A stretch of DNA of 64,000 nucleotides, taken from the NCBI GenBank assembly GCA_025812035.1, contig GCA_025812035.1_4719.1; one strand, given 5' to 3'. Source of the DNA: a phage. Position numbers and translations under genes: made by a program. The notes beneath the pieces were generated by a model. It did not search any database. It worked only from the letters and a program-made list of their open reading frames with translations, and was not told the origin of the DNA. Numbering within the stretch: position 1 is the first letter of the stretch; the number at the start of each line of letters is the position of its first letter. Shown here one piece after another: positions 1 to 64,000 of this stretch.

Positions 1-188
1 ACACCCATCGGTTTCCACGACGTAAGGAGATCCTGATACAGCATCGGATGGACGTTATTAATCGCTGTGAATTTATCATCGAAAAGACTCACGCTTGGAT
101 GTTCGGCATTCGCAAGCTCAAAATAAATTCTTTCGAGCAATGCCTTTACCGCATCGCGTGTCTTATCAATCGGGCCAACAGAAGCCAT
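1..188 (-). CDS. hypothetical protein, N-terminal part only (gene runs off the window start)
   Basis: ATG at 186..188 on minus strand, open to position 1; same strand as neighbours. Confidence 0.4.
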   Translation of the reverse strand, partial: MASVGPIDKTRDAVKALLERIYFELANAEHPSVSLFDDKFTAINNVHPMLYQDLLTSWKPMG

Positions 189-202
189 TTAAATTATCCT
201 CG

Positions 203-469
203 TTAAAAAGTACCCATGACGGATAGGGCAACATGGTCTTTGTTCGCACGTGCTTGTATCGACATATCGAGACCGTTTTTCTTAATATGCCAACGTGCTA
301 CCAGTTCCGGCTGGTCAACAGAATACAGCCCTTCTCGATGTTGATTCAACCATTTAGCAATCGGATGCAATTTATCAGGATTAACCACACCCAATTCCAA
401 GCCACCCGGGGTTAATGGTTTAGAATAAAAGTCAAGTGCGTTCCGTAAAAAGTCATCCTCGATACTCAT
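203..469 (-). CDS. hypothetical protein (88 aa)
   Basis: complete ORF in minus-strand array; start overlaps stop of upstream small ORF (ATGA). Confidence 0.5.
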   Translation of the reverse strand: MSIEDDFLRNALDFYSKPLTPGGLELGVVNPDKLHPIAKWLNQHREGLYSVDQPELVARWHIKKNGLDMSIQARANKDHVALSVMGTF

Positions 470-582
470 CGTAGCATACCTACCATGCCAATTATGGCAA
501 ACAGTATACCAACAGCGCTATATGCAAGCAGTGCTTTAGCAACCCAAGATTTTATTTCAGCACACTCTTCATGGTTCACCAT
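466..582 (-). CDS. small membrane protein (38 aa, hydrophobic C-terminal helix), not in ORF track
   Basis: ATG 580..582 preceded by GAGGTG; translation MVNHEECAEIKSWVAKALLAYSAVGILFAIIGMVGMLR; stop overlaps next start. Confidence 0.4.
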   Translation of the reverse strand: MVNHEECAEIKSWVAKALLAYSAVGILFAIIGMVGMLR

Positions 583-658
583 TTTTTTCACCTCGTTTGG
601 TTATTGTCTGATCTCATACCTTTACCTAAGCGTACCCCGCCATTAAGACGGGGGCTTA

Positions 659-1033
659 TCACCAGAGACGATTACCTTCCTCATCCCACCACGCGATTGC
701 TTGCGTCGACTCAAATGAGTTAGGACGTAATACCATACCCTTACGGTCAACGATTAACCGCAATTCGGTACCGAACCATTCAATCGAGATAAACAAACCT
801 TGACGAATGATTGCTTGATAACCTGATAGCCGGTCAAAGAGTCGTTGAAAGAGTTCATCGTGTTCGCACGACGTTAACGCTTCTGAATAACGTTGCATCG
901 ATCTTGCATCAGTAGGTAAACGTGTTTTACAGTTCCACCACGACACAGCGTACATCAATGCGGCGTTACGCAACCGTAACGATTGAACCGGCGTTAGTTG
1001 CCGTCCTTCAACATCATCGATAATGACATACAT
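659..1033 (-). CDS. hypothetical protein (124 aa)
   Basis: complete ORF in minus-strand array. Confidence 0.5.
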   Translation of the reverse strand: MYVIIDDVEGRQLTPVQSLRLRNAALMYAVSWWNCKTRLPTDARSMQRYSEALTSCEHDELFQRLFDRLSGYQAIIRQGLFISIEWFGTELRLIVDRKGMVLRPNSFESTQAIAWWDEEGNRLW

Positions 1034-1039
1034 TGCGTC

Positions 1040-1228
1040 TTATTCCGCGTTTGTTTCCTTAACATGGACACATTCCGCATCGATAGTCACACCGGTAGAA
1101 CGATTGGTCTCGTTGGTATAATCGAATCCGCTGTTGAACAACATTGCGAACGTGTTATTATCCATACGAGCAAAGGTCTCCGCAATACGATCGGGATGAA
1201 AATCGGTGCGGTTGATGGTCGATTTCAC
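1040..1228 (-). CDS. hypothetical protein (62 aa), GTG start
   Basis: AGGAG 6 nt upstream of GTG at 1226..1228; overlapping plus ORF 998..1243 judged spurious. Confidence 0.35.
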   Translation of the reverse strand: MKSTINRTDFHPDRIAETFARMDNNTFAMLFNSGFDYTNETNRSTGVTIDAECVHVKETNAE

Positions 1229-1267
1229 AAAAAACTCCTGTAAACAATTTAATTATTGGTATTAAGA

Positions 1268-1753
1268 TTAAAGCAGGATCTGCGGACAGCAGCATGATTC
1301 GTAACCACCTTCATGCGGTAACGTATTGCTGGTGTCAGGCCAGACAAGCTGAATACCTGCAACTTTCTTACCGTATCGGGCGGCAGCAGCTATCGCATAC
1401 ACTTCATTGAAGGATTCAATATCCTCAATTTCGCGTACGTCGAGACGCAACGTTTCGCCCGTACCCTTCAAAGTCAGATTGCCATCGAACGCGCCTAACG
1501 GGATGGTCTTTGCTTTCACCATGAAGTTACCCAGCTTGTTGATTGCTGAACCGAGGGCTGGGCAGTAACCGGATACGAAGATTTCCGGCATCCCATGTTC
1601 GGTTAGACCAACAGTATACATAAAGCCAGGCTCGTCGCTTCCCTCATCAGGAGCGACACTGATAATAGCCCACTGCTTTTTCTCGATATATTCTTCGACA
1701 AAATCGTCCAGTTTTGAAAAATTGTTTTCATTAAGTTTAACTGTGTTACTCAT
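1268..1753 (-). CDS. hypothetical protein (161 aa)
   Basis: complete ORF, minus-strand array. Confidence 0.55.
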   Translation of the reverse strand: MSNTVKLNENNFSKLDDFVEEYIEKKQWAIISVAPDEGSDEPGFMYTVGLTEHGMPEIFVSGYCPALGSAINKLGNFMVKAKTIPLGAFDGNLTLKGTGETLRLDVREIEDIESFNEVYAIAAAARYGKKVAGIQLVWPDTSNTLPHEGGYESCCCPQILL

Positions 1754-2027
1754 GTTCTTTATCCTTTAATGCGTTTTCTAACCAGCGGACATAACTTTCA
1801 CGATAAACATGAATATGTCTTTTACCGTCGCGAAAGTTAGGGTCAATAAGATGAATCGCAGCGTGGGTTGAGGCAGCCGCATGCTGCAAATGTTTTCGTG
1901 TTAATCGTCCACGTTTTACCCAGCGTTGAATATACCGCGCATCTGCTGCGAGACAGGTACGTTCATCGATGAAAGGTACCAATACCTGAACGATACTACC
2001 GTAATACACCATCGAACTGTTGAACAT
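1746..2027 (-). CDS. hypothetical protein (93 aa)
   Basis: complete ORF, minus-strand array. Confidence 0.45.
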   Translation of the reverse strand: MFNSSMVYYGSIVQVLVPFIDERTCLAADARYIQRWVKRGRLTRKHLQHAAASTHAAIHLIDPNFRDGKRHIHVYRESYVRWLENALKDKEHE

Positions 2028-2057
2028 CTGCGTCTCCGTGCAAATGGATGAAGCTGA

Positions 2058-2363
2058 TTAGTGAAGAATTACCGTTTGCATCCGTCTCTCGTATTCGGAT
2101 TGCAACTCGTCATAACGACGATTAACTCTTTCAATAGCATCGTCTATATCTTCGAGGGAGAAGTCTTTTGTTCTTCCGCGTGACGATTCTAGTCGATATA
2201 TAAAAGCATCGCGCATACCTTCAGCGGCGGCAAGTTCACACATCGCGTGATGCTTATCTTCATGGAATATGATGACTGGCTTATCGTATTCACTTGCAGT
2301 AAAGTAGTTACGAATTTCAGCCAATCGTTCCTCTGAGATTGTTACACTGATATTTTCGCTCAT
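2058..2363 (-). CDS. hypothetical protein (101 aa)
   Basis: complete ORF, minus-strand array. Confidence 0.5.
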   Translation of the reverse strand: MSENISVTISEERLAEIRNYFTASEYDKPVIIFHEDKHHAMCELAAAEGMRDAFIYRLESSRGRTKDFSLEDIDDAIERVNRRYDELQSEYERRMQTVILH

Positions 2364-2375
2364 CTTGTATCCCTC

Positions 2376-2708
2376 TTAAAGTTTTAACGTATTGACGCCG
2401 CTTATAAAGGCGTTGATTTCATTGTCGATGTTACCAGTTTGTTCGATAATCTTCTCCACCATCAATCTTGGTTTGTTGTAAGCGATACTTACAGCATCAG
2501 GGCCATTTCCATACATGCTCGCGACGTAAATTCGAAGTTCTTTTAAACGATCAAGTAACAACTGTGTGATATCCAGAACTTCTTCTGTGGCGGTCCGTGT
2601 GTTGCTTTCGCGTAACTTGTGCTCTAACAGCGATGTCGCGGCATCGAGCATGGATGTGTATTTACGATAGTTATAAATATCAATTATAGCTGTCTGATTC
2701 ATATACAC
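2376..2708 (-). CDS. hypothetical protein (110 aa)
   Basis: complete ORF, minus-strand array. Confidence 0.5.
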   Translation of the reverse strand: MYMNQTAIIDIYNYRKYTSMLDAATSLLEHKLRESNTRTATEEVLDITQLLLDRLKELRIYVASMYGNGPDAVSIAYNKPRLMVEKIIEQTGNIDNEINAFISGVNTLKL

Positions 2709-2713
2709 GTTAT

Positions 2714-3082
2714 TTATTTATCGGGGTCTGGAAAATAGTAAAATCGCCAATGCAAAATAGAAATCGCATTTCTTATTTGATTCGCACGAACACAGCGTCC
2801 GAGAAAGGATTTGTAGCAAGAATCGCAATCCATAAACAACTCGTGGCTCGATTTCATCAAAACCACGATGTCTCTTATATACGAATTGCAGTACTCGATA
2901 AACGGATCTGTATCGTACGTATATTTCCTCGCACTACCTATCCCCAACTCTCTATTTAACTCACGACAATTTATCATGAGCTTCACATAACGGATAAGCC
3001 GAACGAAGTCACGTAAATTACGATTAAACCAATATCGATACCAAAATGACTGTATGCCCCAAACAGTTCTATTTAACTTCAT
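2714..3082 (-). CDS. hypothetical protein (122 aa)
   Basis: complete ORF, minus-strand array. Confidence 0.5.
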   Translation of the reverse strand: MKLNRTVWGIQSFWYRYWFNRNLRDFVRLIRYVKLMINCRELNRELGIGSARKYTYDTDPFIEYCNSYIRDIVVLMKSSHELFMDCDSCYKSFLGRCVRANQIRNAISILHWRFYYFPDPDK

Positions 3083-3710
3083 TGATACCCTCTATTAGTT
3101 GTACGGCAACTTCTCTTTCGGTGTTATAAAAGAACTTGCGATGGAACTGAACAAGAAGTTTTTCGAATTTACATTGAACGATCTTTTTACGTTCGATGTG
3201 ACCCAGGGAGAGCAAAGCACCCATGCAACGTACTGCTTGTTCGAGAACTTGTTTCGCGGTATCGTGATCGTCAGGCAACGGTAAATCTTCCTCATCATCT
3301 TTAGCGATAAGGCGTCTGATGATGTTATCAATACGTATCTCATCACCGTTAATAAAAGCCCCCTTCTCCCAGTCATCGAATCGTTGATGGATTCGACGTT
3401 GTAAGTTGGCCCTGTCTTCCATTAACTCTTTCAACTGGTTTTCTAAGTTGAATACGGTACGGCGATCTGTTTCAGTGAATCTTTCCGACTCTTTGTACCA
3501 CCAATCATTACGTGCCAGTAAATCATTGACACGCGATACCATCCGACGACATTCACCAACAAGTCCATCACCATTCGGTAGCTCTGTACCGAAATAGCAT
3601 TTGTATTTATAACGCATAACACGGATTAAATGTTTTGCTAGAAAACCTTGTTTTTCCAGTTTCTTCTTCAGTTGCGTGTATTTCTCTTCTTTTGTTTCCA
3701 TTAATTCCAT
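3069..3710 (-). CDS. hypothetical protein (213 aa)
   Basis: complete ORF, minus-strand array. Confidence 0.55.
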   Translation of the reverse strand: MELMETKEEKYTQLKKKLEKQGFLAKHLIRVMRYKYKCYFGTELPNGDGLVGECRRMVSRVNDLLARNDWWYKESERFTETDRRTVFNLENQLKELMEDRANLQRRIHQRFDDWEKGAFINGDEIRIDNIIRRLIAKDDEEDLPLPDDHDTAKQVLEQAVRCMGALLSLGHIERKKIVQCKFEKLLVQFHRKFFYNTEREVAVQLIEGINEVK

Positions 3711-4099
3711 GATGTTGTACCTCGTTCAGCAATCAGGAGGGTCGTGGTTGTGCTTTTCACTAATCTATTAAAGTCTTGATATATCCGCCTGAGGGATGAT
3801 TTCAAATCGCAATAACGACTGAAATAAGCCTTCAGGTCATCTTTTGTCACCGTCTCCGTATTTATTTTCGTAGAAACACCGAGATCGATAAACTCTTTTC
3901 TTAATTGGGATAATTCGTCAAGAAGTCGATGATGGCTTAGATAAATAATAGATTTATCGGATAATAACTCGCCGGTTATCCGGCTCTGGCGTTCATCGAG
4001 ATATTGGAGCCGCCATTCAATTCGCTTGCGTAATTTATCAAGTAAATCAACAAAAGCGGTATAGCTGTTAACGGCTAGGTTAACTTGACTCGCTATCAT
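3701..4099 (-). CDS. hypothetical protein (132 aa)
   Basis: complete ORF, minus-strand array. Confidence 0.5.
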   Translation of the reverse strand: MIASQVNLAVNSYTAFVDLLDKLRKRIEWRLQYLDERQSRITGELLSDKSIIYLSHHRLLDELSQLRKEFIDLGVSTKINTETVTKDDLKAYFSRYCDLKSSLRRIYQDFNRLVKSTTTTLLIAERGTTSWN

Positions 4100-4446
4100 T
4101 CCACATTCTCCGTTATATGCTTTAAACTGTTACGTATACTTCTCAATCGATGGTTAAATCCGGAACGATAACATTTCCGTTCAAACCGTGCCGCTCGCGA
4201 TTTATTCGCCTGATGAAGCTGTTCGTTCACCTGCGACGCTATACGTAAACGCTCTAATAAAGACCTCAGCCGAACGACAACCAACGGCTGTTCTTTCACC
4301 TTCTCTAGTTTGAGTAAATTGTCAACACGAAACTTTATTTCGATAATCTGATTCCTGTTTTTGCGGTACTGATGAATATACCAACATCGACGAAAATAGG
4401 CGATGCTAAACATAGGGTAGGTCCTTTTCAACGCCACCTCCAACAA
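4096..4446 (-). CDS. hypothetical protein (116 aa)
   Basis: complete ORF, minus-strand array. Confidence 0.5.
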   Translation of the reverse strand: MLEVALKRTYPMFSIAYFRRCWYIHQYRKNRNQIIEIKFRVDNLLKLEKVKEQPLVVVRLRSLLERLRIASQVNEQLHQANKSRAARFERKCYRSGFNHRLRSIRNSLKHITENVE

Positions 4447-4657
4447 TAAAACGGATTAGGTGCTTTATGGTATTTATAAATACCCACTTTCTTCCGTCTG
4501 CCTTTACCCGGTCCTCGTTTAATACGTTTGTTATAAACACGACCCAAATATCGAGTGACGATAGATCGGGATAAATACATCGGATCGATATAATCCAGAG
4601 TACCCGCTTCTGTTTCTTCGAGACATTGCATACGTAACTCCTCTTTCCTCTAAGAAG

Positions 4658-4864
4658 TCAATCCAGCATAAGCCATGGCATCGCTTTCGCGATAGAATCC
4701 ACCGCAGCATTTGCTATCCTTCGTTCAGTCATTGGCACCACGTGCGCAACGAACCGTTTCCCTTTATTGCAACCTTTCTTGTGTTTTCCTTTGACTAAAC
4801 GAACACCGATCATGTCGTTGATAACATGATTTAGTATGTAGCGCTGTAGAGAATTAATCATCAC
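4658..4864 (-). CDS. hypothetical protein (68 aa)
   Basis: complete ORF, minus-strand array. Confidence 0.35.
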   Translation of the reverse strand: MMINSLQRYILNHVINDMIGVRLVKGKHKKGCNKGKRFVAHVVPMTERRIANAAVDSIAKAMPWLMLD

Positions 4865-5012
4865 TTTTACTCCAGGCAGAGAAGACCCTCGGTTTTAGTT
4901 CTATCTGTCCGCATATCCAGGTGTATCTCCATTTACCTTTACGAGGACCTTTCTTATTTTTAACGCCTATCAGAATACGATAGGGATATGACCAAGTCAT
5001 TCTAAACCCCCC

Positions 5013-5306
5013 TTAATGCAGCCGCTTCTCGAAGTCAGTTTTAAGAAGCACCACTCTTTCATCGATGGTATCCAACGCTTTCAGTAATGATTTACGCTGT
5101 TCCTTTGTAAGCATCTCCGTCTTAAGACGCTTGTTAATTGTTACTTTAAGCTGCACCGCTAGAGTCTGAACAAGCACGCTATCAGCTTCTATCTCGTAAC
5201 TATTTTCTGGCGGTGATAGCACCTCGCTAACGCCAGCGAGATAACAACCTATAACGGTCATTCGTCTATCCATTGCTTCCAGCAACTCAGAACTTACTTC
5301 ATCCAC
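5013..5306 (-). CDS. hypothetical protein (97 aa)
   Basis: complete ORF, minus-strand array. Confidence 0.45.
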   Translation of the reverse strand: MDEVSSELLEAMDRRMTVIGCYLAGVSEVLSPPENSYEIEADSVLVQTLAVQLKVTINKRLKTEMLTKEQRKSLLKALDTIDERVVLLKTDFEKRLH

Positions 5307-5375
5307 GATAACCCTCCGCGAGTTTCTCTATTTCGTTCTGTGTTGCGGGTGGATACACCCACCCGCATCGTTAAT

Positions 5376-6395
5376 TTACACCGCCACCTTAGCCTTGATA
5401 GCCGGATGCGATTGATATCCAACGAACACAAAGTCTTCGTAACGGTAATCCGTAATACTTTCCGGTTTACGTACGATCGTTAGCTTCGGTAATGGATACG
5501 GCTCACGACTGAGCTGCTCTTTAACCTGTTCGAAGTGGTTGTGATAGATGTGACAATCTCCACCAGTCCACACGAACTCACCGACGTCCATATTCAGCTG
5601 TTGGGCAAGCATATGCGTTAACAACGAATATGAGGCGATGTTAAAGCTCCAACCCAAGAGCGTGTCGCACGAACGCTGATAAAGCTGACAGGATAAAGCA
5701 CGTGTTGGTACGTTATGTGTGTTCAACCAAAGTTCTATTTCACTACGTCGTACATCATCCATAACCCACTGGGTTCTTAGTACGTCGTTGCGTCGGACAT
5801 AATCAACGCGTTCATCGATCGTGAGTTCGTGGGTATAGAACTGATAGAAACTGTGGCACGGGGCGAGGTGCATGTCGTCTAAATCGCCTACGTTCCACGC
5901 GCTAACGATGATCCGTCGAGAATCAGGATCTTCTTTAAGCTGACGCATCACGTTTGCAATCTGATCGTGATGTTTAACATACACGAGGTGTTTTAGCATA
6001 CCGTCGTTAAGAATACCACAATACTCGTAACCGCGTTGCATCAACTCGCGAGTACGTTCTGTATCGTGCGGAACAACCACTTTGTAGTCAATCCATTCCC
6101 GCCATTGGCTACCGTAAATCGGTCCTAGATTCCCTTCTTCGTCAGCCCACTCATTCCAAATACGAACACCGTTATCTTGAAGATAAGCAACGTTTGTATC
6201 ACCATTAAGAAACCAGAGCAGTTCGTGGATAACGCTCTTAAGGTGAATCTTCTTAGTGGTTACCAGCGGGAATCCTTTCTTCAAGTCAAAACGCATTTGA
6301 CGTCCGAATACCGAACGGGTACCAGTACCTGTGCGGTCGGCTTTATCGCGACCATTATCCATGATGTCTTGCAAAAGGTCCAAATACTGTTTCAT
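5376..6395 (-). CDS. thyA: thymidylate synthase (ThyA type) with two in-frame insertions
   Basis: N-terminus [46 protein letters not shown], catalytic LAPCH, C-terminal LPKL..KPESI; 339 aa versus about 264 aa for E. coli ThyA. Confidence 0.9.
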
Positions 6396-6604
6396 TTTAA
6401 TCCTCTAAGTGTTTTAACTAGTTCCTGTAATTTGTAATGATATTTAGAATCGCTTAACGTGTAGCAGCAACCACGTAACACGTTATACGCGAAATCAGCT
6501 TGTAAACCACGAACCTTCGGATCCGATGATAGGTTCAATGACGCATCATCAAAAATCCACGCTTCAATGTTCCTCTTAGATTCCTTCGTTAACATCGTTC
6601 TCAC
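6392..6604 (-). CDS. hypothetical protein (70 aa)
   Basis: complete ORF, stop/start overlap with thyA. Confidence 0.4.
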
Positions 6605-6666
6605 CTCGTAGTAAAAGTAAATAGGATTTGTCGAGACGCCCTAATTACTTACAACGTAGGTTCTCC

Positions 6667-7551
6667 TCAATAACGGCCGTAGCGTTCCTCGAGCCGTTCT
6701 GGTTTTCTCAGAAGGCTATCTTTAAGCGGTACGACGTCGATATCAACACTCTCTGAGTAATAGCCGTTAGAACTACCATACCAACGGATGACAACACAGC
6801 CCTTCGCAGTGCGGATATGGTAGAATGTCCATTGTGTACGTTCGCTATAATAGCCGTAGTCATCGGTTCTTTCCTCGGTTCTTTCTTCAGCACTGAGTAT
6901 CTTTTCACCGATGATATCGTTAATATCGCCCTCAATGTCTTCAAGATACACCTCTTCGCAGCAATCCTGCTGATGACAGAATTCGACAACGTTTCCATCG
7001 CCGCGATAGAAAAGAAGGGCGATACCGTTTCGTAATTGCTCGCTCGTTACATCAGACACGCAATGCAAACTTTTATCGTCGGTTATCACCAAGACATTGT
7101 TGATTACATGCCCGGCAAGCGCTCCAATCTTATTTACCGTAACAATCGGACGAACCGGTTCAGATTGAACGATAGGAATACGGACACAACCAATTAAGGC
7201 CATCCGTCCTTTCGTTGGTCTAACCGCAAGATAAGGTGATTTTCTTGGGTGGTTATGTAGTCGTATTTCTACTTCGTTGAATTTAATCCCGTATGAACAC
7301 AGAAAATAATTGAATAGTTTACGGAATTCCTCGGTTGCTTCTTGCAACGTGATGTTATTTACTGTGAGTTTATGTCCCCTAAACACCCGGGTTAAATCGA
7401 TAACATCCAGTGTTTTGAAATATATTTCCGTAAGGGGATGACCCGTGTATTCCAGGCAAGTAATTGTTCTTTGAACCACGATTTTAGGCGGTGCGCCTTT
7501 AAAACGTTTCAGGTATTTAACGCGATAACGGGTATGATCTGACGTTAACAT
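6667..7551 (-). CDS. hypothetical protein (294 aa; start moved to internal ATG)
   Basis: ATG at 7549..7551 preceded by GGAGAGGAG; the longer track ORF would run through the terminator hairpin at 7627..7647. Confidence 0.55.
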   Translation of the reverse strand: MLTSDHTRYRVKYLKRFKGAPPKIVVQRTITCLEYTGHPLTEIYFKTLDVIDLTRVFRGHKLTVNNITLQEATEEFRKLFNYFLCSYGIKFNEVEIRLHNHPRKSPYLAVRPTKGRMALIGCVRIPIVQSEPVRPIVTVNKIGALAGHVINNVLVITDDKSLHCVSDVTSEQLRNGIALLFYRGDGNVVEFCHQQDCCEEVYLEDIEGDINDIIGEKILSAEERTEERTDDYGYYSERTQWTFYHIRTAKGCVVIRWYGSSNGYYSESVDIDVVPLKDSLLRKPERLEERYGRY

Positions 7552-7614
7552 TTTAATCTCCTCTCCTGGCTTCAGAGAATTCTCAAAATCCGTTAGTTTT
7601 GATAGACGGGATAA

Positions 7615-7647
7615 GACGGCATAAAAGCCTCCCGTATTGGGAGGCTC
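7615..7647 (-). terminator. GC hairpin followed by TTTATGCCG
   Basis: stem AGCCTCCC/GGGAGGCT, then TTTATGCCGTC on the minus strand. Confidence 0.5.
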
Positions 7648-7658
7648 CATTAATCGGC

Positions 7659-8207
7659 TTATTTCACAAGGACAGCGAATTCGAGAACGTAAATAGCTTC
7701 ATCGTCCATCGGATTTGTCGTGGTATAACCAACGAAGCAATAACCCATAAGCGAGATAAACTCGCTAAGTTTATCGATGACTGATGCCTCGATACGATCG
7801 TCAACAGACAGACGACATTTACGGGTTATGCTACATCCGCGAGGAACGCCAGATAATACGGATAGGAAATGCACGATCCGGTTATTGGTTGTGAACTGTG
7901 CATAATCGTCGTAGTGTTTAAGGTCTTTCATCGTAACCTCTACCGCCACACGGCGATCGGGTGCTACGTATTCAGAGTACGCATACGATGCGATCGTACG
8001 ACGATCTTCAGTTAGGTAAGTATTCCCATCAGGATGATAGCTTTCGATTGTTCCGTCTTCATAGGTGATGGTTACAACAGGTGCGCCGTATTCGTCGCGA
8101 CCGAAATCAACTTTACATTTGTCCGAAAGCGGTAGAACCGTACAAGGCTTTGCATTGTTCTCATCAGGGAGATCGTAACCACTCATCATTTTCAAGAACA
8201 TAGACAT
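7659..8207 (-). CDS. hypothetical protein (182 aa), paralog of 8294..8827
   Basis: shares NNAKP and TIA(S/T)YAYS segments and overall length with the adjacent ORF. Confidence 0.55.
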   Translation of the reverse strand: MSMFLKMMSGYDLPDENNAKPCTVLPLSDKCKVDFGRDEYGAPVVTITYEDGTIESYHPDGNTYLTEDRRTIASYAYSEYVAPDRRVAVEVTMKDLKHYDDYAQFTTNNRIVHFLSVLSGVPRGCSITRKCRLSVDDRIEASVIDKLSEFISLMGYCFVGYTTTNPMDDEAIYVLEFAVLVK

Positions 8208-8293
8208 AATAGAACCTCATGATAATAGATAATAGAAATGATAGATAGTACAACAAATTGAGGGGGTATTATCCCACCCCCTCGTAGGGATTG

Positions 8294-8827
8294 CTACTTA
8301 ACGATCGCGATGATTTTGCCGCCCGCACCGGCGTAATATGCCGTTAACTTACCAGTAAACAACTCTTGTAAAAGACGATTTACGTGACTAACAAAGTTAG
8401 GATTGTCTGATTTTACAAAATCGATGTTTCGCGTTTGTTTTATATCACGATCGATTAAGCGTATTTCCAACAACGCACAAATAAGGCGATCGTCGAGTTT
8501 ACCACTCGTATCCAGCACTTCCCCATACTTCGTAGCACGGACGTCCGCATACATACGGTCAACATCATCCTTCCCAAAACCACAGGAATAGGCGTACGTT
8601 GCGATGGTATTACCATTGTCCATCACGTAAACGTTACCGCCTGGGTAATCGATAAATCGTTGATCCTTATCACCATGAGCGACGAACTCCAGTGTCGGTC
8701 TACCCATCGAATCACGGTTGAATTCAATTGTGGTCAAGCGATCTGGTACCACATGCAACGTAAACGGTTTTGCGTTGTTACGATCGCTAGTATCGCAGTT
8801 AGCCATTACTTTTACAATAACACTCAT
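8294..8827 (-). CDS. hypothetical protein (177 aa), paralog of 7659..8207
   Basis: tandem duplicate of neighbour. Confidence 0.55.
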   Translation of the reverse strand: MSVIVKVMANCDTSDRNNAKPFTLHVVPDRLTTIEFNRDSMGRPTLEFVAHGDKDQRFIDYPGGNVYVMDNGNTIATYAYSCGFGKDDVDRMYADVRATKYGEVLDTSGKLDDRLICALLEIRLIDRDIKQTRNIDFVKSDNPNFVSHVNRLLQELFTGKLTAYYAGAGGKIIAIVK

Positions 8828-8901
8828 GTTTTATTCCTTAGTAGTCCTAGTAGTAGTATTGAGGAATTTCACCTCATTAGATAGTCTATTTTGGTAATGT
8901 T

Positions 8902-9201
8902 TTACTGAAACAAGACATTAAATTCGACGAGATACCCATCGGATCTATCACCACGATATCTGTTGCAGAAAACACCGAATTTCATCAAGAACTCACATAA
9001 CTCTTCGGCTTTGTATAGCGGAATACGATTTTCGTCGAGCAGAGGGCACTTATGGCTAACCCGCTCCGACGAATCAACGCAACACAAATAAAGAAGGAAT
9101 CGAACAATAGCTCGGTTCTTAGTGAAGCTCTCGAATTCACCTGCGGTTCTGAACTCATCGAGGAGCTTTGTCGTTTTCTTCAATCGTTCACGATCAAGCA
9201 T
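8902..9201 (-). CDS. hypothetical protein (99 aa)
   Basis: complete ORF, minus-strand array. Confidence 0.45.
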   Translation of the reverse strand: MLDRERLKKTTKLLDEFRTAGEFESFTKNRAIVRFLLYLCCVDSSERVSHKCPLLDENRIPLYKAEELCEFLMKFGVFCNRYRGDRSDGYLVEFNVLFQ

Positions 9202-9213
9202 GTTAACCTCAAT

Positions 9214-9256
9214 ACGAACATAACCCTCCTCCTTCCCTTACGGGTTGGAGGAGGGG
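9214..9256 (-). terminator. GC hairpin followed by TTATGTTCG
   Basis: stem ACCCTCCTCC/GGAGGAGGGG. Confidence 0.45.
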
Positions 9257-9264
9257 ATATGCTG

Positions 9265-9579
9265 TTATTCTGTTTTCGGTGTTGAACCGTTCTTCTTGAA
9301 GTCGGATTCGTATTTCACGTTAGAATCGAGAACCTCACGAACGGTTTTATCCGTACAACCACGAGCGATGTATGCATTAAGATCGTCACGTAATTTACGC
9401 ATCGTTGTTTTATCCGCATCAGAAACATCTGACTTGGTAAGACGGAATGCGATTGCGTCGCGAATCTTATTCAGCATTGCTGGGTTATTACGCTGTTCTG
9501 TAAATACCGCTTTGATGAATTTATCGCTATCTTTCGAAGCGATGGCGGCATCAAGAATCTCAATATGCTTTTCAGACAT
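9265..9579 (-). CDS. hypothetical protein (104 aa)
   Basis: complete ORF, minus-strand array. Confidence 0.5.
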   Translation of the reverse strand: MSEKHIEILDAAIASKDSDKFIKAVFTEQRNNPAMLNKIRDAIAFRLTKSDVSDADKTTMRKLRDDLNAYIARGCTDKTVREVLDSNVKYESDFKKNGSTPKTE

Positions 9580-9630
9580 CTTCTTTCCTTTATTAAACGA
9601 TCATCGTCATATTCATTGCGCGTGACGTCA

Positions 9631-10860
9631 TCACTTCAGAAGCTTAGACGCCGCCATGCTACGTGCCTTCGCAACGTCATACGCATCCATGATCGCGTCG
9701 CCGATAGCGGTATGACGAATCAACGGAATACCCATGTCTGGATACTCTTTGGTGCCTAAGATGGATACTGGTTTGTCTTGATACGCGGCAAGCATCGAAC
9801 GGATATCCTGAACCTGGTTATACCGACAAACTGGCTTAAAGCCTGCTTTACGGAACCAATGCTCTAATTGAGGCCAATCTGTTTCACCGCGAGCAAGATA
9901 ATAGAAGGTATCTTTACCGTAGTATTCGGTCATCTCATCACGGATATTGTTAACAAATGCATTTACTGTAGCAATGGCTTCTTTATAGTCCATCACTCCG
10001 TCATGCTGAAAACAATAGTCGCGCGCTTCCTTCGGTGCTTTGGTTTGCCACCATTCTACCGTGGACTTACTAATATCACCGCCATCAGCGATTTGACCGT
10101 AAACGTCAGGGAAGATATCTATACGTGGGCCGTTAATAACAGATTCTGGATTAGCCAGATCGAAGAACAAGATGCCGATTTCCAGCAATACCCCGTTCTT
10201 TTCTAGACTGAGATTCTCCACATCCAGGCAAAACGCAGGTTTCTCTACCGCTGAAAAATCAAAATATTCTTCGAGACGCGGCGTTGGTTCGGCGGCGAAA
10301 AACGTCTCATGAATGAACTGGGCGAATGTCTTATTCATTGCTACTAAGTCAATGCCCAATTTACTTAGCAGAGGTATAATCGCGTGGTCATTCTGCTGTA
10401 TCACCACCCACTCTCGGCTTTTGATAGAACGACCAATTGAGTAAAAGAGATGAACGATGTCTAACGGTTTGTACGGAGCCTCAAAAGTTGTTCCCTGGAA
10501 CGACTCAGCCAGCGCCTTATGCGTTTCTTCACGATGATTCATCAGTTGGAGAATAGCGCGGCGCAGATAATACCGTAATGTTATCTCGTGAAGGTGTGAT
10601 ATATCTTCCTGAAATAACGTCATGAAACCGTGGTATGTATAATGCTCGCCTCTTTTAATTTCGTCGAAGAGTTCTTTGTTCCCCTTTATTTCTTCTGGTG
10701 TTACCTGTTTGATTTGATCGTGGATAATGTTGAGCAGGTCACTGCCGTGTACCTTAAACAGTTTTTCAACGCTAAAATCGGGTAATGTCGCAATTGCTGC
10801 GTACATTAATGTTTCTGCGGGATTAAGTTCTTTATTGTCAATTGTGATGGTTAAAGCCAT
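9631..10860 (-). CDS. DnaQ-like (DEDDh) 3'-5' exonuclease domain protein
   Basis: C-terminal half has FCLDVEN (Exo I D-x-E) and HTAIGDAIMDAY (Exo III H-x4-D); start set at ATG 10858..10860 preceded by GAGG. Confidence 0.6.
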   Translation of the reverse strand: MALTITIDNKELNPAETLMYAAIATLPDFSVEKLFKVHGSDLLNIIHDQIKQVTPEEIKGNKELFDEIKRGEHYTYHGFMTLFQEDISHLHEITLRYYLRRAILQLMNHREETHKALAESFQGTTFEAPYKPLDIVHLFYSIGRSIKSREWVVIQQNDHAIIPLLSKLGIDLVAMNKTFAQFIHETFFAAEPTPRLEEYFDFSAVEKPAFCLDVENLSLEKNGVLLEIGILFFDLANPESVINGPRIDIFPDVYGQIADGGDISKSTVEWWQTKAPKEARDYCFQHDGVMDYKEAIATVNAFVNNIRDEMTEYYGKDTFYYLARGETDWPQLEHWFRKAGFKPVCRYNQVQDIRSMLAAYQDKPVSILGTKEYPDMGIPLIRHTAIGDAIMDAYDVAKARSMAASKLLK

Positions 10861-10885
10861 TTTATTATACCTCATCGAAATCAAA

Positions 10886-11227
10886 TTAGTTAAATTCAGG
10901 TTTATCAGCAGCCAGACCAAGTCCAGCCAGTATTACGTAATCATACCAAGCTTTTACTTTCGCTTTCGCATCATCTAAACTATCTGCGTTGATGTGCGGA
11001 AACTCATCGTTGACTGGGAAAGGTAAATCGCAGTCGTAGCTTGTATAGTCTTTCCAACCTTTCCATTCGATAGTTAGAGGACCAAAAACGGTCTCAGCAA
11101 CAACATGGTTATAGCGACAGTTTTCACATGGCGGGTGCTCTTCCGACCAAACAAGCTCATGTCGCGCTAAAAGTTGTTGTACGACCGATAATGGTTGCTC
11201 TTCATTAAGTTCGATACTGTCTATCAA
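10886..11227 (-). CDS. hypothetical protein (113 aa)
   Basis: complete ORF, minus-strand array. Confidence 0.45.
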   Translation of the reverse strand: MIDSIELNEEQPLSVVQQLLARHELVWSEEHPPCENCRYNHVVAETVFGPLTIEWKGWKDYTSYDCDLPFPVNDEFPHINADSLDDAKAKVKAWYDYVILAGLGLAADKPEFN

Positions 11228-11820
11228 CGTATACCCTCCTTTTCTTTATCGTAATTACTACAAATATTGACAAACGCAGTATTATCAGACAGCATGCTGA
11301 CCATCTGACGGATTGCGGCCAACGGTTCAAGTTTAGGATTGATTGATTCACCGGTCAACGCGCTTATTGCCCGTGTGATCTCAACCAAATCGACGTTCGG
11401 GTCGTTATCATCAATAATGAGCAGACTCTTCGCTGGTTTCTGACGACGTTTGATGATTAACAAATACGTGATGAGATTCTCACGCCAAGCGTCAGAATCC
11501 AGATTGCGTATTACGGTTAACGCACGACGCTCTTCCGCCCATGATGGTTTCTCACGGATAACAGGCATGTAAGATAATTGCTCAGCAAGCCCTTTCAAGC
11601 TGACGCGGTTGGTGCCACCAGGATGCTCACTAATCCGCAGCATCTCGGTTAACAGACGGACATATGCGGCTGTTGTAGAAACACCCCGCAGCGGCAGGAA
11701 CAAATTATGTCCCGGAACCCCATCGTGACTCAGCGGTGCGATATACGCCATGAATCGCCGAATATCATCGTCGGTCTGTTCTCCAGCAACGAACTTAAAC
11801 GCTTCACGTAAAACGCTCAC
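11224..11820 (-). CDS. hypothetical protein (198 aa)
   Basis: complete ORF, minus-strand array. Confidence 0.5.
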   Translation of the reverse strand: MSVLREAFKFVAGEQTDDDIRRFMAYIAPLSHDGVPGHNLFLPLRGVSTTAAYVRLLTEMLRISEHPGGTNRVSLKGLAEQLSYMPVIREKPSWAEERRALTVIRNLDSDAWRENLITYLLIIKRRQKPAKSLLIIDDNDPNVDLVEITRAISALTGESINPKLEPLAAIRQMVSMLSDNTAFVNICSNYDKEKEGIR

Positions 11821-12106
11821 TATGAAGTCTCCTTAATGTTTCTTGCATACGTAGTCTCTTCGGCAGATATAGACGTTTGTATAGATCAACTAACAGATAA
11901 CGCATAACGGAAGCAACCACCAGGTATTCACCTTCGGCTTCCGAATAGCGTATCATGTTAATTGGGTAATTCAAATAAGAATAAGAAAAGAGATCATCGT
12001 TGGTGAGGCGATGATCTTCAAGATACTGGCGAAACAATTCTGCTAAGGCATCGTACTCCATTCCGTAGTAACACAACGATACCTGTCTTACCGACAGTCG
12101 TTTCAT
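11804..12106 (-). CDS. hypothetical protein (100 aa)
   Basis: complete ORF, minus-strand array. Confidence 0.4.
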   Translation of the reverse strand: MKRLSVRQVSLCYYGMEYDALAELFRQYLEDHRLTNDDLFSYSYLNYPINMIRYSEAEGEYLVVASVMRYLLVDLYKRLYLPKRLRMQETLRRLHSERFT

Positions 12107-13059
12107 GCTGGGTTACCTTTTAGTTTTTCACGTATCATGTCAACAACGCGTGAGGGATCAGAAATAACATTGGTGATAAGATGATCGATAGGCAGGTCGA
12201 GAACGATTTTCTCCAGCTGGAAAGTCGTATCGTTACAGCGCACACCGTAGAACATTCCTTCTTTAAACACAACCTCGTATGAAATGGGGAGCTGGTTGAT
12301 GATGGTGTTGGCATAGTCACCCAACCACATCGACCCTGCCATCAGATGCACACAAATCAAATGGCTCATACGCACATCCTTGTTCTTCTTGTTAGCATCT
12401 CCGGTTTTCGACATGGTGACCAGAAGCTCACCGATCTTACTCAACAAACCGTCATATACCCCAAAGAACTTAATCAGTTGTTGGGCACCTAACGATATAA
12501 ATGTTTCTCGTGGTAAAACACAACACACCTGCGGTAACGTTCCAACCCCATAAACGCAACTGTGTGGTGATAATGGAAGCAAATCAGCAACCGCATCCTT
12601 GATGTTGTTATACTCAACGATATCGTTGAACGGTGAAAGACCTTTCGTAACCGGTTTATCAATCGCTACATCGAACTCCGCGAACGTCCATGCTGCTTTA
12701 CGAGGTTCCCCTTTCTGGTATGGTGGAGCCAGTACAGCAACAACACGAAGCCGGTATTCGTTGGTATCGCGTAGCTTAAGTTGAATGCCTTCACCGTCGC
12801 CTTTGCGCACGAGCGTGTAGCGGCTTGCGCAACCGTCGCAGACCACCGTTGGTTCATGTTGGCCGTATGCGGCAAGCATCGGTTTACTAAGATCTTTATC
12901 GCAACGACTGCAGCGATGATCCTGTTCCTGGTAACTGATTTTCACACCGAGACTCCCTTTATTAATGCAATACGCGATCTGCTGGAATTGTCGAAGCGTT
13001 GCTGGCAGACAGATCCGTCGCTTTACGATCAGGACTGAATCGACGAGCGTTCTCTTCAT
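12103..13059 (-). CDS. hypothetical protein (start uncertain; possibly internal ATG near 12882)
   Basis: ORF overlaps upstream gene by 98 nt if longest start is used. Confidence 0.5.
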   Translation of the reverse strand: MKRTLVDSVLIVKRRICLPATLRQFQQIAYCINKGSLGVKISYQEQDHRCSRCDKDLSKPMLAAYGQHEPTVVCDGCASRYTLVRKGDGEGIQLKLRDTNEYRLRVVAVLAPPYQKGEPRKAAWTFAEFDVAIDKPVTKGLSPFNDIVEYNNIKDAVADLLPLSPHSCVYGVGTLPQVCCVLPRETFISLGAQQLIKFFGVYDGLLSKIGELLVTMSKTGDANKKNKDVRMSHLICVHLMAGSMWLGDYANTIINQLPISYEVVFKEGMFYGVRCNDTTFQLEKIVLDLPIDHLITNVISDPSRVVDMIREKLKGNPA

Positions 13060-13918
13060 GATAGTTGACGGGGTTATCCTGTTTTAACAGTTCCATTGCT
13101 TCATCAAACGCCAACTCACGAAATCCTCTTGGATAGAGGAACAGAGGCTCATCAACATCCAGCCCTTTAACAAACCCATGCGACAGCCAGACACTACCAT
13201 CAGCACTGTAGAGAACCGGCTCAACATCGTAATCCAAAACGTATTGATACCAGTAATTAAACAGTTGGGCGATCCACCGATTACGTAATAAGTAATCGAT
13301 CACAATCGCACTACGCACGCTATGACACCAGCCGATCTTACCATCAACTTTCTGCAACAACGTACCGTCGTTTGCTTGATGAATAACCGCATTAAATAAC
13401 CACGCAAGATCGGTTGCGAAAAGCGCCGCTTCTTGAATATCGTTAATGTAGCGCACGGGTATCGTCAGATGGGTGCGGTAATGCGCCATCGCCTCTTCGT
13501 AGTTGTCTCCATCGATGCAGAGAATACCGTTTGGCGATAGATGTCCTTGATTCAACGACTGGTTGATGTAAAGATCGGTAATCTCGTTAATATGTTCGAC
13601 GGTACCCAAGGTTAACTCGGACATAAAACGACCGATATCAACAGACATTGATGTACCGGAAACAAACGGATTAGCCGGGTGAGTTGTATTCGAGAAAATA
13701 ATTGACCAAACCGCTTCGTGTTTTTCATCCGACGGGACGAACGAAATATGCCGTTCTGCGCTATCGTCATCAACAGCTACCTTTACTGTTTTCAAACAGC
13801 TGGTACAAACATAGCACGTGTTCGGCAGTGGCATATCCGAAAACATATCGTAACGAATTGATGCGAGAGAAATATCATATCCACAATGGGGGCATGTGTT
13901 ATCGATAAGCGTTTTCAT
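12962..13918 (-). CDS. hypothetical protein (318 aa) with N-terminal Cys pairs (CPHCG..CYVCTSC)
   Basis: complete ORF; possible zinc-ribbon at N-terminus. Confidence 0.5.
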   Translation of the reverse strand: MKTLIDNTCPHCGYDISLASIRYDMFSDMPLPNTCYVCTSCLKTVKVAVDDDSAERHISFVPSDEKHEAVWSIIFSNTTHPANPFVSGTSMSVDIGRFMSELTLGTVEHINEITDLYINQSLNQGHLSPNGILCIDGDNYEEAMAHYRTHLTIPVRYINDIQEAALFATDLAWLFNAVIHQANDGTLLQKVDGKIGWCHSVRSAIVIDYLLRNRWIAQLFNYWYQYVLDYDVEPVLYSADGSVWLSHGFVKGLDVDEPLFLYPRGFRELAFDEAMELLKQDNPVNYHEENARRFSPDRKATDLSASNASTIPADRVLH

Positions 13919-14184
13919 TGTTGAATTCCTTTTGATAAAAATAACTGGATATCGGTAAGCTGGTCTTCAGGAACATCATCGGCGGCAGTTAGAACCTTAG
14001 GGCCGTGTTCGCTGAGGTAAGCTTCCTGTTGAAGATGATAAAGTCGATTGGCTTCTTGGAACTCACTGTCCGTCATGTAAACCAACTTAAACTTCGAGCG
14101 TTTATTCGGATTATATTTCTTATTACGTTTCTTTGGTTTCTTCGCCATAATAGCCTCGTGAAGGTGGATGGGTTTACCATCCAC
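13915..14184 (-). CDS. hypothetical basic protein (89 aa)
   Basis: complete ORF; Lys/Arg-rich N-terminal segment. Confidence 0.4.
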   Translation of the reverse strand: MDGKPIHLHEAIMAKKPKKRNKKYNPNKRSKFKLVYMTDSEFQEANRLYHLQQEAYLSEHGPKVLTAADDVPEDQLTDIQLFLSKGIQQ

Positions 14185-14195
14185 CTTCCTCCATG

Positions 14196-14717
14196 TTAAA
14201 GTGCGTTCATCTCTTCAGGTGTACGTACAGTACGAGTGCTGGGATCGACCATTGCTGGCACGCCTGCCGGACATTTACGGACATCGATTCGCATCTCCGG
14301 TTCAATCGGACGAACGCGATAGGTTTTGCCGTCGTCGGTTAACACCGAAATCGTCAACGCCTGGTTCAGCTCATTAACGAAATTCACTAAACGCTGTTGT
14401 CCACCCTTCGTCCAGAAGTTAAGATCGGTTTCACCGTTGAAATAACTGATTCCTTCAGCTGTTCCAATCGTGATTTTAACGATGCCTGGATAATCACGAA
14501 GAAGGGGTGCTTGATAGCCTTCGTCTTCCGTATCCAATTTTACCCATGCGCCTCCTGTGGATAAGCAGTTAACTTCCAGGGCGGTTGGCGCACTAACTTC
14601 TGCTGATGACCAGGTATACATCGTGCCTAGTTTAGCGTGTCCGGTTTCCAGTTCGCTGTAATCCCAAGCATGTGCTGATGCTGTAATAAAGAAAGCCGCA
14701 AGAAATAACTTTTTCAT
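14196..14717 (-). CDS. secreted or periplasmic protein with signal peptide
   Basis: N-terminus MKKLFLAAFFITASAHA followed by W; typical signal peptidase I site. Confidence 0.55.
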   Translation of the reverse strand: MKKLFLAAFFITASAHAWDYSELETGHAKLGTMYTWSSAEVSAPTALEVNCLSTGGAWVKLDTEDEGYQAPLLRDYPGIVKITIGTAEGISYFNGETDLNFWTKGGQQRLVNFVNELNQALTISVLTDDGKTYRVRPIEPEMRIDVRKCPAGVPAMVDPSTRTVRTPEEMNAL

Positions 14718-14772
14718 TCTTTTCTATTCCTATTAAAAGTGACCGATTTCTGTGGTCAGGATTGCTAATAAA

Positions 14773-15234
14773 TTAATTCCGGTTTTGTTTCCGTATCGCA
14801 CGGTTACGTTTACGTTCTTGGTCCTTGACTGTACCAAGAAACTGCTTTAATTCTGACGGTTTGATCGTGCCCTCGCGCACCACACCGTTTTGTTCGATAT
14901 GGTACGACCAATAACCAACTTCAGCCGTTAAGGTTAACGTTGTCGGCTGTTCATCGGGTAACGATCGGGGTGAGAAAATAAAGAGTAATTCAAAAGGTGT
15001 TTCTCGGCTGATGATAGGACGGATACTAACATCAAGACCCTCCCATCGCTGAGGTTTAAATATTCCTCCAGCAGCAATGATTGTCTCCGAGCGTTGATCT
15101 ACAAGCTCGGCTAATTCACGATCATCGTTGAAATAAATATCGTGAAGAATATCTGTGTCGATAAAAAACCCGCGTTCCAAATCGTGACGAACAATGGAAT
15201 TCTTCATTCTGCTGCCTTTGTTGTTTGTTTTCAT
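14773..15234 (-). CDS. hypothetical protein (153 aa)
   Basis: complete ORF, minus-strand array. Confidence 0.5.
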   Translation of the reverse strand: MKTNNKGSRMKNSIVRHDLERGFFIDTDILHDIYFNDDRELAELVDQRSETIIAAGGIFKPQRWEGLDVSIRPIISRETPFELLFIFSPRSLPDEQPTTLTLTAEVGYWSYHIEQNGVVREGTIKPSELKQFLGTVKDQERKRNRAIRKQNRN

Positions 15235-15283
15235 GTCCTATACGAACACGAAAAACCGTTAATTTTTACCATAACCACGTGCG

Positions 15284-15559
15284 TTAAAATTCCACACCAC
15301 GACCTGTCATCGACGAAGGAACCGCGCGATAATAGAAGTAGATGTAATGGTCACGATGGCTAAAATAGTTTTTGCAAGCATAGAACTCTCCGGATCCAAT
15401 GAATGATTTAATACGTGTAACTTGAGGGTGTCGTGCGATTAACGCCTGTATGACGATTTCCATTTGGTGTGCACTCAAACCAGGTCGAGCTGCAACATGA
15501 TAATGAAGCTCCCTAAGAAATCGTTTCCAGGGGTCGGATTGGGTCGATGATCGAGACAT
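15284..15559 (-). CDS. hypothetical protein (91 aa)
   Basis: complete ORF; GGAG RBS upstream. Confidence 0.4.
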   Translation of the reverse strand: MSRSSTQSDPWKRFLRELHYHVAARPGLSAHQMEIVIQALIARHPQVTRIKSFIGSGEFYACKNYFSHRDHYIYFYYRAVPSSMTGRGVEF

Positions 15560-15588
15560 CTTTATCTCCTTAACGGTTGCTGGTAACG

Positions 15589-15617
15589 CGGCATAAACCC
15601 TCCCCGAAGGGAGGGTG
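15589..15617 (-). terminator. GC hairpin followed by TTTATGCCG
   Basis: stem CCCTCC/GGAGGG, then TTTATGCCGCG. Confidence 0.5.
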
Positions 15618-15625
15618 ATTAACGA

Positions 15626-16183
15626 TTACTCCATCCATACTTCTTCGTCGTAATGATTTTCTATCGCATTACGCCAAAAACGCACGGTGTCTAAACTAAT
15701 CGGTGCATAAAAGTGCTGGTCGACGCCTACATTAAGTCCGTTGGCTTTCGCTAACATACAGCGATGAATATGTCCGAATAGATTGAAGTAGCCTGGGTTT
15801 CTTTCGCTGGGTTTATGGCAGAGCCAGTAGGATTCGTCATTGCTGATTGGCAACACCAACGGATGTTCATAAACCGCAGCAAACCCCATACCGAGCAGTT
15901 TATCACGCCAAGCTTCGAAGCTTAACCCTGTTGCTCTGCATGCGTCTTCGTCCCAATTCCCCAACACCAATTGAACCTGGATATCAGAACGAATGGCTTC
16001 CACGAACTCAAACTTACCCCAATCACCCAAATGCCATAAGACACTGTTCTTTGGAAGATTGTTGATGGCTTTCAGCATATGCTGGTTCATATCAGCGACG
16101 CTTGCAAACGGGCGACGTGAATACTTCCAGGTACGCTCGCTATCAAAATGGGTATCCGACGTAAAGAAGATGGGTGGGGTCAT
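15626..16183 (-). CDS. calcineurin-like metallophosphoesterase
   Basis: motifs SDTHF (D-x-H), GDWG, GNWD, GHIH. Confidence 0.6.
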   Translation of the reverse strand: MTPPIFFTSDTHFDSERTWKYSRRPFASVADMNQHMLKAINNLPKNSVLWHLGDWGKFEFVEAIRSDIQVQLVLGNWDEDACRATGLSFEAWRDKLLGMGFAAVYEHPLVLPISNDESYWLCHKPSERNPGYFNLFGHIHRCMLAKANGLNVGVDQHFYAPISLDTVRFWRNAIENHYDEEVWME

Positions 16184-16662
16184 TGATCTAATTGCTCCAG
16201 AAACGCACGTCCCGATTTACTTGCTCGTAAATGTTGTTCTGCGGAAGTAAGCAATACGTCAGTTGGTGTATATGCGACGCTACCTTTCCACTCCGTTTTC
16301 AACTTACCCTTTTCGATACTGAACTGAATCAGTTGTTGGGTGCCGAAGTTAAGCGTGTTCGTCGCGGCACTAAATACACCGCCCATCATGCTGTAACCAA
16401 AGACTTTCGCATCTTCTGCGTAAAAGTCATTGTCAATCAATTTGCTCTGAAGCTCAAGTTGGTCGGACGGCAGCAGCCCACCATCAAAGATACTTAAAAT
16501 ACCCGCCAGGCGATAGAGACTCACCTTTCCTGAAACACCTACCACGTAGTTGCCGTACTGTGTTTCCTCCAGTTTGCCAACAACGGTGCGATCGTCGGAG
16601 GTTTTCATCGAAACCTCGATACCGTCCTCAACTTCCGTTAACGTTAAATCAACAATACTCAT
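16180..16662 (-). CDS. hypothetical protein (160 aa)
   Basis: complete ORF, stop/start overlap with neighbour. Confidence 0.5.
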   Translation of the reverse strand: MSIVDLTLTEVEDGIEVSMKTSDDRTVVGKLEETQYGNYVVGVSGKVSLYRLAGILSIFDGGLLPSDQLELQSKLIDNDFYAEDAKVFGYSMMGGVFSAATNTLNFGTQQLIQFSIEKGKLKTEWKGSVAYTPTDVLLTSAEQHLRASKSGRAFLEQLDQ

Positions 16663-16685
16663 TTATTACTCTCCGCGTTCTCGTT

Positions 16686-17372
16686 TTAACACATGATTTC
16701 GCCATGTTTCTTTTCAACATACATATAAACGTCATCCAAATAAGCGATGAGTTTATCACGATTCGCACAAAGCGATTTAATCATTGCAATCTCTCTCATG
16801 TAAAGCTGCTTACCTAATGCCGGATAAGTAATCCAAGCATAGCCGTCAGGGGCAAATTTAGAAATAAGATAATCAGCAGTTTCCTGCAAGGCGAACTCTT
16901 TGCTCATCTGACCGTAACGATGCTCGATTGCACGGATACCAAAACGTTCGCTGTCAAGACGACCCATATCCGCCAAACGAAGAACCTGTGAAGCAACCGA
17001 GCTGCGAGGACCGGAATAGGAGGCGCGATGTTCAGCAATAAGCACGCGTATCTCCTCGATGTCTTCCGGTGTGAAAATATCTTGCTCGTTACGAAGCAAA
17101 ATAACTGACGCACGAATACCACCGATAAGGTGGTGGTATGTTCTGTTTTCGTGGCAAGCAATATCATGCATAAAAGCAGCGGTTAATAAACGACGACGTT
17201 CCGTGGGTCTAATGATACCAACCACGTCAGCAAGTTCATTTGCCAGTTCGACAACCGCGAGTACATGCTCTTCTTGATGCGCAAGATCATTCTTACGAAT
17301 ATTTTCAATTACTTCGGCGCGTGTTTCCTGAGTTAAGAACTTTAAACAATCCAACGAATATAAAGATTTCAT
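16686..17372 (-). CDS. HD-domain phosphohydrolase
   Basis: H..HD..H pattern (AAFMHDIACHEN..HH..D); conserved promoter-like motif 49 nt upstream. Confidence 0.6.
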   Translation of the reverse strand: MKSLYSLDCLKFLTQETRAEVIENIRKNDLAHQEEHVLAVVELANELADVVGIIRPTERRRLLTAAFMHDIACHENRTYHHLIGGIRASVILLRNEQDIFTPEDIEEIRVLIAEHRASYSGPRSSVASQVLRLADMGRLDSERFGIRAIEHRYGQMSKEFALQETADYLISKFAPDGYAWITYPALGKQLYMREIAMIKSLCANRDKLIAYLDDVYMYVEKKHGEIMC

Positions 17373-17420
17373 CGTACGTACCTCTTTGAATCGGTAAATA
17401 TATTAATAAATATTGTTTAC

Positions 17421-17445
17421 TCACGTAAGTAATATAGCCGTGAAA
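17421..17445 (-). promoter_or_regulatory. conserved promoter-like motif (minus-strand sense TTTCACGGCTATATTACTTACGTGA)
   Basis: one of four near-identical copies, 49 nt upstream of the HD hydrolase gene. Confidence 0.45.
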
Positions 17446-17494
17446 GGATTTGCATTGGTCCGTTTCGATGACCATCGTATTTTATGGATTGTCG

Positions 17495-17506
17495 AATGAC
17501 GTCATT
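17495..17506. promoter_or_regulatory. perfect 12-bp palindrome AATGACGTCATT in divergent intergenic region
   Basis: identical site at 48303..48314. Confidence 0.35.
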
Positions 17507-17589
17507 TTTAAAGGGACATCCCCGGCCTCCTCCCCGGGAAAGGTGCGGGGAGGAGTTTTTACATACTTTCTATTAATTCGAGCGCGATT

Positions 17590-19671
17590 ATGTTGGATAG
17601 AATAAATCGTCTAATGAACCGAATAGCGGTTAAAAATCAGAGTAACAACACCGTGCATATCGGGGGTATCGATGCCTGGCGTCTTTCAGATGACATTCAG
17701 AGAATATGGGGTACCTCCCGATTTATGAAACATATGTTTCGTAATTTCTCTTCCAGTGGACTCAGTCTTCACAACTTTTACCTTCCCGATTTCGTTTATA
17801 TTCTTGAAACGATCATCGAGGCAAAGAATACCCGCAGTAACAAACGCATGCTGAAACACCTTATCGAGGTGCTGCTGCAGGAAACATGGCTGCAAAATAC
17901 CACAATCGAGCAACCTGCAATCCTCGATAAAGCGCGCATGAAGAAAATGATGACGCTTTCTTTGTTCGATTATCAAGATGAGTTTATCGACATCTATAAC
18001 CGTAACGTACCTAAATATCGACTGAAAGGATACGTGTGTGCGATGGGTGCCGGTGCCGGTAAAACTATTACCGCCTTGGCCTTAAGTGCCGCCATGAACG
18101 TCGACGTGTTTGTGGTGTGTTGTCCTAAAAATACGATGCGTTCAGCATGGCAATCCGATGTAAACAAAGCCATCGTTGACCCTGCAACAGAAACCGCGTT
18201 CTGGTCAGATACCATGCCACCATCACAACTACAGAAAAGCGATAAGTACTATTTCCTGCATTACGAATCGATGGGCTTATTAAACGATGTAATGATCAAA
18301 CATAAACGTACAGCGAAACGCGTTCTTATTGTTGTTGACGAAAGCCATAACTTCAACGACAAGAACAGTCAACGTTCCCAACGATTGGTTGATCTTGTAC
18401 AGACGATGCGTCAGACCATGAATGCGGATGTGCATGTCTTGTTTATGTCGGGTACGCCTGTTAAGCAGATGGGTTCTGAGATGATCCCGTGTTTAGGTTG
18501 TATTGACCCGATGTTCCAAGGACAGGTGGTCGATAGCTTCAAATCAATTTACGGTTTAACCAGCAGCCGTGCTAACGATATCCTCAGACATCGTCTTGGG
18601 TTCATGATGCACGTTGTACCTAAAGAAGCTTATCGTAAAACCCGCCCGGAAGTTCAGGACGTTTACGTGAAACTTCCTAACGGTAGCGATTATACCATCT
18701 CGAGTATCCGTGACGATATGGCGATATTTGTACGCGATCGGGCTAAGTATTACAAGGATAACTGGGGGCATTACCGAAAGATCTTTGATGACGCCTTGGA
18801 TTATTACCGTAAAACTATCCGTACTGATGGAGAACGTAGAGAGCTGTCTCGATATGAATCGATTGTCGCTCGTTTCCAGAAAGGTTACGATCCTGTCAGA
18901 GACAAAGAAGATGCGATGTTCTGCAACGCGTTTGAAAAACGTTCCATCATGCCGGTTCTTCCTTCCGATTTAAGGATCGCTTTCAAAGACGCCAAGAGCG
19001 TCATCAAGTACGTTGGGTTGAAAATTCAGGGTGAAGCGTTAGCTCGTGTTCTAGGTGCTGCCCGCATTCGGTGTCATGTCGACATGGTGGAGTACATTGA
19101 CTTCGAAGGGTACATCAACAACGCTGAAGCCAAGGTGTTGATCTTCACGTCGTATGTTCAGGTGGTTGAACGTGTCGACACCATGCTTCGCGATGCTGGT
19201 TTCTTACCTGAACCGATTTACGGGAAGACTAACAAGAACATCAACCAGATACTTGCTCGTTTACGTGACGATCCTGACAGCGGTCCCGCTATCGCAACAT
19301 TTGATAGTTTGGCTGAAGGGGTTCCAATGCTGATGTGTAATGTGGGCCTTTTCCTGAACAACCCATGGCGTTCGTCTGATGAAATTCAGGCCATCAGCCG
19401 TCTCGATCGTGTAGGGCAAACGCAACCTGTTCGGATTTATCGTTTCATGTTAGACACAGGAAGTGAGGGTAACGTTTCTACACGTAGTCATGAGATCATG
19501 GAGTTAAGTCGACAGCTTGTTGAAGAAATCACTGGCGTCAAATACGTAGTGAACAAGCAAGATGATGTTAACTTGCAAGAAACGTTAGCGATGGAAGGAT
19601 ACGATCAATACGTTACCGTAAACCCTAAGGAATACGATATTAAACCGCGGTCTGTGTTCTTGGAATGGTGA
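17590..19671 (+). CDS. SNF2-family ATP-dependent helicase
   Basis: Walker A MGAGAGKT, DESH box (VVDESHNF), motif VI QAISRLDRVGQTQPVRIYRF; terminator hairpin directly downstream. Confidence 0.75.
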   Translation: MLDRINRLMNRIAVKNQSNNTVHIGGIDAWRLSDDIQRIWGTSRFMKHMFRNFSSSGLSLHNFYLPDFVYILETIIEAKNTRSNKRMLKHLIEVLLQETWLQNTTIEQPAILDKARMKKMMTLSLFDYQDEFIDIYNRNVPKYRLKGYVCAMGAGAGKTITALALSAAMNVDVFVVCCPKNTMRSAWQSDVNKAIVDPATETAFWSDTMPPSQLQKSDKYYFLHYESMGLLNDVMIKHKRTAKRVLIVVDESHNFNDKNSQRSQRLVDLVQTMRQTMNADVHVLFMSGTPVKQMGSEMIPCLGCIDPMFQGQVVDSFKSIYGLTSSRANDILRHRLGFMMHVVPKEAYRKTRPEVQDVYVKLPNGSDYTISSIRDDMAIFVRDRAKYYKDNWGHYRKIFDDALDYYRKTIRTDGERRELSRYESIVARFQKGYDPVRDKEDAMFCNAFEKRSIMPVLPSDLRIAFKDAKSVIKYVGLKIQGEALARVLGAARIRCHVDMVEYIDFEGYINNAEAKVLIFTSYVQVVERVDTMLRDAGFLPEPIYGKTNKNINQILARLRDDPDSGPAIATFDSLAEGVPMLMCNVGLFLNNPWRSSDEIQAISRLDRVGQTQPVRIYRFMLDTGSEGNVSTRSHEIMELSRQLVEEITGVKYVVNKQDDVNLQETLAMEGYDQYVTVNPKEYDIKPRSVFLEW

Positions 19672-19678
19672 TTAAGAA

Positions 19679-19711
19679 GCTCTGCCTGATGTCAGGCAGA
19701 GCTTTATGCTG
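19679..19711 (+). terminator. hairpin followed by TTTATGCTG after the SNF2 helicase gene
   Basis: stem GCTCTGCCTGA/TCAGGCAGAGC, then TTTATGCTG. Confidence 0.6.
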
Positions 19712-19748
19712 CGTTTACTGCAAAATCGTATGACGTATATACGTCGTA

Positions 19749-21227
19749 ATGATTAAAAATAGGGCAGAACACATGAAACTCAAACAAAGCTGGAAAAACG
19801 AACTCCTTGCATTAGTAAACAGCAAAAACAGTTTACAACTGACATTAGACGACGTAAAATTTGAACTAACCGAACCGGTAAGCGAAGTGCCTGGAACGGT
19901 CGTTGTTACGATCAAACCGAACGATAATAGTCGCTACTTTAACGAGCAGTCTCTGACCTACGTCCGTCGAGACATTGCTAAAAACTTCACCGGGATTCCG
20001 TTACGGGTTATCGTTAAAAAAGATACCGCCGTAAGGGATATCATCAGTACGATTGCTAAACGTTACGGACTGGTATTTGATACCACTGTCGACTTCCTCG
20101 AATCAGAACTGAATAAGCAAATTACTTTCGCAGACACCGGTATTAAAGACGTTACGGTTCCGGTTGCCAATACGTCTTATGTTTGGGCCGGTAATCTTCA
20201 GTTCAATATCGCTAACGATACGTTAAGCTTGATTACTATCATCAAGAAAACCGATCTTACGAATCTGGTTTATCTGGATGGTGTTGAAGCTGACACATCG
20301 GGGTCGTTACTGTTAGCAACCGCAGCACTTGTTAACGAACACGTAAATGAACCGATGGTTGAAAACGAAGATATCGTTAATGAATTCATTAACGTTCTTA
20401 ATGCTCTAGCCAAATATGGTGACATAACCGGCGATGAATTAGATGCCGCCTTACAAGCGTACGATGAAGCAGAAAACAGGAATAAAACCACGGTAATAAC
20501 TCTTGGTGATATCGAGTGCGTTGCAACCGAAAAAGACGATTGGGAAATTGGACATTTACGCGGTCGGATGGTTCTCGCGCTCAAATCCGATAAACAACCG
20601 GAGCTCGATAACACGTTCAGGTTGTTTACGAATGGTGGTGATGTATCGCTAACGTTAAACACAATGAAAGATATAAGTATCGATTGGGGTGATGGGAATA
20701 AAGTAACGTTGGATGCCGAAGAAAGATACGCGCACCACACATATGCCGACAATAACCAATACCAAATCGAAATTGTGTCTCGTACGGACCCAGATGTGCT
20801 GCGACCAAATTATATTTCTGGGAGTGAGATAACCGAAGTAATTCACTGGGCTACTACTTCAACAATAGCTCTGAATTTTGTTGGATGCGATAATTTAGCG
20901 ACTGTTCCAGATGAGATCCCAACTTCGTGGACAACGTTGGACAGCATGTTTGAAAGTTGTACGAATTTGAATGATCCGTCTATCTCTAACTGGAATACAA
21001 GTAACATCACATCAATGAATGGTATGTTCGGCGGATGCACTAAATTTAACCAACCTTTAGCTGCCTGGGATGTCAGCTCGGTAACTGACATTGGTGGTAT
21101 GTTTGTCGGGTGTAGCAGTTTTAACCAAGATTTAAGTGGATGGCGATTACCGTCTGGAGTAAACCACCGCGATTACGATAGTGGTGCTTTCTCGTGGCAG
21201 ACGGAACATAAACCGACGTTCAAGTAA
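19749..21227 (+). CDS. protein with C-terminal DUF285/BspA-type repeats (possible start at ATG 19773)
   Basis: tandem repeats of MF..C..(L/F)N...S.W(N/D)(T/V)S.(I/V)T.M..MF over the last 100 residues. Confidence 0.6.
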   Translation: MIKNRAEHMKLKQSWKNELLALVNSKNSLQLTLDDVKFELTEPVSEVPGTVVVTIKPNDNSRYFNEQSLTYVRRDIAKNFTGIPLRVIVKKDTAVRDIISTIAKRYGLVFDTTVDFLESELNKQITFADTGIKDVTVPVANTSYVWAGNLQFNIANDTLSLITIIKKTDLTNLVYLDGVEADTSGSLLLATAALVNEHVNEPMVENEDIVNEFINVLNALAKYGDITGDELDAALQAYDEAENRNKTTVITLGDIECVATEKDDWEIGHLRGRMVLALKSDKQPELDNTFRLFTNGGDVSLTLNTMKDISIDWGDGNKVTLDAEERYAHHTYADNNQYQIEIVSRTDPDVLRPNYISGSEITEVIHWATTSTIALNFVGCDNLATVPDEIPTSWTTLDSMFESCTNLNDPSISNWNTSNITSMNGMFGGCTKFNQPLAAWDVSSVTDIGGMFVGCSSFNQDLSGWRLPSGVNHRDYDSGAFSWQTEHKPTFK

Positions 21228-21247
21228 AAAAAAAATAGTTAGCATAT

Positions 21248-21288
21248 CTTCCTCCCCGCCCATAACGGGCGGGGAGGAAGGTTTATGC
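21248..21288 (+). terminator. 14-bp perfect GC hairpin between convergent genes, followed by GTTTATGCGC
   Basis: stem CTTCCTCCCCGCCC/GGGCGGGGAGGAAG, loop ATAAC. Confidence 0.6.
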
Positions 21289-21297
21289 GCTTATGAC

Positions 21298-21636
21298 TTA
21301 GAACCAGAGTTCTTTCATGAAGTAGGCTTCCATATCGTAGATAAGCCACTCATCAGGGATTTCTAAAGGATCGTCTTCGGTTAAGGTCAGCATGTGCAGG
21401 GCGAACGCACGCTTAATATCTTCCAGCAGCTTATCGTCACCGTAATCTTCGGGTAGTTTATTATCAACCAACTGGGTTTGTTTATAAACATCACGGAACG
21501 CTTCAGGACTATGTTTGTCCATTGGGAATTGTTCGGCAGCCTGGACCATCGATAACGTCCAGCTCACAACGTTGTAACGTTCGTCGTTAATTCCACTGAA
21601 CTTATCATCGATTAAACAAATTTGTTGTACGTTCAT
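21298..21636 (-). CDS. hypothetical acidic protein (112 aa)
   Basis: complete ORF. Confidence 0.5.
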   Translation of the reverse strand: MNVQQICLIDDKFSGINDERYNVVSWTLSMVQAAEQFPMDKHSPEAFRDVYKQTQLVDNKLPEDYGDDKLLEDIKRAFALHMLTLTEDDPLEIPDEWLIYDMEAYFMKELWF

Positions 21637-22526
21637 TCAATTTCTCCATTCTTATCTTGGTCGCAGTCGCATTCTTCGTTGTTCTTCTTACTTAAACGTA
21701 AGACACCGAGTGCAGCATGCTTGAGTTCTTGCAAGGCGCTTTTCAGCTGACCTTCTTCGTCGAAATCAAAATACTTCTCGTTGTAGCTTAATGCTGGAAT
21801 CATATTTACGAGAGGTTCGATGGCAGGCATCAGCATTTCAATGACGACCTTAGGGTCAACAAAACGTTCAAACCCTTCAGGAAGTTTACTTGCCACAACC
21901 TTATCGTTCTTGATGTAGAATTTGTTCTTGAACAAATCGTCAAGAATAGCGTTTTCTTCATCCGTGCGTTCCGCATAAGGACGATCGATCATCTGAACGA
22001 AAACACCATTCAATGTTTCAGGTACAGATGGATTTTCACGAATCGAAACCCCACCAGGAATCTCAATATCGATCTTCGCCCACTCAACTACCTGATGGTC
22101 TCGCGTGTAGATAACATCTACTTCCCACGCCAGACCGTCAGGACTTTCTACGGTGTAACGTGTTTTCGCTTGACCTTCCGGAGCCATACGCTCAATGGCA
22201 TCAAACATCTCGACCGGAATTTCTACTTCGCTTTCCGTCGCGTCACCTGGACCGCGATACACCTTCGTGGTCATGATGTATTTCGGTTCTTCGTTACCGA
22301 TCTGTATCGCACGTGCGCGCACCTGACCTTTCACACCACCAACGGCTGTGTTATCGAACAACCATTGATGTTGCACCATATGTTCAATTTTCGATGCTAC
22401 TTGACGAAGACGTTCAACGCCATCTTCGGCCAGTTTGCCAAAGAAGACCAGCTCACGTTCCTGCTGTGTCTCACCACTTAACATCATTAAATTGGCGATT
22501 TGTTTCACGCCTCTTACTTTTGACAT
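21633..22526 (-). CDS. hypothetical protein (start moved to ATG 22524..22526)
   Basis: GGAG RBS before internal ATG; longer form would run into hairpin 22544..22561. Confidence 0.5.
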   Translation of the reverse strand: MSKVRGVKQIANLMMLSGETQQERELVFFGKLAEDGVERLRQVASKIEHMVQHQWLFDNTAVGGVKGQVRARAIQIGNEEPKYIMTTKVYRGPGDATESEVEIPVEMFDAIERMAPEGQAKTRYTVESPDGLAWEVDVIYTRDHQVVEWAKIDIEIPGGVSIRENPSVPETLNGVFVQMIDRPYAERTDEENAILDDLFKNKFYIKNDKVVASKLPEGFERFVDPKVVIEMLMPAIEPLVNMIPALSYNEKYFDFDEEGQLKSALQELKHAALGVLRLSKKNNEECDCDQDKNGEIE

Positions 22527-22594
22527 ACATGCTCCGGTTATAAGGGTCTGTTTCCAGACCCCTCGTTGATTTTTGATTTCACCAAACGCTATCG

Positions 22595-24856
22595 TCACAA
22601 TTCGAAATCTTCATCGATAACGCGCTGTGTGAGCACCTTGTCACTGAAGAACTCTACTTTGCGCTGATGGTATTTACGGTGCGCTTCGATAGAGGTACAC
22701 ACCAGATACCAGAACGTTGGCGTCATTCCTTCAAACTTCCCTTTCAGCTGACGCAGTCGCCCCAACACCTGAATGTTACCGGTTCGTGATCCCATCGCTA
22801 ACGTCATGAACGCCATCACCAAATCAGGGAGGTCGATACCTGTCCCCGCCGATTTCACGGTTGTAACGCTGATATCGTTATCCAACAAGACCATGAAATC
22901 TTCTTCAGCGGTATAAGGACCGATCTCTAACTCGGGAATACGTTCACTGAGATAGTGCGACAATGACTTACACATATCAACGGTTGCACAATACACCAGC
23001 ATCTTCATACCTTCCTGATACTGGTTCATGAAACCTTTGATGATAACCGTATAGATAAAGTTGAAATACGCGAGTTTGAGTTGCTTATTCTTCATGATAG
23101 ACTGTTCGAATATCGTGTGTGAATAAGAACCCCCAAAGCCTTTGTATCTGATTTTATCTGTACTACGTAGTCGATACGTCACGGCATTTACCGCAATGTA
23201 TTTCTTGTATTCGCCTTTTGCGAAACGCGCTTCTTTCGGATACATCAAATACAACATCCGCTCGATGAACGGATCATCGGATACCGCTGTTGCCGACAGA
23301 TAAATGATTTCCGGAATATTGGCGTAACACTTGACTTTAAACAAGAAATGCAAGGCTTCGTGACATTCGTCGTGAATCAGTAGACCTATACCCGTCTTTT
23401 CCCAAAACTCAGCGGGATGGAAGGCGTATGGCGCAACGCAGTTATTCTTCTCGTAGTCCGCAATATAACGTTGGAACATGTTCAAGGAGAATAACGCGAT
23501 TTTGAAATCCAGCTCGCCTTGTTCCACCAACGTCTGGAATTCCAGCATGCTGTAACGAGGAATGTCGGGATGCGGTGGATCCTCCTTAGCGTTCCCGCGT
23601 ATCTCAATAACGTCCCCTGGTTCCATTCCGAAGAAGTTCAGCAATGAGCTTCGCCAACCTGGCATATACCGTGGAGAGAGTATGATGCCTGTGCGTACAC
23701 CACGTCGAAACACGATTTCCTGTGACATCGCGGTGTTGTGTGTGACGATGTGGTCTTTAATGACATAAAGGCTTTCGTCATTATCCACCGTGATGCAACG
23801 TGCTTTCGCTTTAACTGTCGGTACGATGCTATCAATCGCTAAACCAGGAAGCCTGTTAACAGGGAGATCGTCTGGAATCTCAACGTCGTCAGGAATAAGC
23901 TTAAGTAAATCGGAATGATAAATTAATGTCTCCATCGTGTAACTATCGATGGGGCATTTATACGCAATTCCTCCTAACTGATACGCCAACTCCCAAACCT
24001 TGGTTGTTATCTGTGAATCAACGGTTCTGACCGCAAGGTGAGCCTGTCCGTTTTCGATTCGCAACTCACAACGACCTTTGACCACCACCTTAAATTCTTC
24101 GAGACCTACGAGTTCTTTCGGTTCGTAAAGTCGGATTCTTATCGGACGGGGTCTGGCAGGTTTATCGTAAAGACATTCCATGATTTCGTCTGTGCTGAGA
24201 ACCTTATCGGGGTCAGTACAACGCCAGAGATGATCGCCACAAGCTTCAACCATTCTACCGTCCTCAAAGAAGATAGCATAAAGCTGAATATTGTCATGAT
24301 CGAAGATCGCTGTAACGTTGGTCGGTAGCCCATTCGCACCAATAACCCGATCCCCTACTTGAAGCTCACCAATCGGCTTCCAACCACCTGGAACCTTTAC
24401 AGGCGTATGAAGCGCTAGCGCTTTGCCACTGCCTGTTTGAGCGGTGTTTAGGCTCATTCTGAAGGGGGTATCCTTACCCCCGTTCATGTACTCCAGCCAT
24501 TCTTGCTGATCTTCTCGCCACGGAAACTTCCATTTCTTTACGAACTCCACTTCCTTACCGGGTACCGGATCATGGTAAACGATCTCCAGCCACTCTTTTC
24601 GGATTCCTCGGGAAAAGATAAAATCCAAAAACGATTTCAACTGTTCGCGGAGTAAGTATACCTCGCTATAATCGCTTCTCGCTGCGGCATACGTGTTTAT
24701 GGTATCGGTAACCATTCTCCGTGTACGAGGGTCACGTCGTTTCCTCAGATGCAAACAACGGTCTCGAAGGTAATGGCCGATAAGATGGGCAAATCGAAGT
24801 CCGTATCCGCTCAGCTTCATGCCATGCGAGAAGACGTCGATACGAGCTAACTTCAT
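22595..24856 (-). CDS. SF2 (DExH-box) helicase precursor containing an in-frame intein in the P-loop
   Basis: Walker A AQTGSGK interrupted, DExH box LLIHDECHEA, motif III LSATA, motif VI QVLGRLRQ; start codon overlaps stop of the beta' C gene. Confidence 0.7.
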   Translation of the reverse strand: MKLARIDVFSHGMKLSGYGLRFAHLIGHYLRDRCLHLRKRRDPRTRRMVTDTINTYAAARSDYSEVYLLREQLKSFLDFIFSRGIRKEWLEIVYHDPVPGKEVEFVKKWKFPWREDQQEWLEYMNGGKDTPFRMSLNTAQTGSGKALALHTPVKVPGGWKPIGELQVGDRVIGANGLPTNVTAIFDHDNIQLYAIFFEDGRMVEACGDHLWRCTDPDKVLSTDEIMECLYDKPARPRPIRIRLYEPKELVGLEEFKVVVKGRCELRIENGQAHLAVRTVDSQITTKVWELAYQLGGIAYKCPIDSYTMETLIYHSDLLKLIPDDVEIPDDLPVNRLPGLAIDSIVPTVKAKARCITVDNDESLYVIKDHIVTHNTAMSQEIVFRRGVRTGIILSPRYMPGWRSSLLNFFGMEPGDVIEIRGNAKEDPPHPDIPRYSMLEFQTLVEQGELDFKIALFSLNMFQRYIADYEKNNCVAPYAFHPAEFWEKTGIGLLIHDECHEALHFLFKVKCYANIPEIIYLSATAVSDDPFIERMLYLMYPKEARFAKGEYKKYIAVNAVTYRLRSTDKIRYKGFGGSYSHTIFEQSIMKNKQLKLAYFNFIYTVIIKGFMNQYQEGMKMLVYCATVDMCKSLSHYLSERIPELEIGPYTAEEDFMVLLDNDISVTTVKSAGTGIDLPDLVMAFMTLAMGSRTGNIQVLGRLRQLKGKFEGMTPTFWYLVCTSIEAHRKYHQRKVEFFSDKVLTQRVIDEDFEL
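23735..24421 (-). other. intein (229 aa, residues A146..N374 of the helicase precursor)
   Basis: inserted between GSGK and T of Walker A; ends ..VTHN followed by Thr; Ala at position 1, DHLW and RCITV segments resemble the class 3 Trp/Cys/Thr arrangement. Confidence 0.55.
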
Positions 24857-26859
24857 AACGTGAATACATCCTCTGGTTTAGGTTCTTTACGCGGTAAAAG
24901 CATGTAGTCGATCGGATGATCCGGCTTCATGGTTGGGATATAACTGTTCGGGTTTTGGAACGCATCCAGCTGCTCTTGGTGGGCGAACTTCATACTCAAG
25001 GAGCGCATGTTCATGTTCTTCTTGAAGGTACTGAAGTATCGTGTTGTTCCCTGTTTCGGCATGCGATAATCTTTCGTGTGTGGCGAACGAATCATGCTAG
25101 CGTAGAGAATAACATCGAGATGCGAGAGGTTCATTCGCAGACGCTGGGCACATAGACGATGCCAATAATACAGCACGTTTGCAACTTCTTCCGGCGTTGC
25201 TTCGTCTTCCGAAAGGAATCCAGCACTGAAAGAACCTTTCCCGAATTTGAATTCACGTTCGATTTCTTTTGCGTATTCCATCATGTTTTTGTGGATTAAC
25301 GGCATCTGGAATAACGTACGTGAATTGTCCCAATGTTTCAAGTCGAAAATCACAATCCCATCGGACGTCACTTCCCAGCTATGGCGTTTGAGATAACGGA
25401 TAAACGCTTTACTCGGCACAACGGGACGCCCACAGAAATCGAAATTGACTTTGAGCTTACGATAGCTTTCATCTTTCCTGTCGTAAATCTCCATATCACA
25501 AAGCGTCATGTTAAACAAACGCTGCGGTATCAGCGAACTGATTTCTTCCGCTTCTGCTACGTCGTACAACATGTTGGCAAGACCTAACTTCATCTTAATC
25601 AACACATGTTTACCTTTCAGCTCACGTGCGAGTTTGATGTCGTTCATGTTCTGGCTGTAGCGAAGGATATGTTGATATTCCGGCGGGATCGGTGCTGTGG
25701 ATACCGTCGACGAACCATCGTGGTGTTTGGTAGAAAGAATGTTCTGTGTTACCTGTTGCGAACAGGTACGCGCTGCACCATCGCCAACATTATCGGTTAA
25801 TGCGAAGTTATGGCTTAATTCACCATAACACGTCGTGCACACCCCGGCTGGATCGGGATGATGGCAATAGTTAACGGAGCGCATACGCACTGTCGTGCCG
25901 ATTAATTCTTTCATATGCGGCTGTATCGCTACCAATGAACCGTCGTCGCGAATAATGAATCGACCGTGGAATCCACGTAGGTCGGTCTCATCACGGATTG
26001 GCATCGGGATGGTCTCTTTACTACCACAATCACCAGGATGGAGTCGTTGTACAACCGCTGTCGCTATCTGAAGTTCACGACCGAAATACTCAGACTTTTT
26101 AATCTGCTCTTTGTTGAACAGCAACGATTTCGCTGCAGAACGGCTTTCTTTCAAGCTGTCGGGAAGAGAGATCAAACCGGCTGCGTATGACCGCATTACC
26201 GGGTCACGGAATATCTCGGAGTTAATATCAGTTAAGAATCCACGCATTCCGATACATTGCAACACCTGCCCGATCGAAACGTGTTCGGTTCTTACCGCAC
26301 GTGCGATAGGGTTAGCATGCAACGTTTTATCGGTGCTTAACACCTTCGTCAGTTTCTTGTATGCGCTTTCGATGCCTTCGCGGGTAGGCTCCGCTTCAGC
26401 GATGATTTTCTTAACTTCAGGGTGTACGGTAATCTGATAAAAATCGTCCGCGCAAATAGTTGTTACGTATTCCTCCAACGCATACGTAAAGAAGTTATAT
26501 ACGTTATTAAACATATCGAACAGTGCTTTCCAGAGAACCTCGCGATTCTCTTGCGGATAAGCATACATGCACTGACGATATGCGGCGCTTTGCAACGCAA
26601 CCGATGAACCAGCGGTAAACTTGCGTTTATCGACCAGGTTCTCTTTTGTCAACGGTGTCTCAGGGTACATGCGATGCACAGACCAATGCATGTAGCTAAA
26701 GAAAATGCGTCGCGCACGCAGTTCATGAACACCATCATCCATCTCGATATACACGCGGTCATTAGGCTGTGCCCACTCGAACACCTCATCAACAGGCCAA
26801 TGCATAAGCTCGCGTGCCCGCACACGGCGTTTCGTGCCGGTCATCTGTGTTGTAGTCAT
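24853..26859 (-). CDS. multisubunit RNA polymerase beta'-like subunit, C-terminal fragment
   Basis: segment VRMRSVNYCHHPDPAGVCTTCYG..ARTCSQQVTQNILSTKHHDGSS parallels E. coli beta' RSVVSCDTDFGVCAHCYG..GEPGTQLTMRTFHIGG. Confidence 0.65.
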   Translation of the reverse strand: MTTTQMTGTKRRVRARELMHWPVDEVFEWAQPNDRVYIEMDDGVHELRARRIFFSYMHWSVHRMYPETPLTKENLVDKRKFTAGSSVALQSAAYRQCMYAYPQENREVLWKALFDMFNNVYNFFTYALEEYVTTICADDFYQITVHPEVKKIIAEAEPTREGIESAYKKLTKVLSTDKTLHANPIARAVRTEHVSIGQVLQCIGMRGFLTDINSEIFRDPVMRSYAAGLISLPDSLKESRSAAKSLLFNKEQIKKSEYFGRELQIATAVVQRLHPGDCGSKETIPMPIRDETDLRGFHGRFIIRDDGSLVAIQPHMKELIGTTVRMRSVNYCHHPDPAGVCTTCYGELSHNFALTDNVGDGAARTCSQQVTQNILSTKHHDGSSTVSTAPIPPEYQHILRYSQNMNDIKLARELKGKHVLIKMKLGLANMLYDVAEAEEISSLIPQRLFNMTLCDMEIYDRKDESYRKLKVNFDFCGRPVVPSKAFIRYLKRHSWEVTSDGIVIFDLKHWDNSRTLFQMPLIHKNMMEYAKEIEREFKFGKGSFSAGFLSEDEATPEEVANVLYYWHRLCAQRLRMNLSHLDVILYASMIRSPHTKDYRMPKQGTTRYFSTFKKNMNMRSLSMKFAHQEQLDAFQNPNSYIPTMKPDHPIDYMLLPRKEPKPEDVFTL

Positions 26860-27004
26860 TATCGCTTTCCGATTTAAATGGTTTTATCATACGGTTTACC
26901 AATTCCGTTGGAATTTACTATCGCTGTGATAGCATTGGGAATCCCTTCCCTTAGGTTATGTAGGTGTTAATATATCTCCACTACTGACGTAAAGGTCAGC
27001 AGCA

Positions 27005-27490
27005 TTATCCAGCTTTCTGTTGTAAAGCGTATGGATCCATAGCGTCCGACATATCAGCAAAAACGGTGAGAATAAACCCCTTTATCTGTCTCACTTCAGT
27101 GACACGAAATCCTTTATCGTTACGATATACGTTTTCCTCACCAACTAACTTTGGCCGAATAGCATAAACCCCATCAACAAACGGGAATGTCGAATACGGA
27201 TAAACACCAATACGAATGATGTTTGGGTGATCGCCTAGAAGGTCACGTCCGAACTTATCGACTCGACCATAGATCGTTCCATCCGTACCTTCCACTTCAA
27301 TGAGGTTATTTCGAATATCCTGAAATAGCTGCTCTAACGTGTCAGCGGGGTACGTGTATGCGATACCTAACGCAGGATCCTCGATCGTTTTGACACTGAA
27401 TCCGTTAAGCCAAACAATCCGTTCATCTGCCCATGTATCTTTATATATTGTTAATCCATCGCCGTATATGTTGGCGCGTGCTATCTCCAT
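27005..27490 (-). CDS. hypothetical protein (161 aa)
   Basis: complete ORF. Confidence 0.5.
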   Translation of the reverse strand: MEIARANIYGDGLTIYKDTWADERIVWLNGFSVKTIEDPALGIAYTYPADTLEQLFQDIRNNLIEVEGTDGTIYGRVDKFGRDLLGDHPNIIRIGVYPYSTFPFVDGVYAIRPKLVGEENVYRNDKGFRVTEVRQIKGFILTVFADMSDAMDPYALQQKAG

Positions 27491-27651
27491 AATCTCATTT
27501 CCTCTTCTACGTTAGGATAGATGACATGTTGGATATATGTTGCCTTTGCATATATTGCTTTATTTCCGTCAGAAATAACGGAAAAATAAACAACAACATA
27601 AAACCCTCCCACCTCCACGCGGGAGAGGGAGGGCGATTGGTTAATCTTTCG

Positions 27652-28014
27652 TTACTCTATACTGTCTTCTTCTGTATCTTCCTCTTCGGAACCATCGAAC
27701 GTTTTCTGCACTACCGTGGTATCCCAGTTAGCGGCGTAATCGGCCATCGCCTCACGTAACGCTTCTTCACCAGCATCACCAGCCAGGTCAAGTATGACCA
27801 ACCCTTGTGCGACGTTTTGAGCAACGGTATCAATAACGGTAGCATCTTCTTCGAAACTACGTACCGGCTCAATGGTGCCTACGTCAACAGCATAGTTCGT
27901 GGTTGCTGTAAGCACTGCGACTTGTAACGCATTGCTATCCTCATCGTGCAGTGCTGCTTCAATACCGATCGGACGGGCCAGTTCTTGCAGTGTCAATTTG
28001 CGAATTAAGTTCAT
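27652..28014 (-). CDS. hypothetical acidic protein (120 aa)
   Basis: complete ORF. Confidence 0.45.
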   Translation of the reverse strand: MNLIRKLTLQELARPIGIEAALHDEDSNALQVAVLTATTNYAVDVGTIEPVRSFEEDATVIDTVAQNVAQGLVILDLAGDAGEEALREAMADYAANWDTTVVQKTFDGSEEEDTEEDSIE

Positions 28015-28037
28015 TATGTCTTTTCCTCAGGTGAATG

Positions 28038-28388
28038 TTAGCAATCGTTTAAAACTTTTTCAATACGGTGGTTGACGAGTTCATTGAACGACTCTTCAAC
28101 TTGTTCGATAATTTCATCAACATCGATATCCAATTGTTGGGGTTGAATAACGTGCTCTTTCATGGTTTCTAGCCAGTATTCGGCTTTAACCATAACGTTA
28201 GCTACTTGTTCGACCTGGCTGCGTATGTCGATGATCTGGCAGTCTGGATTTTTAATGTCGATGATGTGTCCGTGATGACTGATAAAACCGAGCTTATTCG
28301 ATGCCTTTACCGCATCGCGGGCAAGTTCTTGCAAGATTAAATTATTTACGTAGTTCACTGCTACGGAACGATTTTCTTTATCACTCAT
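28038..28388 (-). CDS. hypothetical protein (116 aa)
   Basis: complete ORF. Confidence 0.45.
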   Translation of the reverse strand: MSDKENRSVAVNYVNNLILQELARDAVKASNKLGFISHHGHIIDIKNPDCQIIDIRSQVEQVANVMVKAEYWLETMKEHVIQPQQLDIDVDEIIEQVEESFNELVNHRIEKVLNDC

Positions 28389-28455
28389 ACCAGGGATCCT
28401 CTTTTAAGTGGTCACATTCTAGTGTTAAGCAGTTAAAATAAACCGTCCCTTTAAT

Positions 28456-28496
28456 CAGCATAAACATCCTCCTCCCACCACATGGGCAGGAGGAGG
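28456..28496 (-). terminator. GC hairpin followed by TTTATGCTG
   Basis: stem CCTCCTCC/GGAGGAGG. Confidence 0.45.
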
Positions 28497-28507
28497 CGTA
28501 ATATACA

Positions 28508-28921
28508 TCAGAAAGGTGTGCGGTTTTTATATTCGAATAGTGTCTGAAGGACGCATCGCGCTAGCGAGTTTTGTAATTCGATACGTCCTTGTTCTCCGAA
28601 CAGATCCAACACCATCATCCCTTTTGCTGTTTTCTCTGCCACTTCTTCACAAATCTGTAAATTGTACATGTCGTCATTACCGAGTTCCTTTCGACCGATC
28701 GAACTGACATGCATCAACTCACCTTTACTATCGCGAACATCGGAGAATGCATCATAGACCGCATCGATGTTCGCAGAACGCGTCAAACCCTCCGCTTCAC
28801 GCCATTCTCGGTATGTATCATCAAGCGTTTGTTCCTCGCTCGAGGTCGTTGATTCACCGTTAGTAGTTGGACGAATCAAATTGGGTGTTATCATTGCTAT
28901 TACGCTATCGTAATGCTCCAT
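28508..28921 (-). CDS. hypothetical protein (137 aa)
   Basis: complete ORF. Confidence 0.45.
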   Translation of the reverse strand: MEHYDSVIAMITPNLIRPTTNGESTTSSEEQTLDDTYREWREAEGLTRSANIDAVYDAFSDVRDSKGELMHVSSIGRKELGNDDMYNLQICEEVAEKTAKGMMVLDLFGEQGRIELQNSLARCVLQTLFEYKNRTPF

Positions 28922-28932
28922 CGTTTACCTCG

Positions 28933-31101
28933 TTAGCTTTCACAGTCATCTGCGTCGATGATTTGTCCGCCAGCAACGTTCAGTTGATGATACAGAATCC
29001 TCAACGCACGGTTACCGCCAATGGGATACTTCTCGAAGTTGGTCGCAATAGGAATCGCTGATGGCTTATCGGTCGCATAGATACTCTCAGTGATGCTATC
29101 CACCTGTTTTGGATTGTTCGCATAGTCCATAAAGACGCTCGCGAACCATCCGCCAGCAAAGGCGGTAACTTCACGATGTTCAGATTCACCGCAGTAACGA
29201 GTCGGTTGCTCTTTACCAGGAGAACTGTATTTATCGCTATTACTGAGTTTCGACGGTAACCCATGTGCTTGAAGTTTAGGGATACCCACCGCCGACCAAT
29301 CGTTCGCCGTTTTCTCCAACATCATGATGTACGTGTCGCCGATCGCAATAGCGTTCTTGGTTGTCCGCCACTGCCCAGAACGCCCACGGTACCGTACAGG
29401 ACCTTTCTTCAACGGGAACTCACGAATCAGATTCTCCATACGTTCTGAACCTGCTGCGATACTGTCTGTCGGGATATAAACCTCCGTACCATGGCGTTGT
29501 ACGTACCGTAAATGATCCCATTTATCCTCATCCGTGATACAGTGTTTCTCAACAACCTGTTCCACGAATTCAGGACTGACGATATAGTAGTAACGCATCA
29601 ATGTGTTCCATGCTGTCTCCAGATCACCGGCATCCATCACCGGTTTCAGCTCACGCATGATCTGGTCACCAACACCGTTGATGTATGGCGCATTAACACG
29701 ACTTAAGCTCATCCTTTTGATTACTGTACTATCGTCGAACATGAAGTCCGCAACATTGCCCCATTGGTCAACCGGCATCTCATCGTCTTCCATGATGTCG
29801 GTTACGACGAATTTATCGCCAGCCATCCCAGTGAATTTAAACCCGATGCCCGGAACAACGTCGTACGTGTATGTGATAGTCACACGCCAATCATCAAGAT
29901 TCTCTTTACGATAATCGCGGGTCGGCAACACATGACGTAGCTGTCCGTTAGGGTTGCGGATATCAATACCGTGTTCAGCATCAGCCAGGTTCAACCACCA
30001 CATCACGGTTTGATGATGGCGTATTGGTGTACCGACACGTTCACGTTCGTACTTACGAACAGCATCCTGAATCCGGGTGTAAAGCAAACCGATCGCGTTC
30101 TCGTATTTCAGGAATTGACGATACGGAGGACGCATCTTCTCTTCCATCATAATCGCACGCTCGCGGGCTTGACGTCCAGAACGACGGTGTCGATCGCTGA
30201 CAACATCAATATCCGTTACACGCGCATTCGGTTCGGCGTAAGTGAGATCATCGTAAACATAATCCACACGCTGAAGATTGCATGTCATCATGTCAACAAC
30301 GCTGAGAATAGGATCTATTTCACGTGTTGCTGCAAGTAACCCATCTTTACGAATACGCTCACCGTTCTCGGGTATCGCTTGATATACCTCGTCATCACCG
30401 TAGAGATTGATTGGGTATCGCGATTTACCTGATGTAATTGTTCGCTTCTCAATACCGGTACTGGTGAAATGCTTCAATACACCACGACGGGCAACACCAC
30501 CATCTTCAATACACTGGTAGAAGCTACCGAAACACACCTTGCAATCGCGACCGTAACCCCACTCGCGTGTTTCTTGATTGATCGCTGGGCTTTCCATCAA
30601 ACGAGAATATCGCGGTACGATCTGGCCTCGACGAAGGGAATGGAACAAATTGGTTGGTCGAAAACGGAAACCGTACTGCTGATGCATGATGTGATGCTCA
30701 GGCACTTCAAGCAATCGTAGTTCATGGCGGTTACCATCCTCTTGGTTTTCATACAGCACGTAATGCATCGTGTTTGTTTTGATGCTGTTTGCTGTATGCC
30801 CCGGCTGAAAACGTGGGATGATATCTATGATGCGAGATTCAACTGGAAACTCTACTGACCACGTGTTCTGTCCGTACTGGTATTCGATCCCCGTCGTCAG
30901 TCTGGACGGCTTCGCATCCTTGATAACTAAGGCTTGACTAAGGTGACCGCCAAACATCGCAGCACGCTGCGCTGAGTTATAATGCAATAGCCCGTTAAGT
31001 CCAGTCCCTACACCAGTATACTCCTGTTTAATGGGGATGATTTTACCTTCAGCGATTGCCTGCTTCACAGATTCATAAAGAGGTTTTTCTTTATAATGCA
31101 T
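28933..31101 (-). CDS. multisubunit RNA polymerase beta-like subunit, C-terminal fragment
   Basis: NSAQRAAM (compare beta GANMQRQA), FTGMAGDKFVV..DEMP (compare KMAGRHGNKGV..EDMP), GESEHREVTAFAGG (compare GEMEVWALEAYGAA); start at ATG 31099..31101 with AGGAAG RBS. Confidence 0.7.
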   Translation of the reverse strand: MHYKEKPLYESVKQAIAEGKIIPIKQEYTGVGTGLNGLLHYNSAQRAAMFGGHLSQALVIKDAKPSRLTTGIEYQYGQNTWSVEFPVESRIIDIIPRFQPGHTANSIKTNTMHYVLYENQEDGNRHELRLLEVPEHHIMHQQYGFRFRPTNLFHSLRRGQIVPRYSRLMESPAINQETREWGYGRDCKVCFGSFYQCIEDGGVARRGVLKHFTSTGIEKRTITSGKSRYPINLYGDDEVYQAIPENGERIRKDGLLAATREIDPILSVVDMMTCNLQRVDYVYDDLTYAEPNARVTDIDVVSDRHRRSGRQARERAIMMEEKMRPPYRQFLKYENAIGLLYTRIQDAVRKYERERVGTPIRHHQTVMWWLNLADAEHGIDIRNPNGQLRHVLPTRDYRKENLDDWRVTITYTYDVVPGIGFKFTGMAGDKFVVTDIMEDDEMPVDQWGNVADFMFDDSTVIKRMSLSRVNAPYINGVGDQIMRELKPVMDAGDLETAWNTLMRYYYIVSPEFVEQVVEKHCITDEDKWDHLRYVQRHGTEVYIPTDSIAAGSERMENLIREFPLKKGPVRYRGRSGQWRTTKNAIAIGDTYIMMLEKTANDWSAVGIPKLQAHGLPSKLSNSDKYSSPGKEQPTRYCGESEHREVTAFAGGWFASVFMDYANNPKQVDSITESIYATDKPSAIPIATNFEKYPIGGNRALRILYHQLNVAGGQIIDADDCES

Positions 31102-31132
31102 AGGACTTCCTATTATCGAATTGAGGTACGTT

Positions 31133-31486
31133 ATGTCTAACACGCCCCTGAACGACTTCCTTAAGACAAACCCCGATGACCTCATCCACGATCTTGATTT
31201 CAGGAACGTTGTTGAGATGCATCTGGAATATTTCAAAAATGCCGGACTGGTCTCTACAATAGACATACCACCCGAACGCGCCTACGAATTCGATGGTAAC
31301 TTTTATGGATTGTGTCGTGTTCTGCTTGGCGAGGGCAGTGAAACAATGCACTGGATCACCATGAGACTCAGTGGTTATCGTGACCCTACGGAATACACCG
31401 CCGATGTTCTAACCATGAAGATTGTCGATGCAAGCGCAATCAACACACTAAAACAGCAATATCGTACAATCCACTACAGCGCTTAA
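31133..31486 (+). CDS. hypothetical protein (plus-strand island)
   Basis: ATG 31133 preceded by GAGGT; followed by hairpin plus TTTATGCCG terminator. Confidence 0.45.
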   Translation: MSNTPLNDFLKTNPDDLIHDLDFRNVVEMHLEYFKNAGLVSTIDIPPERAYEFDGNFYGLCRVLLGEGSETMHWITMRLSGYRDPTEYTADVLTMKIVDASAINTLKQQYRTIHYSA

Positions 31487-31490
31487 GATA

Positions 31491-31531
31491 ACCCTCCCGC
31501 GACGTTAAGCGTAGGGAGGGTATTTATGCCG
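31491..31531 (+). terminator. GC hairpin followed by TATTTATGCCG after plus-strand gene
   Basis: stem ACCCTCCC/GGGAGGGT. Confidence 0.5.
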
Positions 31532-31550
31532 TCGTCTATGGTTTAACGCA

Positions 31551-32831
31551 TCAGAAACGATTTACGGTACGTCCTGTCCACGCATTCAAGATGCTGTTAC
31601 GTTCCATCTCAGCGCGACGACGTAAACCGTTTGGCGTCTGCGGTGCTGGCGGCATCCCCCATCCAGCAGGCTGCATACCCATACCTGGCCAAGCGGCATT
31701 ATTGAACGTCGTACCGTTGCGTTCTGCGACACGGCTCATCAACGCATCAAATGCGCTATTCCCTGCCGGTTGGTTACCGCCACTTTCCCATTGATTAGGT
31801 TGAACCGGAGCGGTTTTACCTAACAGGTTATCGATCACATTGCCCGTTGCACCAGGACGCGACTGCATGCCTTCATGTGCGGCTGCTGATGGGTTTGGCT
31901 TAACCGTCGGCTGTGGACGACTGTTCAGCGTTACACCCATGTTGTATTTCGCTGGCGGAATCTGACCACGATGTTGGTTAATCGGTTCAAAATCCTCGAC
32001 CCAGGTAACATCGCAATAACCATTCTCTTTACCGTCGTACTTGTCACCAAACAGTTTGATGAGATTGTTCAGCGGTTCCATCAACTTAGCGAAGCTGTGG
32101 ATAAGACAATCGAAATAGGGGGCATGTGGATCGCTTGACCCAGCATTATACGTTTCACTGACTTCACCTGCGTGCGGAATAACGTACTCAACCAGGTTTC
32201 TCAACATGTTAAGATCTTTCTTGGAAATCTCAACACCACACCAGTACGTTTTCTTATCTTTCGTGCTGATGTGTTCTTCTTCCATGAACGGGAACGTAAC
32301 TACCGCAACACGGGTCATCTTCTTACCCATATAGGTTGCGCCAGTACGACGAAGATAAATTTTAGACAACGTATACGGCGTGTCACGCTTCAACCAAACG
32401 GTGACCAGTTTACCTAACGTCGTTAACGTTTTATCGCTGGCATCCGCAAGGATGTTGAAGAACTCTTTTTGTTTCGGACCGAAACGTTTTGCTTCTTTAG
32501 GGTTGATTGCGGTTTCAACCATCCAAATCAGCATGGAGCACAGTGTAGCGTTAAAACGAACAACCATCGCACGGCGCAGGAACTGAAGCACTTCCGATTC
32601 ACCGTTCATCACGTCTTCACTTAGCGGATGGAACAACACACGTTCAGCCAACTGATTTCCGGTACGAACTTCGGGAACCGGCATCAGCAACGGCATGCTT
32701 TCCACGGTAGCGGCAACTGCAACAACTTTACCATCCCCATCCGTAAAACGATATTCTAATTCGTGGGCATCGTTCTCAAAATAGTTAACGCTTTGTAGCG
32801 CTTTACGATAAGCTTCAATAAGCTTCGACAT
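31551..32831 (-). CDS. hypothetical protein with Gly/Pro/Gln-rich C-terminal region
   Basis: ATG 32829..32831 preceded by AAGGAAA; low-complexity C-terminus. Confidence 0.5.
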   Translation of the reverse strand: MSKLIEAYRKALQSVNYFENDAHELEYRFTDGDGKVVAVAATVESMPLLMPVPEVRTGNQLAERVLFHPLSEDVMNGESEVLQFLRRAMVVRFNATLCSMLIWMVETAINPKEAKRFGPKQKEFFNILADASDKTLTTLGKLVTVWLKRDTPYTLSKIYLRRTGATYMGKKMTRVAVVTFPFMEEEHISTKDKKTYWCGVEISKKDLNMLRNLVEYVIPHAGEVSETYNAGSSDPHAPYFDCLIHSFAKLMEPLNNLIKLFGDKYDGKENGYCDVTWVEDFEPINQHRGQIPPAKYNMGVTLNSRPQPTVKPNPSAAAHEGMQSRPGATGNVIDNLLGKTAPVQPNQWESGGNQPAGNSAFDALMSRVAERNGTTFNNAAWPGMGMQPAGWGMPPAPQTPNGLRRRAEMERNSILNAWTGRTVNRF

Positions 32832-32888
32832 ATTACATTTCCTTTTTCTTTTTACGTCAACGGTCCCCCTCAACAGGGGACCTATGGA

Positions 32889-34475
32889 TTAGAAGTTGCC
32901 TTTGGTAGTTACCGCATCCACCAAGTTGAACAAATCAACGCTCAGCTTATAAACCTCCTGCTGGCTACGGTTGAGCAGCGGGCTGTATGCGGACGGGTTG
33001 ATGTTCGGCATGGTGTACGGAATCGGCGCAGAGCCATCAACGCTGATCTTGAACTGGCTGTCCAGGAACAGGTTAATCGCACCGCTCACCATAACCGCAT
33101 TCGGGTTGTTACCCAACATGGAGGGTAGGATATTGGTAATCATGTCGGAACGCATTTGTTCAGCAGCACGGTTACAATCGTATCCTTTAATGAACGGTAC
33201 GGCATCGGTAACCGCAACCGCCCACTGACCAGGCATGATACCGAGTTCTGGGTGACCATGGTTGTCCGCGATGAAACGGAACGACTCCAGCATGCGATAT
33301 GTCATCGCAGCAGGCATCATCGCAGCAAGCGATGAGCAGTACAATGTCGGATAATCGATAACGTCCCAGCTCTGGCTATCGGTTGGCATCCAACCAAACT
33401 CGGTGGTTGCTGATGTACCACGACGGGCCTCCACATACGGGAATAGCGTTAAGACATCACGGATATGTTCGCCGAACATCCGTTTCATGTCGGCCCAACT
33501 CATGCTACCACTGAAAGCGAATCCTTCATCACGCATAATTGCACCGAATACGGGATGCGCAACCAACGGTTCTTCACGAACGGCTTGAGCTGCTTCTACG
33601 TAAATATCTTCGTTCTCAGCGCTACCTGGATGAGACCCACTTTCGTACGTCTGGCGGATAGCACCAACATTATCGAACGCCTTCCTTAAATAGATAGTCG
33701 GGATGTTCGTATCAACACTGGCTGGTTTGATTTTCTCCGTTGCGAAACACATCGCCGCTTCCACGCCACGAAAAACCGGTTCGGGTTGTGGTGCGTAGGA
33801 TGTACGATTAACCACATCAGCGTAGGCGGGATCGAACTGCTGCATCACGTTCTGCATGGCTGGGTCCATGAATTGGTTATCAAAACCGCCCTGACCCACC
33901 CAGCGTGCCGTCGATGCATACGTCAGCGTATCCTGAACACGAGTACTGAACTGGACGTTGCGGTTAACGGGGTCATATGCACCGGTCAAAAGGTTCGTTG
34001 CGTCCATCGGGGTTGCACGAACGATTTGCTTACCGAACATATCCGTCGTGGTTGTTTCGGTGACCTGGATTACGTTCGTGAAGAAGAACACCAGTTCGTT
34101 CGGTAGATCGATCGCACGTGTTGTAAACGCATCGAGGCTTACAGAATGGTCGGTGTATCCAGAAATGTAGTGGACACGCTTGGTTCCTGGTGCAAGAGCC
34201 AAGGATTCTTCCACAGCCATCATGAAATGGAAACGGCGTGTACCCCAACCATTCGCAATTTCCGAAACCCCCTCAGGTTCCGCAGACTGTTGCAACAAGC
34301 CGGTCGCAAGCTTATTGATTGCTGATGGTGTTGTTGCCGTACCGAACTTCGTCGTGTTGATAAAGTCTTCGATACTACGCATGCTGTCTGCGTGGAATCG
34401 TAGCGGGCGACGTTGTACATTGTTATACGGTGCGGTTTCAACCATCAGTATTTCACGAACATTCATCGGGATCAT
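32889..34475 (-). CDS. hypothetical protein (528 aa), possibly structural
   Basis: long ORF with strongly biased codon use. Confidence 0.55.
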   Translation of the reverse strand: MIPMNVREILMVETAPYNNVQRRPLRFHADSMRSIEDFINTTKFGTATTPSAINKLATGLLQQSAEPEGVSEIANGWGTRRFHFMMAVEESLALAPGTKRVHYISGYTDHSVSLDAFTTRAIDLPNELVFFFTNVIQVTETTTTDMFGKQIVRATPMDATNLLTGAYDPVNRNVQFSTRVQDTLTYASTARWVGQGGFDNQFMDPAMQNVMQQFDPAYADVVNRTSYAPQPEPVFRGVEAAMCFATEKIKPASVDTNIPTIYLRKAFDNVGAIRQTYESGSHPGSAENEDIYVEAAQAVREEPLVAHPVFGAIMRDEGFAFSGSMSWADMKRMFGEHIRDVLTLFPYVEARRGTSATTEFGWMPTDSQSWDVIDYPTLYCSSLAAMMPAAMTYRMLESFRFIADNHGHPELGIMPGQWAVAVTDAVPFIKGYDCNRAAEQMRSDMITNILPSMLGNNPNAVMVSGAINLFLDSQFKISVDGSAPIPYTMPNINPSAYSPLLNRSQQEVYKLSVDLFNLVDAVTTKGNF

Positions 34476-34476
34476 T

Positions 34477-36063
34477 TTATTTTTTTCCTCTTAAATTTAC
34501 TACGTGTTCATTTAATCGAACAACTAATTGCACAAGCTGCTGACGGATATCTGCTGGACAAAGCATCAACCCTTTACGATCAGCTGGGACTTTCTCAAGA
34601 ATTTCCGGGCCTGCTGCTGAAACATCCCAGTCCCATTCACAAAACGCATCGGCTACCATGTTAATACCGACAACCGGTAAAGTTGTACGTTCATCTTCAT
34701 ACATGGCATGCGGATACAATTTATTGACGGTAATAATCTCCTGTGGTTTTAACTGGTGGATAATCTGATAAACATCGTCACGTTTAACCTGGATACCTAC
34801 GGTCAGCGCGGCCAGTTGAGGAAAGCCCCAATGGTCTAATAAGCAAGCTGCAATTGCTAACGCTTTTGCCTGATGCACGGCTTCAATCGGTGAAAGACTT
34901 CTCGCCGGAAGATGGCTATCAAGCAGCCATTGCGCCAGCGCTCGGCATCCGCGGTTGATTGGTTTTAACTCAACGGTGTCATCGTGTTTAGCGTACGTGT
35001 ACCCATCGTAACGTTTTGCGATACGTGCGTACATGTCCTCAACTTTACCGTAAGGTGCTGTTTCGTCGACGTCGTGAAGCACCCGTTCCATCTGGGTAAG
35101 ATACGCAATATCAAGGATGAGCACGCGCGGTGAACGTTTATCTTTCACCATCAGTGCATCAATCACACCTTGGCTATCTTCATCTTGCGCGTTCCCTCGT
35201 GGGGTTTTCTCGCGAATAGGTCCACTGAAACGTCGTTCCGTACAAAGGTTATTCACGTAGCTAAAGATCAGTGTCACTAGGTGTGTACAGCTCACCAACA
35301 CCCCATCTTTAACAACAGGCTGTACGGCTTGGTCCAAATCACGTACTGCGAGACGTCTGACGATGGCTTGTGAACGCAACCAACCTGGCACTTTCTCCGT
35401 TGACATGTAATCCACTGTCATCGACAACGTGATCTTTTTATCACCCGTCTGTGCACGGATATAGTCTTCCAGTCGGTCGTAAGCAGCGATGTCGTGAATG
35501 CGTGTTTTATACATCAACGACATAGCCACTTCTTCTTTACGTACCGTCCCGTACGTTTTCCCAGCATCGATCAGAAACTCTGCCCAAATCGGCACCATCA
35601 GACGAACGTAGATCGCTAACGCCGTTAACTCAACGTAATCATTTCGTAAATAGGTTTTCTCGGGTATATCGTCCTCGCCTAATGTCGTTTTCATGTCTGG
35701 TGGTAATTTTACCCAGCCTGGGGTATTACACAACGCCAGAATCTCTTCATACACAACCGGTTTGTAGATTTCACCGACAGCGCGGCTCAACTCCTCCATT
35801 TGTTGTTGTGGAGCAATGTAGTTATCCATCGCCTCACGTGCTTTAACGAACCCTTCAAAGATGTCGTCGATGCGACGTGGGTTCTTTTGTTCTATCCAAG
35901 CGAGATACTTGTTAATCTCCCGCATCTGATTGCTGGCCATATCCCCATCGATCTTGATGTAGCCCTGACCTGAAAATTCCACGGTACGTCCATCACGATG
36001 TTTGATGAGATAGTGATCCAGCTTTTCTTTGCCTTGCGTCGTAATGACCGGCACAATGTGCAT
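34477..36063 (-). CDS. hypothetical protein (528 aa)
   Basis: long ORF; conserved promoter-like motif 54 nt upstream. Confidence 0.55.
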   Translation of the reverse strand: MHIVPVITTQGKEKLDHYLIKHRDGRTVEFSGQGYIKIDGDMASNQMREINKYLAWIEQKNPRRIDDIFEGFVKAREAMDNYIAPQQQMEELSRAVGEIYKPVVYEEILALCNTPGWVKLPPDMKTTLGEDDIPEKTYLRNDYVELTALAIYVRLMVPIWAEFLIDAGKTYGTVRKEEVAMSLMYKTRIHDIAAYDRLEDYIRAQTGDKKITLSMTVDYMSTEKVPGWLRSQAIVRRLAVRDLDQAVQPVVKDGVLVSCTHLVTLIFSYVNNLCTERRFSGPIREKTPRGNAQDEDSQGVIDALMVKDKRSPRVLILDIAYLTQMERVLHDVDETAPYGKVEDMYARIAKRYDGYTYAKHDDTVELKPINRGCRALAQWLLDSHLPARSLSPIEAVHQAKALAIAACLLDHWGFPQLAALTVGIQVKRDDVYQIIHQLKPQEIITVNKLYPHAMYEDERTTLPVVGINMVADAFCEWDWDVSAAGPEILEKVPADRKGLMLCPADIRQQLVQLVVRLNEHVVNLRGKK

Positions 36064-36112
36064 AACAACCTCTTTTCGCGGTTCCCTGTTAAAACGTCTT
36101 CAGTGACGTCTA

Positions 36113-36136
36113 CCACAAAGGTAATATAAGCGTGAA
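36113..36136 (-). promoter_or_regulatory. conserved promoter-like motif copy
   Basis: GCTTATATTACCTTTGTGG on minus strand, 54 nt upstream of gene 34477..36063. Confidence 0.4.
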
Positions 36137-36267
36137 TAATTTTGGATTCCTGCTGAGTTATCGCTCAGCATGCAAGGCATCCCGCCGAAGCGAGACACCT
36201 TGCATTAACGGAAAATATTCGCGTTACCTTCTGAATTAATGATTCAGAATGCGATGCTAAAGCGTTA

Positions 36268-37056
36268 TTAGAACGCTAAGCCATCAAAGGCTATAGACGG
36301 ATCGTCGTCGTCATTTGCGCTTGGTGCATCCCAACGGGTATCAGGGGCTGCTGGAGCCGAACTTGATGCGTTAGAGTTACCGTTGTACTGGCCGTTACCA
36401 GCATTACGGTTACCACCGCCGTTGTTATTGTTACGATTATAGCTGTTGTTGCCATTACTTACACTACGGCTTTCACCGTCGAAATTGGTTGCAAGGATGC
36501 TCGGCAACACCGCACGATGAATACGTACGAATTCCAACGCACAAAGCGGAGAAACAATCCCGATCTGTAATGGTTGTCCGGATTCATCGACCAAAGAGTG
36601 GAAACGTGGTGGCTTGAATACGAACTGAATGTTCGGTTTTTGGTACGCTGTTACAGCAATATATACCGAACCATCATCATTCTTACCAACCCATGTTGTA
36701 CTTTCGGTAATCTGCTTTTTCTTACCAGGGTTATTGCGATCGTCGATAACCTTTTCGTTCTTCATCGCAAAGCGTTGACCCGGTTTACCCTTAGCAACTT
36801 GCTCAAGGATCGCAAGTAGGTTATAGAACGCATATGAACTCATGCGCGCCCAGATACTTTCGGCGCGACCCTGTTGGTCTTTACGACCTGTATAAACCGT
36901 GATACGCGGTTGATTTTTAGCAACGCTAATTTTCAATGAGGGGATTGAATTACCGCCCTCAACCTTTTCGTCCGCCCACAGTTTCCAGTTGTTGTCGTCG
37001 TAAGCCGTAGGAATAATGTTTCCTTGTGGTTTACTGCCCGAATTCCAATTGCTCAT
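36268..37056 (-). CDS. hypothetical protein with Asn/Gly-rich linker and acidic C-terminal tip (SSB-like tail)
   Basis: C-terminus ..NNNNGGGNRNAGNGQYNGNSN..DDDDPSIAFDGLAF, similar in architecture to SSB tails ending DDDIPF. Confidence 0.5.
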   Translation of the reverse strand: MSNWNSGSKPQGNIIPTAYDDNNWKLWADEKVEGGNSIPSLKISVAKNQPRITVYTGRKDQQGRAESIWARMSSYAFYNLLAILEQVAKGKPGQRFAMKNEKVIDDRNNPGKKKQITESTTWVGKNDDGSVYIAVTAYQKPNIQFVFKPPRFHSLVDESGQPLQIGIVSPLCALEFVRIHRAVLPSILATNFDGESRSVSNGNNSYNRNNNNGGGNRNAGNGQYNGNSNASSSAPAAPDTRWDAPSANDDDDPSIAFDGLAF

Positions 37057-37129
37057 TTTCAGCCTCGTTACGTAGTGTGAATCAATTTCTGGTTCAGATG
37101 ATAGTTAATATTAGTTAAAAATTACAGCG

Positions 37130-37927
37130 TCAGCGAAACATGTCCAACAGAAAACGTTTTGCAAAGGGGTCGCGTAACTGGTTGACACCGAAGCGTGTAC
37201 GGTCTTCCGTTGTTAATGGATTCCACTGACTCTGTTTCGCAAGGTCTAACAACATCCTTTTTATTTTCACCGGCCCGCTGTTGAATTGTACAGCTTGATC
37301 CCCGAACGTTCCCAACGTCATCTTTGTAAACGGAAGGTTCGCAACCTCTGGACGATCTCCACCAGTAAGTTTGGTCGACCACTGATGTTTTCGTTTCAAG
37401 GTTCCGGTATGGCTTTCTACCAAAATAAGTTCACCAAAACCGGTTCTTGCCAACAAGTCAGAAACATAATGCGTAGTGATATACGATGTCTTGGTTATCG
37501 TAGGTAATTTACAATCCATCGATTCGATATTGGGAAGTCGATCTACAGACGCCATCAACCCACGATAAAGTGTGGCAAGTCCTTTTTGTTTTTCGGTGTG
37601 TGGCTCCTTGTGTATGGCGTGCGGATAGACACGCTTTATTGATGCATAGGTTGGCGCATATATCCGTAAACGAATATGGGGAACGAGTTCATTCACCAAC
37701 TGCCTTAGCTGCAGCAACTCGTTTTGAAAATCCCCCGTTATCATCGATAATGGTAATTTATGCTGTTCAACGTCTTCAAAGCTTTCAACAAAATTGCGTG
37801 CTAAAGTACGCAGGTTGAACAGCCAATCCATCGGTGTTTCTGGCTGTTGCTGCACGGCTGATAATGTTGCTGACGTCCCCACCGATAAAGGATAATCGCC
37901 TAACGTGCGGGCGTACATATCGCTCAT
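37130..37927 (-). CDS. hypothetical protein (start at ATG 37925..37927)
   Basis: AAGGAG RBS before internal ATG. Confidence 0.5.
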   Translation of the reverse strand: MSDMYARTLGDYPLSVGTSATLSAVQQQPETPMDWLFNLRTLARNFVESFEDVEQHKLPLSMITGDFQNELLQLRQLVNELVPHIRLRIYAPTYASIKRVYPHAIHKEPHTEKQKGLATLYRGLMASVDRLPNIESMDCKLPTITKTSYITTHYVSDLLARTGFGELILVESHTGTLKRKHQWSTKLTGGDRPEVANLPFTKMTLGTFGDQAVQFNSGPVKIKRMLLDLAKQSQWNPLTTEDRTRFGVNQLRDPFAKRFLLDMFR

Positions 37928-37946
37928 ACCCCACAACTCCTTCTTA

Positions 37947-39089
37947 TCATGGCAACGTATCAAGCCAAGCAGAAACCTTTAAGGCGTCAACGTTCGGGTA
38001 TTTATTACGGATGCGTTCGACCAACAAACGCTTAACGTTGTCCTTTGTCAAGTCCCCACCTTTCTCAATAACGTTATTGACAAAACTGTTCTTTAATAAC
38101 GACTGGTTGTTTTTGGCATCCGTTTTAATCGACCAGACAAAGCCGGGATACAAAGAAGGGATAGAACGAAACGTTTTCGCTGCGTCGTCTTCCTTATCAC
38201 AGCGTATTCGAATATGATCGCCCTTCTTCAATGAGGCCAATTCCCGTTCCAACACGCGGACGATTTCATCGCCAACAAGACCGTGCAGTTTTATCGTCTT
38301 GTAGATATCTGCTTTCTTGTTCTCGACAAATTCCCACTGATCGTTAAACGATTCGGTTAGCATATAACGAAGGTATCCTTTCGGACCTTCTTCGCCATGC
38401 GCCAAGCGACCAAACGAACCACCAACCATGATACGACCTTTCTGGGATTGTAGGTGAATATGCCCACTTACAATCCATCCCTGGGTCTTCTCTACCATTG
38501 CGTTATACGCATCGCTGCTATGAACACATGTCGCTTTTAATGCTTCTGGTGGAAGCTGATATTCAAACGCGCCGTGCATCAGAATAAAGTCCGGGGATCC
38601 CTTCTCGTCAATAAGTCGGTTCACAGCCGACAACGTCACATCTGGATCGTGGCTATAGTTATCTGGAAGATAAAGCACTTTTAAACCGAAGTCTTCATCA
38701 ACCATGCAGAGATCGTCGTAATAACGGACTTTCGCTCCTATCTCCATAACCTCGTTCTGCTCGACGAACCATTGGCTTTGCTTCTGGTCGTGTAAATTGG
38801 TGCCTTCAAGAAAGATCAAGGTGATATCATGTTCTCTCGCATACCGTAACAACCAGGTACCCCAGGCACGAACAGCAACCACGTCGCTCGTCACAAACGT
38901 CGTAATGCGATCGAAGACATCGCCACTAAATGTAATCACATCGAGTAATGCGGGATCTTCTTTTGTGATGTAGTAACGTAACTGGCTAATCAGGTTTACT
39001 GTTGGTGTTTGACGATGGATAAAATGAATATCCGATAAATTGATTCCTCGTAATACCCCAGGCGTTTTATTTCGACTGAAGTCTCGCAT
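37947..39089 (-). CDS. Mre11/SbcD-like metallophosphoesterase nuclease
   Basis: motifs LSDIHF (D-x-H), SGDVFD (GDxxD), GTNLHD, MHGAFE, SGHIH in the usual order. Confidence 0.5.
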   Translation of the reverse strand: MRDFSRNKTPGVLRGINLSDIHFIHRQTPTVNLISQLRYYITKEDPALLDVITFSGDVFDRITTFVTSDVVAVRAWGTWLLRYAREHDITLIFLEGTNLHDQKQSQWFVEQNEVMEIGAKVRYYDDLCMVDEDFGLKVLYLPDNYSHDPDVTLSAVNRLIDEKGSPDFILMHGAFEYQLPPEALKATCVHSSDAYNAMVEKTQGWIVSGHIHLQSQKGRIMVGGSFGRLAHGEEGPKGYLRYMLTESFNDQWEFVENKKADIYKTIKLHGLVGDEIVRVLERELASLKKGDHIRIRCDKEDDAAKTFRSIPSLYPGFVWSIKTDAKNNQSLLKNSFVNNVIEKGGDLTKDNVKRLLVERIRNKYPNVDALKVSAWLDTLP

Positions 39090-39871
39090 CAGAATTCCTC
39101 TAAGTTGTTGCTACTAATAGTCCCTGTCGTTGACGGTATGTTACCACTACCCATTGACGATGTTGGCGAAGAAGTTCTGGTCAGATTCAATCCGTTTAAT
39201 AGCCCACGCTCTTTTACCGTACGACGCGAACCATCACGAACGTCGTAAAGGGGTACGTTATAATGATCGAAAATCCGAAGCCATTGTACGTAATCAGCGA
39301 CAACATGGTCTTTGCTTTCATTCGGAGCAAAGCGGTCAAGCTGATGGTCGACGTAAGCTTTTGCGCTTTCAGGATTGAAGTTATACTGACGGCGTGCTTT
39401 GTCCACCATCGCAAGGAAACATGTATTGGGGTCACGATTGATATACGAACGCGTCCTGATGAATATAGCTGGTACCGTAAATAACACCTTGTTGTTATTC
39501 CCATCAGCGACAATATTAACAGCACGATGGGGTTGGCCTGCTATCTTACACCAATCGTGAACAATGGTGCTATTACTCAACATCTCCGCGTATTCAGGAT
39601 CCTGCGAAAACATACCTGCGAACGGATACAAGAAATGTTTAACGAACAGCGATTCGGGCAGGATGTTGGGGCGCGTCATCTCCTGTAAACCTTTTCGTAG
39701 AAGCTCGCTGTTGTCTACCAGCTCCTGCCACATGTCCGGTCTTGTTTTCGGGATGGACGGATCCTGAGCACGGCGAATGCGTTCTTCTTCATTTACAACC
39801 ACCACCCCAGCCGGATACCCCAATAAATCCGTTCCTTTGCTAGCATTGTTATTAGTTTGGTGCGCCTTCAT
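39089..39871 (-). CDS. hypothetical protein (260 aa)
   Basis: complete ORF. Confidence 0.5.
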   Translation of the reverse strand: MKAHQTNNNASKGTDLLGYPAGVVVVNEEERIRRAQDPSIPKTRPDMWQELVDNSELLRKGLQEMTRPNILPESLFVKHFLYPFAGMFSQDPEYAEMLSNSTIVHDWCKIAGQPHRAVNIVADGNNNKVLFTVPAIFIRTRSYINRDPNTCFLAMVDKARRQYNFNPESAKAYVDHQLDRFAPNESKDHVVADYVQWLRIFDHYNVPLYDVRDGSRRTVKERGLLNGLNLTRTSSPTSSMGSGNIPSTTGTISSNNLEEF

Positions 39872-40259
39872 TTACTTCCTCCTGCCACTTGACAAAATTA
39901 CCACGCTCGGACCGCAGAACGCCACTCAAATCGTACGACATGCCTTTCTCTGTGACGATCCCTCCAATCTGAAGATCCACACGCTCCGTAGTCGGATCGA
40001 TATACTTGACACGGACTTTCAATTCCACACGATCGTAATAACGCATTAAATAATCGTACAACATCCGGTATGTCGCATCTTCCAATTTGGGTGCGCTGTA
40101 CTGCGATGTTGCAATAAGGTACGGCAGTGAAACGATAGAGCCTTGATAGCAATACGATTGGGAATAATTCGATATTGCAAAATTGGTCATTAACCCGTCC
40201 AACTTCTTACCCGATGCAGTTAAAAAGCTCGACAGTCCTGGTAAAGGATTCGATGCCAT
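39852..40259 (-). CDS. hypothetical protein (135 aa)
   Basis: complete ORF. Confidence 0.45.
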   Translation of the reverse strand: MASNPLPGLSSFLTASGKKLDGLMTNFAISNYSQSYCYQGSIVSLPYLIATSQYSAPKLEDATYRMLYDYLMRYYDRVELKVRVKYIDPTTERVDLQIGGIVTEKGMSYDLSGVLRSERGNFVKWQEEVNEGAPN

Positions 40260-40272
40260 GAGGAACTCCTCT

Positions 40273-40722
40273 TTAAGCGTAATTCATTCCGGCCAATCTA
40301 TCGTAGTTAGGCATGTGTCCTAACTTCAGTTCGATAGGCATGGATACATTGGTGCGCGGCGCGTAAAATGTTCGCGTATGCATATCGATATACCCACAGT
40401 CCAAATAAACAATATCGGACAACTCCGCTGGATGTTTAGGTGCTGGAATCTTTAGTCGATTGTAGCATTCGAGCTGCCACCAAGCATGAAAAAAGTTATT
40501 GTAGGCGTACGATTTACTGTTGGCGACTTTAAGTCCATAGATCACCCATAACGCCGCCATGAAGTTGGTCGCATTAACTCGCATCGGCTGCTCATTATTA
40601 AGCATGTACGTATAGGTAAATAACGGTGTATTGCCGTCACCGAAACGTCCGACCAAGGTAGTGTTTGTGCGTTCGACCTCAAAGGAAAAATGCTGGCTGC
40701 TATTACCATCAAAATGAATCAT
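40273..40722 (-). CDS. hypothetical protein (149 aa)
   Basis: complete ORF. Confidence 0.5.
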   Translation of the reverse strand: MIHFDGNSSQHFSFEVERTNTTLVGRFGDGNTPLFTYTYMLNNEQPMRVNATNFMAALWVIYGLKVANSKSYAYNNFFHAWWQLECYNRLKIPAPKHPAELSDIVYLDCGYIDMHTRTFYAPRTNVSMPIELKLGHMPNYDRLAGMNYA

Positions 40723-40840
40723 TCTGTTCTCCCCAAGCTTTTCATTTCATAGAGTGGTGGAAATTCGTAGAAAGTTACAAAAATAAAAAAGAATGGGCAG
40801 CCCCTCCCCACCCGAAGGTAGGGAGAGACCACAGATATAT

Positions 40841-41305
40841 TTAAACCAAAGCCGCGATAACGTCATTAACGTTACGGCCTCGTAACTCTGCCGCCAAACG
40901 AATAATTTCATCCAGGGAACGGTTTGTACGAATCTTAGCTACTTTCCAATTTTCAGGATACTGTTCGAAGTTAAGTAACCAAGTCATTACCTTTGCTTGT
41001 TCCACACCGTTAAGTTTGATGGTTGTACGCGGATTGGCTTTGAACCACTTCTTGCTCAGCTGTGCCATACGGCGAACAGGATAAGCGTAAGCGCGGGTCC
41101 AGTCTTTGGACAGATTGTCGAGTAATTCACGGTAGCTGCTGTCGTAGTCTTTGTTGATACGACGTAATAACCAGTTGGCGGTCATTTGATAAAGTTTATC
41201 ATCTTCACGTAAACGCATACCTGCTACCGCTAAATAAATGATAAGACCTGCACCCATGATGAGAGACAGGATAAACAGAACTTGGTTTTCTTGTGCTAAA
41301 GTCAT
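40841..41305 (-). CDS. membrane-anchored protein (N-terminal transmembrane helix)
   Basis: N-terminus VLFILSLIMGAGLIIYLAVAG; conserved promoter-like motif upstream. Confidence 0.5.
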   Translation of the reverse strand: MTLAQENQVLFILSLIMGAGLIIYLAVAGMRLREDDKLYQMTANWLLRRINKDYDSSYRELLDNLSKDWTRAYAYPVRRMAQLSKKWFKANPRTTIKLNGVEQAKVMTWLLNFEQYPENWKVAKIRTNRSLDEIIRLAAELRGRNVNDVIAALV

Positions 41306-41390
41306 TTTACTATCCTCGGATTTCGTTAGGATTTGATTTCCAATATAAGGACGATGTGATATGCCTTATACAGTCGATTGATGTTGTACA

Positions 41391-41415
41391 TCACCTAGGT
41401 AATATAGCCGTGAAA
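41391..41415 (-). promoter_or_regulatory. conserved promoter-like motif copy
   Basis: TTTCACGGCTATATTACCTAGGTGA on minus strand, 86 nt upstream of gene 40841..41305. Confidence 0.45.
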
Positions 41416-41424
41416 AATGTTGGA

Positions 41425-42222
41425 TTAACGTGTTCTCCTATCACGGTGGGTATATGACTGAAGACCAATGTCCATATGCGGTAACGTCAATGTCTGCCAG
41501 ATCTGGCGTGCGTAACGATCGAGCGTATGATCGTTGGTAACACAATCAACGGGTTCAATGAGGTGAGTTGTATACTGGCTTTTCTCAGAGAAAGGTTCGA
41601 TGTTGGCCGTATCCCCTAATCCGCTTTTCACCGTGAAGACGAGACGTGTGATTATCATCGCCTTATGTTGCTGTTCGTTATAGCGAAGGCTACGATATAC
41701 CGCATAGCTTCCTCCTTTTAAGCTTCGGGTATAACGAAGATCGGAGGTTGTCTCGGAAATCTGATACAACATCCAATCCAACGTATCTCGCCAGTACGCA
41801 TCATCCACATCAGGAACCGTGATACCGTACCGCGTAGGCAGCAAATCTAAAAGCAGTTTATACAGTCCGCGACGTAAGCCATGCTCTTCTGTTTCCGATA
41901 AACCGTTTCCAACGTAACGTGAGATACGTGTACGTAAATACATACGGATGAACATGTTTGCCATCAGCGATTTCGCGCTACTACTGGTGTCCTCGAAACG
42001 ATCGACGCTGAAACTCGTTTCAATCAACCGTCCATTAAAATACAACGCGGCAACGTACATCGCATTACTGCTATCTCGTTCGATGTTTAAACGACCGCAG
42101 ATGTTGGCTGCATCATTCATGGTAAATTCTAATTTATCATGTTCGATACGGTAAATAATATCTTCTTGGGTTGCCAGGCTCGCGATGCGGCGGTAGCCCG
42201 GAGAAGTGCGTTTTACACTCAT
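41425..42222 (-). CDS. hypothetical protein (265 aa)
   Basis: complete ORF. Confidence 0.5.
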   Translation of the reverse strand: MSVKRTSPGYRRIASLATQEDIIYRIEHDKLEFTMNDAANICGRLNIERDSSNAMYVAALYFNGRLIETSFSVDRFEDTSSSAKSLMANMFIRMYLRTRISRYVGNGLSETEEHGLRRGLYKLLLDLLPTRYGITVPDVDDAYWRDTLDWMLYQISETTSDLRYTRSLKGGSYAVYRSLRYNEQQHKAMIITRLVFTVKSGLGDTANIEPFSEKSQYTTHLIEPVDCVTNDHTLDRYARQIWQTLTLPHMDIGLQSYTHRDRRTR

Positions 42223-42256
42223 GATTGTCCTCGTTTTTCAATTTAAGATTACATAC

Positions 42257-42290
42257 GGCATAAACCCTCCCCGCCTTATGCAGGGAGGGT
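42257..42290 (-). terminator. GC hairpin followed by TTTATGCCG
   Basis: stem CCCTCC/GGAGGG, then TTTATGCCGTATG. Confidence 0.5.
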
Positions 42291-42304
42291 AGCCATTGAA
42301 TGGA

Positions 42305-42943
42305 TTAACCTAATTTACCACCGGCGATGTTGGTGAAATCTTCGCCGTCAGGAACTTGCAATAGAATACGTGCCATGTCCCAGTTGGTTAGTGTGATTGC
42401 TTTATCATCGATACTCAGTTCTGGTAGGTCGAGTTCATGATCGTCAAACTCGTAGGAAATACTCCACGTTTCATCTGTTTTAGGATCGGTTATCAGCACA
42501 CCGTCTGTTACACGCATGTAGTCCGGATGCAGCTCATTACTGAATGTGCTGAACGGATCGGTGTAACATTCAGCATACCCCTCGATCTGCTGACGCTGCG
42601 CCTTCGTACGTAAATCAGGGCACGCCATGATGAGTTGTCGGGATATGCCGTTTGCAGCTCGGAAATCCTCCACGGTGTTACATGGCATAACCACATCGTC
42701 GTGGAAGATGTTCTCCGATTGTCTCAGCAAAGTCTTACGGAGTTCAGCATAGTTTATCTGATTGAATGCGTCGAACGTTGCTAACGATTCAGCGTAAAAA
42801 TGCTTTACGTGTTCGCTTGCGCCGCCGAGACTATTCATCAACTTGTGACCGTACTCCATGAAACTTTTATCGAGACCGGAGGACATTTCTCCGAACCTCA
42901 GTGCACGATAACTGTCTCGTCCACCTGTAAATATTTGCGCCAT
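42305..42943 (-). CDS. hypothetical protein (212 aa)
   Basis: complete ORF. Confidence 0.5.
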   Translation of the reverse strand: MAQIFTGGRDSYRALRFGEMSSGLDKSFMEYGHKLMNSLGGASEHVKHFYAESLATFDAFNQINYAELRKTLLRQSENIFHDDVVMPCNTVEDFRAANGISRQLIMACPDLRTKAQRQQIEGYAECYTDPFSTFSNELHPDYMRVTDGVLITDPKTDETWSISYEFDDHELDLPELSIDDKAITLTNWDMARILLQVPDGEDFTNIAGGKLG

Positions 42944-42958
42944 TACAGGCGTCCTCCT

Positions 42959-43183
42959 TTAGCAATGGTTGTTAGTTGCTTCTATTTCGTCAAGATAAGG
43001 TTCTACGTCATCGCCCTCCACGAATTCGTTGAACCAGCAGTCAATGGTAGAAATAACCGGTGACTGGTGTTCACATTTCTTAGATACCTTAAAAGGTACG
43101 TTATTATCCATCATACCGAGTTCGGGTCGAAAACGCCCGAAATGTTTCGCAGTCCAAATGTCTGGGACGATATGGTTGTTCAT
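42959..43183 (-). CDS. RNA polymerase beta' N-terminal fragment, exon 3 (begins MNNHIVP..)
   Basis: MNNHIVP..ELGMMDNNV parallels beta' MAVHVP..ALMMSTNNI directly after the catalytic DGD; preceded by G at 43184. Confidence 0.6.
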   Translation of the reverse strand: MNNHIVPDIWTAKHFGRFRPELGMMDNNVPFKVSKKCEHQSPVISTIDCWFNEFVEGDDVEPYLDEIEATNNHC

Positions 43184-43574
43184 CGTGGTGTTCAGCATGA
43201 GTCGCTACCTCATACCCGCAGCTTTACCTGCAGCTTCCGGTGTTACCGGAATGTCCAGAATACATCTTATCCATATTCCAAATGGAACGTAGGACTTCCG
43301 CGCTGGATCTCGCTTGAGACCACGTATTCGTTGAACCTGCGTTGTTTCACATTCTTGCAAACAAGAATGCCGTATTGCTACGCAACAACCAGGCTGCTGA
43401 TCGAACATTGTCATGTACGGTAGGCATCCCCGAAGGGACTGTCATTGAAGCCGCGTACATCCGCTACCTTGTTTCTACCTTATCGGTTCCTCTTACGAGG
43501 CGTAGCGGCCTTAGCCCTTCCCAGCAATTCACGGAATCCAAGCTCTTCCTTTCGGAAGGCAGGGCCTATGATTA
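43184..43574 (-). ncRNA. candidate ORF-less self-splicing intron 2 (group I-like)
   Basis: P-like GAAUUGCUGGGAAGGG (43515..43530) and Q-like GAUCAGCAGCC (43392..43402); starts after U, ends with G; several local hairpins; P1 and P7 not resolved by eye. Confidence 0.45.
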
Positions 43575-43587
43575 AGCGTCACCGTCG
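43575..43587 (-). CDS. RNA polymerase beta' micro-exon (13 nt, c-GAC-GGU-GAC-GCU, encodes DGDA)
   Basis: only placement that rebuilds NADF-DGD-A-MNNHIVP in frame with U at both 5' splice sites and G at both intron 3' ends. Confidence 0.5.
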
Positions 43588-45028
43588 CTTACGTGCACCG
43601 ACGTTTATTAACTCATGGTTATCCACTGAAATACGGCGTTAGGGAAATAATCCTTCTTGCCGCGTTTTGAGATTTGCAATGCCATATTACTCGGAGACAA
43701 TCTGTAATGCCATGCTGCTTCATCGATAGAACTAAACTTCTTTGTTTCGCCGTTATCAAAGATGATTTTCAACGCTAGTTTAGGTAAATCGTCTTCCGTT
43801 TCTACTAGTTCGAAAGAATCGATATTCTCTGCCAGCGTTAACGGATCAACAGGTAATATCAGCCAACCAGCACGCTGCAATCCTCCACGTAGACTAATTT
43901 GTTTATTCAACGCAGGGGTAGCCATGCCAACTAACTTAGCAGCCAGCTTGCGGTCTTTAATATAAAGACGATAATCTCCGGTATTATTAATAGCATACAC
44001 ACCAAAGTTATTGAACGATACCTTTCCAGCATCGGAACTAGTAAAGCCTACAAAGTCGTGGCTGTCGGTAGCCACGTCGTATTTAAATGCTAATGGCTTG
44101 TTTCGACTGCCGCTAAGATACTTCTTGGCTGTAGATACCGATATGTTGAGATATCGTCCAATAGCATTCAAACTTTCTAGTTCGATGATTTCTCCTGTCA
44201 ATATGTCCTTTAACCGAACATTACCCATCGGTATTGGTGGTTTACCGACATAACCCAATTCACGATATGCGTGTTTCAAGTTATCTGAATCAGTAGCCCA
44301 TTCCAAATTTTCTAGTCTGTTATCCCAACGCACTCCATTAAGATGATTAGGGACACGACGGATTATACCTGACGTCGGATCTGGGTTAAATGTTTCAAGG
44401 ACGATCTGATGATGGTATTTCACTTTGTTGTTCCTAGTGAAAGCGCGATAGTTGTTTTTGCCCGACTTGGGTGGTTCAGTACGAAACAACACTGTCAGAC
44501 TAGACACATCTACTATCGTACCGTTCTTATTAACAACGATACCATCAAAACCATTAACAGGACGATAATCAGACAAACAATCTTCAGAAATTGCCTGTCC
44601 AACTAAAGGTTCACTCAATTTGACCTCCTTTATAAAAGAAGTCGGTGCACGTAATTATCGACTATATCTTCATCCTCGTTGCGAGGAGTCTCCCGTTTTG
44701 GTCTGTGTTTAACAGAGCCTACTCTACTCGACATCGCGTCTTTCGATAGTCTGTGAGCACACATCTTAACGAACATTCGTGGATTCCTAAGCAGGTGAAC
44801 GTTCTTGTTGAGATGCTTCGCTGCGGATTATTCCCGTCCTACCTCTTTTACCATACCCAGTTCATTACGCTGGCCCTCATCTGTGTCACCACGATGAGTT
44901 GGTGTGTAGTCCGATTACAGAAACTTCCCGTCAATTAGAGAGTTTTAACTACGTTCCTGTTACCAGAAACCCGACTCCGACGATATCAATTAAATCAACG
45001 TAAATTATTGATTTAATTGAAGAAACTG
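43588..45028 (-). mobile_element. group I intron 1 with embedded HNH homing endonuclease gene
   Basis: IGS GAGUCGG (44971..44977) pairs with exon end CCGACUU with terminal U-G; P AAUUGACGGGAAG (44924..44936), Q AAUCCGCAGC (44820..44829), R ACAGACUAUCG (44744..44754), S AAGAUAUAGUCG (44659..44670); 12-bp stem 44641..44652 with 43591..43602 loops out the ORF; ends with G at 43588. Confidence 0.7.
43608..44618 (-). CDS. HNH homing endonuclease (intron-encoded), UUG start
   Basis: HHQIVLETF..NHLNGVRWDNRLENLEWATDSDNLKHA HNH motif; AAGGAGGT RBS before UUG; lies entirely inside intron 1. Confidence 0.75.
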   Translation of the reverse strand: MSEPLVGQAISEDCLSDYRPVNGFDGIVVNKNGTIVDVSSLTVLFRTEPPKSGKNNYRAFTRNNKVKYHHQIVLETFNPDPTSGIIRRVPNHLNGVRWDNRLENLEWATDSDNLKHAYRELGYVGKPPIPMGNVRLKDILTGEIIELESLNAIGRYLNISVSTAKKYLSGSRNKPLAFKYDVATDSHDFVGFTSSDAGKVSFNNFGVYAINNTGDYRLYIKDRKLAAKLVGMATPALNKQISLRGGLQRAGWLILPVDPLTLAENIDSFELVETEDDLPKLALKIIFDNGETKKFSSIDEAAWHYRLSPSNMALQISKRGKKDYFPNAVFQWITMS

Positions 45029-46284
45029 AAGTCGGCATTATAACCTTTCAAGATCATCACGCTTAACCCGATGGTGTTATCCTGCGGATCGCGTTTAACC
45101 TTGGTGATTTCAAGACATTGGTTACTGCTTCGGTCAAGTGATGGATTTCGAACAAAACCACACACAATCCCATCAAACGGTGTATCAGCAATAAGCTCAT
45201 CGTGCAGCTCGCTCATCATCGGATGATAATTACGGACATGTTCCGCAACGAACGCACGTGCTGCTCTTGGTGAATAACCACGATGGAATAACTTGGATTG
45301 GATATGTTCTTTATTGGTTAATGTAAATGGCGCGTATGGGAAATGCAGATGATAATAACGATGGTTCGCTGTTATCGAACTGATTACGGTACGCGTGGTG
45401 AATGGATGTAATGTACCTAATATGTTTTTACGTGTGATACCTTTCTTCTTACCGATGAACTCATCGAAAATCGCCGAGTGGTACTGCAGCAGCTTCAGTT
45501 GTACTTTCGCCATCCAGTTTTCTTTCTTTCTGGCGCTCAAAGGTGTTGTTGGGTGATAGATACTATTCAATGTACCGATAGCATCGATCGCACCTTCCAT
45601 TTTGCTATCTGCATAACGACCGGTTGGTGTATTCTCGATAACGAACATCATGGCGGCAGGAAAACTGATATACTGGCTGAAGAACTTATCGCGATGAATG
45701 CGGGTGAATTCTCGTAGCGTATCAACTTTCTCCGTGTTCTTCGGTCCGCGTAACGTAGGTCCTTTATACAAGATCTCCATGATGCGATCGAAGTTCTGTA
45801 TAAAGCTATTTATCCCACGTCGTATCCCGAATACATCGAATTGCTGCTCCAGATAGTTCTTGAGTTCGATGGGTCGTTTTACGTTTGGACGGTAACTGGC
45901 ATCAATGAGCCACGTCATCGTTTCAAAGCTTTTGATATTCAACTCGCTTGCCAGCACGAGATGGACCAACGGGTTAATAAACGCATCAATTCCTTCAGGA
46001 ACACGCGCCCAAACCGTCGAACGAATCTCTTGTTCTGCTGGGTAGGTTACAACCGTTTTACAGTTTGGACACACCGTGCCAAGCAGCTCACCACGATTGT
46101 AGAAACCACATCCACATTGTGGTGTGATATCCAACGTATCGCTGGAGTAAACACGGGTGATAAAACTGTTTAATTTCTTCTTCTCTTCGACGACTTTTGT
46201 GTCGTAATCATTCAACAAAATAGGCGTAAAAGGAAGTTCTGCGAGCTGTCTATCGAAACTCACGATATCGAGCATGATGGCCAT
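45029..46284 (-). CDS. RNA polymerase beta' N-terminal fragment, exon 1 (ends ..YNADF)
   Basis: zinc finger CGCGFYNRGELLGTVCPNCK and ..NPSL.R...Q.....IGL..ILKGYNADF parallel E. coli beta' up to NADF; unspliced frame stops 5 codons after NADF. Confidence 0.75.
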
Positions 46285-46320
46285 GGGGTATCTCCTACAA
46301 ATGAAAAAGAACGTTAGGAC

Positions 46321-46350
46321 GTATAAGGGAGGGAGGTTGCCCTCCCTCCC
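46321..46350 (-). terminator. 10-bp perfect GC hairpin after the 631-aa gene, followed by TTATAC
   Basis: stem GGGAGGGAGG/CCTCCCTCCC, loop TTGC. Confidence 0.6.
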
Positions 46351-46376
46351 GTCAGATTACATCGAACGTTCTTCCA

Positions 46377-48272
46377 TTAGAACAGGTTGAATGCCCCACC
46401 CATGTTGTTACCACCAACGTTCGGACGATCGCTGCGTGCGTAGATGCTACCGGAGATATTACCCAGACCACGAGCACGTGCTGCCATGTTACCACGAACA
46501 GCGGTACCCGCCAGATGCTGGATATTCTCAGGACGGATGGTGAAGCCAGCTTCAGCAGCTGCTTCAATCAACGCAGCAAGCGCTTGCGGTTCGAAGTCGT
46601 AACGCATTGCCCAACCGGTTTGTTCCCAGCTACCAGACAGAACACGATCGATGATTTCGTGACGAGCGACAACACGCTGAGACATCGACATATCGGTACG
46701 GTCGAAGCTGTCTTCCCATGCTTCTACGGTATCCGGGTTAGTGATGTTCATCATGTACAGATCGTCCATATCGCGAATATCGTGACGGTTACCATCCTGG
46801 TGGTTGTAGTGACCCAGCGGGATACGGTTACCGGTAGCGTAGACCAGCGGTTGACCGTATTGATATTTCTTGCTGAAGCAGCCCAGGGTAGTATCATCGA
46901 AGGCACGGAAGAGTGCTTTGTAACCTTCAGAGACTTCCCGAACATCAGCCTCAACATTACCCGTATAGATCTTCTCAGCCGCCGGGATCATACGCAACAG
47001 CCAGCTGTATTCGCCTTCTTCCGGCACGTCGATAGAAATCAGCAGGGACGGATACAGTACCTGTTGCAGGAACTTGTAAATCTGCTCATTGGTTTGAGTA
47101 GACAGATCCAGCGGTGCGGTAACTTCCGGATCCAGCACCATCGCCAGAGCACCCGGGTTATGCGGACCGATACCACGAGCAGCGTTGCTGATTAAAGACT
47201 GCGCCCATGCCATGCCGCTGTTCAGCGTAGCAATGGTACCAATCAGACCCAATACAAAAGTATTCGGTGTGAATGCGTCCAGCTCCAGCGGGTAAGCGCT
47301 GGTCATCACGTAACGCGGCTGGTATTGTACAGTCGGCGGTACCGGATAACCGTTAACCAGAACAGGACCTTGGTTGAAGGTCGGGTTCTGCGGGCTGTAG
47401 GTCAGGTCGATATAGCCGGTAGTTGCGACCAGACGCTGCTGGCTATCGTAATCGCTCATCGCTTGACGGATGCGGTTAGAGATAGTTACAGTGATGTCGG
47501 AACGCACTGGGTTACCAACGATATCGCTGTCCTGCATACCGCTGGTGTTATACTGAACGCTGCTGATCGGCTGATCGCTTGCCATCATGCCCAGGTTGAA
47601 CTGCGGCAGGCCCAGTTTATCACCGAGACGGATTTCGATTGCGGTTTGGATTGCGTTATCTGCAGCAGACAGCAGGGTGGTTGCCAGGTGTGCAGATTCA
47701 GCGGTGATTTCATTGGTCACCACAGCCAGACCAGCGATACGAACAGTACCATTAGCCTTGCCACCAATAGCCGCATACATTGCCGCCATGACTTCGTTGA
47801 TGAACGTGCCGTTCAGGTTATCAACCCAGGTACGCGGTACCAGAATGTTACCATGCGGACCTTGTTCTTCACGACGCGGCAGCGGAGCCAAACCGGCAAC
47901 CAGCGGAAGCACATAACCGAAGAAGTGGTTATGATCACCAACTTTCGCACCACTCATAACCACCAGGGTCGGATACGGTACACTGTACTGACCAGGATCG
48001 ACAGTCACCATGATGAAGTCGTCTTTAAAGCCTTTATCTTCCAGTTCTTTTTCCATCAGACGACGGAGGTTCAGTACTTGCTCAGAACCGGTGTTACGGC
48101 TAATACGACGACTCAGTGTACGGTTGATCGTACGCATCGTATGAGTCACTTTAGGCTGGCCAGCAAAGTCTGCAGCGGTTTCCAGCGCTTCATCTGCACG
48201 TTGTGCGGTGCGGGTTTCAGCTGCACGAATTTCTACATTATCGTTACCGTTTTTACGTACGTCTAAGCCCAT
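46377..48272 (-). CDS. abundant 631-aa protein; candidate nuclear-shell (chimallin-like) or major structural protein
   Basis: very strong codon bias; disordered N-terminus and Gly-rich C-terminal tail; conserved promoter-like motif upstream and strong GC hairpin downstream. Confidence 0.6.
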   Translation of the reverse strand: MGLDVRKNGNDNVEIRAAETRTAQRADEALETAADFAGQPKVTHTMRTINRTLSRRISRNTGSEQVLNLRRLMEKELEDKGFKDDFIMVTVDPGQYSVPYPTLVVMSGAKVGDHNHFFGYVLPLVAGLAPLPRREEQGPHGNILVPRTWVDNLNGTFINEVMAAMYAAIGGKANGTVRIAGLAVVTNEITAESAHLATTLLSAADNAIQTAIEIRLGDKLGLPQFNLGMMASDQPISSVQYNTSGMQDSDIVGNPVRSDITVTISNRIRQAMSDYDSQQRLVATTGYIDLTYSPQNPTFNQGPVLVNGYPVPPTVQYQPRYVMTSAYPLELDAFTPNTFVLGLIGTIATLNSGMAWAQSLISNAARGIGPHNPGALAMVLDPEVTAPLDLSTQTNEQIYKFLQQVLYPSLLISIDVPEEGEYSWLLRMIPAAEKIYTGNVEADVREVSEGYKALFRAFDDTTLGCFSKKYQYGQPLVYATGNRIPLGHYNHQDGNRHDIRDMDDLYMMNITNPDTVEAWEDSFDRTDMSMSQRVVARHEIIDRVLSGSWEQTGWAMRYDFEPQALAALIEAAAEAGFTIRPENIQHLAGTAVRGNMAARARGLGNISGSIYARSDRPNVGGNNMGGAFNLF

Positions 48273-48302
48273 TTGGGATTCCTCTTTTCTTAAACTTTAT
48301 TA

Positions 48303-48314
48303 AATGACGTCATT
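48303..48314. promoter_or_regulatory. perfect 12-bp palindrome AATGACGTCATT
   Basis: identical to 17495..17506. Confidence 0.35.
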
Positions 48315-48336
48315 GAATCAGCTTCTACTCGCTCAT

Positions 48337-48361
48337 TCACCTAGGTAATATAACCCTGAAA
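48337..48361 (-). promoter_or_regulatory. conserved promoter-like motif copy
   Basis: TTCAGGGTTATATTACCTAGGTGA on minus strand, 65 nt upstream of the 631-aa gene. Confidence 0.45.
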
Positions 48362-48385
48362 TTTTTTTCAATATTGGTGTAACCG

Positions 48386-48410
48386 TATTGAACGATATAA
48401 ACCCCTAGGT
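48386..48410 (+). promoter_or_regulatory. inverted copy of the promoter-like motif facing the plus-strand gene 48527..49621
   Basis: GATATAAACCCCTAGGTGAATG; CCTAGGTGAATG is a perfect inverted repeat of 48338..48349. Confidence 0.35.
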
Positions 48411-48526
48411 GAATGCTGCCGAGAAGCAACATTCTTTCTACATATAATCAGGATATGTCTGTAAACTTTTACTTCTCTTATTGAGAGTAACATCATATCC
48501 GCTTACTACCTTCTTACGGAGTTCGT

Positions 48527-49621
48527 ATGTTTCGTGTTTTAAATAACCTCCCGCGAACATCATCGGGTGTGCAACCCATCCCTCAGAAAGACTATCTGAT
48601 ACGCGAAGTTCAAAGAAACCTACAAACAATCCAGAACCACTATCAGGGTTTTACCTTCGCGGTTCAGAGTGATCACATCCTTGCGTTGCTGCTCGCACAG
48701 CTCCCTATGAGATACGACATCTCTGTACAAACTTACTACGACATGATTCTCGATCTTACACCAGAATTGGGTAATCGTGTTAAGTTGACAACATCGAGAT
48801 ACGCAGGTAAGTTATTCGACGGAGCTTTCTATCCGGGATTGCATGAAGCCATCATCGCAACCGGTGAAAGCCGTCTTATTTCACGGGATGTTCTTGACAA
48901 CTGGCGTAATTGGTCACCGGTTAGAATCGTGACGCACCCGTACGCAAATCTTCGTTACATTCCTCTTCACCGAAAACAGGTTGAAGAAGGACGAGGTTTC
49001 GCGGTCATCATGGTCGATGTACCTTTATTAGCATTACAGTATCGAATGTGGTCTTTGGTCATGGGCCATAACGTCGACGGTAAATGGGTGGTTAAAGAAC
49101 CGGTTACGAGCTTCCTTGCGAGTTTTCCATTGGTTAACGCATTATACTCACACAACGATGTTGTCATACGCAACCGTTGTTTGTGGGTACCTCCGGCTAA
49201 GAATCCACTCAAGTCGCCGATTTACGTTAACGACCTGGATAACGTATTCAGTCAAGTCGTGCTGTCCGTACAACATCATTTATTACGAAGAAGACGAAGC
49301 TACACCGACATGCTTAAACAGATACCGAGTTTATACGGGGATCAGTACCAAGCAACCCGAATGGGCTACACCGTCGATCTTCGACAAACCCGATGGGCAA
49401 GGGATCTAGGCTGTATGTCATTATGGCAGCAGCTCGTCACACTGCAAAACGTATCTGAAAGCGTCGGGTTCAGCAGTCAAATCGATAATGATCTGTACCG
49501 CGCCGCCGACCGGAGTCTGAAAGAAGGTAGCTGGGAATCCTCTCCGTTACCCGGCGATTTGCGGCGTGAAGTTATCGCACAGGTTGCCGACCTCTTAAAA
49601 ATTCTTCCTGCTGGGACATAA
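48527..49621 (+). CDS. hypothetical protein (364 aa, plus-strand island)
   Basis: long ORF; inverted copy of the promoter-like motif upstream; hairpin downstream. Confidence 0.5.
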   Translation: MFRVLNNLPRTSSGVQPIPQKDYLIREVQRNLQTIQNHYQGFTFAVQSDHILALLLAQLPMRYDISVQTYYDMILDLTPELGNRVKLTTSRYAGKLFDGAFYPGLHEAIIATGESRLISRDVLDNWRNWSPVRIVTHPYANLRYIPLHRKQVEEGRGFAVIMVDVPLLALQYRMWSLVMGHNVDGKWVVKEPVTSFLASFPLVNALYSHNDVVIRNRCLWVPPAKNPLKSPIYVNDLDNVFSQVVLSVQHHLLRRRRSYTDMLKQIPSLYGDQYQATRMGYTVDLRQTRWARDLGCMSLWQQLVTLQNVSESVGFSSQIDNDLYRAADRSLKEGSWESSPLPGDLRREVIAQVADLLKILPAGT

Positions 49622-49624
49622 TCA

Positions 49625-49685
49625 CCTCATCCCTTTCCTTGCATCCTCCCAACCCGTAAAGGGAAGGGAGGATGAGGGTATTATG
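49625..49685. terminator. long hairpin between convergent genes
   Basis: CCTCATCC..GGATGAGG outer stem with inner CTCCC/GGGAG; TTATG on both flanks. Confidence 0.45.
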
Positions 49686-51839
49686 TTACTCTGCGGCTTC
49701 TTGCTTCGGTAAATAACTTGCAGCGATATCTTGAGCTAACAATGTATTATTTTTATTCGAGATGAAAATACCGTAACTTTCCATCAACGCGTAATACGAA
49801 CGAACAAGCGTAGAGATCAGTCGACGAATATCCATACCTTGAATAAAGATATCAGGAAGCCCGGAGGCTTCGATCACCGGTAATGGTATCGTTAAATTAC
49901 TTATTGTTTTCTTATCGTTACGTACAATCCAATCGCGGAAACGTTGTTGTAACCCTTTATCCTCCCATGAATCAATCCAATCATTAAGAAGCGTTTTGTT
50001 CTTCGTCGCCAACGGCACACGAACCCCAACATAAGGAGGTTCGGAGCAATGGCCGTACGATTGAGCAAACACCTCTTCCCACATATCGTAAGACTGTTTC
50101 GTTACTGCAACATGTGGTTTCACTTTAACACGTGTTAAGAAATCGGGGTCACCTCGTTTCATTGACTCAACGATTTCGTTTTCTAACGAGATGATATCAT
50201 CAAGAACCAATCGAATACTGATCTTCTCGTTACGTAACAGCTTATCCATGATACCACACATCATCCGCTCAACACGTTGGACGATCATCTTCGGCGCTGA
50301 TGCGTCGCGCATAACTGGGCCTTTCAATTCCAGCTTCGGTGGATTGATAGGAACCCCTTCACGCATGGTCATGTAACCGTAATAGTTTTTACCCATCGAG
50401 GTTAACGACAGGATCAAGAACATATATTCGTTCTTCATTTCCATCACGTACATATGCTCTTTCGCCACACCGATATTACCAGAGCACATCGCCATCAGAT
50501 GAACCGTGATCTGTGTAACCAGATAGATAAGCGTGTTGGCTAAGCGCGTCGAAACTGGATTGATCTCCATATTCCCAAATCGCCACTGAACCCACTCCTG
50601 ACAGGTAAATACCGTTGAGTCGGTATCGGACAACACCCCCACTTCACGGATCGCTGATGGGAAAGCATAAACACCCGCCGGTTGGTTCTCGGTACGCCAG
50701 AACGCCATAATCAAGTCAGCGTAACCTTGAATACGTTGCAACATTAATTTTGTCGTTGCTGCGGTAAGACGATAACCAAGTTCATTTCCTTTTTCTAGCG
50801 CGACGTAAATCGCTTCTCCATTCAAGAACTCCGTGCATTGTGCTGTAATCCATGCGACGGTGTTGTTATCCATGGAAGCAATAATGGCTTTAGCTTCTTC
50901 CATCGTTTCAACAGGTTCGGATGCCAGTTCACATAACGAGTCAAGAAAATGACGAACGAATTCAGGATTAAGCTCACGTAACGAGTACAGGTTATTGCTG
51001 TACATATAGCAAGCGCGTTCCAACGGGGTTAAACCAGTGATTAGCTCCCGGATGACCAATTCTTTCTCTGGGTCGAAAGTGTACCGATGCAAGCATTTCG
51101 ATACGTTAGCCCAAACCTCTTCCGGCGTAGGGTAATGCAGTTTGTATTTTACCATCACCTGCTCAATGGCGTTACGATCGCTATTGCGAACAATGCTTAC
51201 GATGTTTTCAATTGCGATATCACAATCGTAATAATGGAAATTGCCTGCCAGGAAGCGTTCATTGTTCGCATTGGCCGAACCTGAAGCGCAGCGACATGTT
51301 GTTGTTAAACTCGGATGCGCAATCGGATTATAAAACGGATTAAACTTGGACGCCTGTGTTCCCGACAAACTGTTGTTATCTAACTTGGTGTTGGTTTGTC
51401 GTTTATCGTGTAGTTCAGCTTCGTCTTTACGTCCGTGTGCTTGTGCTATCGACATTTGTTTCTTTTGTTTCTTACGCAACTTACCGTTTTCAACCGCAAA
51501 GTCGCTTAGCACGCTGGAACGTGTCTCGCGTGGATAACAGTTAGCCCATACCGGCGTGATAATTAAATTATTTTCTTTAATATCGTTGAAATATTGACTG
51601 AACTTGATGACTTCTTTTTCTCGATTTCCTTCGGTACGCTGTGTTAAAACAAGACAGTCGGGATCAACCATCCCGTATTTTCCGCCAGGACGTACCGTAT
51701 CAAGAACAAACTGCAGCGCTTCCTGCTGCGATATCCCACGCATGCGCATTAAGAACAGGGTATAATCCTGCACCGCTTCTTTGGTCATATCCAACGTACG
51801 ACCGTATCCGTTTTCATCGTAAAAGAACGGATTTTCCAT
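49686..51839 (-). CDS. large hypothetical protein (717 aa) with LSDTDS motif; possible nucleotidyltransferase
   Basis: long ORF; GVLSDTDSTVF resembles polymerase motif C, other motifs not confirmed. Confidence 0.55.
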   Translation of the reverse strand: MENPFFYDENGYGRTLDMTKEAVQDYTLFLMRMRGISQQEALQFVLDTVRPGGKYGMVDPDCLVLTQRTEGNREKEVIKFSQYFNDIKENNLIITPVWANCYPRETRSSVLSDFAVENGKLRKKQKKQMSIAQAHGRKDEAELHDKRQTNTKLDNNSLSGTQASKFNPFYNPIAHPSLTTTCRCASGSANANNERFLAGNFHYYDCDIAIENIVSIVRNSDRNAIEQVMVKYKLHYPTPEEVWANVSKCLHRYTFDPEKELVIRELITGLTPLERACYMYSNNLYSLRELNPEFVRHFLDSLCELASEPVETMEEAKAIIASMDNNTVAWITAQCTEFLNGEAIYVALEKGNELGYRLTAATTKLMLQRIQGYADLIMAFWRTENQPAGVYAFPSAIREVGVLSDTDSTVFTCQEWVQWRFGNMEINPVSTRLANTLIYLVTQITVHLMAMCSGNIGVAKEHMYVMEMKNEYMFLILSLTSMGKNYYGYMTMREGVPINPPKLELKGPVMRDASAPKMIVQRVERMMCGIMDKLLRNEKISIRLVLDDIISLENEIVESMKRGDPDFLTRVKVKPHVAVTKQSYDMWEEVFAQSYGHCSEPPYVGVRVPLATKNKTLLNDWIDSWEDKGLQQRFRDWIVRNDKKTISNLTIPLPVIEASGLPDIFIQGMDIRRLISTLVRSYYALMESYGIFISNKNNTLLAQDIAASYLPKQEAAE

Positions 51840-51901
51840 AAATCCTCCAAAAGTTATTTAGACTGTCTACATCATCTCGTATATCTGTTAAAAAAGAAGG
51901 A

Positions 51902-51941
51902 CGGCATAAAAAGAACCGATCCAGCCGAAGCCAGATCGGTT
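51902..51941 (-). terminator. hairpin followed by TTTTTATGCCG
   Basis: stem ACCGATC/GATCGGT. Confidence 0.45.
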
Positions 51942-52137
51942 TAAATGGATAATAACTGACAGAAAGATATCGATGATGTTCGTGAAACAAGATCTTCTCT
52001 CGTGTACATTGATGCCAGATCAGAGGGAGGTTGTAGCACGAGAGGTGGTTCGCCAAAGAAGGAATAAACACGCGAACCTATCTTAGTTTCACTGATGGCA
52101 CTAACCACTCAAAATATATAGTACTGTATGTAAAAGT

Positions 52138-52551
52138 TTACTGATTAATCAAGTCGTTAGCAACGATCTTGGTGTAACCTGCTTGATTGAGAATTTGATT
52201 AATTTTCGTCACGTCGGTCGCATCCTCAATAATGATGCTGGGTTTATAGATCAACGTCTTAGTAACGATGATTGTACTCTCCTTAATCCAAGGAATCCCT
52301 AAAATTACATACTCGCCATCCGCAGTGATGACCTCAACGTAGTTGTACTTCGTCGGATCGTTCGGTACACTAGATGGGAGTCGGGAATAAATCTGTTGAT
52401 GTATAGCGTCTACATCGCGGCCGTTGCGTACAGCCGTACGATAGTTGTATACGGCACTAATTTCTACTCCGTTGAAGTTAACCCCAAGTTCTGAAGCGTA
52501 CACGTCAAAACTCACAACAGAGCCAATCTTTTCTAAATCAGAAGCTGGCAT
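52138..52551 (-). CDS. hypothetical protein (137 aa)
   Basis: complete ORF. Confidence 0.5.
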   Translation of the reverse strand: MPASDLEKIGSVVSFDVYASELGVNFNGVEISAVYNYRTAVRNGRDVDAIHQQIYSRLPSSVPNDPTKYNYVEVITADGEYVILGIPWIKESTIIVTKTLIYKPSIIIEDATDVTKINQILNQAGYTKIVANDLINQ

Positions 52552-52566
52552 AATAGCACCCTTTAT

Positions 52567-52962
52567 TTAAAAAATGTATTCATATCCGAAAGCCGTCGCT
52601 GACCAAACTCGGATAGATGATAGTGTTCCGCCACGATAAAACGTTTTTGTGAACTCCATATCCTGGACAACACGATAATAGACACGTCCGATGATACGTA
52701 CAATAAGGTATCGCGGTAACGATCGCTCCTCGCAGTACTCATCGATAAAGTCATCGTCGATATCCGATAAGACAACATCTGCGATTTCTTGCAGTAGGTT
52801 CCTCATCAGCATCTGCCTTCCTTCGGTACCCCATCCAGACAAACAGTAATCATCTTCTGCCTGACTATAGATGTCGTTAACCGCCTGTTCGAGCAGCTGC
52901 TCAAGATAGTAGTCATCGCGTTTTATAACGTGGCGACGGCGCTCAATGGCGTATTTTTCCAT
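52567..52962 (-). CDS. hypothetical protein (131 aa)
   Basis: complete ORF. Confidence 0.45.
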   Translation of the reverse strand: MEKYAIERRRHVIKRDDYYLEQLLEQAVNDIYSQAEDDYCLSGWGTEGRQMLMRNLLQEIADVVLSDIDDDFIDEYCEERSLPRYLIVRIIGRVYYRVVQDMEFTKTFYRGGTLSSIRVWSATAFGYEYIF

Positions 52963-53411
52963 CCTGTGTTTCTCTTGTTTGGCGTATGTATTAACGACGC
53001 CACAGTCTTATCTGGATCGTCCCACAACGCACGACGAAAACTGGATACTACCATAACGGTAGGATAGATTTGCACAACCTCCCACCCGTAACGATGCGCG
53101 TTAGTCGTACGTCCGACATTAAACAAACATAGCTGATTTAAGAAACAAAGCTGCATCTTCGTAAACAACATGGTATCTTCGCGTTTAACGTATCCGAGAA
53201 TATAAGCATTCTCGAACGCCTCACGCGACAAGACGGGACGATTAAGATACCGCAACGCTAACACCAGCAACGTCGTTATACGCAACGGATCTTCCGGGTC
53301 ATTCATGCTGTTCAGCTCAGCTTGTAACCAGTCAGGAATAGTAACCGTCAGACGATAGGTATCTGTTCCGCGATCAACCACATTCAACGTTGAAAAAGGC
53401 AACATATCCAT
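52923..53411 (-). CDS. hypothetical protein (162 aa)
   Basis: complete ORF. Confidence 0.45.
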   Translation of the reverse strand: MDMLPFSTLNVVDRGTDTYRLTVTIPDWLQAELNSMNDPEDPLRITTLLVLALRYLNRPVLSREAFENAYILGYVKREDTMLFTKMQLCFLNQLCLFNVGRTTNAHRYGWEVVQIYPTVMVVSSFRRALWDDPDKTVASLIHTPNKRNTGWKNTPLSAVATL

Positions 53412-53949
53412 GAATTCCTTCTATCTCGAGGTTATTCTCGCCTGTCTTCGGTAATAACCCACTGGCTGTTAACATCTGTGTCATCGAGTAGTCAAAACAC
53501 GGAAATATAAGGTTAACGGTTTCCTGGATCGCATCAACATAACTATAAATGGCTTCATAGTACTCACCGTCATGATCCACGCTAACCAGGTTCTGGCACA
53601 GTTCTTCGCTTATCATTTCATATACCGGCGGATAAAACGAATGAAATGGTCGCTGCATACGTAACGACCAGTACTCGTACGTTGTATACTGAAGCACGTC
53701 ATAAGCCGATACGTTAATGCGATCGAAGAAAGCGTACTTGTCCATGTGCTGGTACAGCATCGCCAGCACGGTTTCCAAGCACACTGATATCCGTACACCG
53801 TCATCTTTTCCGTTAAGGAAATTAGGTTTCTGCCGATAGCGTACAAATGCTGACGGCTTTGATTGTACTATTCCACCACCAACCATAACGTCATACTCGT
53901 ATCTAACGTAAAATTGAAATGCCACCAATCTTCTACACGTGGGATCCAC
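53374..53949 (-). CDS. hypothetical protein (191 aa)
   Basis: complete ORF. Confidence 0.45.
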   Translation of the reverse strand: MDPTCRRLVAFQFYVRYEYDVMVGGGIVQSKPSAFVRYRQKPNFLNGKDDGVRISVCLETVLAMLYQHMDKYAFFDRINVSAYDVLQYTTYEYWSLRMQRPFHSFYPPVYEMISEELCQNLVSVDHDGEYYEAIYSYVDAIQETVNLIFPCFDYSMTQMLTASGLLPKTGENNLEIEGIHGYVAFFNVECG

Positions 53950-54353
53950 GTACGAAGGATCTGGTTAACTTCGCTTCGCATTACCGATAAACGACAACGA
54001 AAGTCAAACTTCTCTTCATGACCGTAGTCTTCATGCAAGAAAACTTCATCCAAAACGAACTCAAGTTGCATGTCGACATCGCGACCCGAGATATTTCGTT
54101 TATACAGATACAGTTCAATCGTGTCGTAAAGCAGTGTATGAATATCATAATTTCCGTTCGGTGAGAAGTAAGGTAATCGCTCATCGAACATCGTAAACAG
54201 ATATTCACTGTAGTTTAATAACGGGATGATGTACCGACGTCCTGTCTGTGGTGTGCGAATATGTATCGAAACCTGACTTGGACGCGGAATAACCGACGGC
54301 TTAGAATCGTCTCTCTGAAATTGCTCTAAAGATCGCAACAAAGGTGGCCGCAT
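53868..54353 (-). CDS. hypothetical protein (161 aa)
   Basis: complete ORF. Confidence 0.45.
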   Translation of the reverse strand: MRPPLLRSLEQFQRDDSKPSVIPRPSQVSIHIRTPQTGRRYIIPLLNYSEYLFTMFDERLPYFSPNGNYDIHTLLYDTIELYLYKRNISGRDVDMQLEFVLDEVFLHEDYGHEEKFDFRCRLSVMRSEVNQILRTWIPRVEDWWHFNFTLDTSMTLWLVVE

Positions 54354-54930
54354 TGTAACTCTCCAACGCCCAATTATAAGGCCCTTCTAACATGTGTTCC
54401 CATACGTGAATAAACTCACTACCGAAGACAGGCTCCAGCGCCATGGTAAGATTCGTAAGTTCTGACGCAGCCACGTGGTAAGCATCGACATGCCTATCCA
54501 TCGACGGATCGTCTTCATTGAAAATACGTTCTGTGTCGCCAGCCCGTTCAATAAGTTCGATGATGAGATCTGTCCATGTCTCGTGACACGTCATCGTTTC
54601 CTGTTCTCGACTTAGTATGCCGATGTCTGCGTGAACGCTGGACTCGAACCGGTCTAAAAGGACCCGAAGAACGTGCACCTTGTCGATGTATTTCACCGTT
54701 ATCCAAGAAAGCGGTTGCCATCGACCCAGCATCCATCCGGTACTCGGGAACCCCAAACTCATATAGTACGGGTTGCACGGGACCGAGGACGGAGCGACGT
54801 TGTTTAAATCGTTCCTTAAGGGCAAGGCCCTGTTTAATGTAAACGGGTTCATTGGCGAGTTGTTCTGCTTTTCGTTTTGCGTGAGCCAATCGAAGTTCTT
54901 CCAATTGCCCAAGCCATTCGAATTGTTCAT
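54301..54930 (-). CDS. hypothetical protein; N-terminal 380 nt overlap the upstream ORF in the +1 frame
   Basis: AGGAG RBS before ATG 54928..54930; see frameshift finding. Confidence 0.4.
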   Translation of the reverse strand: MNNSNGLGNWKNFDWLTQNEKQNNSPMNPFTLNRALPLRNDLNNVAPSSVPCNPYYMSLGFPSTGWMLGRWQPLSWITVKYIDKVHVLRVLLDRFESSVHADIGILSREQETMTCHETWTDLIIELIERAGDTERIFNEDDPSMDRHVDAYHVAASELTNLTMALEPVFGSEFIHVWEHMLEGPYNWALESYNAATFVAIFRAISERRF

Positions 54931-55525
54931 CTGTTAGCTCCTGGGGACGTTCAACAACCACACCAGATGGGCAGACATTGATCGTAATGTTAATTGACGG
55001 CATTGCCATCACACGAGGATTACTGTTGCGTACGTGGACAACATGTTCGGTTGCTGATTTACGATCGACGCAATACTCTGTTTCTTGGAACTCAAATGCT
55101 TTTAACGGTGTTGGTTTTGTTTGACGTTTTGGAACACGACCAAGATCAACAATATAGGCGTAATCACAAACACGTTCTATTCCGTAAATACGGTTATCCG
55201 ACCAGTTCTTACCAAACAGCTTGTTGTGATGATAAGATAGATATTCGGTTACCATACCCTGAACAACATCGAAGTCTTCTCGAAATTCAGGCTGGTACCA
55301 AATCGGACCGAGAATATCTGCGAACGATTCATGACGATATCGAGGATCGTGTCGGGTCCAGGTCATTCTCTGGTTAAGGTCGAAATCAACCAACAATTCT
55401 GTTAATTGCAGTTTTTCCTTCGGAGAAAGCTGGCGTTGATGATGCAAACTCAGGCAATCGATAAGCGGTAATGAAACCCACGATGCTAATGTGTACAAAT
55501 CGATCCTGGCTAATCTCTTGGTCAT
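54548..55525 (-). CDS. hypothetical protein; C-terminal 40 aa Arg-rich and probably not native
   Basis: coding-like through ..KERFKQRRSVLGPV then degenerates; overlaps 54301..54930. Confidence 0.4.
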   Translation of the reverse strand: MTKRLARIDLYTLASWVSLPLIDCLSLHHQRQLSPKEKLQLTELLVDFDLNQRMTWTRHDPRYRHESFADILGPIWYQPEFREDFDVVQGMVTEYLSYHHNKLFGKNWSDNRIYGIERVCDYAYIVDLGRVPKRQTKPTPLKAFEFQETEYCVDRKSATEHVVHVRNSNPRVMAMPSINITINVCPSGVVVERPQELTDEQFEWLGQLEELRLAHAKRKAEQLANEPVYIKQGLALKERFKQRRSVLGPVQPVLYEFGVPEYRMDAGSMATAFLDNGEIHRQGARSSGPFRPVRVQRSRRHRHTKSRTGNDDVSRDMDRSHHRTY

Positions 55526-55616
55526 ACTCTTTTCCTAAGTCCCCATTGTTTATACACACGATATCTGGGAATAGTTAAAATATACGGCGTATAGCGAAAC
55601 AGGAGAGTTTCTGACG

Positions 55617-55937
55617 TCATTTTCTCCCTCTTCGAATACCACCGATACCTCTTCGATCCAAGACGTCCCATGCACGTTTTATTTCATCCTCCGTTGCTCT
55701 GGTATCTGGAGGGACAACCATAACACAATCGTGGAATGGCCAGTGCGTCGGTCTAGGGTCAGCAAATAGATTATCCCATTCAAGCGTCCATGATTGCTTT
55801 GAACGATTATAGTAGATCGTAAGGTACGTATTAGTGTACGCTGGGTAACCACGCATAACTTCAACATCTTTACGATCCTGCCGTTCCTGATTCCAATCGT
55901 TAAATCGTTTTCTTATTTTATCCCATCGCTTTCCCAT
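55617..55937 (-). CDS. hypothetical protein (start at ATG 55935..55937)
   Basis: AGGAG RBS before internal ATG; longer form would include the terminator hairpin. Confidence 0.45.
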   Translation of the reverse strand: MGKRWDKIRKRFNDWNQERQDRKDVEVMRGYPAYTNTYLTIYYNRSKQSWTLEWDNLFADPRPTHWPFHDCVMVVPPDTRATEDEIKRAWDVLDRRGIGGIRRGRK

Positions 55938-55950
55938 GCTTTCTCCTACA

Positions 55951-55982
55951 CGGCATAAAAGCCTGCCCCGAAGGACAGGCTC
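55951..55982 (-). terminator. GC hairpin followed by TTTTATGCCG
   Basis: stem AGCCTG/CAGGCT with GC-rich interior. Confidence 0.5.
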
Positions 55983-55990
55983 GATAGAAC

Positions 55991-56191
55991 TTAACGACCA
56001 TCCAATTTCAACGAAGGATGGTTGACGATATGTGCGTGTTTTGCTGGGTCGTATGGCAGATATGGAAAATAACCATGCCATTCACGACCTTGGCATTTCG
56101 TACACACGAACTGACCACCGCTCCGTTGATTCTCGTAAGCGAGTTCAGTACTATCAACATGACCGCAACGTTCGCAGATAAACAGCGACAT
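55991..56191 (-). CDS. small zinc-ribbon protein (66 aa)
   Basis: CERCG..(18)..CTKCQG Cys pairs. Confidence 0.4.
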   Translation of the reverse strand: MSLFICERCGHVDSTELAYENQRSGGQFVCTKCQGREWHGYFPYLPYDPAKHAHIVNHPSLKLDGR

Positions 56192-56228
56192 AACGCATCC
56201 CCATTCACTTGAACCTTTCGGTTCTGCA

Positions 56229-57209
56229 TTAGAATAGCAAGAAACCGCTGTTCTTCGCTTCCGCTACAGTTTCGTCACCAACTTTCGGTGCCTGTTGACG
56301 CGCGTTACGATGTTCAATGTAACGTTTCGCTTCGTCAGCGATTTGTTTGATAATACCCCCTAAACGATCGGTACTTAAAACAAACGACGTCGCTTCACGG
56401 ATTGGGCTGCTGTCAGGCACAAAACCGTCACAACTGTAAATAGCGTTAACACCCATGACTTTTGTCGCGTCTTTCGGATAAAGCGTACAGAAAGCAATGG
56501 GGCTATCGTTCTCTTTTGTCCAATCGTATCCCATGAACGTATTCAGTTCGGTGATCGTTGGTTCCAAACCGGTAACACGTGGATGGTTCAAGAAGTTTTC
56601 CAGGTCAGCGCTGTCAAGACGACGGTTCTCACCAGAAAACAGAACACAAAGCTGGCTAATAACAACCTGCACGTCCAGGTTGACATCCTGCTCCGATTTC
56701 CCATTTTCGCCATTCATGTGATAGCTGACGATCACCGGACGTTTCAACCCTTCTGCGGCTGCCATCAGTCCTTTAAAGGTGCGGTCTGCGTTGATCGTCT
56801 GACGCTCATCATCGAACGAGGCAACGATGCAACATACCACACGTTCACCGCGTTCCAGCAGGTTAGCAACCAACGCAGGACCTGCAACAGAACCCGAACC
56901 ACCGCTTAAACTAAAGACCACGATATTAAATTTACCTGGCGTATGTTTGTTGAGAATACCTGGGATTTGTGAACAGATCAGTTCAGCGTTCTCGTCACGC
57001 TTCTTACCCGAACCGTCTAACTCGCGGCCTGCTGCATCTTTAAAGATGTAAATATGATCATCGTCCAGTGTGCTATCGCGTAGGTTAGCACGGCTGGTAT
57101 CGACATACGTCATGCTGTGTAATCCTTTCGCGACTTCGCCTTCAAACGCTGAGCCGATTTCGCCACCACAACCGCCGACAGCCCAAATATGTACTTGGTT
57201 CTCTTGCAT
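56229..57209 (-). CDS. phuZ: PhuZ-like phage tubulin (tubulin/FtsZ GTPase fold)
   Basis: N-terminal AVGGCGGEIGSA nucleotide-binding segment and SLSGGSGSVAGP tubulin signature (GGGTGSG-like); length 326 aa. Confidence 0.75.
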   Translation of the reverse strand: MQENQVHIWAVGGCGGEIGSAFEGEVAKGLHSMTYVDTSRANLRDSTLDDDHIYIFKDAAGRELDGSGKKRDENAELICSQIPGILNKHTPGKFNIVVFSLSGGSGSVAGPALVANLLERGERVVCCIVASFDDERQTINADRTFKGLMAAAEGLKRPVIVSYHMNGENGKSEQDVNLDVQVVISQLCVLFSGENRRLDSADLENFLNHPRVTGLEPTITELNTFMGYDWTKENDSPIAFCTLYPKDATKVMGVNAIYSCDGFVPDSSPIREATSFVLSTDRLGGIIKQIADEAKRYIEHRNARQQAPKVGDETVAEAKNSGFLLF

Positions 57210-57273
57210 GTGAACTCCTAACTTAGTATGTATTTAACGCACAATGAATCTTTCTTTACTAAAGGGGTGACCC

Positions 57274-58116
57274 ATGGGTGCTATTGACTACAGTGTAGAT
57301 CGTATCTGTCGTACAATACCGGCAGATATCCTACAGTATTGCTATATCGATCGTTACGACTGGCGTAACCGATATCCACGTTCCGTCGAAGACATCATTA
57401 CCGATTGGGTAATTCGTAAACGGGTTATCGGCGACATTGATATCTACGGGGGACTACAAACCGTTGTTCCCCTTGATGATGCAGGTGTTACTATCGAAGA
57501 AGTCACCATTAACTGTTATGTTTTCCATATTCCATTGGAAGCCACACAGGGACGTTATATCACGTCCGCATTATCCATTATTTCAGGGAGTGTGAACAAC
57601 TACGGTATAAACTATAACGGTCAATGGGGCGCTTTCAACCAAACCCAGTTCCAACGACAGCTTTGCGGATGGAACCCTGCAAGCAACACATTACAGCAAG
57701 GGATGAACGCATTCGGTCCCATGAACGTTCTTAGTACAGCGAACGTTGATATCATCGCTCCTAACACCATCATGGTGAACAACGTCACGCCTGTGCAGTT
57801 TCCACTGAGTCTACGTTGTTTCCTTGCCCACGATCCGGAACTCACCAACCTCAGCATGGAGGTTTGGAACGACTTCTACAAACTCTGTTTATATGCCACA
57901 CAAAGTGACATTTACAACAGAACCGTTATCCGTCTTGATAGAGGTGTTACCGCACAAGGACAAGAAGTCGGTGCATTCAAGGAATACATCGACCGCTTTG
58001 CTGACGCTGAAAACACGTATCAAGAATTCCTGAACGAAACGTGGGCAGGTGTTGCCGCATGGAACGATCCACAAACTAAACGTCGCGCTATTCGTTTGCA
58101 AACCGGTTACTTCTGA
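57274..58116 (+). CDS. hypothetical protein (280 aa, plus-strand island)
   Basis: ATG preceded by AAAGGGGTGA; hairpin downstream. Confidence 0.5.
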   Translation: MGAIDYSVDRICRTIPADILQYCYIDRYDWRNRYPRSVEDIITDWVIRKRVIGDIDIYGGLQTVVPLDDAGVTIEEVTINCYVFHIPLEATQGRYITSALSIISGSVNNYGINYNGQWGAFNQTQFQRQLCGWNPASNTLQQGMNAFGPMNVLSTANVDIIAPNTIMVNNVTPVQFPLSLRCFLAHDPELTNLSMEVWNDFYKLCLYATQSDIYNRTVIRLDRGVTAQGQEVGAFKEYIDRFADAENTYQEFLNETWAGVAAWNDPQTKRRAIRLQTGYF

Positions 58117-58643
58117 TTAGCTACCGCTTCCTCCCTCGGTGTTTTCGAGGGAGGTATTTGCCGTTTGAATACTTTCAGCATGTTCGCAAATTTAGCCGCG
58201 ATGACACAGGCCGAAGCCGATAGTTTATTGCTGAAGATAAGATCGTCCGGCAAACAATCGAAATGAATACCGTATTCGGTCTTTGTCTCTTCAACAATCA
58301 ACGACAACGCTGGTCTTGTCTTCTTAATGTCGGTGGTATACAAACGTAAGAACGTTTCACCGTCTTCGCTATCCGTTAAACGATAAGCGTTTCCAGAAAA
58401 CTCAACGTGTGGTGTAACGATATATTGAACACGATCGTCGGCAGGATGGATATTTAACCAACGTGTCATATCGCTGCTACTCACATTTTGCATATTTACT
58501 ACGGTAAAAGCAAATAGCGTATCGTTTTGTTTGGAATAATGCAACACATATGCCGCATCTTTCTTTCCGTGAATCCCTTCAATATACTCTATTAACGTAT
58601 AGCCTGATTTATATAGCTTTACTTGCGGTTTCTCGTTCATCAT
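58107..58643 (-). CDS. hypothetical protein (start at ATGATG overlapping upstream stop)
   Basis: ATGA overlap with 58640..58939. Confidence 0.5.
   Translation of the reverse strand: MMNEKPQVKLYKSGYTLIEYIEGIHGKKDAAYVLHYSKQNDTLFAFTVVNMQNVSSSDMTRWLNIHPADDRVQYIVTPHVEFSGNAYRLTDSEDGETFLRLYTTDIKKTRPALSLIVEETKTEYGIHFDCLPDDLIFSNKLSASACVIAAKFANMLKVFKRQIPPSKTPREEAVANQK
58130..58163 (+). terminator. GC hairpin followed by TATTTGCCG after plus-strand gene
   Basis: stem CCTCCCTCG/CGAGGGAGG. Confidence 0.5.
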
Positions 58644-58939
58644 AACAACCCTTCCCGTTTCATCGCAGCACGCATACTTGCGTAAAGCGCATTCTTCATT
58701 GCACCTGGACGCAACGGATAACAAATCTCATATCGACGTCCTTGTTTCACAGCAATTTTCCTTCCATTCAAAAACAGCGTGCCATTATCCAGCAGCAACT
58801 CACCTTGTAGTACCATGAGTCCTGCTTTAACGTGACGTCCTTCTTCTTTAGTTAAGACCTTATAACCGTGTTTATCCAGTAACCACAATTCGTAGATACC
58901 GTGCGCAGCCTTCGGCATTACTTTCTTCTTCGTCGTCAT
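58640..58939 (-). CDS. hypothetical protein (99 aa)
   Basis: complete ORF. Confidence 0.45.
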   Translation of the reverse strand: MTTKKKVMPKAAHGIYELWLLDKHGYKVLTKEEGRHVKAGLMVLQGELLLDNGTLFLNGRKIAVKQGRRYEICYPLRPGAMKNALYASMRAAMKREGLL

Positions 58940-58951
58940 GGAAGATCCTCC

Positions 58952-59326
58952 TTAAACCCCTTGTCGGACCATCACCAACCGGAGCATGTTGTATTCCAAT
59001 GTAGCGCTTTCTAATTCGAATTCATATCGATACCAGAAATTCGGTTCTAATTGACCTACAACACATTTACGAACTTCGGTCTGCACCTTCCTTGACAATC
59101 CCTGTAATAGTTGCGTTATCTCCGGCTTGAAGTAATACGCCAAACCTAACTGGTCAGAATAAAACAGGCCACAATCAAAGATGGCCTGTAAAATAACATA
59201 TTCAACCATCAGGTGTCGCGCGTCAGGTTCAGGAAACGGCGAACGTAAAGCGAGGTCTAACACATCGACGATTGGGCCGACATAAACGGCGGCACGGTAC
59301 TCACGAATAACACTGATGTTATCCAT
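58952..59326 (-). CDS. hypothetical protein (124 aa)
   Basis: complete ORF. Confidence 0.45.
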   Translation of the reverse strand: MDNISVIREYRAAVYVGPIVDVLDLALRSPFPEPDARHLMVEYVILQAIFDCGLFYSDQLGLAYYFKPEITQLLQGLSRKVQTEVRKCVVGQLEPNFWYRYEFELESATLEYNMLRLVMVRQGV

Positions 59327-59339
59327 GGTAGCCTATTCG

Positions 59340-60164
59340 TTAACTGTCGCTTTCCGACGTATCGATGTAGTTGAAAATACGATCCCGTAAACACTCGTAA
59401 CGAGGCAACGCGCTAAGAATGATCATCTTCAGCTGCATCGCGATCGATGTACGTTCTTCGTCCGATGCGTCGTCTCCCCATTTACCCGGCATAACCTGAA
59501 TGGGTTCGTTCGGATCATGCGGAAATATAAAACTTAACAACAGATAATCCGTGCGGAACTCCCACACTTCCCGACCGTCGTTATCGGTTTCTTTACGCAA
59601 TGTGAAGAGTTGACGTTCGGTGGTTGGATCCAACATCAATGGTCGACCACGGACGATCTCCAGTTTACGCGGACTGACGAACGTTGTACGTTCCGGAAGG
59701 TACTTTTCAACATCGTCTGTATCCAGCAAGAACAAAATGATATCGTCGAAATACTTCGGTGCGTACGTGTGTATCGGTTCACCGTCGGTATACGAAGAGA
59801 TCTCTTGAAGTATCGGCGTCTTATACGAGAAGTTCTGGCACGAACCACGAGTGATCGGTAAGGTGTTCCACTGATGCTCTGTAGACAATTCAACAGGCAC
59901 CAACGGATAGTCATCAATGAACACCACACACGTTGTGCTGACGGGTATTCTTCCATCGTTGCCTGGTTCAAAAACCAAACGTATCTTACCGGTAATTAAC
60001 GCCATCTCATCCGGCATTAAATGGCTTGCTGAACGGGCGAGTCTGAAACCGCTCGCCTGTTTATAAGGTTCGGGTTTATATCCACGTACGATAAGAGAGA
60101 TATCCGCAAGTTCAACGCTCACGAATGCGTTTTCGGTATCTTCATTGTTCGTCGTTAACGTCAT
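59340..60164 (-). CDS. hypothetical protein (274 aa)
   Basis: complete ORF. Confidence 0.5.
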   Translation of the reverse strand: MTLTTNNEDTENAFVSVELADISLIVRGYKPEPYKQASGFRLARSASHLMPDEMALITGKIRLVFEPGNDGRIPVSTTCVVFIDDYPLVPVELSTEHQWNTLPITRGSCQNFSYKTPILQEISSYTDGEPIHTYAPKYFDDIILFLLDTDDVEKYLPERTTFVSPRKLEIVRGRPLMLDPTTERQLFTLRKETDNDGREVWEFRTDYLLLSFIFPHDPNEPIQVMPGKWGDDASDEERTSIAMQLKMIILSALPRYECLRDRIFNYIDTSESDS

Positions 60165-61179
60165 TGTTCATTTTCTCCGTTACAACAAATCGTTCAAGTT
60201 CACGTAATAAACGCTCTTTTAACGCAGGATCAACTTCCGGAGCATGTTTATCACGATACCATTCTGTCCCGTTGTATTGCAGGCTAACATGCCATGTTCC
60301 TAACGGGCTTTCCTCTGCAGCAGCGATGAAATTCTTAACACCGGTTTTGGTAGGATACTCCATGATAGGAACAGCCTGCTTCAGATCCATTACAGTAAGA
60401 TCCTGGAAGTTATAATCCAGGAGCGTTAACGCACGATTCTTGCGTAACAGTAACCCGCAATCCAAGATAGTGAAATCGATACCCCAGAAACGTAACTTGC
60501 CTCCAACCCCAACAGGAGTATGGCCACGATAAACCGCAAGATAAATTTCACCTTTATCGGTTTCTTTGTTGTATCCGGCAATGAAAGCCGCTGTGATTAA
60601 TGGTTGGTGTCCTTTTGCTAAGAAGACGGGGTGGTTTTGATACAACCAGTCACTACGAATCAGATCGGTAACCTGACCTAAACGTGCGGTTGGTACCATC
60701 GTTGATCCTAAAGTCTCATCAACAGGAATCTGATAATACTCGAACAGAACACCGTCGACTTCTTCGGTAGCGTAAGGGGTACGTGCGGGATCGTTAAGCA
60801 GCTTACGGAGTTTTGTGTCGATTTCATTAACGCGATTATCATGTTCTTTCTCACGGCTACCGATCACAAAAGCAACAAGATTGCGTACGCTAACAAAAAC
60901 ATCATCTTTTTCCGTGTCACTGAGATCAGCTTCATCAGGCATTGTTGTCCAATGTAGTGGTCCTTCAACAACCTTAAGCCATTTATCTTCGCGTTCAGGA
61001 TAAACAAAAGGCTTATGCACAGGAACACTGGTGTGCTGAACACGTAATAACAGATTGCATAACGACGGTAATGTTTTCTCTAAAGGTGGGACAATACCTG
61101 ATGTAACGGAAATAACGTAGCGATTAAGAACAAGAGAAGCTGAATAGGTAATGTTATCTAATCCTGGTAATTGATCCAT
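60142..61179 (-). CDS. hypothetical protein (345 aa)
   Basis: complete ORF; AAGGA RBS; 300-nt AT-rich leader upstream. Confidence 0.5.
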   Translation of the reverse strand: MDQLPGLDNITYSASLVLNRYVISVTSGIVPPLEKTLPSLCNLLLRVQHTSVPVHKPFVYPEREDKWLKVVEGPLHWTTMPDEADLSDTEKDDVFVSVRNLVAFVIGSREKEHDNRVNEIDTKLRKLLNDPARTPYATEEVDGVLFEYYQIPVDETLGSTMVPTARLGQVTDLIRSDWLYQNHPVFLAKGHQPLITAAFIAGYNKETDKGEIYLAVYRGHTPVGVGGKLRFWGIDFTILDCGLLLRKNRALTLLDYNFQDLTVMDLKQAVPIMEYPTKTGVKNFIAAAEESPLGTWHVSLQYNGTEWYRDKHAPEVDPALKERLLRELERFVVTEKMNNDVNDEQ

Positions 61180-61433
61180 GATAGAAATCCTTAGTATGTT
61201 TGATATGTTGTTTAATTGACATATTAAGTTTAAAAGAGGTTATGTTTTACGTATGGTTAATAAAGTATTCTTATCTCTATTAAGTTACGTTCTATCTAAA
61301 GATAGTAAACTGATATAATGCTCCCCACCGCCCCATTCTCCCAAGTAATACTGGCCTACCGGCCCTCTCCTTTTTAAGGGAGAGAGTAAGCATTCAGTAT
61401 TGCTCAAATGAATAAGCAAAACAGTATAAACTT

Positions 61434-61456
61434 ACCGTCTTGAGATTTCAAGACGG
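61434..61456 (-). terminator. hairpin followed by U-rich tract
   Basis: stem CCGTCTTG/CAAGACGG. Confidence 0.45.
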
Positions 61457-61481
61457 CGTAGTAACTATTTGTCTCTTTAGG

Positions 61482-61820
61482 CTAACAACCTATTTCTGCG
61501 TAAACCTTCAACGATTCGAATACATCTTCCTTCTTTATCATCGTCTTGTATAAACGTGATTGAGCAATGATCTTTATCCATTGTTGAGGATCGTGTAAGT
61601 TCACATTTTCAAAACAAGGTGAGGTATTAGCTCCATCGAGTCGGATATACCCTAAGAGCAATCCATCATGATGACCTCGACGGATTTCGATGTGTGGTTT
61701 GAAGAAGATACGATTGTCTGGTGGATACCAGCTTACAGTGTAGTAATGGTTTCCTGAAACAACGGTTTCATGAACGGTTTTTGTTTCGCCGTCAATAGCC
61801 GCGTTTACGCCGGGAATCAT
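61482..61820 (-). CDS. hypothetical protein (start at ATG 61818..61820)
   Basis: start overlaps stop of upstream gene; terminator hairpin 61434..61456 downstream. Confidence 0.45.
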   Translation of the reverse strand: MIPGVNAAIDGETKTVHETVVSGNHYYTVSWYPPDNRIFFKPHIEIRRGHHDGLLLGYIRLDGANTSPCFENVNLHDPQQWIKIIAQSRLYKTMIKKEDVFESLKVYAEIGC

Positions 61821-62419
61821 TAATTTTTGAAGCATGGGACATAAACCTCCATCAACATCGCATAAAGCGCACCGAGCCCATGCAGGACTCGGTCGGGGGC
61901 GAAGGTTGGCGTGTAACACACTTGTTCGGTTGGTGCTTGTTGACGAAAATCTAACGGATCTCCATTGATAAGCATCTGTAGAAGATCAACATCATCTTGC
62001 AGCGTATCTTCATCGATGTATGCATCAACACAAAGCAGTCGGTGTAGCTGCTCTGGTTTAATTGAAATACCCACAACCATGCAGTTGTTGTAGGTGGCGT
62101 TGTCCAGAAAGAAGTGAATGACGCCTGCTTGAGGATCGCCGCCGTAGTGTAGCCAACGCGTAAAGCCAGCTGACATCATCCACAACGGATTGTGTTGCAG
62201 TGCACTGACGACGCGGGTCTCGAATTCCAAACCAAACTTCTGGAAGATCGCACCCATCTGGAAACGATCTTCATCGAGACGGTAACGGAATATACAGGCA
62301 TCGGATCCTGTTGAGTTGTCGTACACCGAAAGAAACCCGCGATGGATTTCCACGGTAACATTGTTGTCGTCAAGCGTGGCACTTGCAGTGCCGTTAGAAA
62401 AGGTTGGAACAAAGCTCAT
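61820..62419 (-). CDS. hypothetical protein (199 aa)
   Basis: complete ORF. Confidence 0.5.
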   Translation of the reverse strand: MSFVPTFSNGTASATLDDNNVTVEIHRGFLSVYDNSTGSDACIFRYRLDEDRFQMGAIFQKFGLEFETRVVSALQHNPLWMMSAGFTRWLHYGGDPQAGVIHFFLDNATYNNCMVVGISIKPEQLHRLLCVDAYIDEDTLQDDVDLLQMLINGDPLDFRQQAPTEQVCYTPTFAPDRVLHGLGALYAMLMEVYVPCFKN

Positions 62420-62967
62420 CTTGTAATCCTTAATTTACCTGAATGAATTATCGTTGATGGGTCCACGATGCGACCGTATTTCGCGCTACGTAATACACGA
62501 TGCCCAAAGAAGTCAGCGGTTTCCAAAACAACCGTATAACAACCGAGTTGATGTTGGTGTCCCCAAAACCGTTCAATGGGAATCCAGCAGGGCGTCATGC
62601 CCTTGTGTCGCCAATCCGTAACGCAACCGAATTCAGCAAACTGTTCAGTAAACCACTCATCAATATCGGTATCCGTAAAGAGAAACACGTGGTCTTTAAC
62701 CAGATAAGCAAACCCCGGATAAAAAAGCTGAGGGTCATCCGGGTCACGAAGATAAACACGAAGTTTATCTAGCGTACCCTCGATAACGATTGTATCGGGT
62801 AATCCTGGTGGTGTGAACCGAAGTTGGAAGTTATCCTCGTTTGCCGAGGCGTTAACCAAATACCCCAATTGAAGGGGTCGATGCAATTCGAAAAGGTTGA
62901 ACGTTAATGCATATTCGATATACTCTAATCCTATATTCATGTCTGACCTATGTGGTATGGATGACAA
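62416..62967 (-). CDS. hypothetical protein (183 aa)
   Basis: complete ORF. Confidence 0.5.
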   Translation of the reverse strand: MSSIPHRSDMNIGLEYIEYALTFNLFELHRPLQLGYLVNASANEDNFQLRFTPPGLPDTIVIEGTLDKLRVYLRDPDDPQLFYPGFAYLVKDHVFLFTDTDIDEWFTEQFAEFGCVTDWRHKGMTPCWIPIERFWGHQHQLGCYTVVLETADFFGHRVLRSAKYGRIVDPSTIIHSGKLRITR

Positions 62968-63078
62968 CGCTTTGCCTTCCGCGAGTGTAATCAGGAAGGT
63001 AATGTAGGTTTATTTTAATCTCCATTTCGCGATGATATGACAGTCTTTATTACGTTTACCATCTGAGGGAGCATGCTC

Positions 63079-64000
63079 ATGTCTTCTATTTTACAGGTGT
63101 TTAATGCGCATGCGGAAGGCATTGACATCGACGAGTATTTTGTTAATCAGGTTATCCGTTACGCGACGCGCTTCCGTACGCAAGACCAAGAACACATGCG
63201 TTTTTTCGGTGGGGTTCTGTTAGGCGTGCAAAAAATCCGGTTCACAACAAAACATAACGATATGTGGTTTTCCGACGTCTTGATGATGGATGAAGAAAGC
63301 TTACGACGCGATTTGAGTAAACTGCCCTTTTACAATACGCAGACCAACCGCGTTGCATCGAATGCGTTTAATCTAAGTTGCTGTTGGTTGCTCTATGCGA
63401 TTTTCCATAGCAAACGAATCAAAAAAGAAAAGGTTCGTGAAGCCGGGATGCTTGCAGCAATGCAAGTCCTTCATTATAAATTCATTTGTGGTTTGGTAGC
63501 ACGACGTTACCCTTATAACGCCGATCCGGCTATTGCCATTAAGGCGTACGATGAGTTGACACTCAAATCGGGTATCAAACGCATGAATAGCTGGAACGAG
63601 TACATCGATGAGCGCTGTAATGCCATCATCGCGCGTAATAGTACACATTTCAGTCGCTGGTCAACCCTGGAACCTGACAGTGTCGCCGAACGATTCGTGC
63701 GTGATGTGAATACCGGAATCCGTAAAGTTATCAACCGTATCACCGATACGTACTACGCGATGTATGAAGAAGGTAAGAAAATCGGCACGTCTTCTCAAAC
63801 CGTAGAGTTGGACGATGGTCTCGCTGTCCGCGATATTAAACGTAACGAAACCACGTATCGTCAATACCTGTTCGAAATCGCTTATGATCGAACAAGTTTC
63901 GTTAAACGCGAACTCATGGTTGTCATCCTCGACGTACATCATACCACCAATCTCCTATCCCTTGAGCGAGCATTAAGCTACATCAGTGCTAACGTAGAAC
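63079..64000 (+). CDS. hypothetical protein, N-terminal 307 codons (gene runs off window end); not in ORF track
   Basis: ATG 63079 preceded by GAGGGAGC; open frame to position 64000; three short antisense track ORFs here are in different frames. Confidence 0.5.
   Translation, partial: MSSILQVFNAHAEGIDIDEYFVNQVIRYATRFRTQDQEHMRFFGGVLLGVQKIRFTTKHNDMWFSDVLMMDEESLRRDLSKLPFYNTQTNRVASNAFNLSCCWLLYAIFHSKRIKKEKVREAGMLAAMQVLHYKFICGLVARRYPYNADPAIAIKAYDELTLKSGIKRMNSWNEYIDERCNAIIARNSTHFSRWSTLEPDSVAERFVRDVNTGIRKVINRITDTYYAMYEEGKKIGTSSQTVELDDGLAVRDIKRNETTYRQYLFEIAYDRTSFVKRELMVVILDVHHTTNLLSLERALSYISANVE

What the first reader, a model, noticed from the sequence alone, without database searches (positions are those of the whole stretch)
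17421..48410. Conserved 24-bp promoter-like motif upstream of four minus-strand genes, with an inverted copy facing a plus-strand gene
Near-identical sequences (minus-strand sense TTCACGGCTATATTACCTAGGTGA) sit 49 to 86 nt upstream of the start codons of the HD hydrolase (17421), gene 34477..36063 (36113), the membrane protein gene (41391) and the 631-aa gene (48337). At 48386..48410 an inverted copy faces the plus-strand gene 48527..49621, so 48337..48410 looks like a divergent promoter pair. The motif has TCAC..GTGA dyad ends around an AT-rich core, so it could be a phage polymerase promoter or a dimeric regulator site.
Basis: seen in the sequence. Interest (0 to 1): 0.55.

Follow-up and report, generated by a model that had tools for sequence, protein, structure and literature searches.

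The report
Early promoters of a Goslar-like jumbo phage
The repeated 24-bp motif is this Goslar-like E. coli jumbo phage's version of the known early promoter that phiKZ-family phages use with the RNA polymerase they carry in the virion; it sits in front of the phage-nucleus shell gene and second-polymerase genes, so it is real but of an ordinary, known kind.

Summary
The window is 95% identical to E. coli jumbo phage Goslar (Chimalliviridae). The four minus-strand copies are real. All four match TTCA-N4-TATATTAC-N4-GTG perfectly, all are intergenic, and they lie 49-86 nt upstream of start codons. Nothing else in 64 kb comes within 3 mismatches.

Genome-wide, Goslar has 12 such sites (27.6-37.7 bits; next best 15.3, within the shuffle range). 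All face the next downstream gene.

The motif has the published architecture of phiKZ-family early promoters (phiKZ TATATTAC; 201phi2-1 TTTRARR-BTATATTAC-DWHDGTG). It occupies orthologous positions:
- upstream of chimallin in phiKZ, Eowyn, RAY, PhiPA3 and RSL2;
- between the gp67/ChmC and gp68 genes in phiKZ.

Downstream genes are classic early genes:
- chimallin plus the gp55-like nvRNAP subunit;
- the gp68-like sigma-like nvRNAP subunit plus gp69/Imp1 and gp70 homologues.

The best explanation is a promoter for the virion-packaged multisubunit RNA polymerase, with the start site inferred at about the GTGA.

The "inverted copy" is not a true copy. It scores 1.1 bits (6.9 with a free gap), its core is TATAAACC, and its GTGA reads GCGA in three related genomes.

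The dimeric-operator, sigma-70 and hairpin-promoter readings are not supported. This is a new member of a known kind, of low interest.

The parts
48337..48361 (-). Early-promoter motif upstream of chimallin: TTTCAGGGTTATATTACCTAGGTGA, preceded by an A-tract (TTGAAAAAAA, to about 48372). The start site is inferred at about 48338 (+/-2), giving a 5'UTR of about 66 nt.
   Evidence: 35.8 bits. It is 100% conserved in four Goslar-like genomes. It is orthologous to the phiKZ gp54 early promoter (PMC8244752).
41391..41415 (-). Early-promoter motif TTTCACGGCTATATTACCTAGGTGA, 86 nt upstream of the 154-aa gene 40841-41305. The start site is inferred at about 41392.
   Evidence: 38.8 bits. It differs from Goslar at two positions that are degenerate in the motif.
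36113..36137 (-). Early-promoter motif ATTCACGCTTATATTACCTTTGTGG, 50 nt upstream of the gp68-like gene. It lies between the ChmC/gp67 and gp68 homologues. The start site is inferred at about 36114.
   Evidence: 27.9 bits. phiKZ has the same intergenic position, with TTTGAGATCTATATTACTAACATG upstream of gp68.
17421..17445 (-). Early-promoter motif TTTCACGGCTATATTACTTACGTGA, 49 nt upstream of the HD-domain gene. The start site is inferred at about 17422.
   Evidence: 37.7 bits. The 25-mer is identical in Goslar.
46377..48272 (-). Chimallin (ChmA, phage-nucleus shell protein), the first gene of the unit driven from 48337-48361.
   Evidence: 96% identical to the Goslar nuclear shell protein.
45013..46284 (-). 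Non-virion RNAP beta'-like subunit (phiKZ gp55 homologue), directly downstream of chimallin, as in phiKZ, Eowyn, RAY and PhiPA3.
   Evidence: PDB 7ogp_A, E 7.7e-62. Synteny is shown.
34477..36063 (-). Homologue of phiKZ gp68, the sigma-like promoter-specificity subunit of the non-virion RNAP. It is the first gene downstream of motif 36113-36137.
   Evidence: PDB 7ogp_B (PHIKZ068), E 2.5e-28.
31551..34475 (-). Homologues of phiKZ gp69 (Imp1 protein importer; 32889-34475) and gp70 (31551-32873), in the same order as in phiKZ.
   Evidence: BLASTP E 3e-15 and 4e-25. The gp69 = imp1 naming is from PMC12676376.
16686..17372 (-). HD-domain phosphohydrolase gene, the first gene downstream of motif 17421-17445.
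   Evidence: Pfam HD, E 5e-8. It corresponds to Goslar gp159.
40841..41305 (-). 154-aa gene with no family match, the first gene downstream of motif 41391-41415. A strong terminator-like hairpin follows it at 40832-40797.
48386..48412 (+). Degenerate inverted element TTGAACGATATAAACCCCTAGGTGAA. It is not a bona fide promoter copy.
   Evidence: 1.1 bits ungapped and 6.9 gapped. It reads GGCGAA in Goslar, L012 and L013.

Best explanation
The four sites are early promoters of a Goslar-like chimallivirus.

Inferred mechanism:
- The asymmetric AT-rich core TATATTAC acts as a -10-like element, at about -14 to -7.
- TTTCA (about -23 to -19), together with an upstream A/T tract, forms the upstream element.
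- Transcription starts at or next to the conserved (G)TGA.

From these sites the incoming polymerase would transcribe, immediately after infection:
- the phage-nucleus shell gene together with the gp55-like nvRNAP subunit;
- the gp68-like sigma-like nvRNAP subunit together with the gp69/Imp1 and gp70 homologues;
- a 154-aa gene;
- an operon that begins with the HD-domain gene.
This would set up the second polymerase and the nucleus.

Shown here:
- the motif, its exclusivity and its intergenic, gene-facing placement;
- its family-wide conservation at orthologous positions;
- the identity of the downstream genes.

Inferred by homology with phiKZ and 201phi2-1:
- which polymerase uses the sites;
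- the early timing;
- the exact start site.
For: 1. Identity. Window 40000-50000 is 95.2% identical to Escherichia phage Goslar.

2. Exclusivity.
- The window has four perfect skeleton matches and nothing else within 3 mismatches.
- The whole Goslar genome has 12 sites at 27.6-37.7 bits, and the next best scores 15.3; shuffle maxima are 10-21.
- All 12 are on the minus strand, upstream of and co-oriented with a minus-strand gene. Eleven are intergenic, and one lies inside an annotated 62-aa hypothetical ORF.

3. Same architecture as published phiKZ-family early promoters. These are phiKZ TATATTAC, 201phi2-1 TTTRARR_BTATATTACDWHDGTG, and OBP/N1M2 TTTCARRYAKATATTATYWAAGTGWA (PMC7058600 Table 2).

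4. Orthologous positions.
- An ungapped 10-sequence alignment covers the four window sites, the chimallin-upstream sites of phiKZ, Eowyn, RAY, PhiPA3 and RSL2, and the phiKZ gp68-upstream site. It shows an invariant TATAT-AC, an invariant TG five bases downstream of the core, and an upstream A-tract.
- PHIKZ054 carries the early motif at its primary dRNA-seq start site (PMC8244752).

5. Published rule. Each RNAP-encoding jumbo phage has a conserved AT-rich motif centred near -10 upstream of early operons, taken to be the vRNAP promoter (PMC7598289; PMC11512511).

6. Downstream genes are known early functions.
- They include chimallin, and nvRNAP subunit homologues matching PDB 7ogp_A and 7ogp_B.
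- They also include gp69/Imp1 and gp70 homologues.
- ChmA and the nvRNAP are described as early products.

7. Conservation. The window and Goslar differ at 2 of 100 motif positions, both degenerate in the motif, against 41 of 695 in the surrounding intergenic DNA.
Against: - There are no transcript data for this phage or for Goslar. Start sites, timing and the polymerase responsible are all inferred.
- Only 12 sites were found in 237 kb, against 28-32 early promoters in phiKZ. Either the set is incomplete or the transcription units are longer.
- The window-versus-Goslar comparison is too shallow to show selective constraint statistically (2/100 against 41/695).
- Direct recognition of this motif class by purified vRNAP was not found in the papers I read.
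Confidence: 0.85

Rival explanations
1. The motif is an operator for a dimeric phage or host DNA-binding regulator that reads the TCAC...GTGA dyad, either instead of or in addition to acting as a promoter.
For: The ends TCAC and GTGA are reverse complements. In the 23-mer, 6 of 11 symmetric pairs are complementary (read directly). Conservation extends unusually far, into the start-site region.
Against: - The most conserved part, TATATTAC, is asymmetric.
- Only 5 of 12 Goslar sites carry both TCAC and GTGA, and deviations are not compensatory, for example TCAG...GTGA and TCAC...ATGA.
- phiKZ, RAY and RSL2 keep the core and TG but not the dyad.
- All sites face the downstream gene.
Confidence: 0.05
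2. The sites are promoters for the non-virion RNAP (middle class), or are used by both phage polymerases, rather than being vRNAP-specific.
For: In phiKZ, gene 54 has both an early and a middle start site (PMC8244752). No timing data exist for Goslar.
Against: The motif matches the early class (TATATTAC near -10). It does not match the published middle motif (TACT near -22 after an A-repeat) or the late motif (TATG at +1). Two sites drive nvRNAP subunit genes, which must be expressed before the nvRNAP exists.
Confidence: 0.05
3. The sites are host sigma-70 promoters, with TATATT as the -10 element and a weak upstream -35 such as TTAATC.
For: TATATT matches TATAAT at 5 of 6 positions. Some sites have TTAAYN 16 nt upstream, giving about 8 of 12 matches overall (read directly).
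Against: - None of the four is called by the sigma-70 scan (9 of 12 needed), and sigma-70-like sites are depleted in the region: 14 against 28.8 +/- 5.4.
- Sigma-70 does not explain the invariant C ending the core, the TTTCA placed 4 nt upstream of the core, or the TGA.
- phiKZ-family infection does not depend on the host RNAP.
Confidence: 0.03
4. Sites 48337-48361 and 48386-48412 form a divergent promoter pair that also drives the plus-strand gene 48527-49621.
For: The two share a 10-nt inverted repeat, CCTAGGTGAA. CCTAGG is rare, with 3 in the window against 12.5 expected. The element lies about 117 nt upstream of the plus-strand ATG.
Against: - It scores 1.1 bits ungapped and 6.9 gapped, which is background.
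- The core is TATAAACC with the wrong spacing.
- GTGA is GCGA in three of four genomes, and 2 of the 7 substitutions in the 254-nt spacer fall inside it.
- No inverted core (GTAATATA) was seen in the printed chimallin-upstream spacers of Eowyn, RAY and RSL2, where a gene also diverges from chimallin (read directly).
- The gene product weakly matches a virion structural family (phrog_14481, E 4e-11), which would suggest late expression.
Confidence: 0.05

Closest known systems
phiKZ early promoters (28-32 sites; mapped by primer extension, 5' RACE, dRNA-seq and ONT-cappable-seq)
   Same: - It has the same TATATTAC core, a T-rich block upstream of about -19 and an A-tract further upstream.
- It occupies the same positions, upstream of chimallin/gp54 and between gp67 and gp68.
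- It drives nvRNAP subunit genes.
   Different: - The Goslar-type upstream block is TTTCAC(G), where phiKZ has TTTGAG.
- The start region (G)TGA is strongly conserved here but variable in phiKZ.
- Goslar has 12 sites, against 28-32 in phiKZ.
- There is no experimental mapping for Goslar-like phages.
Predicted or mapped early promoters of 201phi2-1, OBP and Klebsiella phage N1M2
   Same: The skeleton is nearly the same: TTTCARR - TATATTAY - 4 nt - GTG(A) (PMC7058600 Table 2). In 201phi2-1 the motif lies about 10 bp upstream of mapped start sites (PMC11512511).
   Different: The hosts and genera differ, and the chimallin proteins are only about 24% identical. The core ends in C here, as in phiKZ and 201phi2-1, but in T in OBP and N1M2.
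Bacterial sigma-70 promoters
   Same: An AT-rich -10-like element is read by a beta/beta'-type multisubunit RNAP.
   Different: There is no -35 element at 16-18 nt, and the sites are not called by the consensus scan. The second conserved block lies only 4 nt upstream of the core.
Promoters of single-subunit phage RNAPs: T7/SP6-type promoters and the N4 vRNAP hairpin promoters
   Same: They are long, highly conserved phage-specific promoter sequences. N4 also uses a virion-packaged polymerase for early genes.
   Different: The RNAP genes identified in the window are multisubunit-type. No hairpin stands out from shuffled controls (z -1.3 to +0.1).

Membership tests
Chimalliviridae (phiKZ-like) early promoter used by the virion RNAP | Highly conserved AT-rich core of about 8-10 nt (TATATTAC or a close variant) | tested here: met
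   All four window sites carry TATATTAC. The 12 Goslar sites carry TA(T/C)ATTAC. The core is invariant (TATAT-AC) across 10 aligned promoters from 6 phages.
Chimalliviridae (phiKZ-like) early promoter used by the virion RNAP | T-rich block upstream of about -19, with an A/T tract further upstream | tested here: met
   TTTCA lies 4 nt upstream of the core, and A-rich sequence lies beyond it. The published description is in PMC8244752 and PMC7058600.
Chimalliviridae (phiKZ-like) early promoter used by the virion RNAP | Intergenic, co-oriented with early operons that include nvRNAP subunit genes and chimallin | tested here: met
   All four window sites (4/4) and all 12 Goslar sites (12/12) are co-oriented with the next gene. 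The downstream genes are chimallin, gp55-like, gp68-like, gp69-like and gp70-like.
Chimalliviridae (phiKZ-like) early promoter used by the virion RNAP | Positional orthology with experimentally mapped promoters of a relative | tested here: met
   The same motif lies upstream of phiKZ gp54 and gp68. The PHIKZ054 primary start site carries the early motif (PMC8244752).
Chimalliviridae (phiKZ-like) early promoter used by the virion RNAP | Core centred about 10 nt upstream of a primary transcript 5' end | not testable with these tools
   No RNA data are available for this phage. The start site is inferred from PMC7598289 and PMC11512511.
Chimalliviridae (phiKZ-like) early promoter used by the virion RNAP | Transcription immediately after infection, independent of host RNAP and of new protein synthesis (the vRNAP) | not testable with these tools
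   This requires infection experiments. It is known for phiKZ only.
Chimalliviridae (phiKZ-like) early promoter used by the virion RNAP | The genome encodes two sets of split beta/beta'-like RNAP subunits | tested here: inconclusive
   The window encodes homologues of four nvRNAP subunits: gp55, gp68, gp71 and gp74. The vRNAP genes lie outside the window. Goslar has further genes annotated 'RNA polymerase beta subunit' (gp078, gp196, gp205, gp207), which I did not assign to a set.
Sigma-70 promoter | -35 and -10 hexamers separated by 16-18 nt, with at least 9 of 12 matches | tested here: not met
   None of the four sites appears among the scan hits.
N4-type hairpin promoter | Stable small hairpin in the promoter strand | tested here: not met
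   DNA folding gives -1.7 to -3.2 kcal/mol, with z scores of -1.3 to +0.1 against shuffles.
Palindromic operator of a dimeric regulator | Dyad symmetry conserved across sites | tested here: not met
   Only the 4-nt ends are symmetric. Both halves are present in 5 of 12 Goslar sites, deviations are not compensatory, and the dyad is absent in relatives.
T7/SP6-type promoter | A single-subunit phage RNAP gene is present, and the promoter is conserved from about -17 to +6 | tested here: inconclusive
   The Goslar annotation lists only beta/beta'-like RNAP genes. I did not screen every ORF for a single-subunit RNAP.

The most novel reading that the evidence does not exclude
The unusually extended conservation has a second function besides vRNAP recognition. 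The conserved features are the TCAC...GTGA ends, the rare CCTAGG at -6 to -1, and a decayed inverted partner next to the chimallin promoter. One possibility is a binding site for a phage factor that shuts early promoters off, or that times chimallin expression. Another is a remnant of a once bidirectional early promoter. Separately, because the host is E. coli, these 12 sites could provide a tractable system for finding what gives the vRNAP its promoter specificity. I found no account of that in the papers I read.
Probability: 0.07. Interest if true: 0.5.

Novelty: new member of a known kind. Interest (0 to 1): 0.2.

Why it matters
The result gives a Goslarvirus-specific early-promoter consensus: an A/T tract, then TTTCAC(G)N(C/T)TA(T/C)ATTAC(C/T)TNN(G)TGA. 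It also gives a map of 12 candidate early transcription units.

This is useful for annotating Goslar-like phages, for predicting which genes are expressed from the early infection vesicle, and for building early-expression cassettes in an E. coli-infecting nucleus-forming phage.

It also shows that the promoters in front of chimallin and gp68 have kept their positions across genera whose chimallin proteins are only about 24% identical.

It does not reveal a new mechanism. Reviews already state that such a motif can be found in every RNAP-encoding jumbo phage.

Tried and rejected
- Hairpin (N4-like) promoter: DNA folding of the four sites is indistinguishable from shuffles.
- Sigma-70 promoter: none of the sites is called by the scan.
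- Inverted copy as a real site: I tested ungapped and 1-nt-gapped weight-matrix scores and conservation in three sister genomes. It scores at background and is not conserved.
- Intermediate relatives for phylogenetic footprinting: IMG/VR yielded only genomes with 96-98% identical chimallin. The phage database has nothing between 96% and 24% chimallin identity. Footprinting power is therefore limited to very close or very distant comparisons.
- Exact phiKZ start-site coordinates from supplementary tables: none are held. The Ceyssens 2014 paper is not held either.
- A published description of a Goslar promoter: none found in the searchable library.
- Rfam at gathering thresholds: no hit anywhere in the window.
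- The CCTAGG pair in Goslar at 74839/74864: it is simply the stem of a terminator hairpin and is unrelated.
Full report
**What the window is.** Window 40000-50000 is 95.2% identical over 99% of its length to Escherichia phage vB_EcoM_Goslar. Goslar is a 237-kb nucleus-forming jumbo phage. Genes are almost all on the minus strand.

The 631-aa gene 46377-48272 is the nuclear shell protein chimallin. The window also encodes homologues of four subunits of the phiKZ non-virion RNA polymerase (nvRNAP):
- gp55: 45013-46284, PDB 7ogp_A, E 7.7e-62;
- gp68: 34477-36063, 7ogp_B, E 2.5e-28;
- gp71: 28933-31266, E 1.6e-85;
- gp74: 24853-26859, E 1.3e-86.

Three further homologues complete a syntenic block:
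- ChmC/gp67: 36268-37056, E 6e-20 (Goslar gp176 = ChmC);
- gp69/Imp1: 32889-34475, E 3e-15;
- gp70: 31551-32873, E 4e-25.

The gene order 67-68-69-70 is the same as in phiKZ.

**Checking the observation.** The quoted 24-mer with up to 3 mismatches hits 17421, 41391 and 48337 on the minus strand. No hit occurred in 100 shuffles.

The fourth copy at 36113 is more diverged. Even so, all four match TTCA-N4-TATATTAC-N4-GTG perfectly, and every other position in 64 kb has at least 3 mismatches.

With a 25-column weight matrix the four score 38.8, 37.7, 35.8 and 27.9 bits, and the next best scores 15.3. Shuffled Goslar genomes reach maxima of 10-21 bits.

All four lie between ORFs. Their 3' ends are 49, 50, 86 and 65 nt from the start codons.

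**The inverted copy.** The plus-strand sequence at 48386-48412 is TTGAACGATATAAACCCCTAGGTGAA.
- It shares only the 10-mer CCTAGGTGAA with the real site.
- Its core is TATAAACC, and it needs a 1-nt indel to align.
- It scores 1.1 bits ungapped and 6.9 with a free gap. In the window, 58 positions reach 10 bits or more under the same generous scoring.
- In Goslar and two IMG/VR genomes its GTGA reads GCGA. Two of the seven window-versus-Goslar substitutions in the 254-nt spacer fall inside it. The real promoter and the whole 5'UTR are identical in all four genomes.
- No inverted core (GTAATATA) was seen in the printed chimallin-upstream spacers of Eowyn, RAY and RSL2, where a gene also diverges from chimallin (read directly).
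- The gene it would drive weakly matches a virion-structural family.
- One oddity remains. CTAG is seven-fold depleted in the window (36 observed against 245 expected). CCTAGG occurs only three times, twice in true sites and once here. A decayed relic is therefore possible.

I conclude that it is not a functional copy of the motif.

**Genome-wide behaviour.** I assembled the Goslar genome from five fetched stretches.
- The skeleton pattern gives 6 perfect matches, 1 with one mismatch and 4 with two mismatches.
- After inspection there are 12 sites that score 27.6-37.7 bits, and nothing lies between 15.3 and 27.6. These 12 are the sites the matrix was built from, so their own scores are partly circular; the gap to all other positions is the informative part.
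- All 12 are on the minus strand, upstream of and facing a minus-strand gene. Eleven are intergenic. One lies inside an annotated 62-aa hypothetical ORF, gp047.
- The degenerate 10-mer core TA[TC]AT[TA]AC[CT]T occurs 17 times. Fourteen of these are upstream of genes and three are inside coding sequence.

**What it is.** Published predicted or mapped early promoters of phiKZ-like phages are (PMC7058600 Table 2):
- phiKZ: TATATTAC;
- 201phi2-1: TTTRARR_BTATATTACDWHDGTG;
- OBP and N1M2: TTTCARRYAKATATTATYWAAGTGWA.

The motif here, TTTCACGGCTATATTACCTAGGTGA, has the same blocks at the same spacing.

I then looked at orthologous positions. The same element lies upstream of chimallin in five other phages:
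- phiKZ: gaaaaaaaTTTGAGATTTATATTACTAAATTGA;
- Eowyn: cgTATATTACTTAGGTGA;
- RAY: tcTATATTACGTATGTG;
- PhiPA3: aaaaaaaTCTCACATCTATATCACAGGTGTG;
- RSL2: TTTCATTGATATATTACAAAGTTGA.

It also lies between gp67 and gp68 in phiKZ, as aaaaaaaaTTTGAGATCTATATTACTAACATG.

Ten such promoters align without gaps. They share an invariant TATAT-AC, an invariant TG five bases downstream of the core, and an A-tract upstream.

The literature supports the assignment:
- In phiKZ, gene 54 carries the early motif at its primary dRNA-seq start site (PMC8244752).
- Reviews state that every RNAP-encoding jumbo phage has such an AT-rich motif, centred near -10, upstream of early operons, and take it to define the promoters of the virion RNAP (PMC7598289).
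- In 201phi2-1 the motif lies about 10 bp upstream of mapped start sites, and conservation is seen around -10, -20 and -30 (PMC11512511).

**How it most likely works.** This paragraph is inference by homology. The vRNAP injected with the genome binds these sites. TATATTAC serves as the -10-like element, at about -14 to -7. TTTCA, at about -23 to -19, and the A/T tract form the upstream contacts. Initiation falls at or next to the (G)TGA. That places the start sites at about 17422, 36114, 41392 and 48338, giving 5'UTRs of about 50-87 nt.

The products fit the known cascade, in which the vRNAP transcribes the nvRNAP subunit genes and the nucleus components. Two of the four sites sit directly in front of units containing nvRNAP subunit genes, namely the gp68-like and gp55-like genes. 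One of these is the chimallin promoter.

Between the window and Goslar, the four 25-nt motifs differ at 2 of 100 positions, both degenerate in the motif. The surrounding intergenic DNA differs at 41 of 695 positions. The direction is as expected, but the comparison has little statistical power.

**Rivals.**
- *Dimeric operator.* Only the four-base ends are symmetric. Both halves occur in 5 of 12 sites, deviations are not compensatory, and relatives lack the dyad.
- *Sigma-70 promoter.* The sites are not called by the scan, and sigma-70-like sites are depleted in the region, 14 against 28.8 +/- 5.4.
- *Hairpin promoter of the N4 type.* No structure stands out from shuffles.
- *nvRNAP (middle-class) promoter.* The motif does not resemble the published middle motif (TACT near -22) or the late motif (TATG at +1). 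The nvRNAP genes themselves must be expressed first.

**Novelty.** I found no paper in the searchable library that describes the Goslar early promoter. The class, however, is well established, and reviews say explicitly that such a motif can be found bioinformatically in each such phage. This is therefore a new member of a known kind, with a slightly different upstream block (TTTCAC against TTTGAG in phiKZ) and a well-conserved start region. Its value is for annotation and engineering, not for concepts.

**Limits.**
- There are no transcript data.
- The close relatives are too close (chimallin 96-98% identical) and the rest too distant (about 24% chimallin identity) for proper footprinting.
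- The original phiKZ paper and the start-site tables were not available.

Noticed in passing
window 26947-26979 (-) and 62991-63023 (-): Two intergenic sites share GGAGAT-N10-CCTACAT(A/T)ACCT. They have the core variant of the early motif but lack TTTCA, and score 15.3 and 11.3 bits. One lies 88 nt upstream of the gp74-like nvRNAP gene (24853-26859) and the other upstream of ORF 62416-62967. Both are conserved in Goslar. They may be a second, weaker or differently timed promoter class.
   Followed up: partly
whole window; CCTAGG at 41394, 48340 and 48404: CTAG is about 7-fold depleted (36 observed against 245 expected). CCTAGG occurs only three times against 12.5 expected, and all three are in or next to early-promoter motifs.
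   Followed up: partly
window 44642-45019 (-) and 43608-44618 (-): A full-length group I intron match (RF00028, 47.8 bits, just under the gathering score of 50, E 1.3e-10) lies immediately after the gp55-like nvRNAP gene. It is followed by an HNH/NUMOD1 homing-endonuclease gene. Goslar carries a matching Intron_gpI annotation at the corresponding place.
   Followed up: partly
window 34000-50000 and 16000-20000: Sigma-70-like promoter matches are fewer than in shuffled sequence: 14 against 28.8 +/- 5.4, and 3 against 6.9 +/- 2.6. This fits a phage that does not use the host polymerase.
   Followed up: no
window 40797-40832 (-): A 16-bp GC-rich terminator-like hairpin with a T-tract lies directly after the 154-aa gene 40841-41305. 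The gene is the first one downstream of the 41391 promoter, so it may form a short, strongly expressed early monocistronic unit. It has no Pfam or PHROG match.
   Followed up: no
window 36165-36205 (-): A hairpin (TGCAAGGTGTCTCGC-TTCG-GCGGGATGCCTTGCA) lies between the ChmC gene and the gp68 promoter. It looks like the terminator of the upstream unit (read directly). phiKZ has a comparable hairpin just upstream of its gp68 promoter.
   Followed up: no
Goslar sites; window 48362-48372 versus 41416-41430: The upstream flanks fall into two types: an A-tract type (TTGAAAAAAA, as in phiKZ; chimallin and three other Goslar sites) and a TTAAYNCAA-N5 type (most other sites). These may be sub-classes differing in strength or timing.
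   Followed up: no
L002 49717-49741 (Goslar gp047, 49584-49772): One of the 12 Goslar promoter motifs lies inside an annotated 62-aa hypothetical ORF. That ORF may be a mis-annotation.
   Followed up: no

Follow-up and report, generated by a model that had tools for sequence, protein, structure and literature searches.

Gene locus and flanking elements

The DNA analyzed here (the window) is a stretch of 64,000 nucleotides from a phage (contig GCA_025812035.1_4719.1 of assembly GCA_025812035.1). It was found to be about 91% identical in nucleotide sequence to Escherichia phage vB_EcoM_Goslar (Goslarvirus) and syntenic with it over 25 kb, and Goslar is known from the literature, including an April 2026 preprint (bioRxiv 10.64898/2026.04.21.720040; hereafter, the Goslar preprint), as a member of the nucleus-forming Chimalliviridae. 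Judged by this identity and synteny, the window belongs to a Goslar-like nucleus-forming jumbo phage, and the DUF7941 protein described below comes from a chimallivirus.

The initial annotation placed the gene of interest at 19749–21227 on the plus strand, and an open reading frame is present at these positions, encoding 492 amino acids counted from the first ATG; the start, however, had to be revised. In place of the ATG at 19749, Goslar and a third relative have CTT, and this non-conserved ATG is separated from the ATG at 19773 by a 2-nt indel in the comparison with Goslar and with a Logan contig from SRR6504847 (L004). The ATG at 19773 is kept in Goslar and L004, opens the sequence MKLKQSW, and is preceded by a TAGG(A/G)CAGAA stretch. 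Because this ATG is conserved and the MKLKQSW start is used in all database homologues, we take the protein to be 484 amino acids in length. An NCBI protein identical to this form (P0001) comes from a 238.6-kb contig labelled E. coli and already bears the name "BspA family". The features of the locus are as follows:

19676–19705, plus strand: upstream hairpin with a 13-bp stem, between the SNF2/DEAD helicase gene and the gene of interest
19773–21227, plus strand: coding sequence from the conserved start, 484 amino acids plus stop, orthologue of Goslar gp161
19773–20327, plus strand: DUF7941 (PF25613) N-terminal globular domain, residues 1–185 of the 484-residue form, a presumed adaptor or oligomerization head
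20328–20597, plus strand: helical linker (residues 186–237) and β-rich C-terminal subdomain of DUF7941 (residues 238–275)
20598–20858, plus strand: β-sandwich (jelly roll) of eight strands with a conserved DWGDG motif, residues 276–362
20859–21224, plus strand: leucine-rich repeat (LRR) solenoid of the DUF285/PARCEL type, four repeats of ~25 residues plus a C-terminal cap, residues 363–484
20321–21215, plus strand: replacement cassette of ~900 bp lacking blastn-detectable similarity to Goslar, in surroundings that are ~91% identical
21242–21288, no strand assigned: GC-rich downstream hairpin, between the gene of interest and the convergent minus-strand gene at 21298–21636

The locus is syntenic with Goslar gp160–gp162, and the gene occupies the position of gp161 (HOV27_gp161, YP_009820846.1), between the SNF2/DEAD helicase gene and the gp162 orthologue. 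The two proteins have the same four-part architecture and similar lengths (484 and 483 amino acids), and their genes have the same flanking hairpins; on these comparisons, the protein of the window is the orthologue of gp161.

The gene had been counted among the few plus-strand genes of the window, and this proved correct, as only four plausible plus-strand genes (17590–19671, the gene of interest, 48527–49621, and 57274–58116) were found among the open reading frames of at least 100 amino acids. Together with the upstream SNF2/DEAD helicase gene, it forms a small plus-strand island amid minus-strand genes, and its neighbors are replication genes (helicases and RNA polymerase subunits) rather than a tail module. 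A search of the window for a paralogue found none, the best other tblastn match having E = 0.06. The plus-strand gene at 57274–58116 encodes a 280-residue, full-length member of DUF7484 (E = 2.9e-87), and the 364-residue product of 48527–49621 belongs to no Pfam family.

The upstream hairpin was predicted to fold with −23.7 kcal/mol (z = −5.0), and none of 200 shuffled sequences folded equally well. The Goslar annotation has a terminator at this place, and the stem in L004 carries a compensatory change of C-G to T-A. This hairpin probably acts as a terminator, with the gene of interest as its own transcription unit. The downstream hairpin had predicted energies of −38.4 kcal/mol on the plus strand and −37.6 kcal/mol on the minus strand (z about −7, matched by none of 200 shuffles), and a run of eight A residues beside it on the plus strand corresponds to U8 after the stem on the minus strand; it is probably a bidirectional terminator.

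A perfect 14-nt palindrome, GACGTATATACGTC (19732–19745), is located past the upstream hairpin and ahead of the conserved start, inside ATCGTATGACGTATAT, a stretch that is kept in Goslar and L004. This palindrome may serve the phage RNA polymerase as a promoter or operator. As a recurrent motif it was rejected, being present in a single copy in the window and having at least one match in 30 of 100 shuffles. A scan for sigma-70 promoters yielded four sites compared to 9.2 expected, none of them intergenic, and the sole plus-strand site falls inside the gene of interest; the scan carries no information on promoter use, as chimalliviruses use their own RNA polymerases.

Two other regions of the window were noted in passing. 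The minus-strand gene at 22595–24856 is the orthologue of the Goslar gp164 DNA helicase, with 753 amino acids compared to 524 in Goslar, and it contains an insert of ~229 amino acids (about 23738–24440) that breaks the Walker A motif (TGSGK/ALALHTPV...DHIVTHN/TAMSQ, with slashes at the junctions). The insert matches the DnaB-type mini-inteins of PDB entries 6rix, 6riy, and 6bs8 (E = 3e-12), with which it has in common the ALAL.TP start and the THN end, and a Pfam search with the whole 753-residue helicase gave nothing at E up to 0.01. The initial Ala, the block-F Cys, and the terminal T-H-N presumably indicate a class 3 intein. In L004, the orthologue of the same helicase (6822–8831) is at least 876 amino acids in length and has a weak LAGLIDADG_3 match; another, larger intein that includes a homing endonuclease may be present in or close to that gene. 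Of all 2-kb blocks of the window, 46001–48000 is the most GC-rich (0.519 compared to 0.41–0.49 elsewhere), and it coincides with a 631-residue minus-strand open reading frame (46377–48272) that has several long antisense open reading frames (226 and 313 amino acids).

Domain composition of the protein

The domain layout was obtained by combining an AlphaFold2 model, residue conservation, and profile alignments. The N-terminal 350 residues had been described as unlike anything recognizable, a view that was not borne out: residues 12–195 match Pfam DUF7941 with 91.8 bits relative to a cut-off of 27 (E = 6.5e-26), spanning positions 5–193 of the 276 in the profile, and the same region is matched by PHROG 1037 and 2935, both of which are annotated as "virion structural protein". 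The AlphaFold2 model, based on 39 homologues, was confident for residues ~280–484, where pLDDT is mostly >90; for the N-terminal domain, with a shallow alignment, it was poor (pLDDT 30–60), so that for the N-terminal fold we rely solely on sequence homology. In the linker and β-rich subdomain, helices at residues 202–214 and 220–232 and β structure at 239–271 were predicted with a pLDDT of 70–85, and residues G245, K254, D256, W257, I259, G260, and G264 are invariant over both paralogue classes described below.

When residues 1–195 were compared exhaustively by HMMER with 1.84 billion cluster representatives, only 65 DUF7941 relatives were found at E ≤ 0.001. They range from 134 to 1717 amino acids in length, and nearly all of those listed carry the module at the extreme N terminus, within the first ~20 residues. 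A word-indexed search with the N-terminal 276 residues returned close relatives only. In a Pfam scan of 61 DUF7941 representatives, DUF7941 was found in 60, DUF285 in 11, and LRR_5 in one, and one of the 61 bears the TIM barrel of a non-contractile tail sheath protein.

When a broad 61-member profile was compared with proteins of solved structure, it matched phiKZ gp127 (PDB 9XQD, chain 0, "PHIKZ127") with E = 6.3e-15 and 58.5 bits, and profile positions 11–269 aligned to gp127 residues 16–290, which is nearly the whole of gp127. The phiKZ virion atlas (Nat Commun 2026, PMC13250141) places this protein in the "star lobe" of the outer peripheral baseplate, where the band of gp139 dimers ends. 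The module of the window's protein is therefore homologous over its entire length to a protein placed in a virion structure; gp127 itself is a bare 290-residue DUF7941 protein, without the β-sandwich and LRR that the window's protein has. The PDB searches with the single sequence and with a narrow orthologue profile did not reach gp127, and so the relationship is a distant one. A PDB transketolase match (E = 0.33 with the single sequence, E = 0.11 with the narrow profile) was rejected as spurious. At the level of sequence profiles, the homology to gp127 independently confirms the link made in the Goslar preprint. We note that the preprint gives the phiKZ outer-baseplate entry as "9QXD", whereas it is 9XQD in the depositors' paper and in the PDB, and that it writes "DUF4391" for DUF7941 in places.

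The C-terminal tandem repeats reported in the initial annotation were readily recovered. There are four units of the form MF.GC..FNQ....W.(T/V)S.VT.M..MF, with FxxC anchors at residues 377, 401, 427, and 452 (numbered on the 492-residue form), giving spacings of 24, 26, and 25 residues. In a BLOSUM62 autocorrelation of residues 381–480, evaluated relative to 500 shuffles, lag 25 had z = 7.0 and lag 26 had z = 3.4, and all remaining lags from 5 to 40 had |z| ≤ 2.1. The DNA contains a 49-nt direct repeat with 75-nt spacing and 71% identity (21020–21068 and 21095–21143).

A search of repeat-family profiles, one of the checks that had been proposed, placed these repeats in the DUF285/PARCEL family. 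Pfam DUF285 (PF03382) matched residues 395–473 with 89.4 bits relative to a cut-off of 25 (E = 1.9e-25), and the 26-residue model of NCBIfam TIGR02167, "PARCEL repeat", matched three stretches with 51.6 bits relative to a cut-off of 30. The tandem period of ~25 residues (75 nt) agrees with the canonical PARCEL unit of 25 residues (Roske et al. 2010, PMC2996958). Another hallmark of PARCEL repeats is dyad symmetry of the repeat DNA, often with an overlapping antisense open reading frame (PMC2996958). In the repeat-coding DNA of the window, a search for dyad symmetry found only imperfect inverted repeats of 11–17 nt (71–91% complementary) without a repeat-phased pattern, and the antisense open reading frames at 20843–21091 and 20270–20752 had no Pfam match at E up to 1; this feature of PARCEL repeats is variable and may have eroded (PMC2996958).

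Structure prediction, which had likewise been proposed, yielded an LRR solenoid that superposes on the solved LRR structures 4fs7 and 6mlx, with an aligned identity of 14–15%, as in the BspA/TpLRR-like subclass. Relative to such BspA/TpLRR proteins, the window's protein differs in lacking a sequence match to LRR_5 (PF13306), which was absent among its Pfam matches at E up to 1. Thus, the assignment to a DUF285/BspA-like family stands with respect to DUF285 and TIGR02167 and fails with respect to LRR_5, and the name "BspA family" is a naming convention for DUF285 and not evidence of kinship to Tannerella BspA. The DUF285/PARCEL surface proteins of Mollicutes and other microbes have the canonical 25-residue repeat and matches to both HMMs in common with the window's protein, which differs in having only four repeats, in not being a lipoprotein, and in carrying the repeats on a phage virion-protein scaffold. 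For the middle domain, a PKD domain (PKD_4) was considered, and neither a significant HMM match nor a PKD-like fold was found.

Replacement cassette and relatives of the tip

The relationship to Goslar changes abruptly within the gene. The blastn alignments stop at 20320 and restart at 21195. Nucleotide identity is about 90–97% up to 20320, that is, in the N-terminal domain; in 60-nt windows it drops from 97% to 43% at ~20320, ranges from 33 to 67% within the cassette, and recovers at 21215–21240, at the stop codon and terminator. Accordingly, residues 1–185 are 94% identical to those of gp161, whereas residues 186–484 are only 31–49% identical (31% for 186–285, 34% for 286–360, and 49% for 361–484).

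A similar pattern was found in a set of 56 orthologues (P0001–P0055 and Goslar gp161). Residues 1–185 are 90–100% identical to those of the window's protein over the entire set, whereas clustering at 70% identity separates the C-terminal parts into five groups. The C-terminal type of the window's protein recurs only in P0001–P0003 and, distantly, in P0004. Among the 41 Goslar-type alleles, the mean column entropy is 0.08 bits in the N-terminal domain and 0.50–0.60 bits in the LRR and β-sandwich.

Orthologues of gp161 that end after 276 amino acids make up at least two protein clusters at 90% identity (P0066 and P0077, with 16 member sequences). The cause of this short form was read from DNA in one example, L004 (4001–5452), in which an in-frame change of CAA to TAA at codon 277 (...KPI*YILK...) splits the orthologue into a 276-residue DUF7941 protein and a downstream 193-residue DUF285 open reading frame. 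This stop coincides precisely with the junction of DUF7941 and the β-sandwich. The existence of 276-residue alleles indicates that the tip is dispensable, at least sometimes.

A second class of proteins with this composition was found in the Goslar-like genome GCA_961210045.1 (L003 6001–11348, CAUIQD010000007.1), which encodes a 584-residue DUF7941 and DUF285 paralogue directly upstream of a gp91-like 175-residue DUF7941 gene, followed by a 967-residue tail fiber gene with Phage_tail_fib and Peptidase_S74 domains. The 584-residue paralogue occupies the position of Goslar gp92, a protein of 1198 amino acids with another C-terminal part; these differing C-terminal parts indicate that the gp92 locus too swaps C-terminal modules among Goslar-like phages. 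The β-sandwich of the window's protein is 45–49% identical to that of the 584-residue class compared to ~34% for Goslar-type gp161, which hints at an exchange between paralogues.

DUF285 domains are present in many other jumbo phages and have been noted earlier without a function. In two unrelated phages, such domains are found near structural genes: in Citrobacter phage Tr1, a match to the β-sandwich and DUF285 adjoins a "tail assembly protein", and in Edwardsiella phage pEt-SU such a match is located between virion structural and baseplate assembly proteins. In Vibrio phage vB_VhaM_pir03 (ORF198–200), a 19-kb DUF285/PARCEL gene lies two genes past an SNF-family DEAD-like helicase (PMC7765460), the same helicase-then-DUF285 order as at 17590–21227 of the window; this may be a coincidence or an old arrangement in jumbo phages with multisubunit RNA polymerases.

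Possible role at the virion surface

The initial annotation suggested a host-interaction or virion surface protein, and this suggestion gains support from the homology to gp127 and from virion proteomics, the remaining proposed check, which the Goslar preprint provides for the orthologue. According to the preprint, gp161, in which DUF7941 is followed by an LRR, is one of ten DUF7941 proteins of Goslar (gp22, 23, 31, 33, 34, 86, 91, 92, 93, and 161). Mass spectrometry of CsCl-purified virions recovered 27 of its peptides, covering 54% of the sequence (Table S4), and it was estimated at ~111 copies per virion (range 74–174). Each of the ten proteins was found, and two reached hundreds to thousands of copies. 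Chimallin, ChmC, and PhuZ were present in the same sample, and the authors explain them as assemblies that co-purified. Virion presence is thus reported for the orthologue gp161; for the window's protein, the present analysis shows the domains, the LRR fold, the orthology, the homology to gp127, and the limits and variability of the cassette, and we infer an external location, oligomerization, and host binding.

Purified gp22 makes filaments, as seen by negative stain, and the preprint proposes that a "cloud" of head-to-tail DUF7941 filaments extends from the baseplate and aids in host recognition, with gp161 as a component of the host-recognition fibers (bioRxiv 10.64898/2026.04.21.720040). 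In its AlphaFold 3 model, the linker and C-terminal subdomain of one protomer dock on the N-terminal domain of the next. The cryo-EM maps of Goslar did not resolve the DUF7941 proteins, and this fiber-cloud model, available as a preprint only, rests largely on AlphaFold predictions. The conserved motif G245...W257..G260...G264 is compatible with head-to-tail docking without being proof of it.

With moderate confidence, we favor the interpretation that the protein is a modular virion adhesin, consisting of a DUF7941 anchor and a ligand-binding tip of β-sandwich and LRR that is swapped by recombination. Judged by its homologue phiKZ gp127, the DUF7941 module (~275 amino acids) would anchor the protein at the outer baseplate; alternatively, it would join the protein to other DUF7941 proteins in head-to-tail filaments, as proposed for Goslar gp22 and gp23, which would radiate from the baseplate. 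The β-sandwich and the short four-repeat DUF285 solenoid would most likely form a tip that binds a host-surface structure as its ligand. One exchangeable cassette would comprise the linker, β-sandwich, and LRR, and phages would swap it by recombining within the conserved N-terminal domain on one side and at the stop codon and terminator on the other; such swapping would diversify what the virion can adhere to.

Tail-fiber-like proteins have a conserved attachment domain and an exchangeable distal part, and swappable C-terminal receptor-binding domains are exemplified by T4 gp37/gp38, the P1/Mu S gene, and the K1F/K1-5 adaptor–tailspike proteins. The window's protein has in common with such modular fibers and tailspikes a conserved N-terminal anchor, an abrupt recombination boundary, and distal variability. 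It differs in that its tip is a β-sandwich and LRR whereas theirs is a β-helical fiber or spike, in that its anchor is the chimallivirus-specific DUF7941, and in that the ~111 copies per virion of the orthologue gp161 are far above a six-fold stoichiometry.

Observations that count against the interpretation as an adhesin include the location among replication genes, the tip-less 276-residue alleles, and the co-purified non-virion assemblies. The protein could instead decorate the virion surface for non-specific or environmental adhesion (mucus, other glycans), a role proposed for T4 Hoc and its Ig-like domains, or could serve only in building DUF7941 filaments, and in neither case would it confer host specificity. 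We regard this as rather unlikely, given that a sharp replacement of the cassette and a variability that rises toward the tip are expected of specificity determinants under diversifying pressure, and that a paralogue is encoded near a tail fiber gene. Co-purification raises the question of whether the orthologue is a non-virion contaminant that acts elsewhere in infection, as chimallin, ChmC, and PhuZ were in the same preparation. However, the sample contained the full set of ten Goslar DUF7941 proteins, two of which reached hundreds to thousands of copies, the phiKZ virion structure includes a homologue, and the matching PHROG families 1037 and 2935 are annotated as virion structural, so that a contaminant is very improbable.

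A packaged protein that is ejected into, or acts in, the host cell, with the LRR binding a host or phage protein in a manner comparable to the bacterial LRR effectors IpaH and SlrP, is also improbable, if less so. The module is homologous to gp127, which was modeled in the outer baseplate and not in the capsid; the known ejected families are PF12699 and not DUF7941 (bioRxiv 10.64898/2026.04.21.720040); and DUF285 proteins elsewhere have been described as surface proteins (PMC2996958).

The adhesin interpretation can be taken one step further, tentatively and with more doubt than belief on our part: the monomeric β-sandwich and DUF285 module may be a true receptor-binding tip, displayed in ~100 copies on DUF7941 filaments, and the phage may re-target its host range by swapping the ~900-bp cassette at this locus and with the paralogue at the gp92 position.

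Databases or the 2026 literature already contain the repeat family, its fusion to DUF7941, the presence in virions, and the hypothesis of host recognition. What is added here is incremental, namely the cassette structure, the paralogue beside a tail fiber gene, and the nonsense alleles, and these make the host-recognition hypothesis directly testable. The outermost baseplate elements, which bear on host recognition by chimalliviruses, have not been fully resolved or assigned in the Goslar and phiKZ structures, and the locus amounts to a natural experiment in which phages whose flanking DNA is ~91% identical have a near-invariant anchor and an entirely exchanged tip. DUF285/PARCEL repeats, for which no ligand is known, occur widely in Mollicutes, in other bacteria, and in many jumbo phages. 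If the tip is indeed a receptor-binding module, these repeats would add a new class to the receptor-binding domains of phages, and this would be the first defined function of the family.

What the first reader, a model, noticed from the sequence alone, without database searches (positions are those of the whole stretch)
23735..24421. Intein inserted in the P-loop of an SF2 helicase, with class 3-like Ala1 and Trp/Cys/Thr features
In ORF 22595..24856 the Walker A motif reads AQTGSGK, followed by a 229-residue insert (ALALHTPVKVPGGW..IVTHN), then T; removing the insert rebuilds GSGKT followed by the DExH, SAT and QxxGRxxR helicase motifs. The insert starts with Ala rather than Cys/Ser, has a His-x-Trp (DHLW) in the block B position, a Cys in RCITVDND near the C-terminus, and Thr before the terminal His-Asn. 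That is the arrangement described for class 3 inteins, which are known to sit in P-loops of phage helicases.
Basis: partly seen in the sequence, partly recalled or inferred. Interest (0 to 1): 0.8.

Follow-up and report, generated by a model that had tools for sequence, protein, structure and literature searches.

The report
Class 3 intein in phage helicase P-loop
A 229-residue self-splicing protein element (an intein of the class that starts with alanine and uses an internal cysteine) interrupts the ATP-binding loop of a conserved helicase in a Goslar-like jumbo phage; it is real, but it is an ordinary new member of a well-described kind.

Summary
It encodes a 753-aa protein in which GSGK|T is split by a 229-aa insert (window 23735..24421).

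Escherichia phage Goslar, the nearest relative, has the same helicase (97% aa identity, 524 aa) with exactly these 229 residues missing. Two more near-identical phage pairs (Kwan/Wellington, Rebecca/Ea35-70) show presence or absence of a related insert at the same Lys|Thr bond.

The insert matches the solved class 3 DnaB inteins by sequence (E 3e-12) and by predicted fold (pLDDT 87.8; Foldseek TM 0.84-0.89). Ala1, His64, Trp66, Cys209, Thr227, His228-Asn229 and Thr+1 align to their catalytic residues.

Across 119 database relatives, all in P-loop sites, the Trp/Cys/Thr signature is essentially invariant. Most relatives carry a LAGLIDADG endonuclease. This copy has lost both motifs and keeps a roughly 110-aa remnant that is still under purifying selection.

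Synonymous divergence from Goslar peaks around the site, a recombination footprint.

This is a new member of a known kind. Splicing itself is untested.

The parts
22595..24856 (-). Helicase precursor ORF, 753 aa: N-extein + intein + C-extein
   Evidence: The exact protein is also found on Logan contig SRR22004794_250.
24422..24856 (-). N-extein, aa 1-145, ending in Walker A G-S-G-K (24422..24433)
   Evidence: Identical to Goslar gp164 except for 3 residues.
23735..24421 (-). Intein, 229 aa
   Evidence: Absent from Goslar gp164. PDB phmmer E 3e-12. AF2 pLDDT 87.8. Foldseek best hits are class 3 inteins.
24191..24421 (-). N-terminal splicing lobe (intein residues 1-77, blocks A and B). Contains Ala1 (24419..24421), Cys61 at B:7 (24239..24241), His64 at B:10 (24230..24232) and Trp66 at B:12 (24224..24226).
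   Evidence: pLDDT 95-98.
23852..24190 (-). Central ~113-aa remnant of a LAGLIDADG homing endonuclease (intein residues 78-190). Both LAGLIDADG motifs are missing.
   Evidence: Alignment to the Kwan/Rebecca full-length inteins. Pfam LAGLIDADG_3 hits Kwan but not this intein. dN/dS 0.15 against the Salmonella-labelled copy. pLDDT 64-90.
23735..23851 (-). C-terminal splicing lobe (intein residues 191-229, blocks F and G). Contains Cys209 at F:4 (23795..23797) and Thr227-His228-Asn229 (23735..23743).
   Evidence: NCBIfam TIGR01443 intein_Cterm scores above its cutoff.
23732..23734 (-). Thr+1: the Walker A threonine, which is also the C-extein nucleophile
   Evidence: The +1 residue is T in 108 and S in 11 of 119 relatives.
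22595..23734 (-). C-extein, aa 375-753 plus stop. Carries DECH (23360..23371), SAT (23288..23296) and QVLGRLR (22751..22771).
   Evidence: PHROG 16 'DNA helicase' E 1.2e-26.
23270..24586 (-). Tract of raised synonymous divergence from Goslar around the insertion site (spliced codons 91-300): a recombination or co-conversion footprint
   Evidence: pS 0.72 inside the tract versus 0.22 outside, Fisher p 1e-19.

Best explanation
The insert is a class 3 intein in the Walker A loop of the conserved SF2-type helicase of a Goslar-like, nucleus-forming jumbo phage.

**What the sequence and homology show**
- The gene is translated as a 753-aa precursor. Its P-loop is split between Lys145 and Thr375, so the precursor cannot be expected to bind ATP properly.

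**Inferred mechanism, by residue-for-residue homology to Msm/Mch DnaB intein 1**
1. The block F cysteine Cys209, activated by His64 (B:10) and Thr227 (G:5) and packed by Trp66 (B:12), attacks the Lys145-Ala1 peptide bond. This forms the class-specific block F thioester branched intermediate.
2. The N-extein is passed to the side chain of Thr+1.
3. Asn229, assisted by His228, cyclises and releases the 229-aa intein.
4. An O-N shift leaves a native GSGK-T Walker A in a 524-aa helicase colinear with Goslar gp164 (same length, 97% aa identity).

**DNA level**
- The element descends from a LAGLIDADG-endonuclease-bearing intein that homes into this site in many P-loop NTPases.
- This copy has lost both endonuclease motifs. 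It is probably no longer self-mobile and is now inherited vertically or moved by ordinary recombination.
For: **1. Precise absence from near-identical orthologues**
- Goslar gp164 is 97% identical and lacks exactly residues 146-374.
- The same holds for Kwan versus Wellington and for Rebecca versus Ea35-70, each pair 99.8% identical in the exteins.

**2. Sequence homology to solved class 3 inteins**
- 6rix/6riy/6bs8 match at E 3e-12 to 1e-11. Ala1, His, Trp, Cys and Thr-His-Asn are aligned.
- The roles of those residues are given in PMC7664689 and PMC6195587.

**3. Fold**
- The AF2 model has pLDDT 87.8 and pTM 0.85.
- The top seven Foldseek PDB hits are the class 3 DnaB inteins, with target-normalised TM 0.84-0.89.

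**4. Family signature in 119 inteins extracted from a profile search**
- Ala1 in 112; His B:10 in 119; Trp in 118; Cys F:4 in 119; Thr G:5 in 119; His-Asn in 119.
- The +1 residue is Thr in 108 and Ser in 11. Most sit directly after the P-loop Gly-Lys (about 90 of the 119 by the commonest flank tallies; 15 read RGR) in PhoH, DnaB, SNF2, AAA, terminase and similar hosts.

**5. NCBIfam**
- intein_Cterm (TIGR01443) scores above its curated cutoff.

**6. Selection**
- Exteins versus Goslar: dN/dS 0.03.
- Intein versus an 88%-identical copy on another contig: dN/dS 0.12, with no indels. Both the host gene and the intein are therefore being kept functional.

**7. Recombination footprint**
- There is a peak of synonymous divergence centred on the site.
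Against: - No experiment: neither splicing nor the use of Cys209 has been shown for this protein or, to my knowledge, for any of its jumbo-phage relatives.
- Pfam Hint models hit only weakly (E 0.09-0.19, below cutoffs).
- Block B position 7 is Cys61, not the Asp of the mycobacterial class 3 inteins or the Thr of class 1. The fine mechanism may therefore differ.
- Engineering the WCT signature into a class 1 intein did not give splicing (PMC7664689), so the signature alone does not guarantee activity.
- A decayed class 3-like intein that fails to splice has been documented (PMC3196547).
Confidence: 0.85

Rival explanations
1. It is an intein by descent but is splicing-dead. The helicase would then be a pseudogene, or a protein that tolerates or uses the permanent insert.
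For: - The endonuclease part has clearly decayed.
- A non-splicing class 3-like intein pseudogene exists in Arthrobacter (PMC3196547).
- Splicing was not tested here.
Against: - All catalytic residues are intact, unlike the Arthrobacter case, which lacks His B:10 and Cys F:4.
- The helicase is conserved in 291 phage records, and its exteins show dN/dS 0.03.
- The intein itself shows dN/dS 0.12 with no indels or stops.
- The insert splits Lys from Thr in Walker A, which a working ATPase could not tolerate.
Confidence: 0.06
2. It splices, but not through the block F cysteine. Two options: direct attack of Thr+1 on the N-terminal junction (class 2-like), or another cysteine such as Cys61 as the first nucleophile.
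For: - Ala1 is shared with class 2 inteins.
- Cys61 at B:7 is conserved in 95 of 119 relatives and sits at a position that contacts the N-terminal scissile bond in other inteins (PMC6195587, for Asp62).
Against: - Class 2 inteins are reported only in KlbA and lack WCT (PMC3196547).
- Cys F:4, Trp B:12 and Thr G:5 are invariant in the family, whereas B:7 varies (C/S/T/D/G).
- Kwan and EL have Gly at B:7.
Confidence: 0.06
3. The insert is a lineage-specific accessory domain of the helicase, not a removable element.
For: The central part is predicted to fold and is under purifying selection.
Against: - It is absent from the 97%-identical Goslar protein, and related inserts are absent from 99.8%-identical partners in two other pairs.
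- It has a HINT fold with intein catalytic residues.
- It breaks the Walker A motif.
Confidence: 0.01

Closest known systems
Mycobacterial DnaB intein 1: Msm DnaBi1 (PDB 6bs8/6own) and MchDnaB1 (6rix/6riy). Experimentally characterised class 3 mini-inteins.
   Same: - Starts ALAL(D/Y/H)TP.
- His-x-Trp in block B, R-C-(V/I)-x-V-D-N in block F, T-H-N at the end.
- Inserted in the P-loop of a helicase ATPase, immediately before the Mg-coordinating Ser/Thr that doubles as the +1 nucleophile.
- Best match both by sequence (E 3e-12) and by fold (TM 0.84-0.89).
   Different: - The host is a bacterial RecA-fold DnaB (SF4), not a phage SF2 helicase.
- The +1 residue is Ser, not Thr.
- B:7 is Asp62 rather than Cys61.
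- They are 139-145 aa with a short disordered linker, whereas this one is 229 aa with a ~110-aa folded endonuclease remnant.
- Only about 18-19% identity over the Foldseek structural alignment; the N-terminal lobe aligned by phmmer is visibly more similar.
Unannotated inteins at the same site of the orthologous helicase in other phiKZ-like jumbo phages: Erwinia phages Kwan and Rebecca, Pseudomonas phage EL, Serratia 2050HW and others. A second helicase in phage SL2 also carries one.
   Same: - Same Lys|Thr bond of the same gene, next to the RNA polymerase beta subunit gene.
- Same WCT signature and IVTHN|T end.
- Same sporadic presence/absence pattern.
   Different: - Only 30-41% identical.
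- Kwan and Rebecca (342 and 345 aa) keep a two-motif LAGLIDADG endonuclease. EL (248 aa) and SL2 (274 aa) keep part of one.
- This copy is the shortest of the five compared and has neither motif.
- They begin V/M/A-x-x-L rather than ALAL.
Mycobacteriophage class 3 inteins: MP-Be DnaB, MP-Catera gp206, TerL1 P-loop inteins
   Same: - Phage-borne class 3 inteins in P-loop NTPases.
- The 'classic' insertion between the invariant Lys and the nucleophilic Thr (PMC5050341).
- 300 mycobacteriophage records appear among the tblastn hits.
   Different: - Different hosts (Actinobacteria) and different host proteins.
- I did not align them individually.
gp41-1 class 1 intein (PDB 6qaz/6riz) of a cyanophage-like DnaB helicase
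   Same: HINT fold and Thr at G:5. It is the second-best PDB sequence match (E 8e-8).
   Different: It has Cys1 and Asp at F:4 and uses class 1 chemistry. Grafting WCT onto it did not make it splice (PMC7664689).

Membership tests
Intein (HINT-fold protein-splicing element) | In-frame insertion in a conserved host protein that is absent from close orthologues, leaving a colinear host sequence | tested here: met
   Goslar gp164 is 97% identical and lacks exactly aa 146-374. Two further presence/absence pairs at the same bond.
Intein (HINT-fold protein-splicing element) | Hedgehog/intein (HINT) fold | tested here: met
   AF2 pLDDT 87.8, with the splicing lobes at 95-98. 58 Foldseek PDB hits at E<=0.001; the 50 best listed are inteins, bacterial intein-like (BIL) or hedgehog HINT domains.
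Intein (HINT-fold protein-splicing element) | Block B His (B:10), C-terminal His-Asn, and a Ser/Thr/Cys at +1 | tested here: met
   His64, His228-Asn229 and Thr375. NCBIfam intein_Cterm scores above its cutoff.
Intein (HINT-fold protein-splicing element) | Autocatalytic excision with ligation of the exteins | not testable with these tools
   Needs expression of the precursor or phage proteomics.
Class 3 intein | No Ser/Thr/Cys nucleophile at intein position 1 | tested here: met
   Ala1. Ala in 112 of 119 relatives.
Class 3 intein | Trp at block B position 12 | tested here: met
   Trp66 aligned to MchDnaB1 Trp67. Present in 118 of 119 relatives.
Class 3 intein | Cys at block F position 4 | tested here: met
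   Cys209 aligned to MchDnaB1 Cys124 and Msm DnaBi1 Cys118. Present in 119 of 119 relatives.
Class 3 intein | Thr at block G position 5 | tested here: met
   Thr227 aligned to Thr143. Present in 119 of 119 relatives.
Class 3 intein | Falls inside the monophyletic class 3 clade (Tori and Perler 2011, as summarised in PMC3196547) | tested here: inconclusive
   The nearest solved structures by sequence and by fold are class 3, and all retrieved relatives carry WCT. No formal tree with class 1 outgroups was built.
Class 3 intein | Block F thioester branched intermediate; splicing depends on Cys F:4 | not testable with these tools
   Needs a C209A mutant and detection of the intermediate.
Mobile intein with an active LAGLIDADG homing endonuclease | Two LAGLIDADG motifs with catalytic acidic residues (blocks C and E) | tested here: not met
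   No Pfam LAGLIDADG hit for this intein, whereas Kwan's gives PF14528 at E 2e-11. The alignment shows the motif 1 half deleted and the motif 2 helix missing.
SF2 (XPB/SSL2-like) helicase: the host protein | Walker A GxGKT, motif II DExH, motif III SAT, motif VI QxxGRxxR | tested here: met
   GSGK|T, DECH and SAT are present. Motif VI is QVLGRLR, one residue short of the textbook spacing.
SF2 (XPB/SSL2-like) helicase: the host protein | Significant match to curated helicase family models | tested here: inconclusive
   PHROG 16 'DNA helicase' E 1.2e-26. Pfam ResIII, DEAD and Helicase_C and NCBIfam XPB all fall below their curated cutoffs. PDB XPBII E 0.23.

The most novel reading that the evidence does not exclude
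The intein may be more than a passive passenger. The proposal is that it works as a conditional switch on an essential helicase of a nucleus-forming phage.

- Cys61 at block B position 7 is conserved in 95 of 119 relatives. That position lies next to the N-terminal scissile bond in other inteins.
- Cys61 could form a reversible disulfide, or a zinc site, with the catalytic Cys209. This would resemble the Cys48-Cys118 redox trap of Msm DnaBi1.
- Helicase maturation would then be delayed under oxidative or metal stress.
- The folded endonuclease remnant, which is under purifying selection, could have been kept for a DNA- or protein-binding role.

Nothing here tests this. It rests only on residue conservation and on analogy.
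Probability: 0.1. Interest if true: 0.6.

Novelty: new member of a known kind. Interest (0 to 1): 0.3.

Why it matters
- **Annotation.** Helicase genes of this type in Goslar-like and other phiKZ-like phages are deposited simply as 'DNA helicase', 'terminase' or 'DarB-like antirestriction'. The intein goes unnoticed, which inflates protein lengths and confuses orthology.
- **Biology.** It adds a clean, recent presence/absence pair (this phage versus Goslar) with a recombination footprint. It also adds a naturally endonuclease-less class 3 intein from an E. coli-group phage, which would be easy to test in E. coli and might be useful for class 3 intein engineering.
- **What it does not change.** It does not alter what is known about intein mechanisms or their distribution.

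Tried and rejected
- **Pfam scan** of the whole protein and of the insert gave only sub-threshold Hint hits (E 0.09-0.19). On its own that would not have supported an intein.
- **Single-sequence search of the 5.8-billion-protein index** found only two relatives. A 5-sequence profile was needed to reach 511.
- **Literature searches** for inteins in phiEL, Chimalliviridae, phiKZ or jumbo phages found no description of this helicase intein. Tori and Perler 2011 (PMC3133030) is not in the held library. I therefore could not check my recollection that InBase lists phage EL helicase inteins.
- **Megablast and blastn** of the intein plus divergent tract against 50,697 phage records found only Goslar, and only its extein parts. 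No DNA-level donor was identified, so the gain-versus-loss direction could not be decided.
- **Rfam at gathering threshold** found nothing in the window.
- **Accessory-domain reading** was considered and rejected.
- **Plus-strand ORFs overlapping the region**, such as 24038..24328, were treated as shadows of the minus-strand gene.
Full report
**1. The observation**

- The ORF listing shows a 753-aa ORF at 22595..24856 on the minus strand. The plus-strand translation of the same interval is full of stops.
- In the minus-strand protein the Walker A motif is interrupted after Lys145. The context is ..LNTAQTGSGK | ALALHTPVKVPGGW ... KDHIVTHN | TAMSQEIV...
- The insert is residues 146-374 (229 aa), which is window 23735..24421, as reported.
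- Deleting it gives a 524-aa protein with GSGKT, DECH, SAT and QVLGRLR.
- Within the insert the key residues are Ala1, Cys61, His64, Trp66, Cys209, Thr227, His228 and Asn229.

**2. It is a discrete, removable element**

- The only DNA-level relative in 50,697 phage records is Escherichia phage Goslar, a phiKZ-like, nucleus-forming jumbo phage. It matches the gene in two pieces that skip the insert.
- Goslar gp164 is annotated 'DNA helicase' and lies next to an RNA polymerase beta subunit gene. It is 524 aa and 97% identical to the exteins, and the alignment gap is exactly residues 146-374.
- The orthologous helicases of Erwinia phages Kwan and Rebecca and of Pseudomonas phage EL, and a second helicase in phage SL2, carry related inserts of 342, 345, 248 and 274 aa at the same GxGK|T bond.
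- Kwan versus Wellington and Rebecca versus Ea35-70 have exteins 99.8% identical, with or without the insert.
- The helicase itself is found in 291 phage records, and many give a single uninterrupted alignment.

**3. It is a HINT domain with the class 3 catalytic set**

- Pfam Hint models hit only weakly.
- phmmer against PDB gives E 3e-12 to 1e-11 for the MchDnaB1 and Msm DnaBi1 inteins. The alignment places His64/Trp66 on His65/Trp67, Cys209 on Cys124 (Mch) and Cys118 (Msm), and Thr227-His-Asn on Thr143-His-Asn.
- PMC7664689 describes Cys124-His65-Thr143 as a protease-like triad with Trp67. PMC6195587 shows that C118A abolishes splicing.
- PMC3196547 gives the class definition: no N-terminal nucleophile, Trp at B:12, Cys at F:4, Thr at G:5.
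- NCBIfam intein_Cterm passes its curated cutoff.
- An AlphaFold2 model built on a 62-sequence alignment has mean pLDDT 87.8 and pTM 0.85, with 95-98 over both splicing lobes.
- The seven best Foldseek PDB hits are the two solved class 3 DnaB inteins (target-normalised TM 0.84-0.89). Next come gp41-1, PI-SceI and other inteins.

**4. The family**

- A profile of five jumbo-phage inteins retrieved 511 proteins at E<=1e-5.
- I delimited the intein in 119 of the 120 listed proteins.
- 112 begin with Ala. All 119 have His B:10, Cys F:4, Thr G:5 and His-Asn. 118 have Trp B:12. The +1 residue is Thr in 108 and Ser in 11.
- Most sit directly after the Gly-Lys of a P-loop (about 90 of 119 by the commonest flank tallies). 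Hosts include PhoH, DnaB, SNF2, AAA ATPases, terminase, IstB-like and ABC ATPases.
- PMC5050341 calls the Lys|Thr position the 'classic' P-loop intein insertion.
- The median length is 350 aa with Pfam LAGLIDADG_3.
- Position B:7 is Cys in 95 of 119, whereas the mycobacterial inteins have Asp there.

**5. The middle of the intein**

- Kwan and Rebecca align with two LAGLIDADG motifs (..LLGALIGNGS....LRGLMDTDGTV..). Kwan's intein scores PF14528 at E 2e-11.
- The window's intein lacks the first half of that domain and the second LAGLIDADG helix. It keeps only the distal part..AHLAVRTVDSQITTKVWELAYQLGGIAYK.., which aligns with ..VQYLVRSLGGIA...
- It has no Pfam endonuclease hit. It is therefore an endonuclease-dead intein, and I infer that it cannot home by itself.
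- The remnant is nevertheless predicted to fold (pLDDT 64-90).
- It is conserved against an 88%-identical copy on a 454-bp contig of a Salmonella Enteritidis assembly, with no indels. dN/dS is 0.12 over residues 59-209 and 0.15 over residues 78-190, with binomial p 7e-7 against neutrality.
- The simplest reading is selection for a precursor that folds and splices, because the host gene is essential. A retained binding role cannot be excluded.

**6. Footprint of mobility**

- The window and Goslar are on average 92% identical in 150-nt windows (sd 5.5%).
- Inside the helicase gene, synonymous differences per synonymous site run as follows:

| Spliced codons | pS |
|---|---|
| 1-90 | 0-0.17 |
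| 91-150 | about 0.5 |
| 151-270 | 0.6 to above 1 (saturated) |
| after codon 300 | 0.15-0.35 |

- For comparison, the neighbouring RNA polymerase gene has pS 0.26.
- Pooled, pS is 0.72 inside codons 91-300 and 0.22 outside, Fisher p 1e-19. Amino-acid identity stays high throughout.
- This is the pattern expected if the intein, with flanking extein DNA, was brought in from a more distant allele (homing with co-conversion). It is equally expected if Goslar lost the intein by recombination with a distant intein-free allele. I could not decide the direction, because no third close genome or DNA-level donor was found.

**7. Mechanism**

- Shown: the anatomy, the homology, the fold prediction, and the selection and recombination signatures.
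- Inferred by homology:
  1. Cys209 attacks the Lys145-Ala1 bond to give the block F branched thioester.
  2. The N-extein is transferred to Thr375.
  3. Asn229 cyclises and releases the intein.
  4. An O-N shift restores GSGKT in a 524-aa helicase.
- The precursor should be ATPase-dead, because Lys and Thr of Walker A are 229 residues apart.

**8. Comparison with the known, and novelty**

- This is what the literature describes for class 3 inteins: phage-associated, helicase- and P-loop-associated, carrying the WCT signature (PMC3196547, PMC5050341, PMC6195587, PMC7664689).
- All sequence-testable membership criteria are met.
- Not tested: the formal clade test and the biochemical criteria.
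- I found no paper describing inteins in the helicase of phiKZ-like phages. Related copies are nonetheless already present, unannotated, in public genomes.
- I rate it a new member of a known kind, with interest about 0.3.
- It is a correct and well-read finding, useful for annotation and as a handy endonuclease-free class 3 intein, but not surprising to a specialist.

Noticed in passing
window 43608..46284 (-): A group I intron (Rfam RF00028, 44642..45019, 47.8 bits against a gathering score of 50, E 3.1e-10) lies between an RNA polymerase beta-prime fragment ORF (45013..46284) and an HNH-type ORF (43608..44618). Goslar has the same layout annotated. This is a second selfish element in an essential gene of the same window.
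   Followed up: partly
window 3701..4099 (-) and 6667..7650 (-): Two ORFs (132 aa and 327 aa) sit in DNA that has no counterpart in Goslar. The blastn blocks break at about 3699-4093 and about 6666-7562. Function not examined.
   Followed up: no
window 20320..21195: This stretch does not align to the Goslar segment of equal length at the 3' part of the BspA-family leucine-rich-repeat gene. It looks like a replaced or hyper-divergent region.
   Followed up: no
window 28501..28950, 2026..2400, 5026..5400, 10201..10500: Other short islands where identity to Goslar drops to 60-78% against a 92% background. Possibly further recombination patches.
   Followed up: no
L008 (GCA_011544915.1 contig AAQHKR010000135.1, 454 bp): An assembly labelled Salmonella Enteritidis holds a fragment of the same endonuclease-less intein: 88% aa and 88.5% nt identity. 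This implies that a second Goslar-like phage carrying this intein was present in a Salmonella sample.
   Followed up: partly
P0003 (Salmonella Derby contig, 452 aa partial): A related helicase intein at AIQTGRGK| begins Cys-Cys rather than Ala, yet keeps the block B Trp, block F Cys and block G Thr. It carries a class 3 signature together with a position-1 nucleophile.
   Followed up: no
P0002 (396 aa, ENA contig 8 kb): A 204-aa intein starts ALALDTE and ends TTHN|SS. It sits in a protein with dCTP-deaminase Pfam domains, after ..RIEGK. That is a host which is not an obvious P-loop NTPase.
   Followed up: no
window 24239..24241 (-), intein Cys61: Block B position 7 is Cys here and in 95 of 119 relatives. 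Mycobacterial class 3 inteins have Asp there and class 1 inteins have Thr. A possible partner for Cys209 in a disulfide; untested (PMC6195587).
   Followed up: partly
L007 (Logan SRR22004794_250, 20.7 kb): The exact 753-aa precursor, with the same neighbouring genes, occurs on an assembly of a public sequencing run. The phage has therefore been sequenced, although it is not in the phage collection searched.
   Followed up: no

What the first reader, a model, noticed from the sequence alone, without database searches (positions are those of the whole stretch)
36064..36267. 200-nt structured intergenic region upstream of gene 34477..36063
The gap contains a copy of the promoter-like motif, a GTGACGTC site and three separate hairpins (TGCTGAG/CTCAGCA, GCAAGG..CCTTGC, TTCTGAAT/ATTCAGAA), with no ORF. 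It may be a regulated leader or a small RNA.
Basis: seen in the sequence. Interest (0 to 1): 0.35.

Follow-up and report, generated by a model that had tools for sequence, protein, structure and literature searches.

The report
Terminator hairpins plus early phage promoter
This 204-base gap in a Goslar-like jumbo phage looks like an ordinary gene boundary: stable RNA hairpins at the end of the chmC message, then the phage's early promoter and a short leader for an RNA-polymerase subunit gene.

Summary
The window is a Goslar-like nucleus-forming jumbo phage (94% identical to Escherichia phage Goslar), with genes on the minus strand. The gap 36064..36267 lies between chmC (36268..37056, RNA-binding shell protein) and the homolog of phiKZ gp68 (34477..36063, fifth subunit of the non-virion RNA polymerase).

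Read 5'->3' on the minus strand, the gap holds:
- three hairpins directly after the chmC stop codon;
- a 35-nt early-promoter motif with core TATATTAC;
- a roughly 50-nt leader with one small hairpin (it contains GTGACGTC) and a Shine-Dalgarno sequence.

The three hairpins lie upstream of the promoter, so they belong to the chmC 3' UTR, not to the leader made from this promoter. They are far more stable than chance (z = -6.5). Across 18 Goslar-like variants they stay paired through wobble-compatible changes. Relatives at about 50% protein identity, and phiKZ and PhiPA3, have a single unrelated hairpin at this position followed by the same promoter type.

The hairpins match neither the phage's canonical terminator motif nor any Rfam family. 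GTGACGTC is not enriched. Best reading: terminator or stabiliser hairpins, plus a virion-polymerase early promoter, plus a 5' UTR. This is an ordinary, previously unannotated member of a known architecture.

The parts
36268..37056 (-). chmC homolog (Goslar gp176): a phage-nucleus-associated, Whirly-fold RNA-binding protein with an N/G-rich tail. Its stop codon TAA is at 36270..36268.
   Evidence: Same position as Goslar_00176. Goslar gp176 is named ChmC in PMC11077065. 28% identity to PhiPA3 gp61, E = 1e-15. 60% identity to the gene upstream of the gp68 homolog in L008.
36229..36249 (-). Hairpin 1: 8-bp A/U-rich stem UUCUGAAU/AUUCAGAA with a 5-nt loop, about -6 kcal/mol.
   Evidence: The lower 6 pairs are invariant in 18 variants. 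The apex pair varies A-U / G-U, with one A.C. The loop is free to vary and is inverted (CATTA <-> TAATG) in L011 and L031.
36170..36205 (-). Hairpin 2: continuous 16-bp helix with a UUCG tetraloop, -26.2 kcal/mol as sense RNA. This is the main candidate terminator or 3' stabiliser of chmC mRNA. Its tail is AUGCUG.
   Evidence: The antisense version reaches only -16.2 kcal/mol because the G.U pairs become A.C. 100% of cells are paired in 18 variants. L042 converts two wobble pairs to G-C, and L034 changes A-U to G-U. It is the only intergenic hairpin + ATGCYG case in the window with CATG rather than TATG.
36152..36169 (-). Hairpin 3: 6-bp stem GCUGAG/CUCAGC with a 6-nt loop, -7.8 kcal/mol. It abuts hairpin 2 directly and ends 3 nt before the promoter.
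Evidence: The stem is invariant in 18 variants and the loop shows one change.
36114..36148 (-). Early (virion RNA polymerase type) promoter: AATCCAAAATTA-TTCACGCT-TATATTAC-CTTTGTG. The core TATATTAC lies at 36121..36128. The predicted start site is about 36114..36116.
   Evidence: 4 copies in the window against 0 expected. 12 copies genome-wide in Goslar, all on the minus strand and nearly all upstream of genes, including chmA. The identical octamer lies upstream of phiKZ gp68 and PhiPA3 gp62. Start-site position is inferred from the published rule that the motif is centred near -10 (PMC7598289).
36092..36111 (-). Hairpin 4 in the 5' UTR: AGACGUC-ACUGAA-GACGUUU, about -7 kcal/mol, beginning 3 to 5 nt after the predicted start site.
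   Evidence: L012 keeps the stem through a compensatory C-G -> U-A change and so loses GTGACGTC. L039 breaks one pair.
36061..36074 (-). Shine-Dalgarno AAGAGG (36069..36074), a 5-nt spacer, and the ATG (36063..36061) of the gp68 homolog.
   Evidence: Direct reading. This part of the leader is nearly invariant, with 1 of 28 columns variable in the first 9 sequences.
34477..36063 (-). Homolog of phiKZ gp68, the fifth (sigma-like position) subunit of the non-virion RNA polymerase.
   Evidence: tblastn to PHIKZ068, E = 2e-27. PDB chains 7ogp_B and 9rjs_B, named 'PHIKZ068', E = 2e-28. gp68 is an early gene product and an nvRNAP subunit (PMC4666361).

Best explanation
The gap is a composite transcription-unit boundary of a chimallivirus, read on the minus strand.

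(1) Hairpins 1 to 3 form in the 3' untranslated end of the early, abundant chmC mRNA. The 16-bp UUCG-capped hairpin 2 is the dominant one. They most likely stop or pause the phage RNA polymerases, protect the 3' end against exonucleases, or both. That would insulate chmC from the next gene. This step is inferred.

(2) Directly after hairpin 3 sits an early promoter of the type used by the injected virion RNA polymerase. It restarts transcription at about 36114..36116. The motif and its context are shown here. The polymerase and the start site are inferred by homology with phiKZ and 201phi2-1.

(3) The resulting leader of about 50 nt carries a small hairpin close to its 5' end and a strong Shine-Dalgarno sequence. 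It drives early synthesis of the gp68-like subunit of the non-virion RNA polymerase, which the phage needs for middle and late transcription.
For: Gene identities:
- chmC.
- gp68 homolog.

Promoter:
- The 23-nt motif occurs 4 times in the window against 0 expected, always upstream of minus-strand genes.
- Goslar has 12 copies genome-wide, including one upstream of chimallin chmA.
- The same TATATTAC octamer lies upstream of phiKZ gp68 and PhiPA3 gp62. Related TATATATTATCTTAGTG motifs lie upstream of the gp68 homologs of Salmonella phage SPLA10 and Erwinia phage pEa_SNUABM_54.
- gp68 and the other nvRNAP subunits are early gene products (PMC4666361).
- 201phi2-1 has an ONT-cappable-seq-mapped early promoter upstream of gp124, its gp68 homolog (PMC11512511; homology note).
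- Goslar chmC is expressed in the early, vesicle stage (bioRxiv 10.1101/2023.09.20.558163).

Hairpins:
- z = -6.5 for the 3' UTR part.
- Hairpin 2 is 10 kcal/mol more stable as sense RNA than as antisense RNA because of its G.U pairs.
- In the first 9 sequences, stem columns vary less than unpaired columns: 4 of 60 against 17 of 57, Fisher p = 0.0014.
- In 18 variants, 99.7% of pair cells stay paired. Stem changes are wobble-compatible transitions, including two wobble -> G-C changes in L042.

Conserved architecture: chmC stop, then at least one stable hairpin, then the early promoter, then a leader. This order is seen in L008, L009, phiKZ, PhiPA3 and SPLA10.
Against: - None of the three hairpins is followed by a U-run. 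The terminator scan finds nothing in the gap.
- The Goslar GenBank record annotates putative terminators at more than 20 other sites but none here.
- The hairpins do not match the conserved phiKZ-type terminator motif, which is otherwise common in this window. Only the AUGCUG tail of hairpin 2 resembles it.
- Three hairpins where relatives have one is not explained.
- Covariation is not statistically demonstrated: shuffles reach the observed score in 321 of 500 trials, and there is only one double-sided change, which is in hairpin 4.
- I examined no transcript-end data for Goslar. The start site and the 3' ends are predictions.
Confidence: 0.75

Rival explanations
1. The hairpins act as a regulated attenuator or long leader. 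In transcripts that start upstream and read through chmC, hairpins 1 to 3 would control how much polymerase or ribosome reaches the gp68-homolog gene, for instance at middle or late times.
For: - The hairpins lack a U-run, so termination may be partial.
- The whole-gap minimum-energy fold pairs the Shine-Dalgarno region with the sequence just after the chmC stop codon.
- Conditional termination in 5' UTRs has been reported for phiKZ and 201phi2-1 (PMC10914365; PMC11512511).
Against: - The Shine-Dalgarno pairing is absent from the centroid structure. One of its pairs is broken by the T->C change in L003.
- A dedicated early promoter lies between the hairpins and the gene, so the gene does not depend on read-through.
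- Relatives keep only one generic hairpin.
- No alternative-structure signature or Rfam match was found.
Confidence: 0.12
2. The hairpin cluster is a small RNA. It would be either independently transcribed or cut from the chmC 3' UTR, and would act in trans or as a protein-binding RNA (for example for ChmC).
For: - Hairpins 2 and 3 are nearly invariant in 18 genomes while the neighbouring unpaired columns vary.
- The structure is specific to the sense strand.
- Small RNAs have been reported in related jumbo phages (PMC11512511).
Against: - No early-promoter or sigma-70-type motif was found upstream of the hairpins.
- The best Rfam hit is istR at 19.7 bits against a threshold of 45, E = 0.12.
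- Sequence and hairpin number are not conserved in L008, L009, phiKZ or PhiPA3.
- No candidate target or seed region was identified.
Confidence: 0.08
3. The inverted repeats work as DNA, for example as cruciforms or protein-binding palindromes that modulate the adjacent promoter, rather than as RNA.
For: - Hairpin 3 ends 3 nt from the upstream edge of the promoter and is invariant.
- The plus strand also folds better than chance, z = -5.8.
Against: - Hairpin 2 relies on four G.U pairs, which are mismatches in DNA and on the opposite strand: -26.2 against -16.2 kcal/mol.
- The observed stem changes are the wobble-compatible kind expected for RNA.
- Other copies of the promoter in the window have no such adjacent palindromes.
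Confidence: 0.04

Closest known systems
phiKZ gp67(chmC)-gp68 and PhiPA3 gp61-gp62 intergenic regions
   Same: Same two flanking genes in the same order. A stable hairpin follows the chmC stop codon, then an AT-rich stretch with the identical TATATTAC octamer, then a short leader with a Shine-Dalgarno sequence.
   Different: phiKZ and PhiPA3 have one hairpin, directly followed by TATGCCC (terminator-motif tail), and gaps of 125 to 129 nt. The Goslar-like phages have three hairpins of unrelated sequence, no TTAT tail and a 204-nt gap.
Early (virion RNA polymerase) promoters of phiKZ-like jumbo phages, including the mapped early promoter upstream of 201phi2-1 gp124
   Same: A conserved AT-rich core upstream of early genes such as chimallin and nvRNAP subunits. 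It can be found by sequence alone and is repeated across the genome in one orientation (PMC7598289, PMC8244752, PMC11512511).
   Different: The Goslar-type flanks (TTCACGG upstream, CCTAGGTGA downstream) are lineage-specific. I read no published Goslar promoter consensus; Armbruster et al. report start sites for two genes only in a figure that was not readable here. The start site here is predicted, not mapped.
Conserved phiKZ-type intrinsic terminator (BCCYCCCCHWWDGGGRRGGBYTTATKYYGT; Putzeys et al. 2024, PMC10914365)
   Same: A stable stem-loop just after a stop codon. Hairpin 2 shares the UUCG-type loop seen in several copies in this window and the ATGCTG part of the tail.
   Different: It lacks the CCYCCCC/GGGRRGG stem sequence and has GCAT where the motif has TTAT. 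Pattern searches that recover the canonical copies in the window do not hit the gap.
5'UTR-derived short RNAs and conditional terminators of phiKZ and 201phi2-1
   Same: A small hairpin followed by UUUU lies a few nucleotides after a predicted early start site (hairpin 4).
   Different: Hairpin 4 is weak (about -7 kcal/mol). The leader as a whole is not more structured than shuffles (z = -1.1). No transcript data exist for it.

Membership tests
Chimallivirus early (vRNAP) promoter | Conserved AT-rich core of about 10 nt (phiKZ: TATATTAC) | tested here: met
   TATATTAC lies at 36121..36128 (minus strand). The identical octamer is upstream of phiKZ gp68 and PhiPA3 gp62.
Chimallivirus early (vRNAP) promoter | The extended motif recurs upstream of several genes, in their orientation, more often than chance | tested here: met
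   4 copies in the window against 0 expected. 12 copies in the Goslar genome, all on the minus strand.
Chimallivirus early (vRNAP) promoter | Precedes genes known to be early (chimallin, nvRNAP subunits) | tested here: met
   Copies lie upstream of chmA and of the gp68 homolog. Early status comes from PMC4666361, PMC8244752 and bioRxiv 10.1101/2023.09.20.558163.
Chimallivirus early (vRNAP) promoter | Primary 5' ends about 10 nt downstream of the motif, early in infection, made by the virion polymerase | not testable with these tools
   No Goslar 5'-end data were available. The supplements of the Goslar RNA-seq preprint are not held.
phiKZ-type conserved intrinsic terminator | Stable stem-loop shortly after the stop codon of the upstream gene | tested here: met
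   Hairpin 2 is -26.2 kcal/mol with z = -7.4 and starts 62 nt after the stop codon. Hairpin 1 starts 18 nt after the stop codon.
phiKZ-type conserved intrinsic terminator | CCYCCCC / GGGRRGG stem sequence | tested here: not met
   Pattern searches recover the canonical copies elsewhere in the window but find none in the gap.
phiKZ-type conserved intrinsic terminator | TTAT / U-rich tail after the stem | tested here: not met
   The tails are GGUAAC, (GCAU)GCUGAG and AGGAAU. The terminator scan reports no site in the gap. Only ATGCTG is shared with the motif.
phiKZ-type conserved intrinsic terminator | Transcript 3' ends map to the hairpin | not testable with these tools
   Needs Term-seq or ONT-cappable-seq on Goslar.
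Independent small RNA gene | Own promoter directly upstream of the structured part | tested here: not met
   The hairpins begin 18 nt after the chmC stop codon. No early-promoter or sigma-70-like motif lies there.
Independent small RNA gene | Sequence or structure conserved beyond closest relatives, or a match to a described family | tested here: not met
   Rfam gives nothing significant. L008, L009, phiKZ and PhiPA3 have different single hairpins.
Independent small RNA gene | Discrete short transcript in infected cells | not testable with these tools
   No RNA data were accessible.
Cis-regulatory structured leader (riboswitch / attenuator) | Structure lies between the transcription start and the start codon | tested here: not met
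   Hairpins 1 to 3 lie upstream of the promoter. The 53-nt promoter-proximal leader gives z = -1.1.
Cis-regulatory structured leader (riboswitch / attenuator) | Mutually exclusive structures that expose or hide the Shine-Dalgarno sequence or a terminator | tested here: inconclusive
   Pairing of the Shine-Dalgarno region with the post-stop sequence appears only in the whole-gap minimum-energy fold, not in the centroid. It is not consistently kept in relatives.

The most novel reading that the evidence does not exclude
The nearly invariant, sense-strand-specific hairpin 2 plus hairpin 3 tandem could be a Goslar-genus-specific functional RNA module in the chmC 3' UTR. It could be a 3'UTR-derived small RNA, or a recognition element for ChmC or the nuclear-shell export machinery. 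Either would link the fate of chmC mRNA to expression of the adjacent RNA-polymerase subunit.
Probability: 0.07. Interest if true: 0.55.

Novelty: new member of a known kind. Interest (0 to 1): 0.17.

Why it matters
It gives a sequence-level definition of the Goslar-type early promoter. It also places one copy directly in front of the gene for the sigma-like subunit of the second phage RNA polymerase. That fits the cascade known from phiKZ, where the virion polymerase makes the non-virion polymerase, and shows the arrangement is conserved from Pseudomonas to E. coli nucleus-forming phages. This is useful for annotating Goslar-like genomes and for designing knock-downs or reporters. It does not open a new question. 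The only unexplained aspect is why this lineage keeps three conserved hairpins where relatives keep one.

Tried and rejected
- Rfam at gathering thresholds over the whole window, and at E <= 10 over 35900..36400: nothing credible. The best hit is istR at 19.7 bits against a threshold of 45.
- Sigma-70 promoter and intrinsic-terminator scans: no site in the gap.
- GTGACGTC as a special site: not enriched and not conserved in L012.
- Small ORFs: only 25 to 35 aa ORFs lie within the gap. The 32-aa ORF spans the site of the 38-39 nt insertions seen in relatives.
- A possible fourth stem between hairpins 1 and 2 (36206..36226, -5.5 kcal/mol): rejected, because substitutions in L012, L013 and L014 break it.
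- Similarity of the gap to other phages: only Goslar itself matches.
- Covariation statistics on 9 and then 18 variants: too little variation to be significant.
- Whether the two adjacent 528-aa genes are paralogs: no (E = 0.076).
- Published start and termination tables for phiKZ, and read counts for Goslar: the supplements are not held. Ceyssens et al. 2014 could not be retrieved.

Full report
**Source and setting.** Window 35000..38000 is 94.2% identical to Escherichia phage vB_EcoM_Goslar, a nucleus-forming jumbo phage (Chimalliviridae). It is collinear with Goslar genes 00173 to 00186, all on the minus strand.
- The gene ending at 36268 (36268..37056, minus strand) corresponds to Goslar gp176. 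Enustun et al. name gp176 ChmC, an early, abundant, Whirly-fold RNA-binding protein of the phage nucleus with an N/G-rich tail (PMC11077065). It aligns with PhiPA3 gp61/ChmC (E = 1e-15).
- The gene starting at 36063 (34477..36063, minus strand) is the homolog of phiKZ gp68. It matches the PHIKZ068 chains in the solved non-virion RNA polymerase structures (7ogp, E = 2e-28).
- gp68 is the fifth subunit of that polymerase and an early gene product (PMC4666361).
- The finding is therefore the chmC-gp68 intergenic region, and it must be read on the minus strand.

**Check of the observation.**
- On the minus strand the whole gap folds to -72.5 kcal/mol against -48.2 +/- 4.4 for dinucleotide shuffles (z = -5.5). 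The plus strand gives z = -4.3.
- Among the intergenic gaps of the window, this is the most structured one longer than 100 nt.
- GTGACGTC occurs 4 times in the window against 3.3 expected, so it carries no signal of its own.
- Only 25 to 35 aa ORFs lie within the gap. The 32-aa ORF spans the site where 6 of the 18 distinct relatives carry a 38-39 nt insertion.

**Anatomy, 5' to 3' on the minus strand**.
- Stop codon TAA at 36270..36268.
- Hairpin 1 at 36249..36229: 8 bp, A/U-rich, about -6 kcal/mol.
- A 23-nt spacer.
- Hairpin 2 at 36205..36170: a continuous 16-bp helix closed by a UUCG loop, -26.2 kcal/mol, z = -7.4.
- Hairpin 3 at 36169..36152: 6 bp, -7.8 kcal/mol, with no linker after hairpin 2.
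- A promoter-like block, AATCCAAAATTA TTCACGCT TATATTAC CTTTGTG, at 36148..36114, three bases further on.
- Hairpin 4 at 36111..36092: 7 bp, about -7 kcal/mol. It contains GTGACGTC.
- Shine-Dalgarno AAGAGG at 36074..36069, then the ATG at 36063.
- The part that holds hairpins 1 to 3 accounts for the structure signal (z = -6.5). The 53 nt from the predicted start site to the ATG are not unusual (z = -1.1).

**The promoter.**
- The 23-nt motif occurs four times in the window with at most 3 mismatches, against 0 expected. Every copy lies upstream of a minus-strand gene.
- One copy lies in front of the ORF that matches Goslar chimallin ChmA (PDB 7sqt, E = 0).
- Across the Goslar genome I found 12 copies, all on the minus strand and nearly all intergenic. 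The consensus is roughly aatccaacattt-TTCACGGCTA(T/C)ATTACCTAGGTGA.
- The same TATATTAC octamer lies upstream of phiKZ gp68 and PhiPA3 gp62. Related TATATATTATCTTAGTG motifs lie upstream of the gp68 homologs of Salmonella phage SPLA10 and Erwinia phage pEa_SNUABM_54.
- The literature says every RNAP-encoding jumbo phage has a conserved AT-rich element of about 10 nt, centred near -10, upstream of early operons, and that it is the early (virion RNA polymerase) promoter (PMC7598289; PMC8244752).
- An early promoter was mapped experimentally upstream of 201phi2-1 gp124, the gp68 homolog (PMC11512511; homology note).
- I therefore assign 36114..36148 as an early promoter, with a start site near 36114..36116. 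The motif and its context are shown here. The polymerase and the exact start are inferred.
- No sigma-70-like promoter is present.

**The hairpins.** Because they lie upstream of the promoter, hairpins 1 to 3 belong to the 3' end of the chmC transcript.
- From metagenome and isolate assemblies I gathered 26 Goslar-like loci, which together with the window gave 18 distinct gap sequences.
- In the first 9 sequences, stem columns vary less than unpaired columns: 4 of 60 against 17 of 57, Fisher p = 0.0014. The five loop columns of hairpin 1 are not independent events, so this overstates the contrast somewhat.
- In the 18-sequence alignment, 99.7% of pair cells remain paired.
- All stem changes in hairpins 1 to 3 are transitions that switch between Watson-Crick and G.U pairs. 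L042 changes two wobble pairs to G-C in hairpin 2, and L034 changes A-U to G-U. There is one exception, an A.C in L003.
- Hairpin 2 is 10 kcal/mol more stable as sense RNA than as antisense RNA, because its G.U pairs become A.C on the other strand. This points to function as RNA made in the gene direction.
- Formal covariation is not significant. There is very little variation, and the only double-sided change lies in hairpin 4 of L012 (C-G -> U-A), which also removes GTGACGTC.

**Wider comparison.** Two relatives at 51 to 53% gp68-homolog identity (L008, L009) have the same gene order; in L008 the upstream gene is 60% identical to ChmC.
- Each has a single long hairpin of unrelated sequence after the chmC stop codon: 11 bp in L008 and 13 bp in L009.
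- It is followed by AAAACTACATTACCTA(A/T)GTG and a leader of about 45 to 60 nt.
- phiKZ and PhiPA3 show the same order, again with one hairpin.
- So the architecture is old and general. The particular three hairpins are confined to the Goslar genus.

**Are the hairpins terminators?** Putzeys et al. mapped 133 termination sites in phiKZ. Sixty-one share the motif BCCYCCCCHWWDGGGRRGGBYTTATKYYGT (PMC10914365).
- This window contains many copies of that module: a CCCTCCC/GGGAGGG hairpin followed by T(T)TATGC(C/T)G.
- The gap's hairpins do not match it. They have a different stem sequence and no TTAT or U-run.
- The Goslar record annotates no terminator here.
- Hairpin 2 shares only the UUCG-type loop and the ATGCTG tail. 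It is the one intergenic hairpin + ATGCYG case in the window with CATG rather than TATG.
- More than half of the mapped phiKZ and 201phi2-1 termination sites also lack that motif, so a terminator role remains plausible.
- Protection of the 3' end, or processing, is equally compatible. I cannot separate these roles without RNA data.

**Conclusion.** The region is a composite gene boundary.
- It consists of 3' UTR hairpins of chmC, a virion-polymerase early promoter, and a short leader for the gp68-like polymerase subunit. I put this at about 0.75.
- A read-through attenuator (about 0.12) or a 3'UTR-derived or protein-binding RNA (about 0.08) remains possible.
- The element is an unannotated member of a known kind. 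Interest is low.

Noticed in passing
window 7624-7648(-), 9226-9256(+), 15597-15616(-), 19676-19705(+), 21246-21282(both strands), 27604-27627(-), 28468-28496(-), 42264-42290(-), 51914-51941(-), 55959-55982(-): Recurrent module at gene ends: a GC-rich CCCTCCC/GGGAGGG hairpin followed by T(T)TATGC(C/T)G. It closely matches the published phiKZ conserved terminator consensus. The motif therefore appears conserved from Pseudomonas phiKZ to E. coli Goslar-like phages. Its tail contains TATG, the phiKZ late-promoter and start-site motif.
   Followed up: partly
L003 2756-3003, L013 945-1193, L014 2255-2503, also L025, L032 and L039; insertion point corresponds to window ~36120-36124: Six of the 18 distinct Goslar-like gap variants carry a 38-39 nt insertion immediately after TATATTACCT. 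It is flanked by a TTACCT direct repeat and holds its own 8-bp hairpin (CTCTATGA-ACAAAG-TCATAGAG). It would lengthen the leader and replace the sequence around the predicted start site.
   Followed up: partly
window 36236-36242 versus L011 and L031: The loop of hairpin 1 is exactly inverted between genomes (CATTA versus TAATG) while the stem stays identical. This is the signature of a hairpin-loop inversion event.
   Followed up: no
window 44642-45019 (-): A full-length group I intron match (RF00028, 47.8 bits, E = 5.5e-11) falls just below Rfam's gathering score of 50, so the default scan missed it. It lies between the RNA-polymerase beta'-like ORF (45013..46284) and an ORF (43608..44618) that corresponds by position to Goslar's NUMOD1/HNH protein gene. 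The corresponding Goslar position is annotated Intron_gpI.
   Followed up: partly
window 28468-28505 (-): A TATATTAC core that lacks the upstream TTCACG half is followed, after one base, by a canonical terminator module (CCTCCTCC...GGAGGAGG-ATGTTTATGCTG). This is either a chance core or a promoter-terminator pair that would give a very short RNA.
   Followed up: no
protein cluster of the gp68 homolog (P0007 and others): The identical or near-identical protein is found on hundreds of contigs; P0007 alone is on 361, the longest 248 kb. Other cluster members lie on contigs up to 236-244 kb. Many come from E. coli, Salmonella and Shigella isolate assemblies, so Goslar-like phages are common passengers in enterobacterial sequencing projects.
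   Followed up: no
window 32889-34475 (-) and 34477-36063 (-): Two adjacent genes of exactly 528 aa each (homologs of phiKZ gp69 and gp68), separated by a single base. They show no detectable sequence similarity to each other (E = 0.076), so the equal length appears coincidental.
   Followed up: yes
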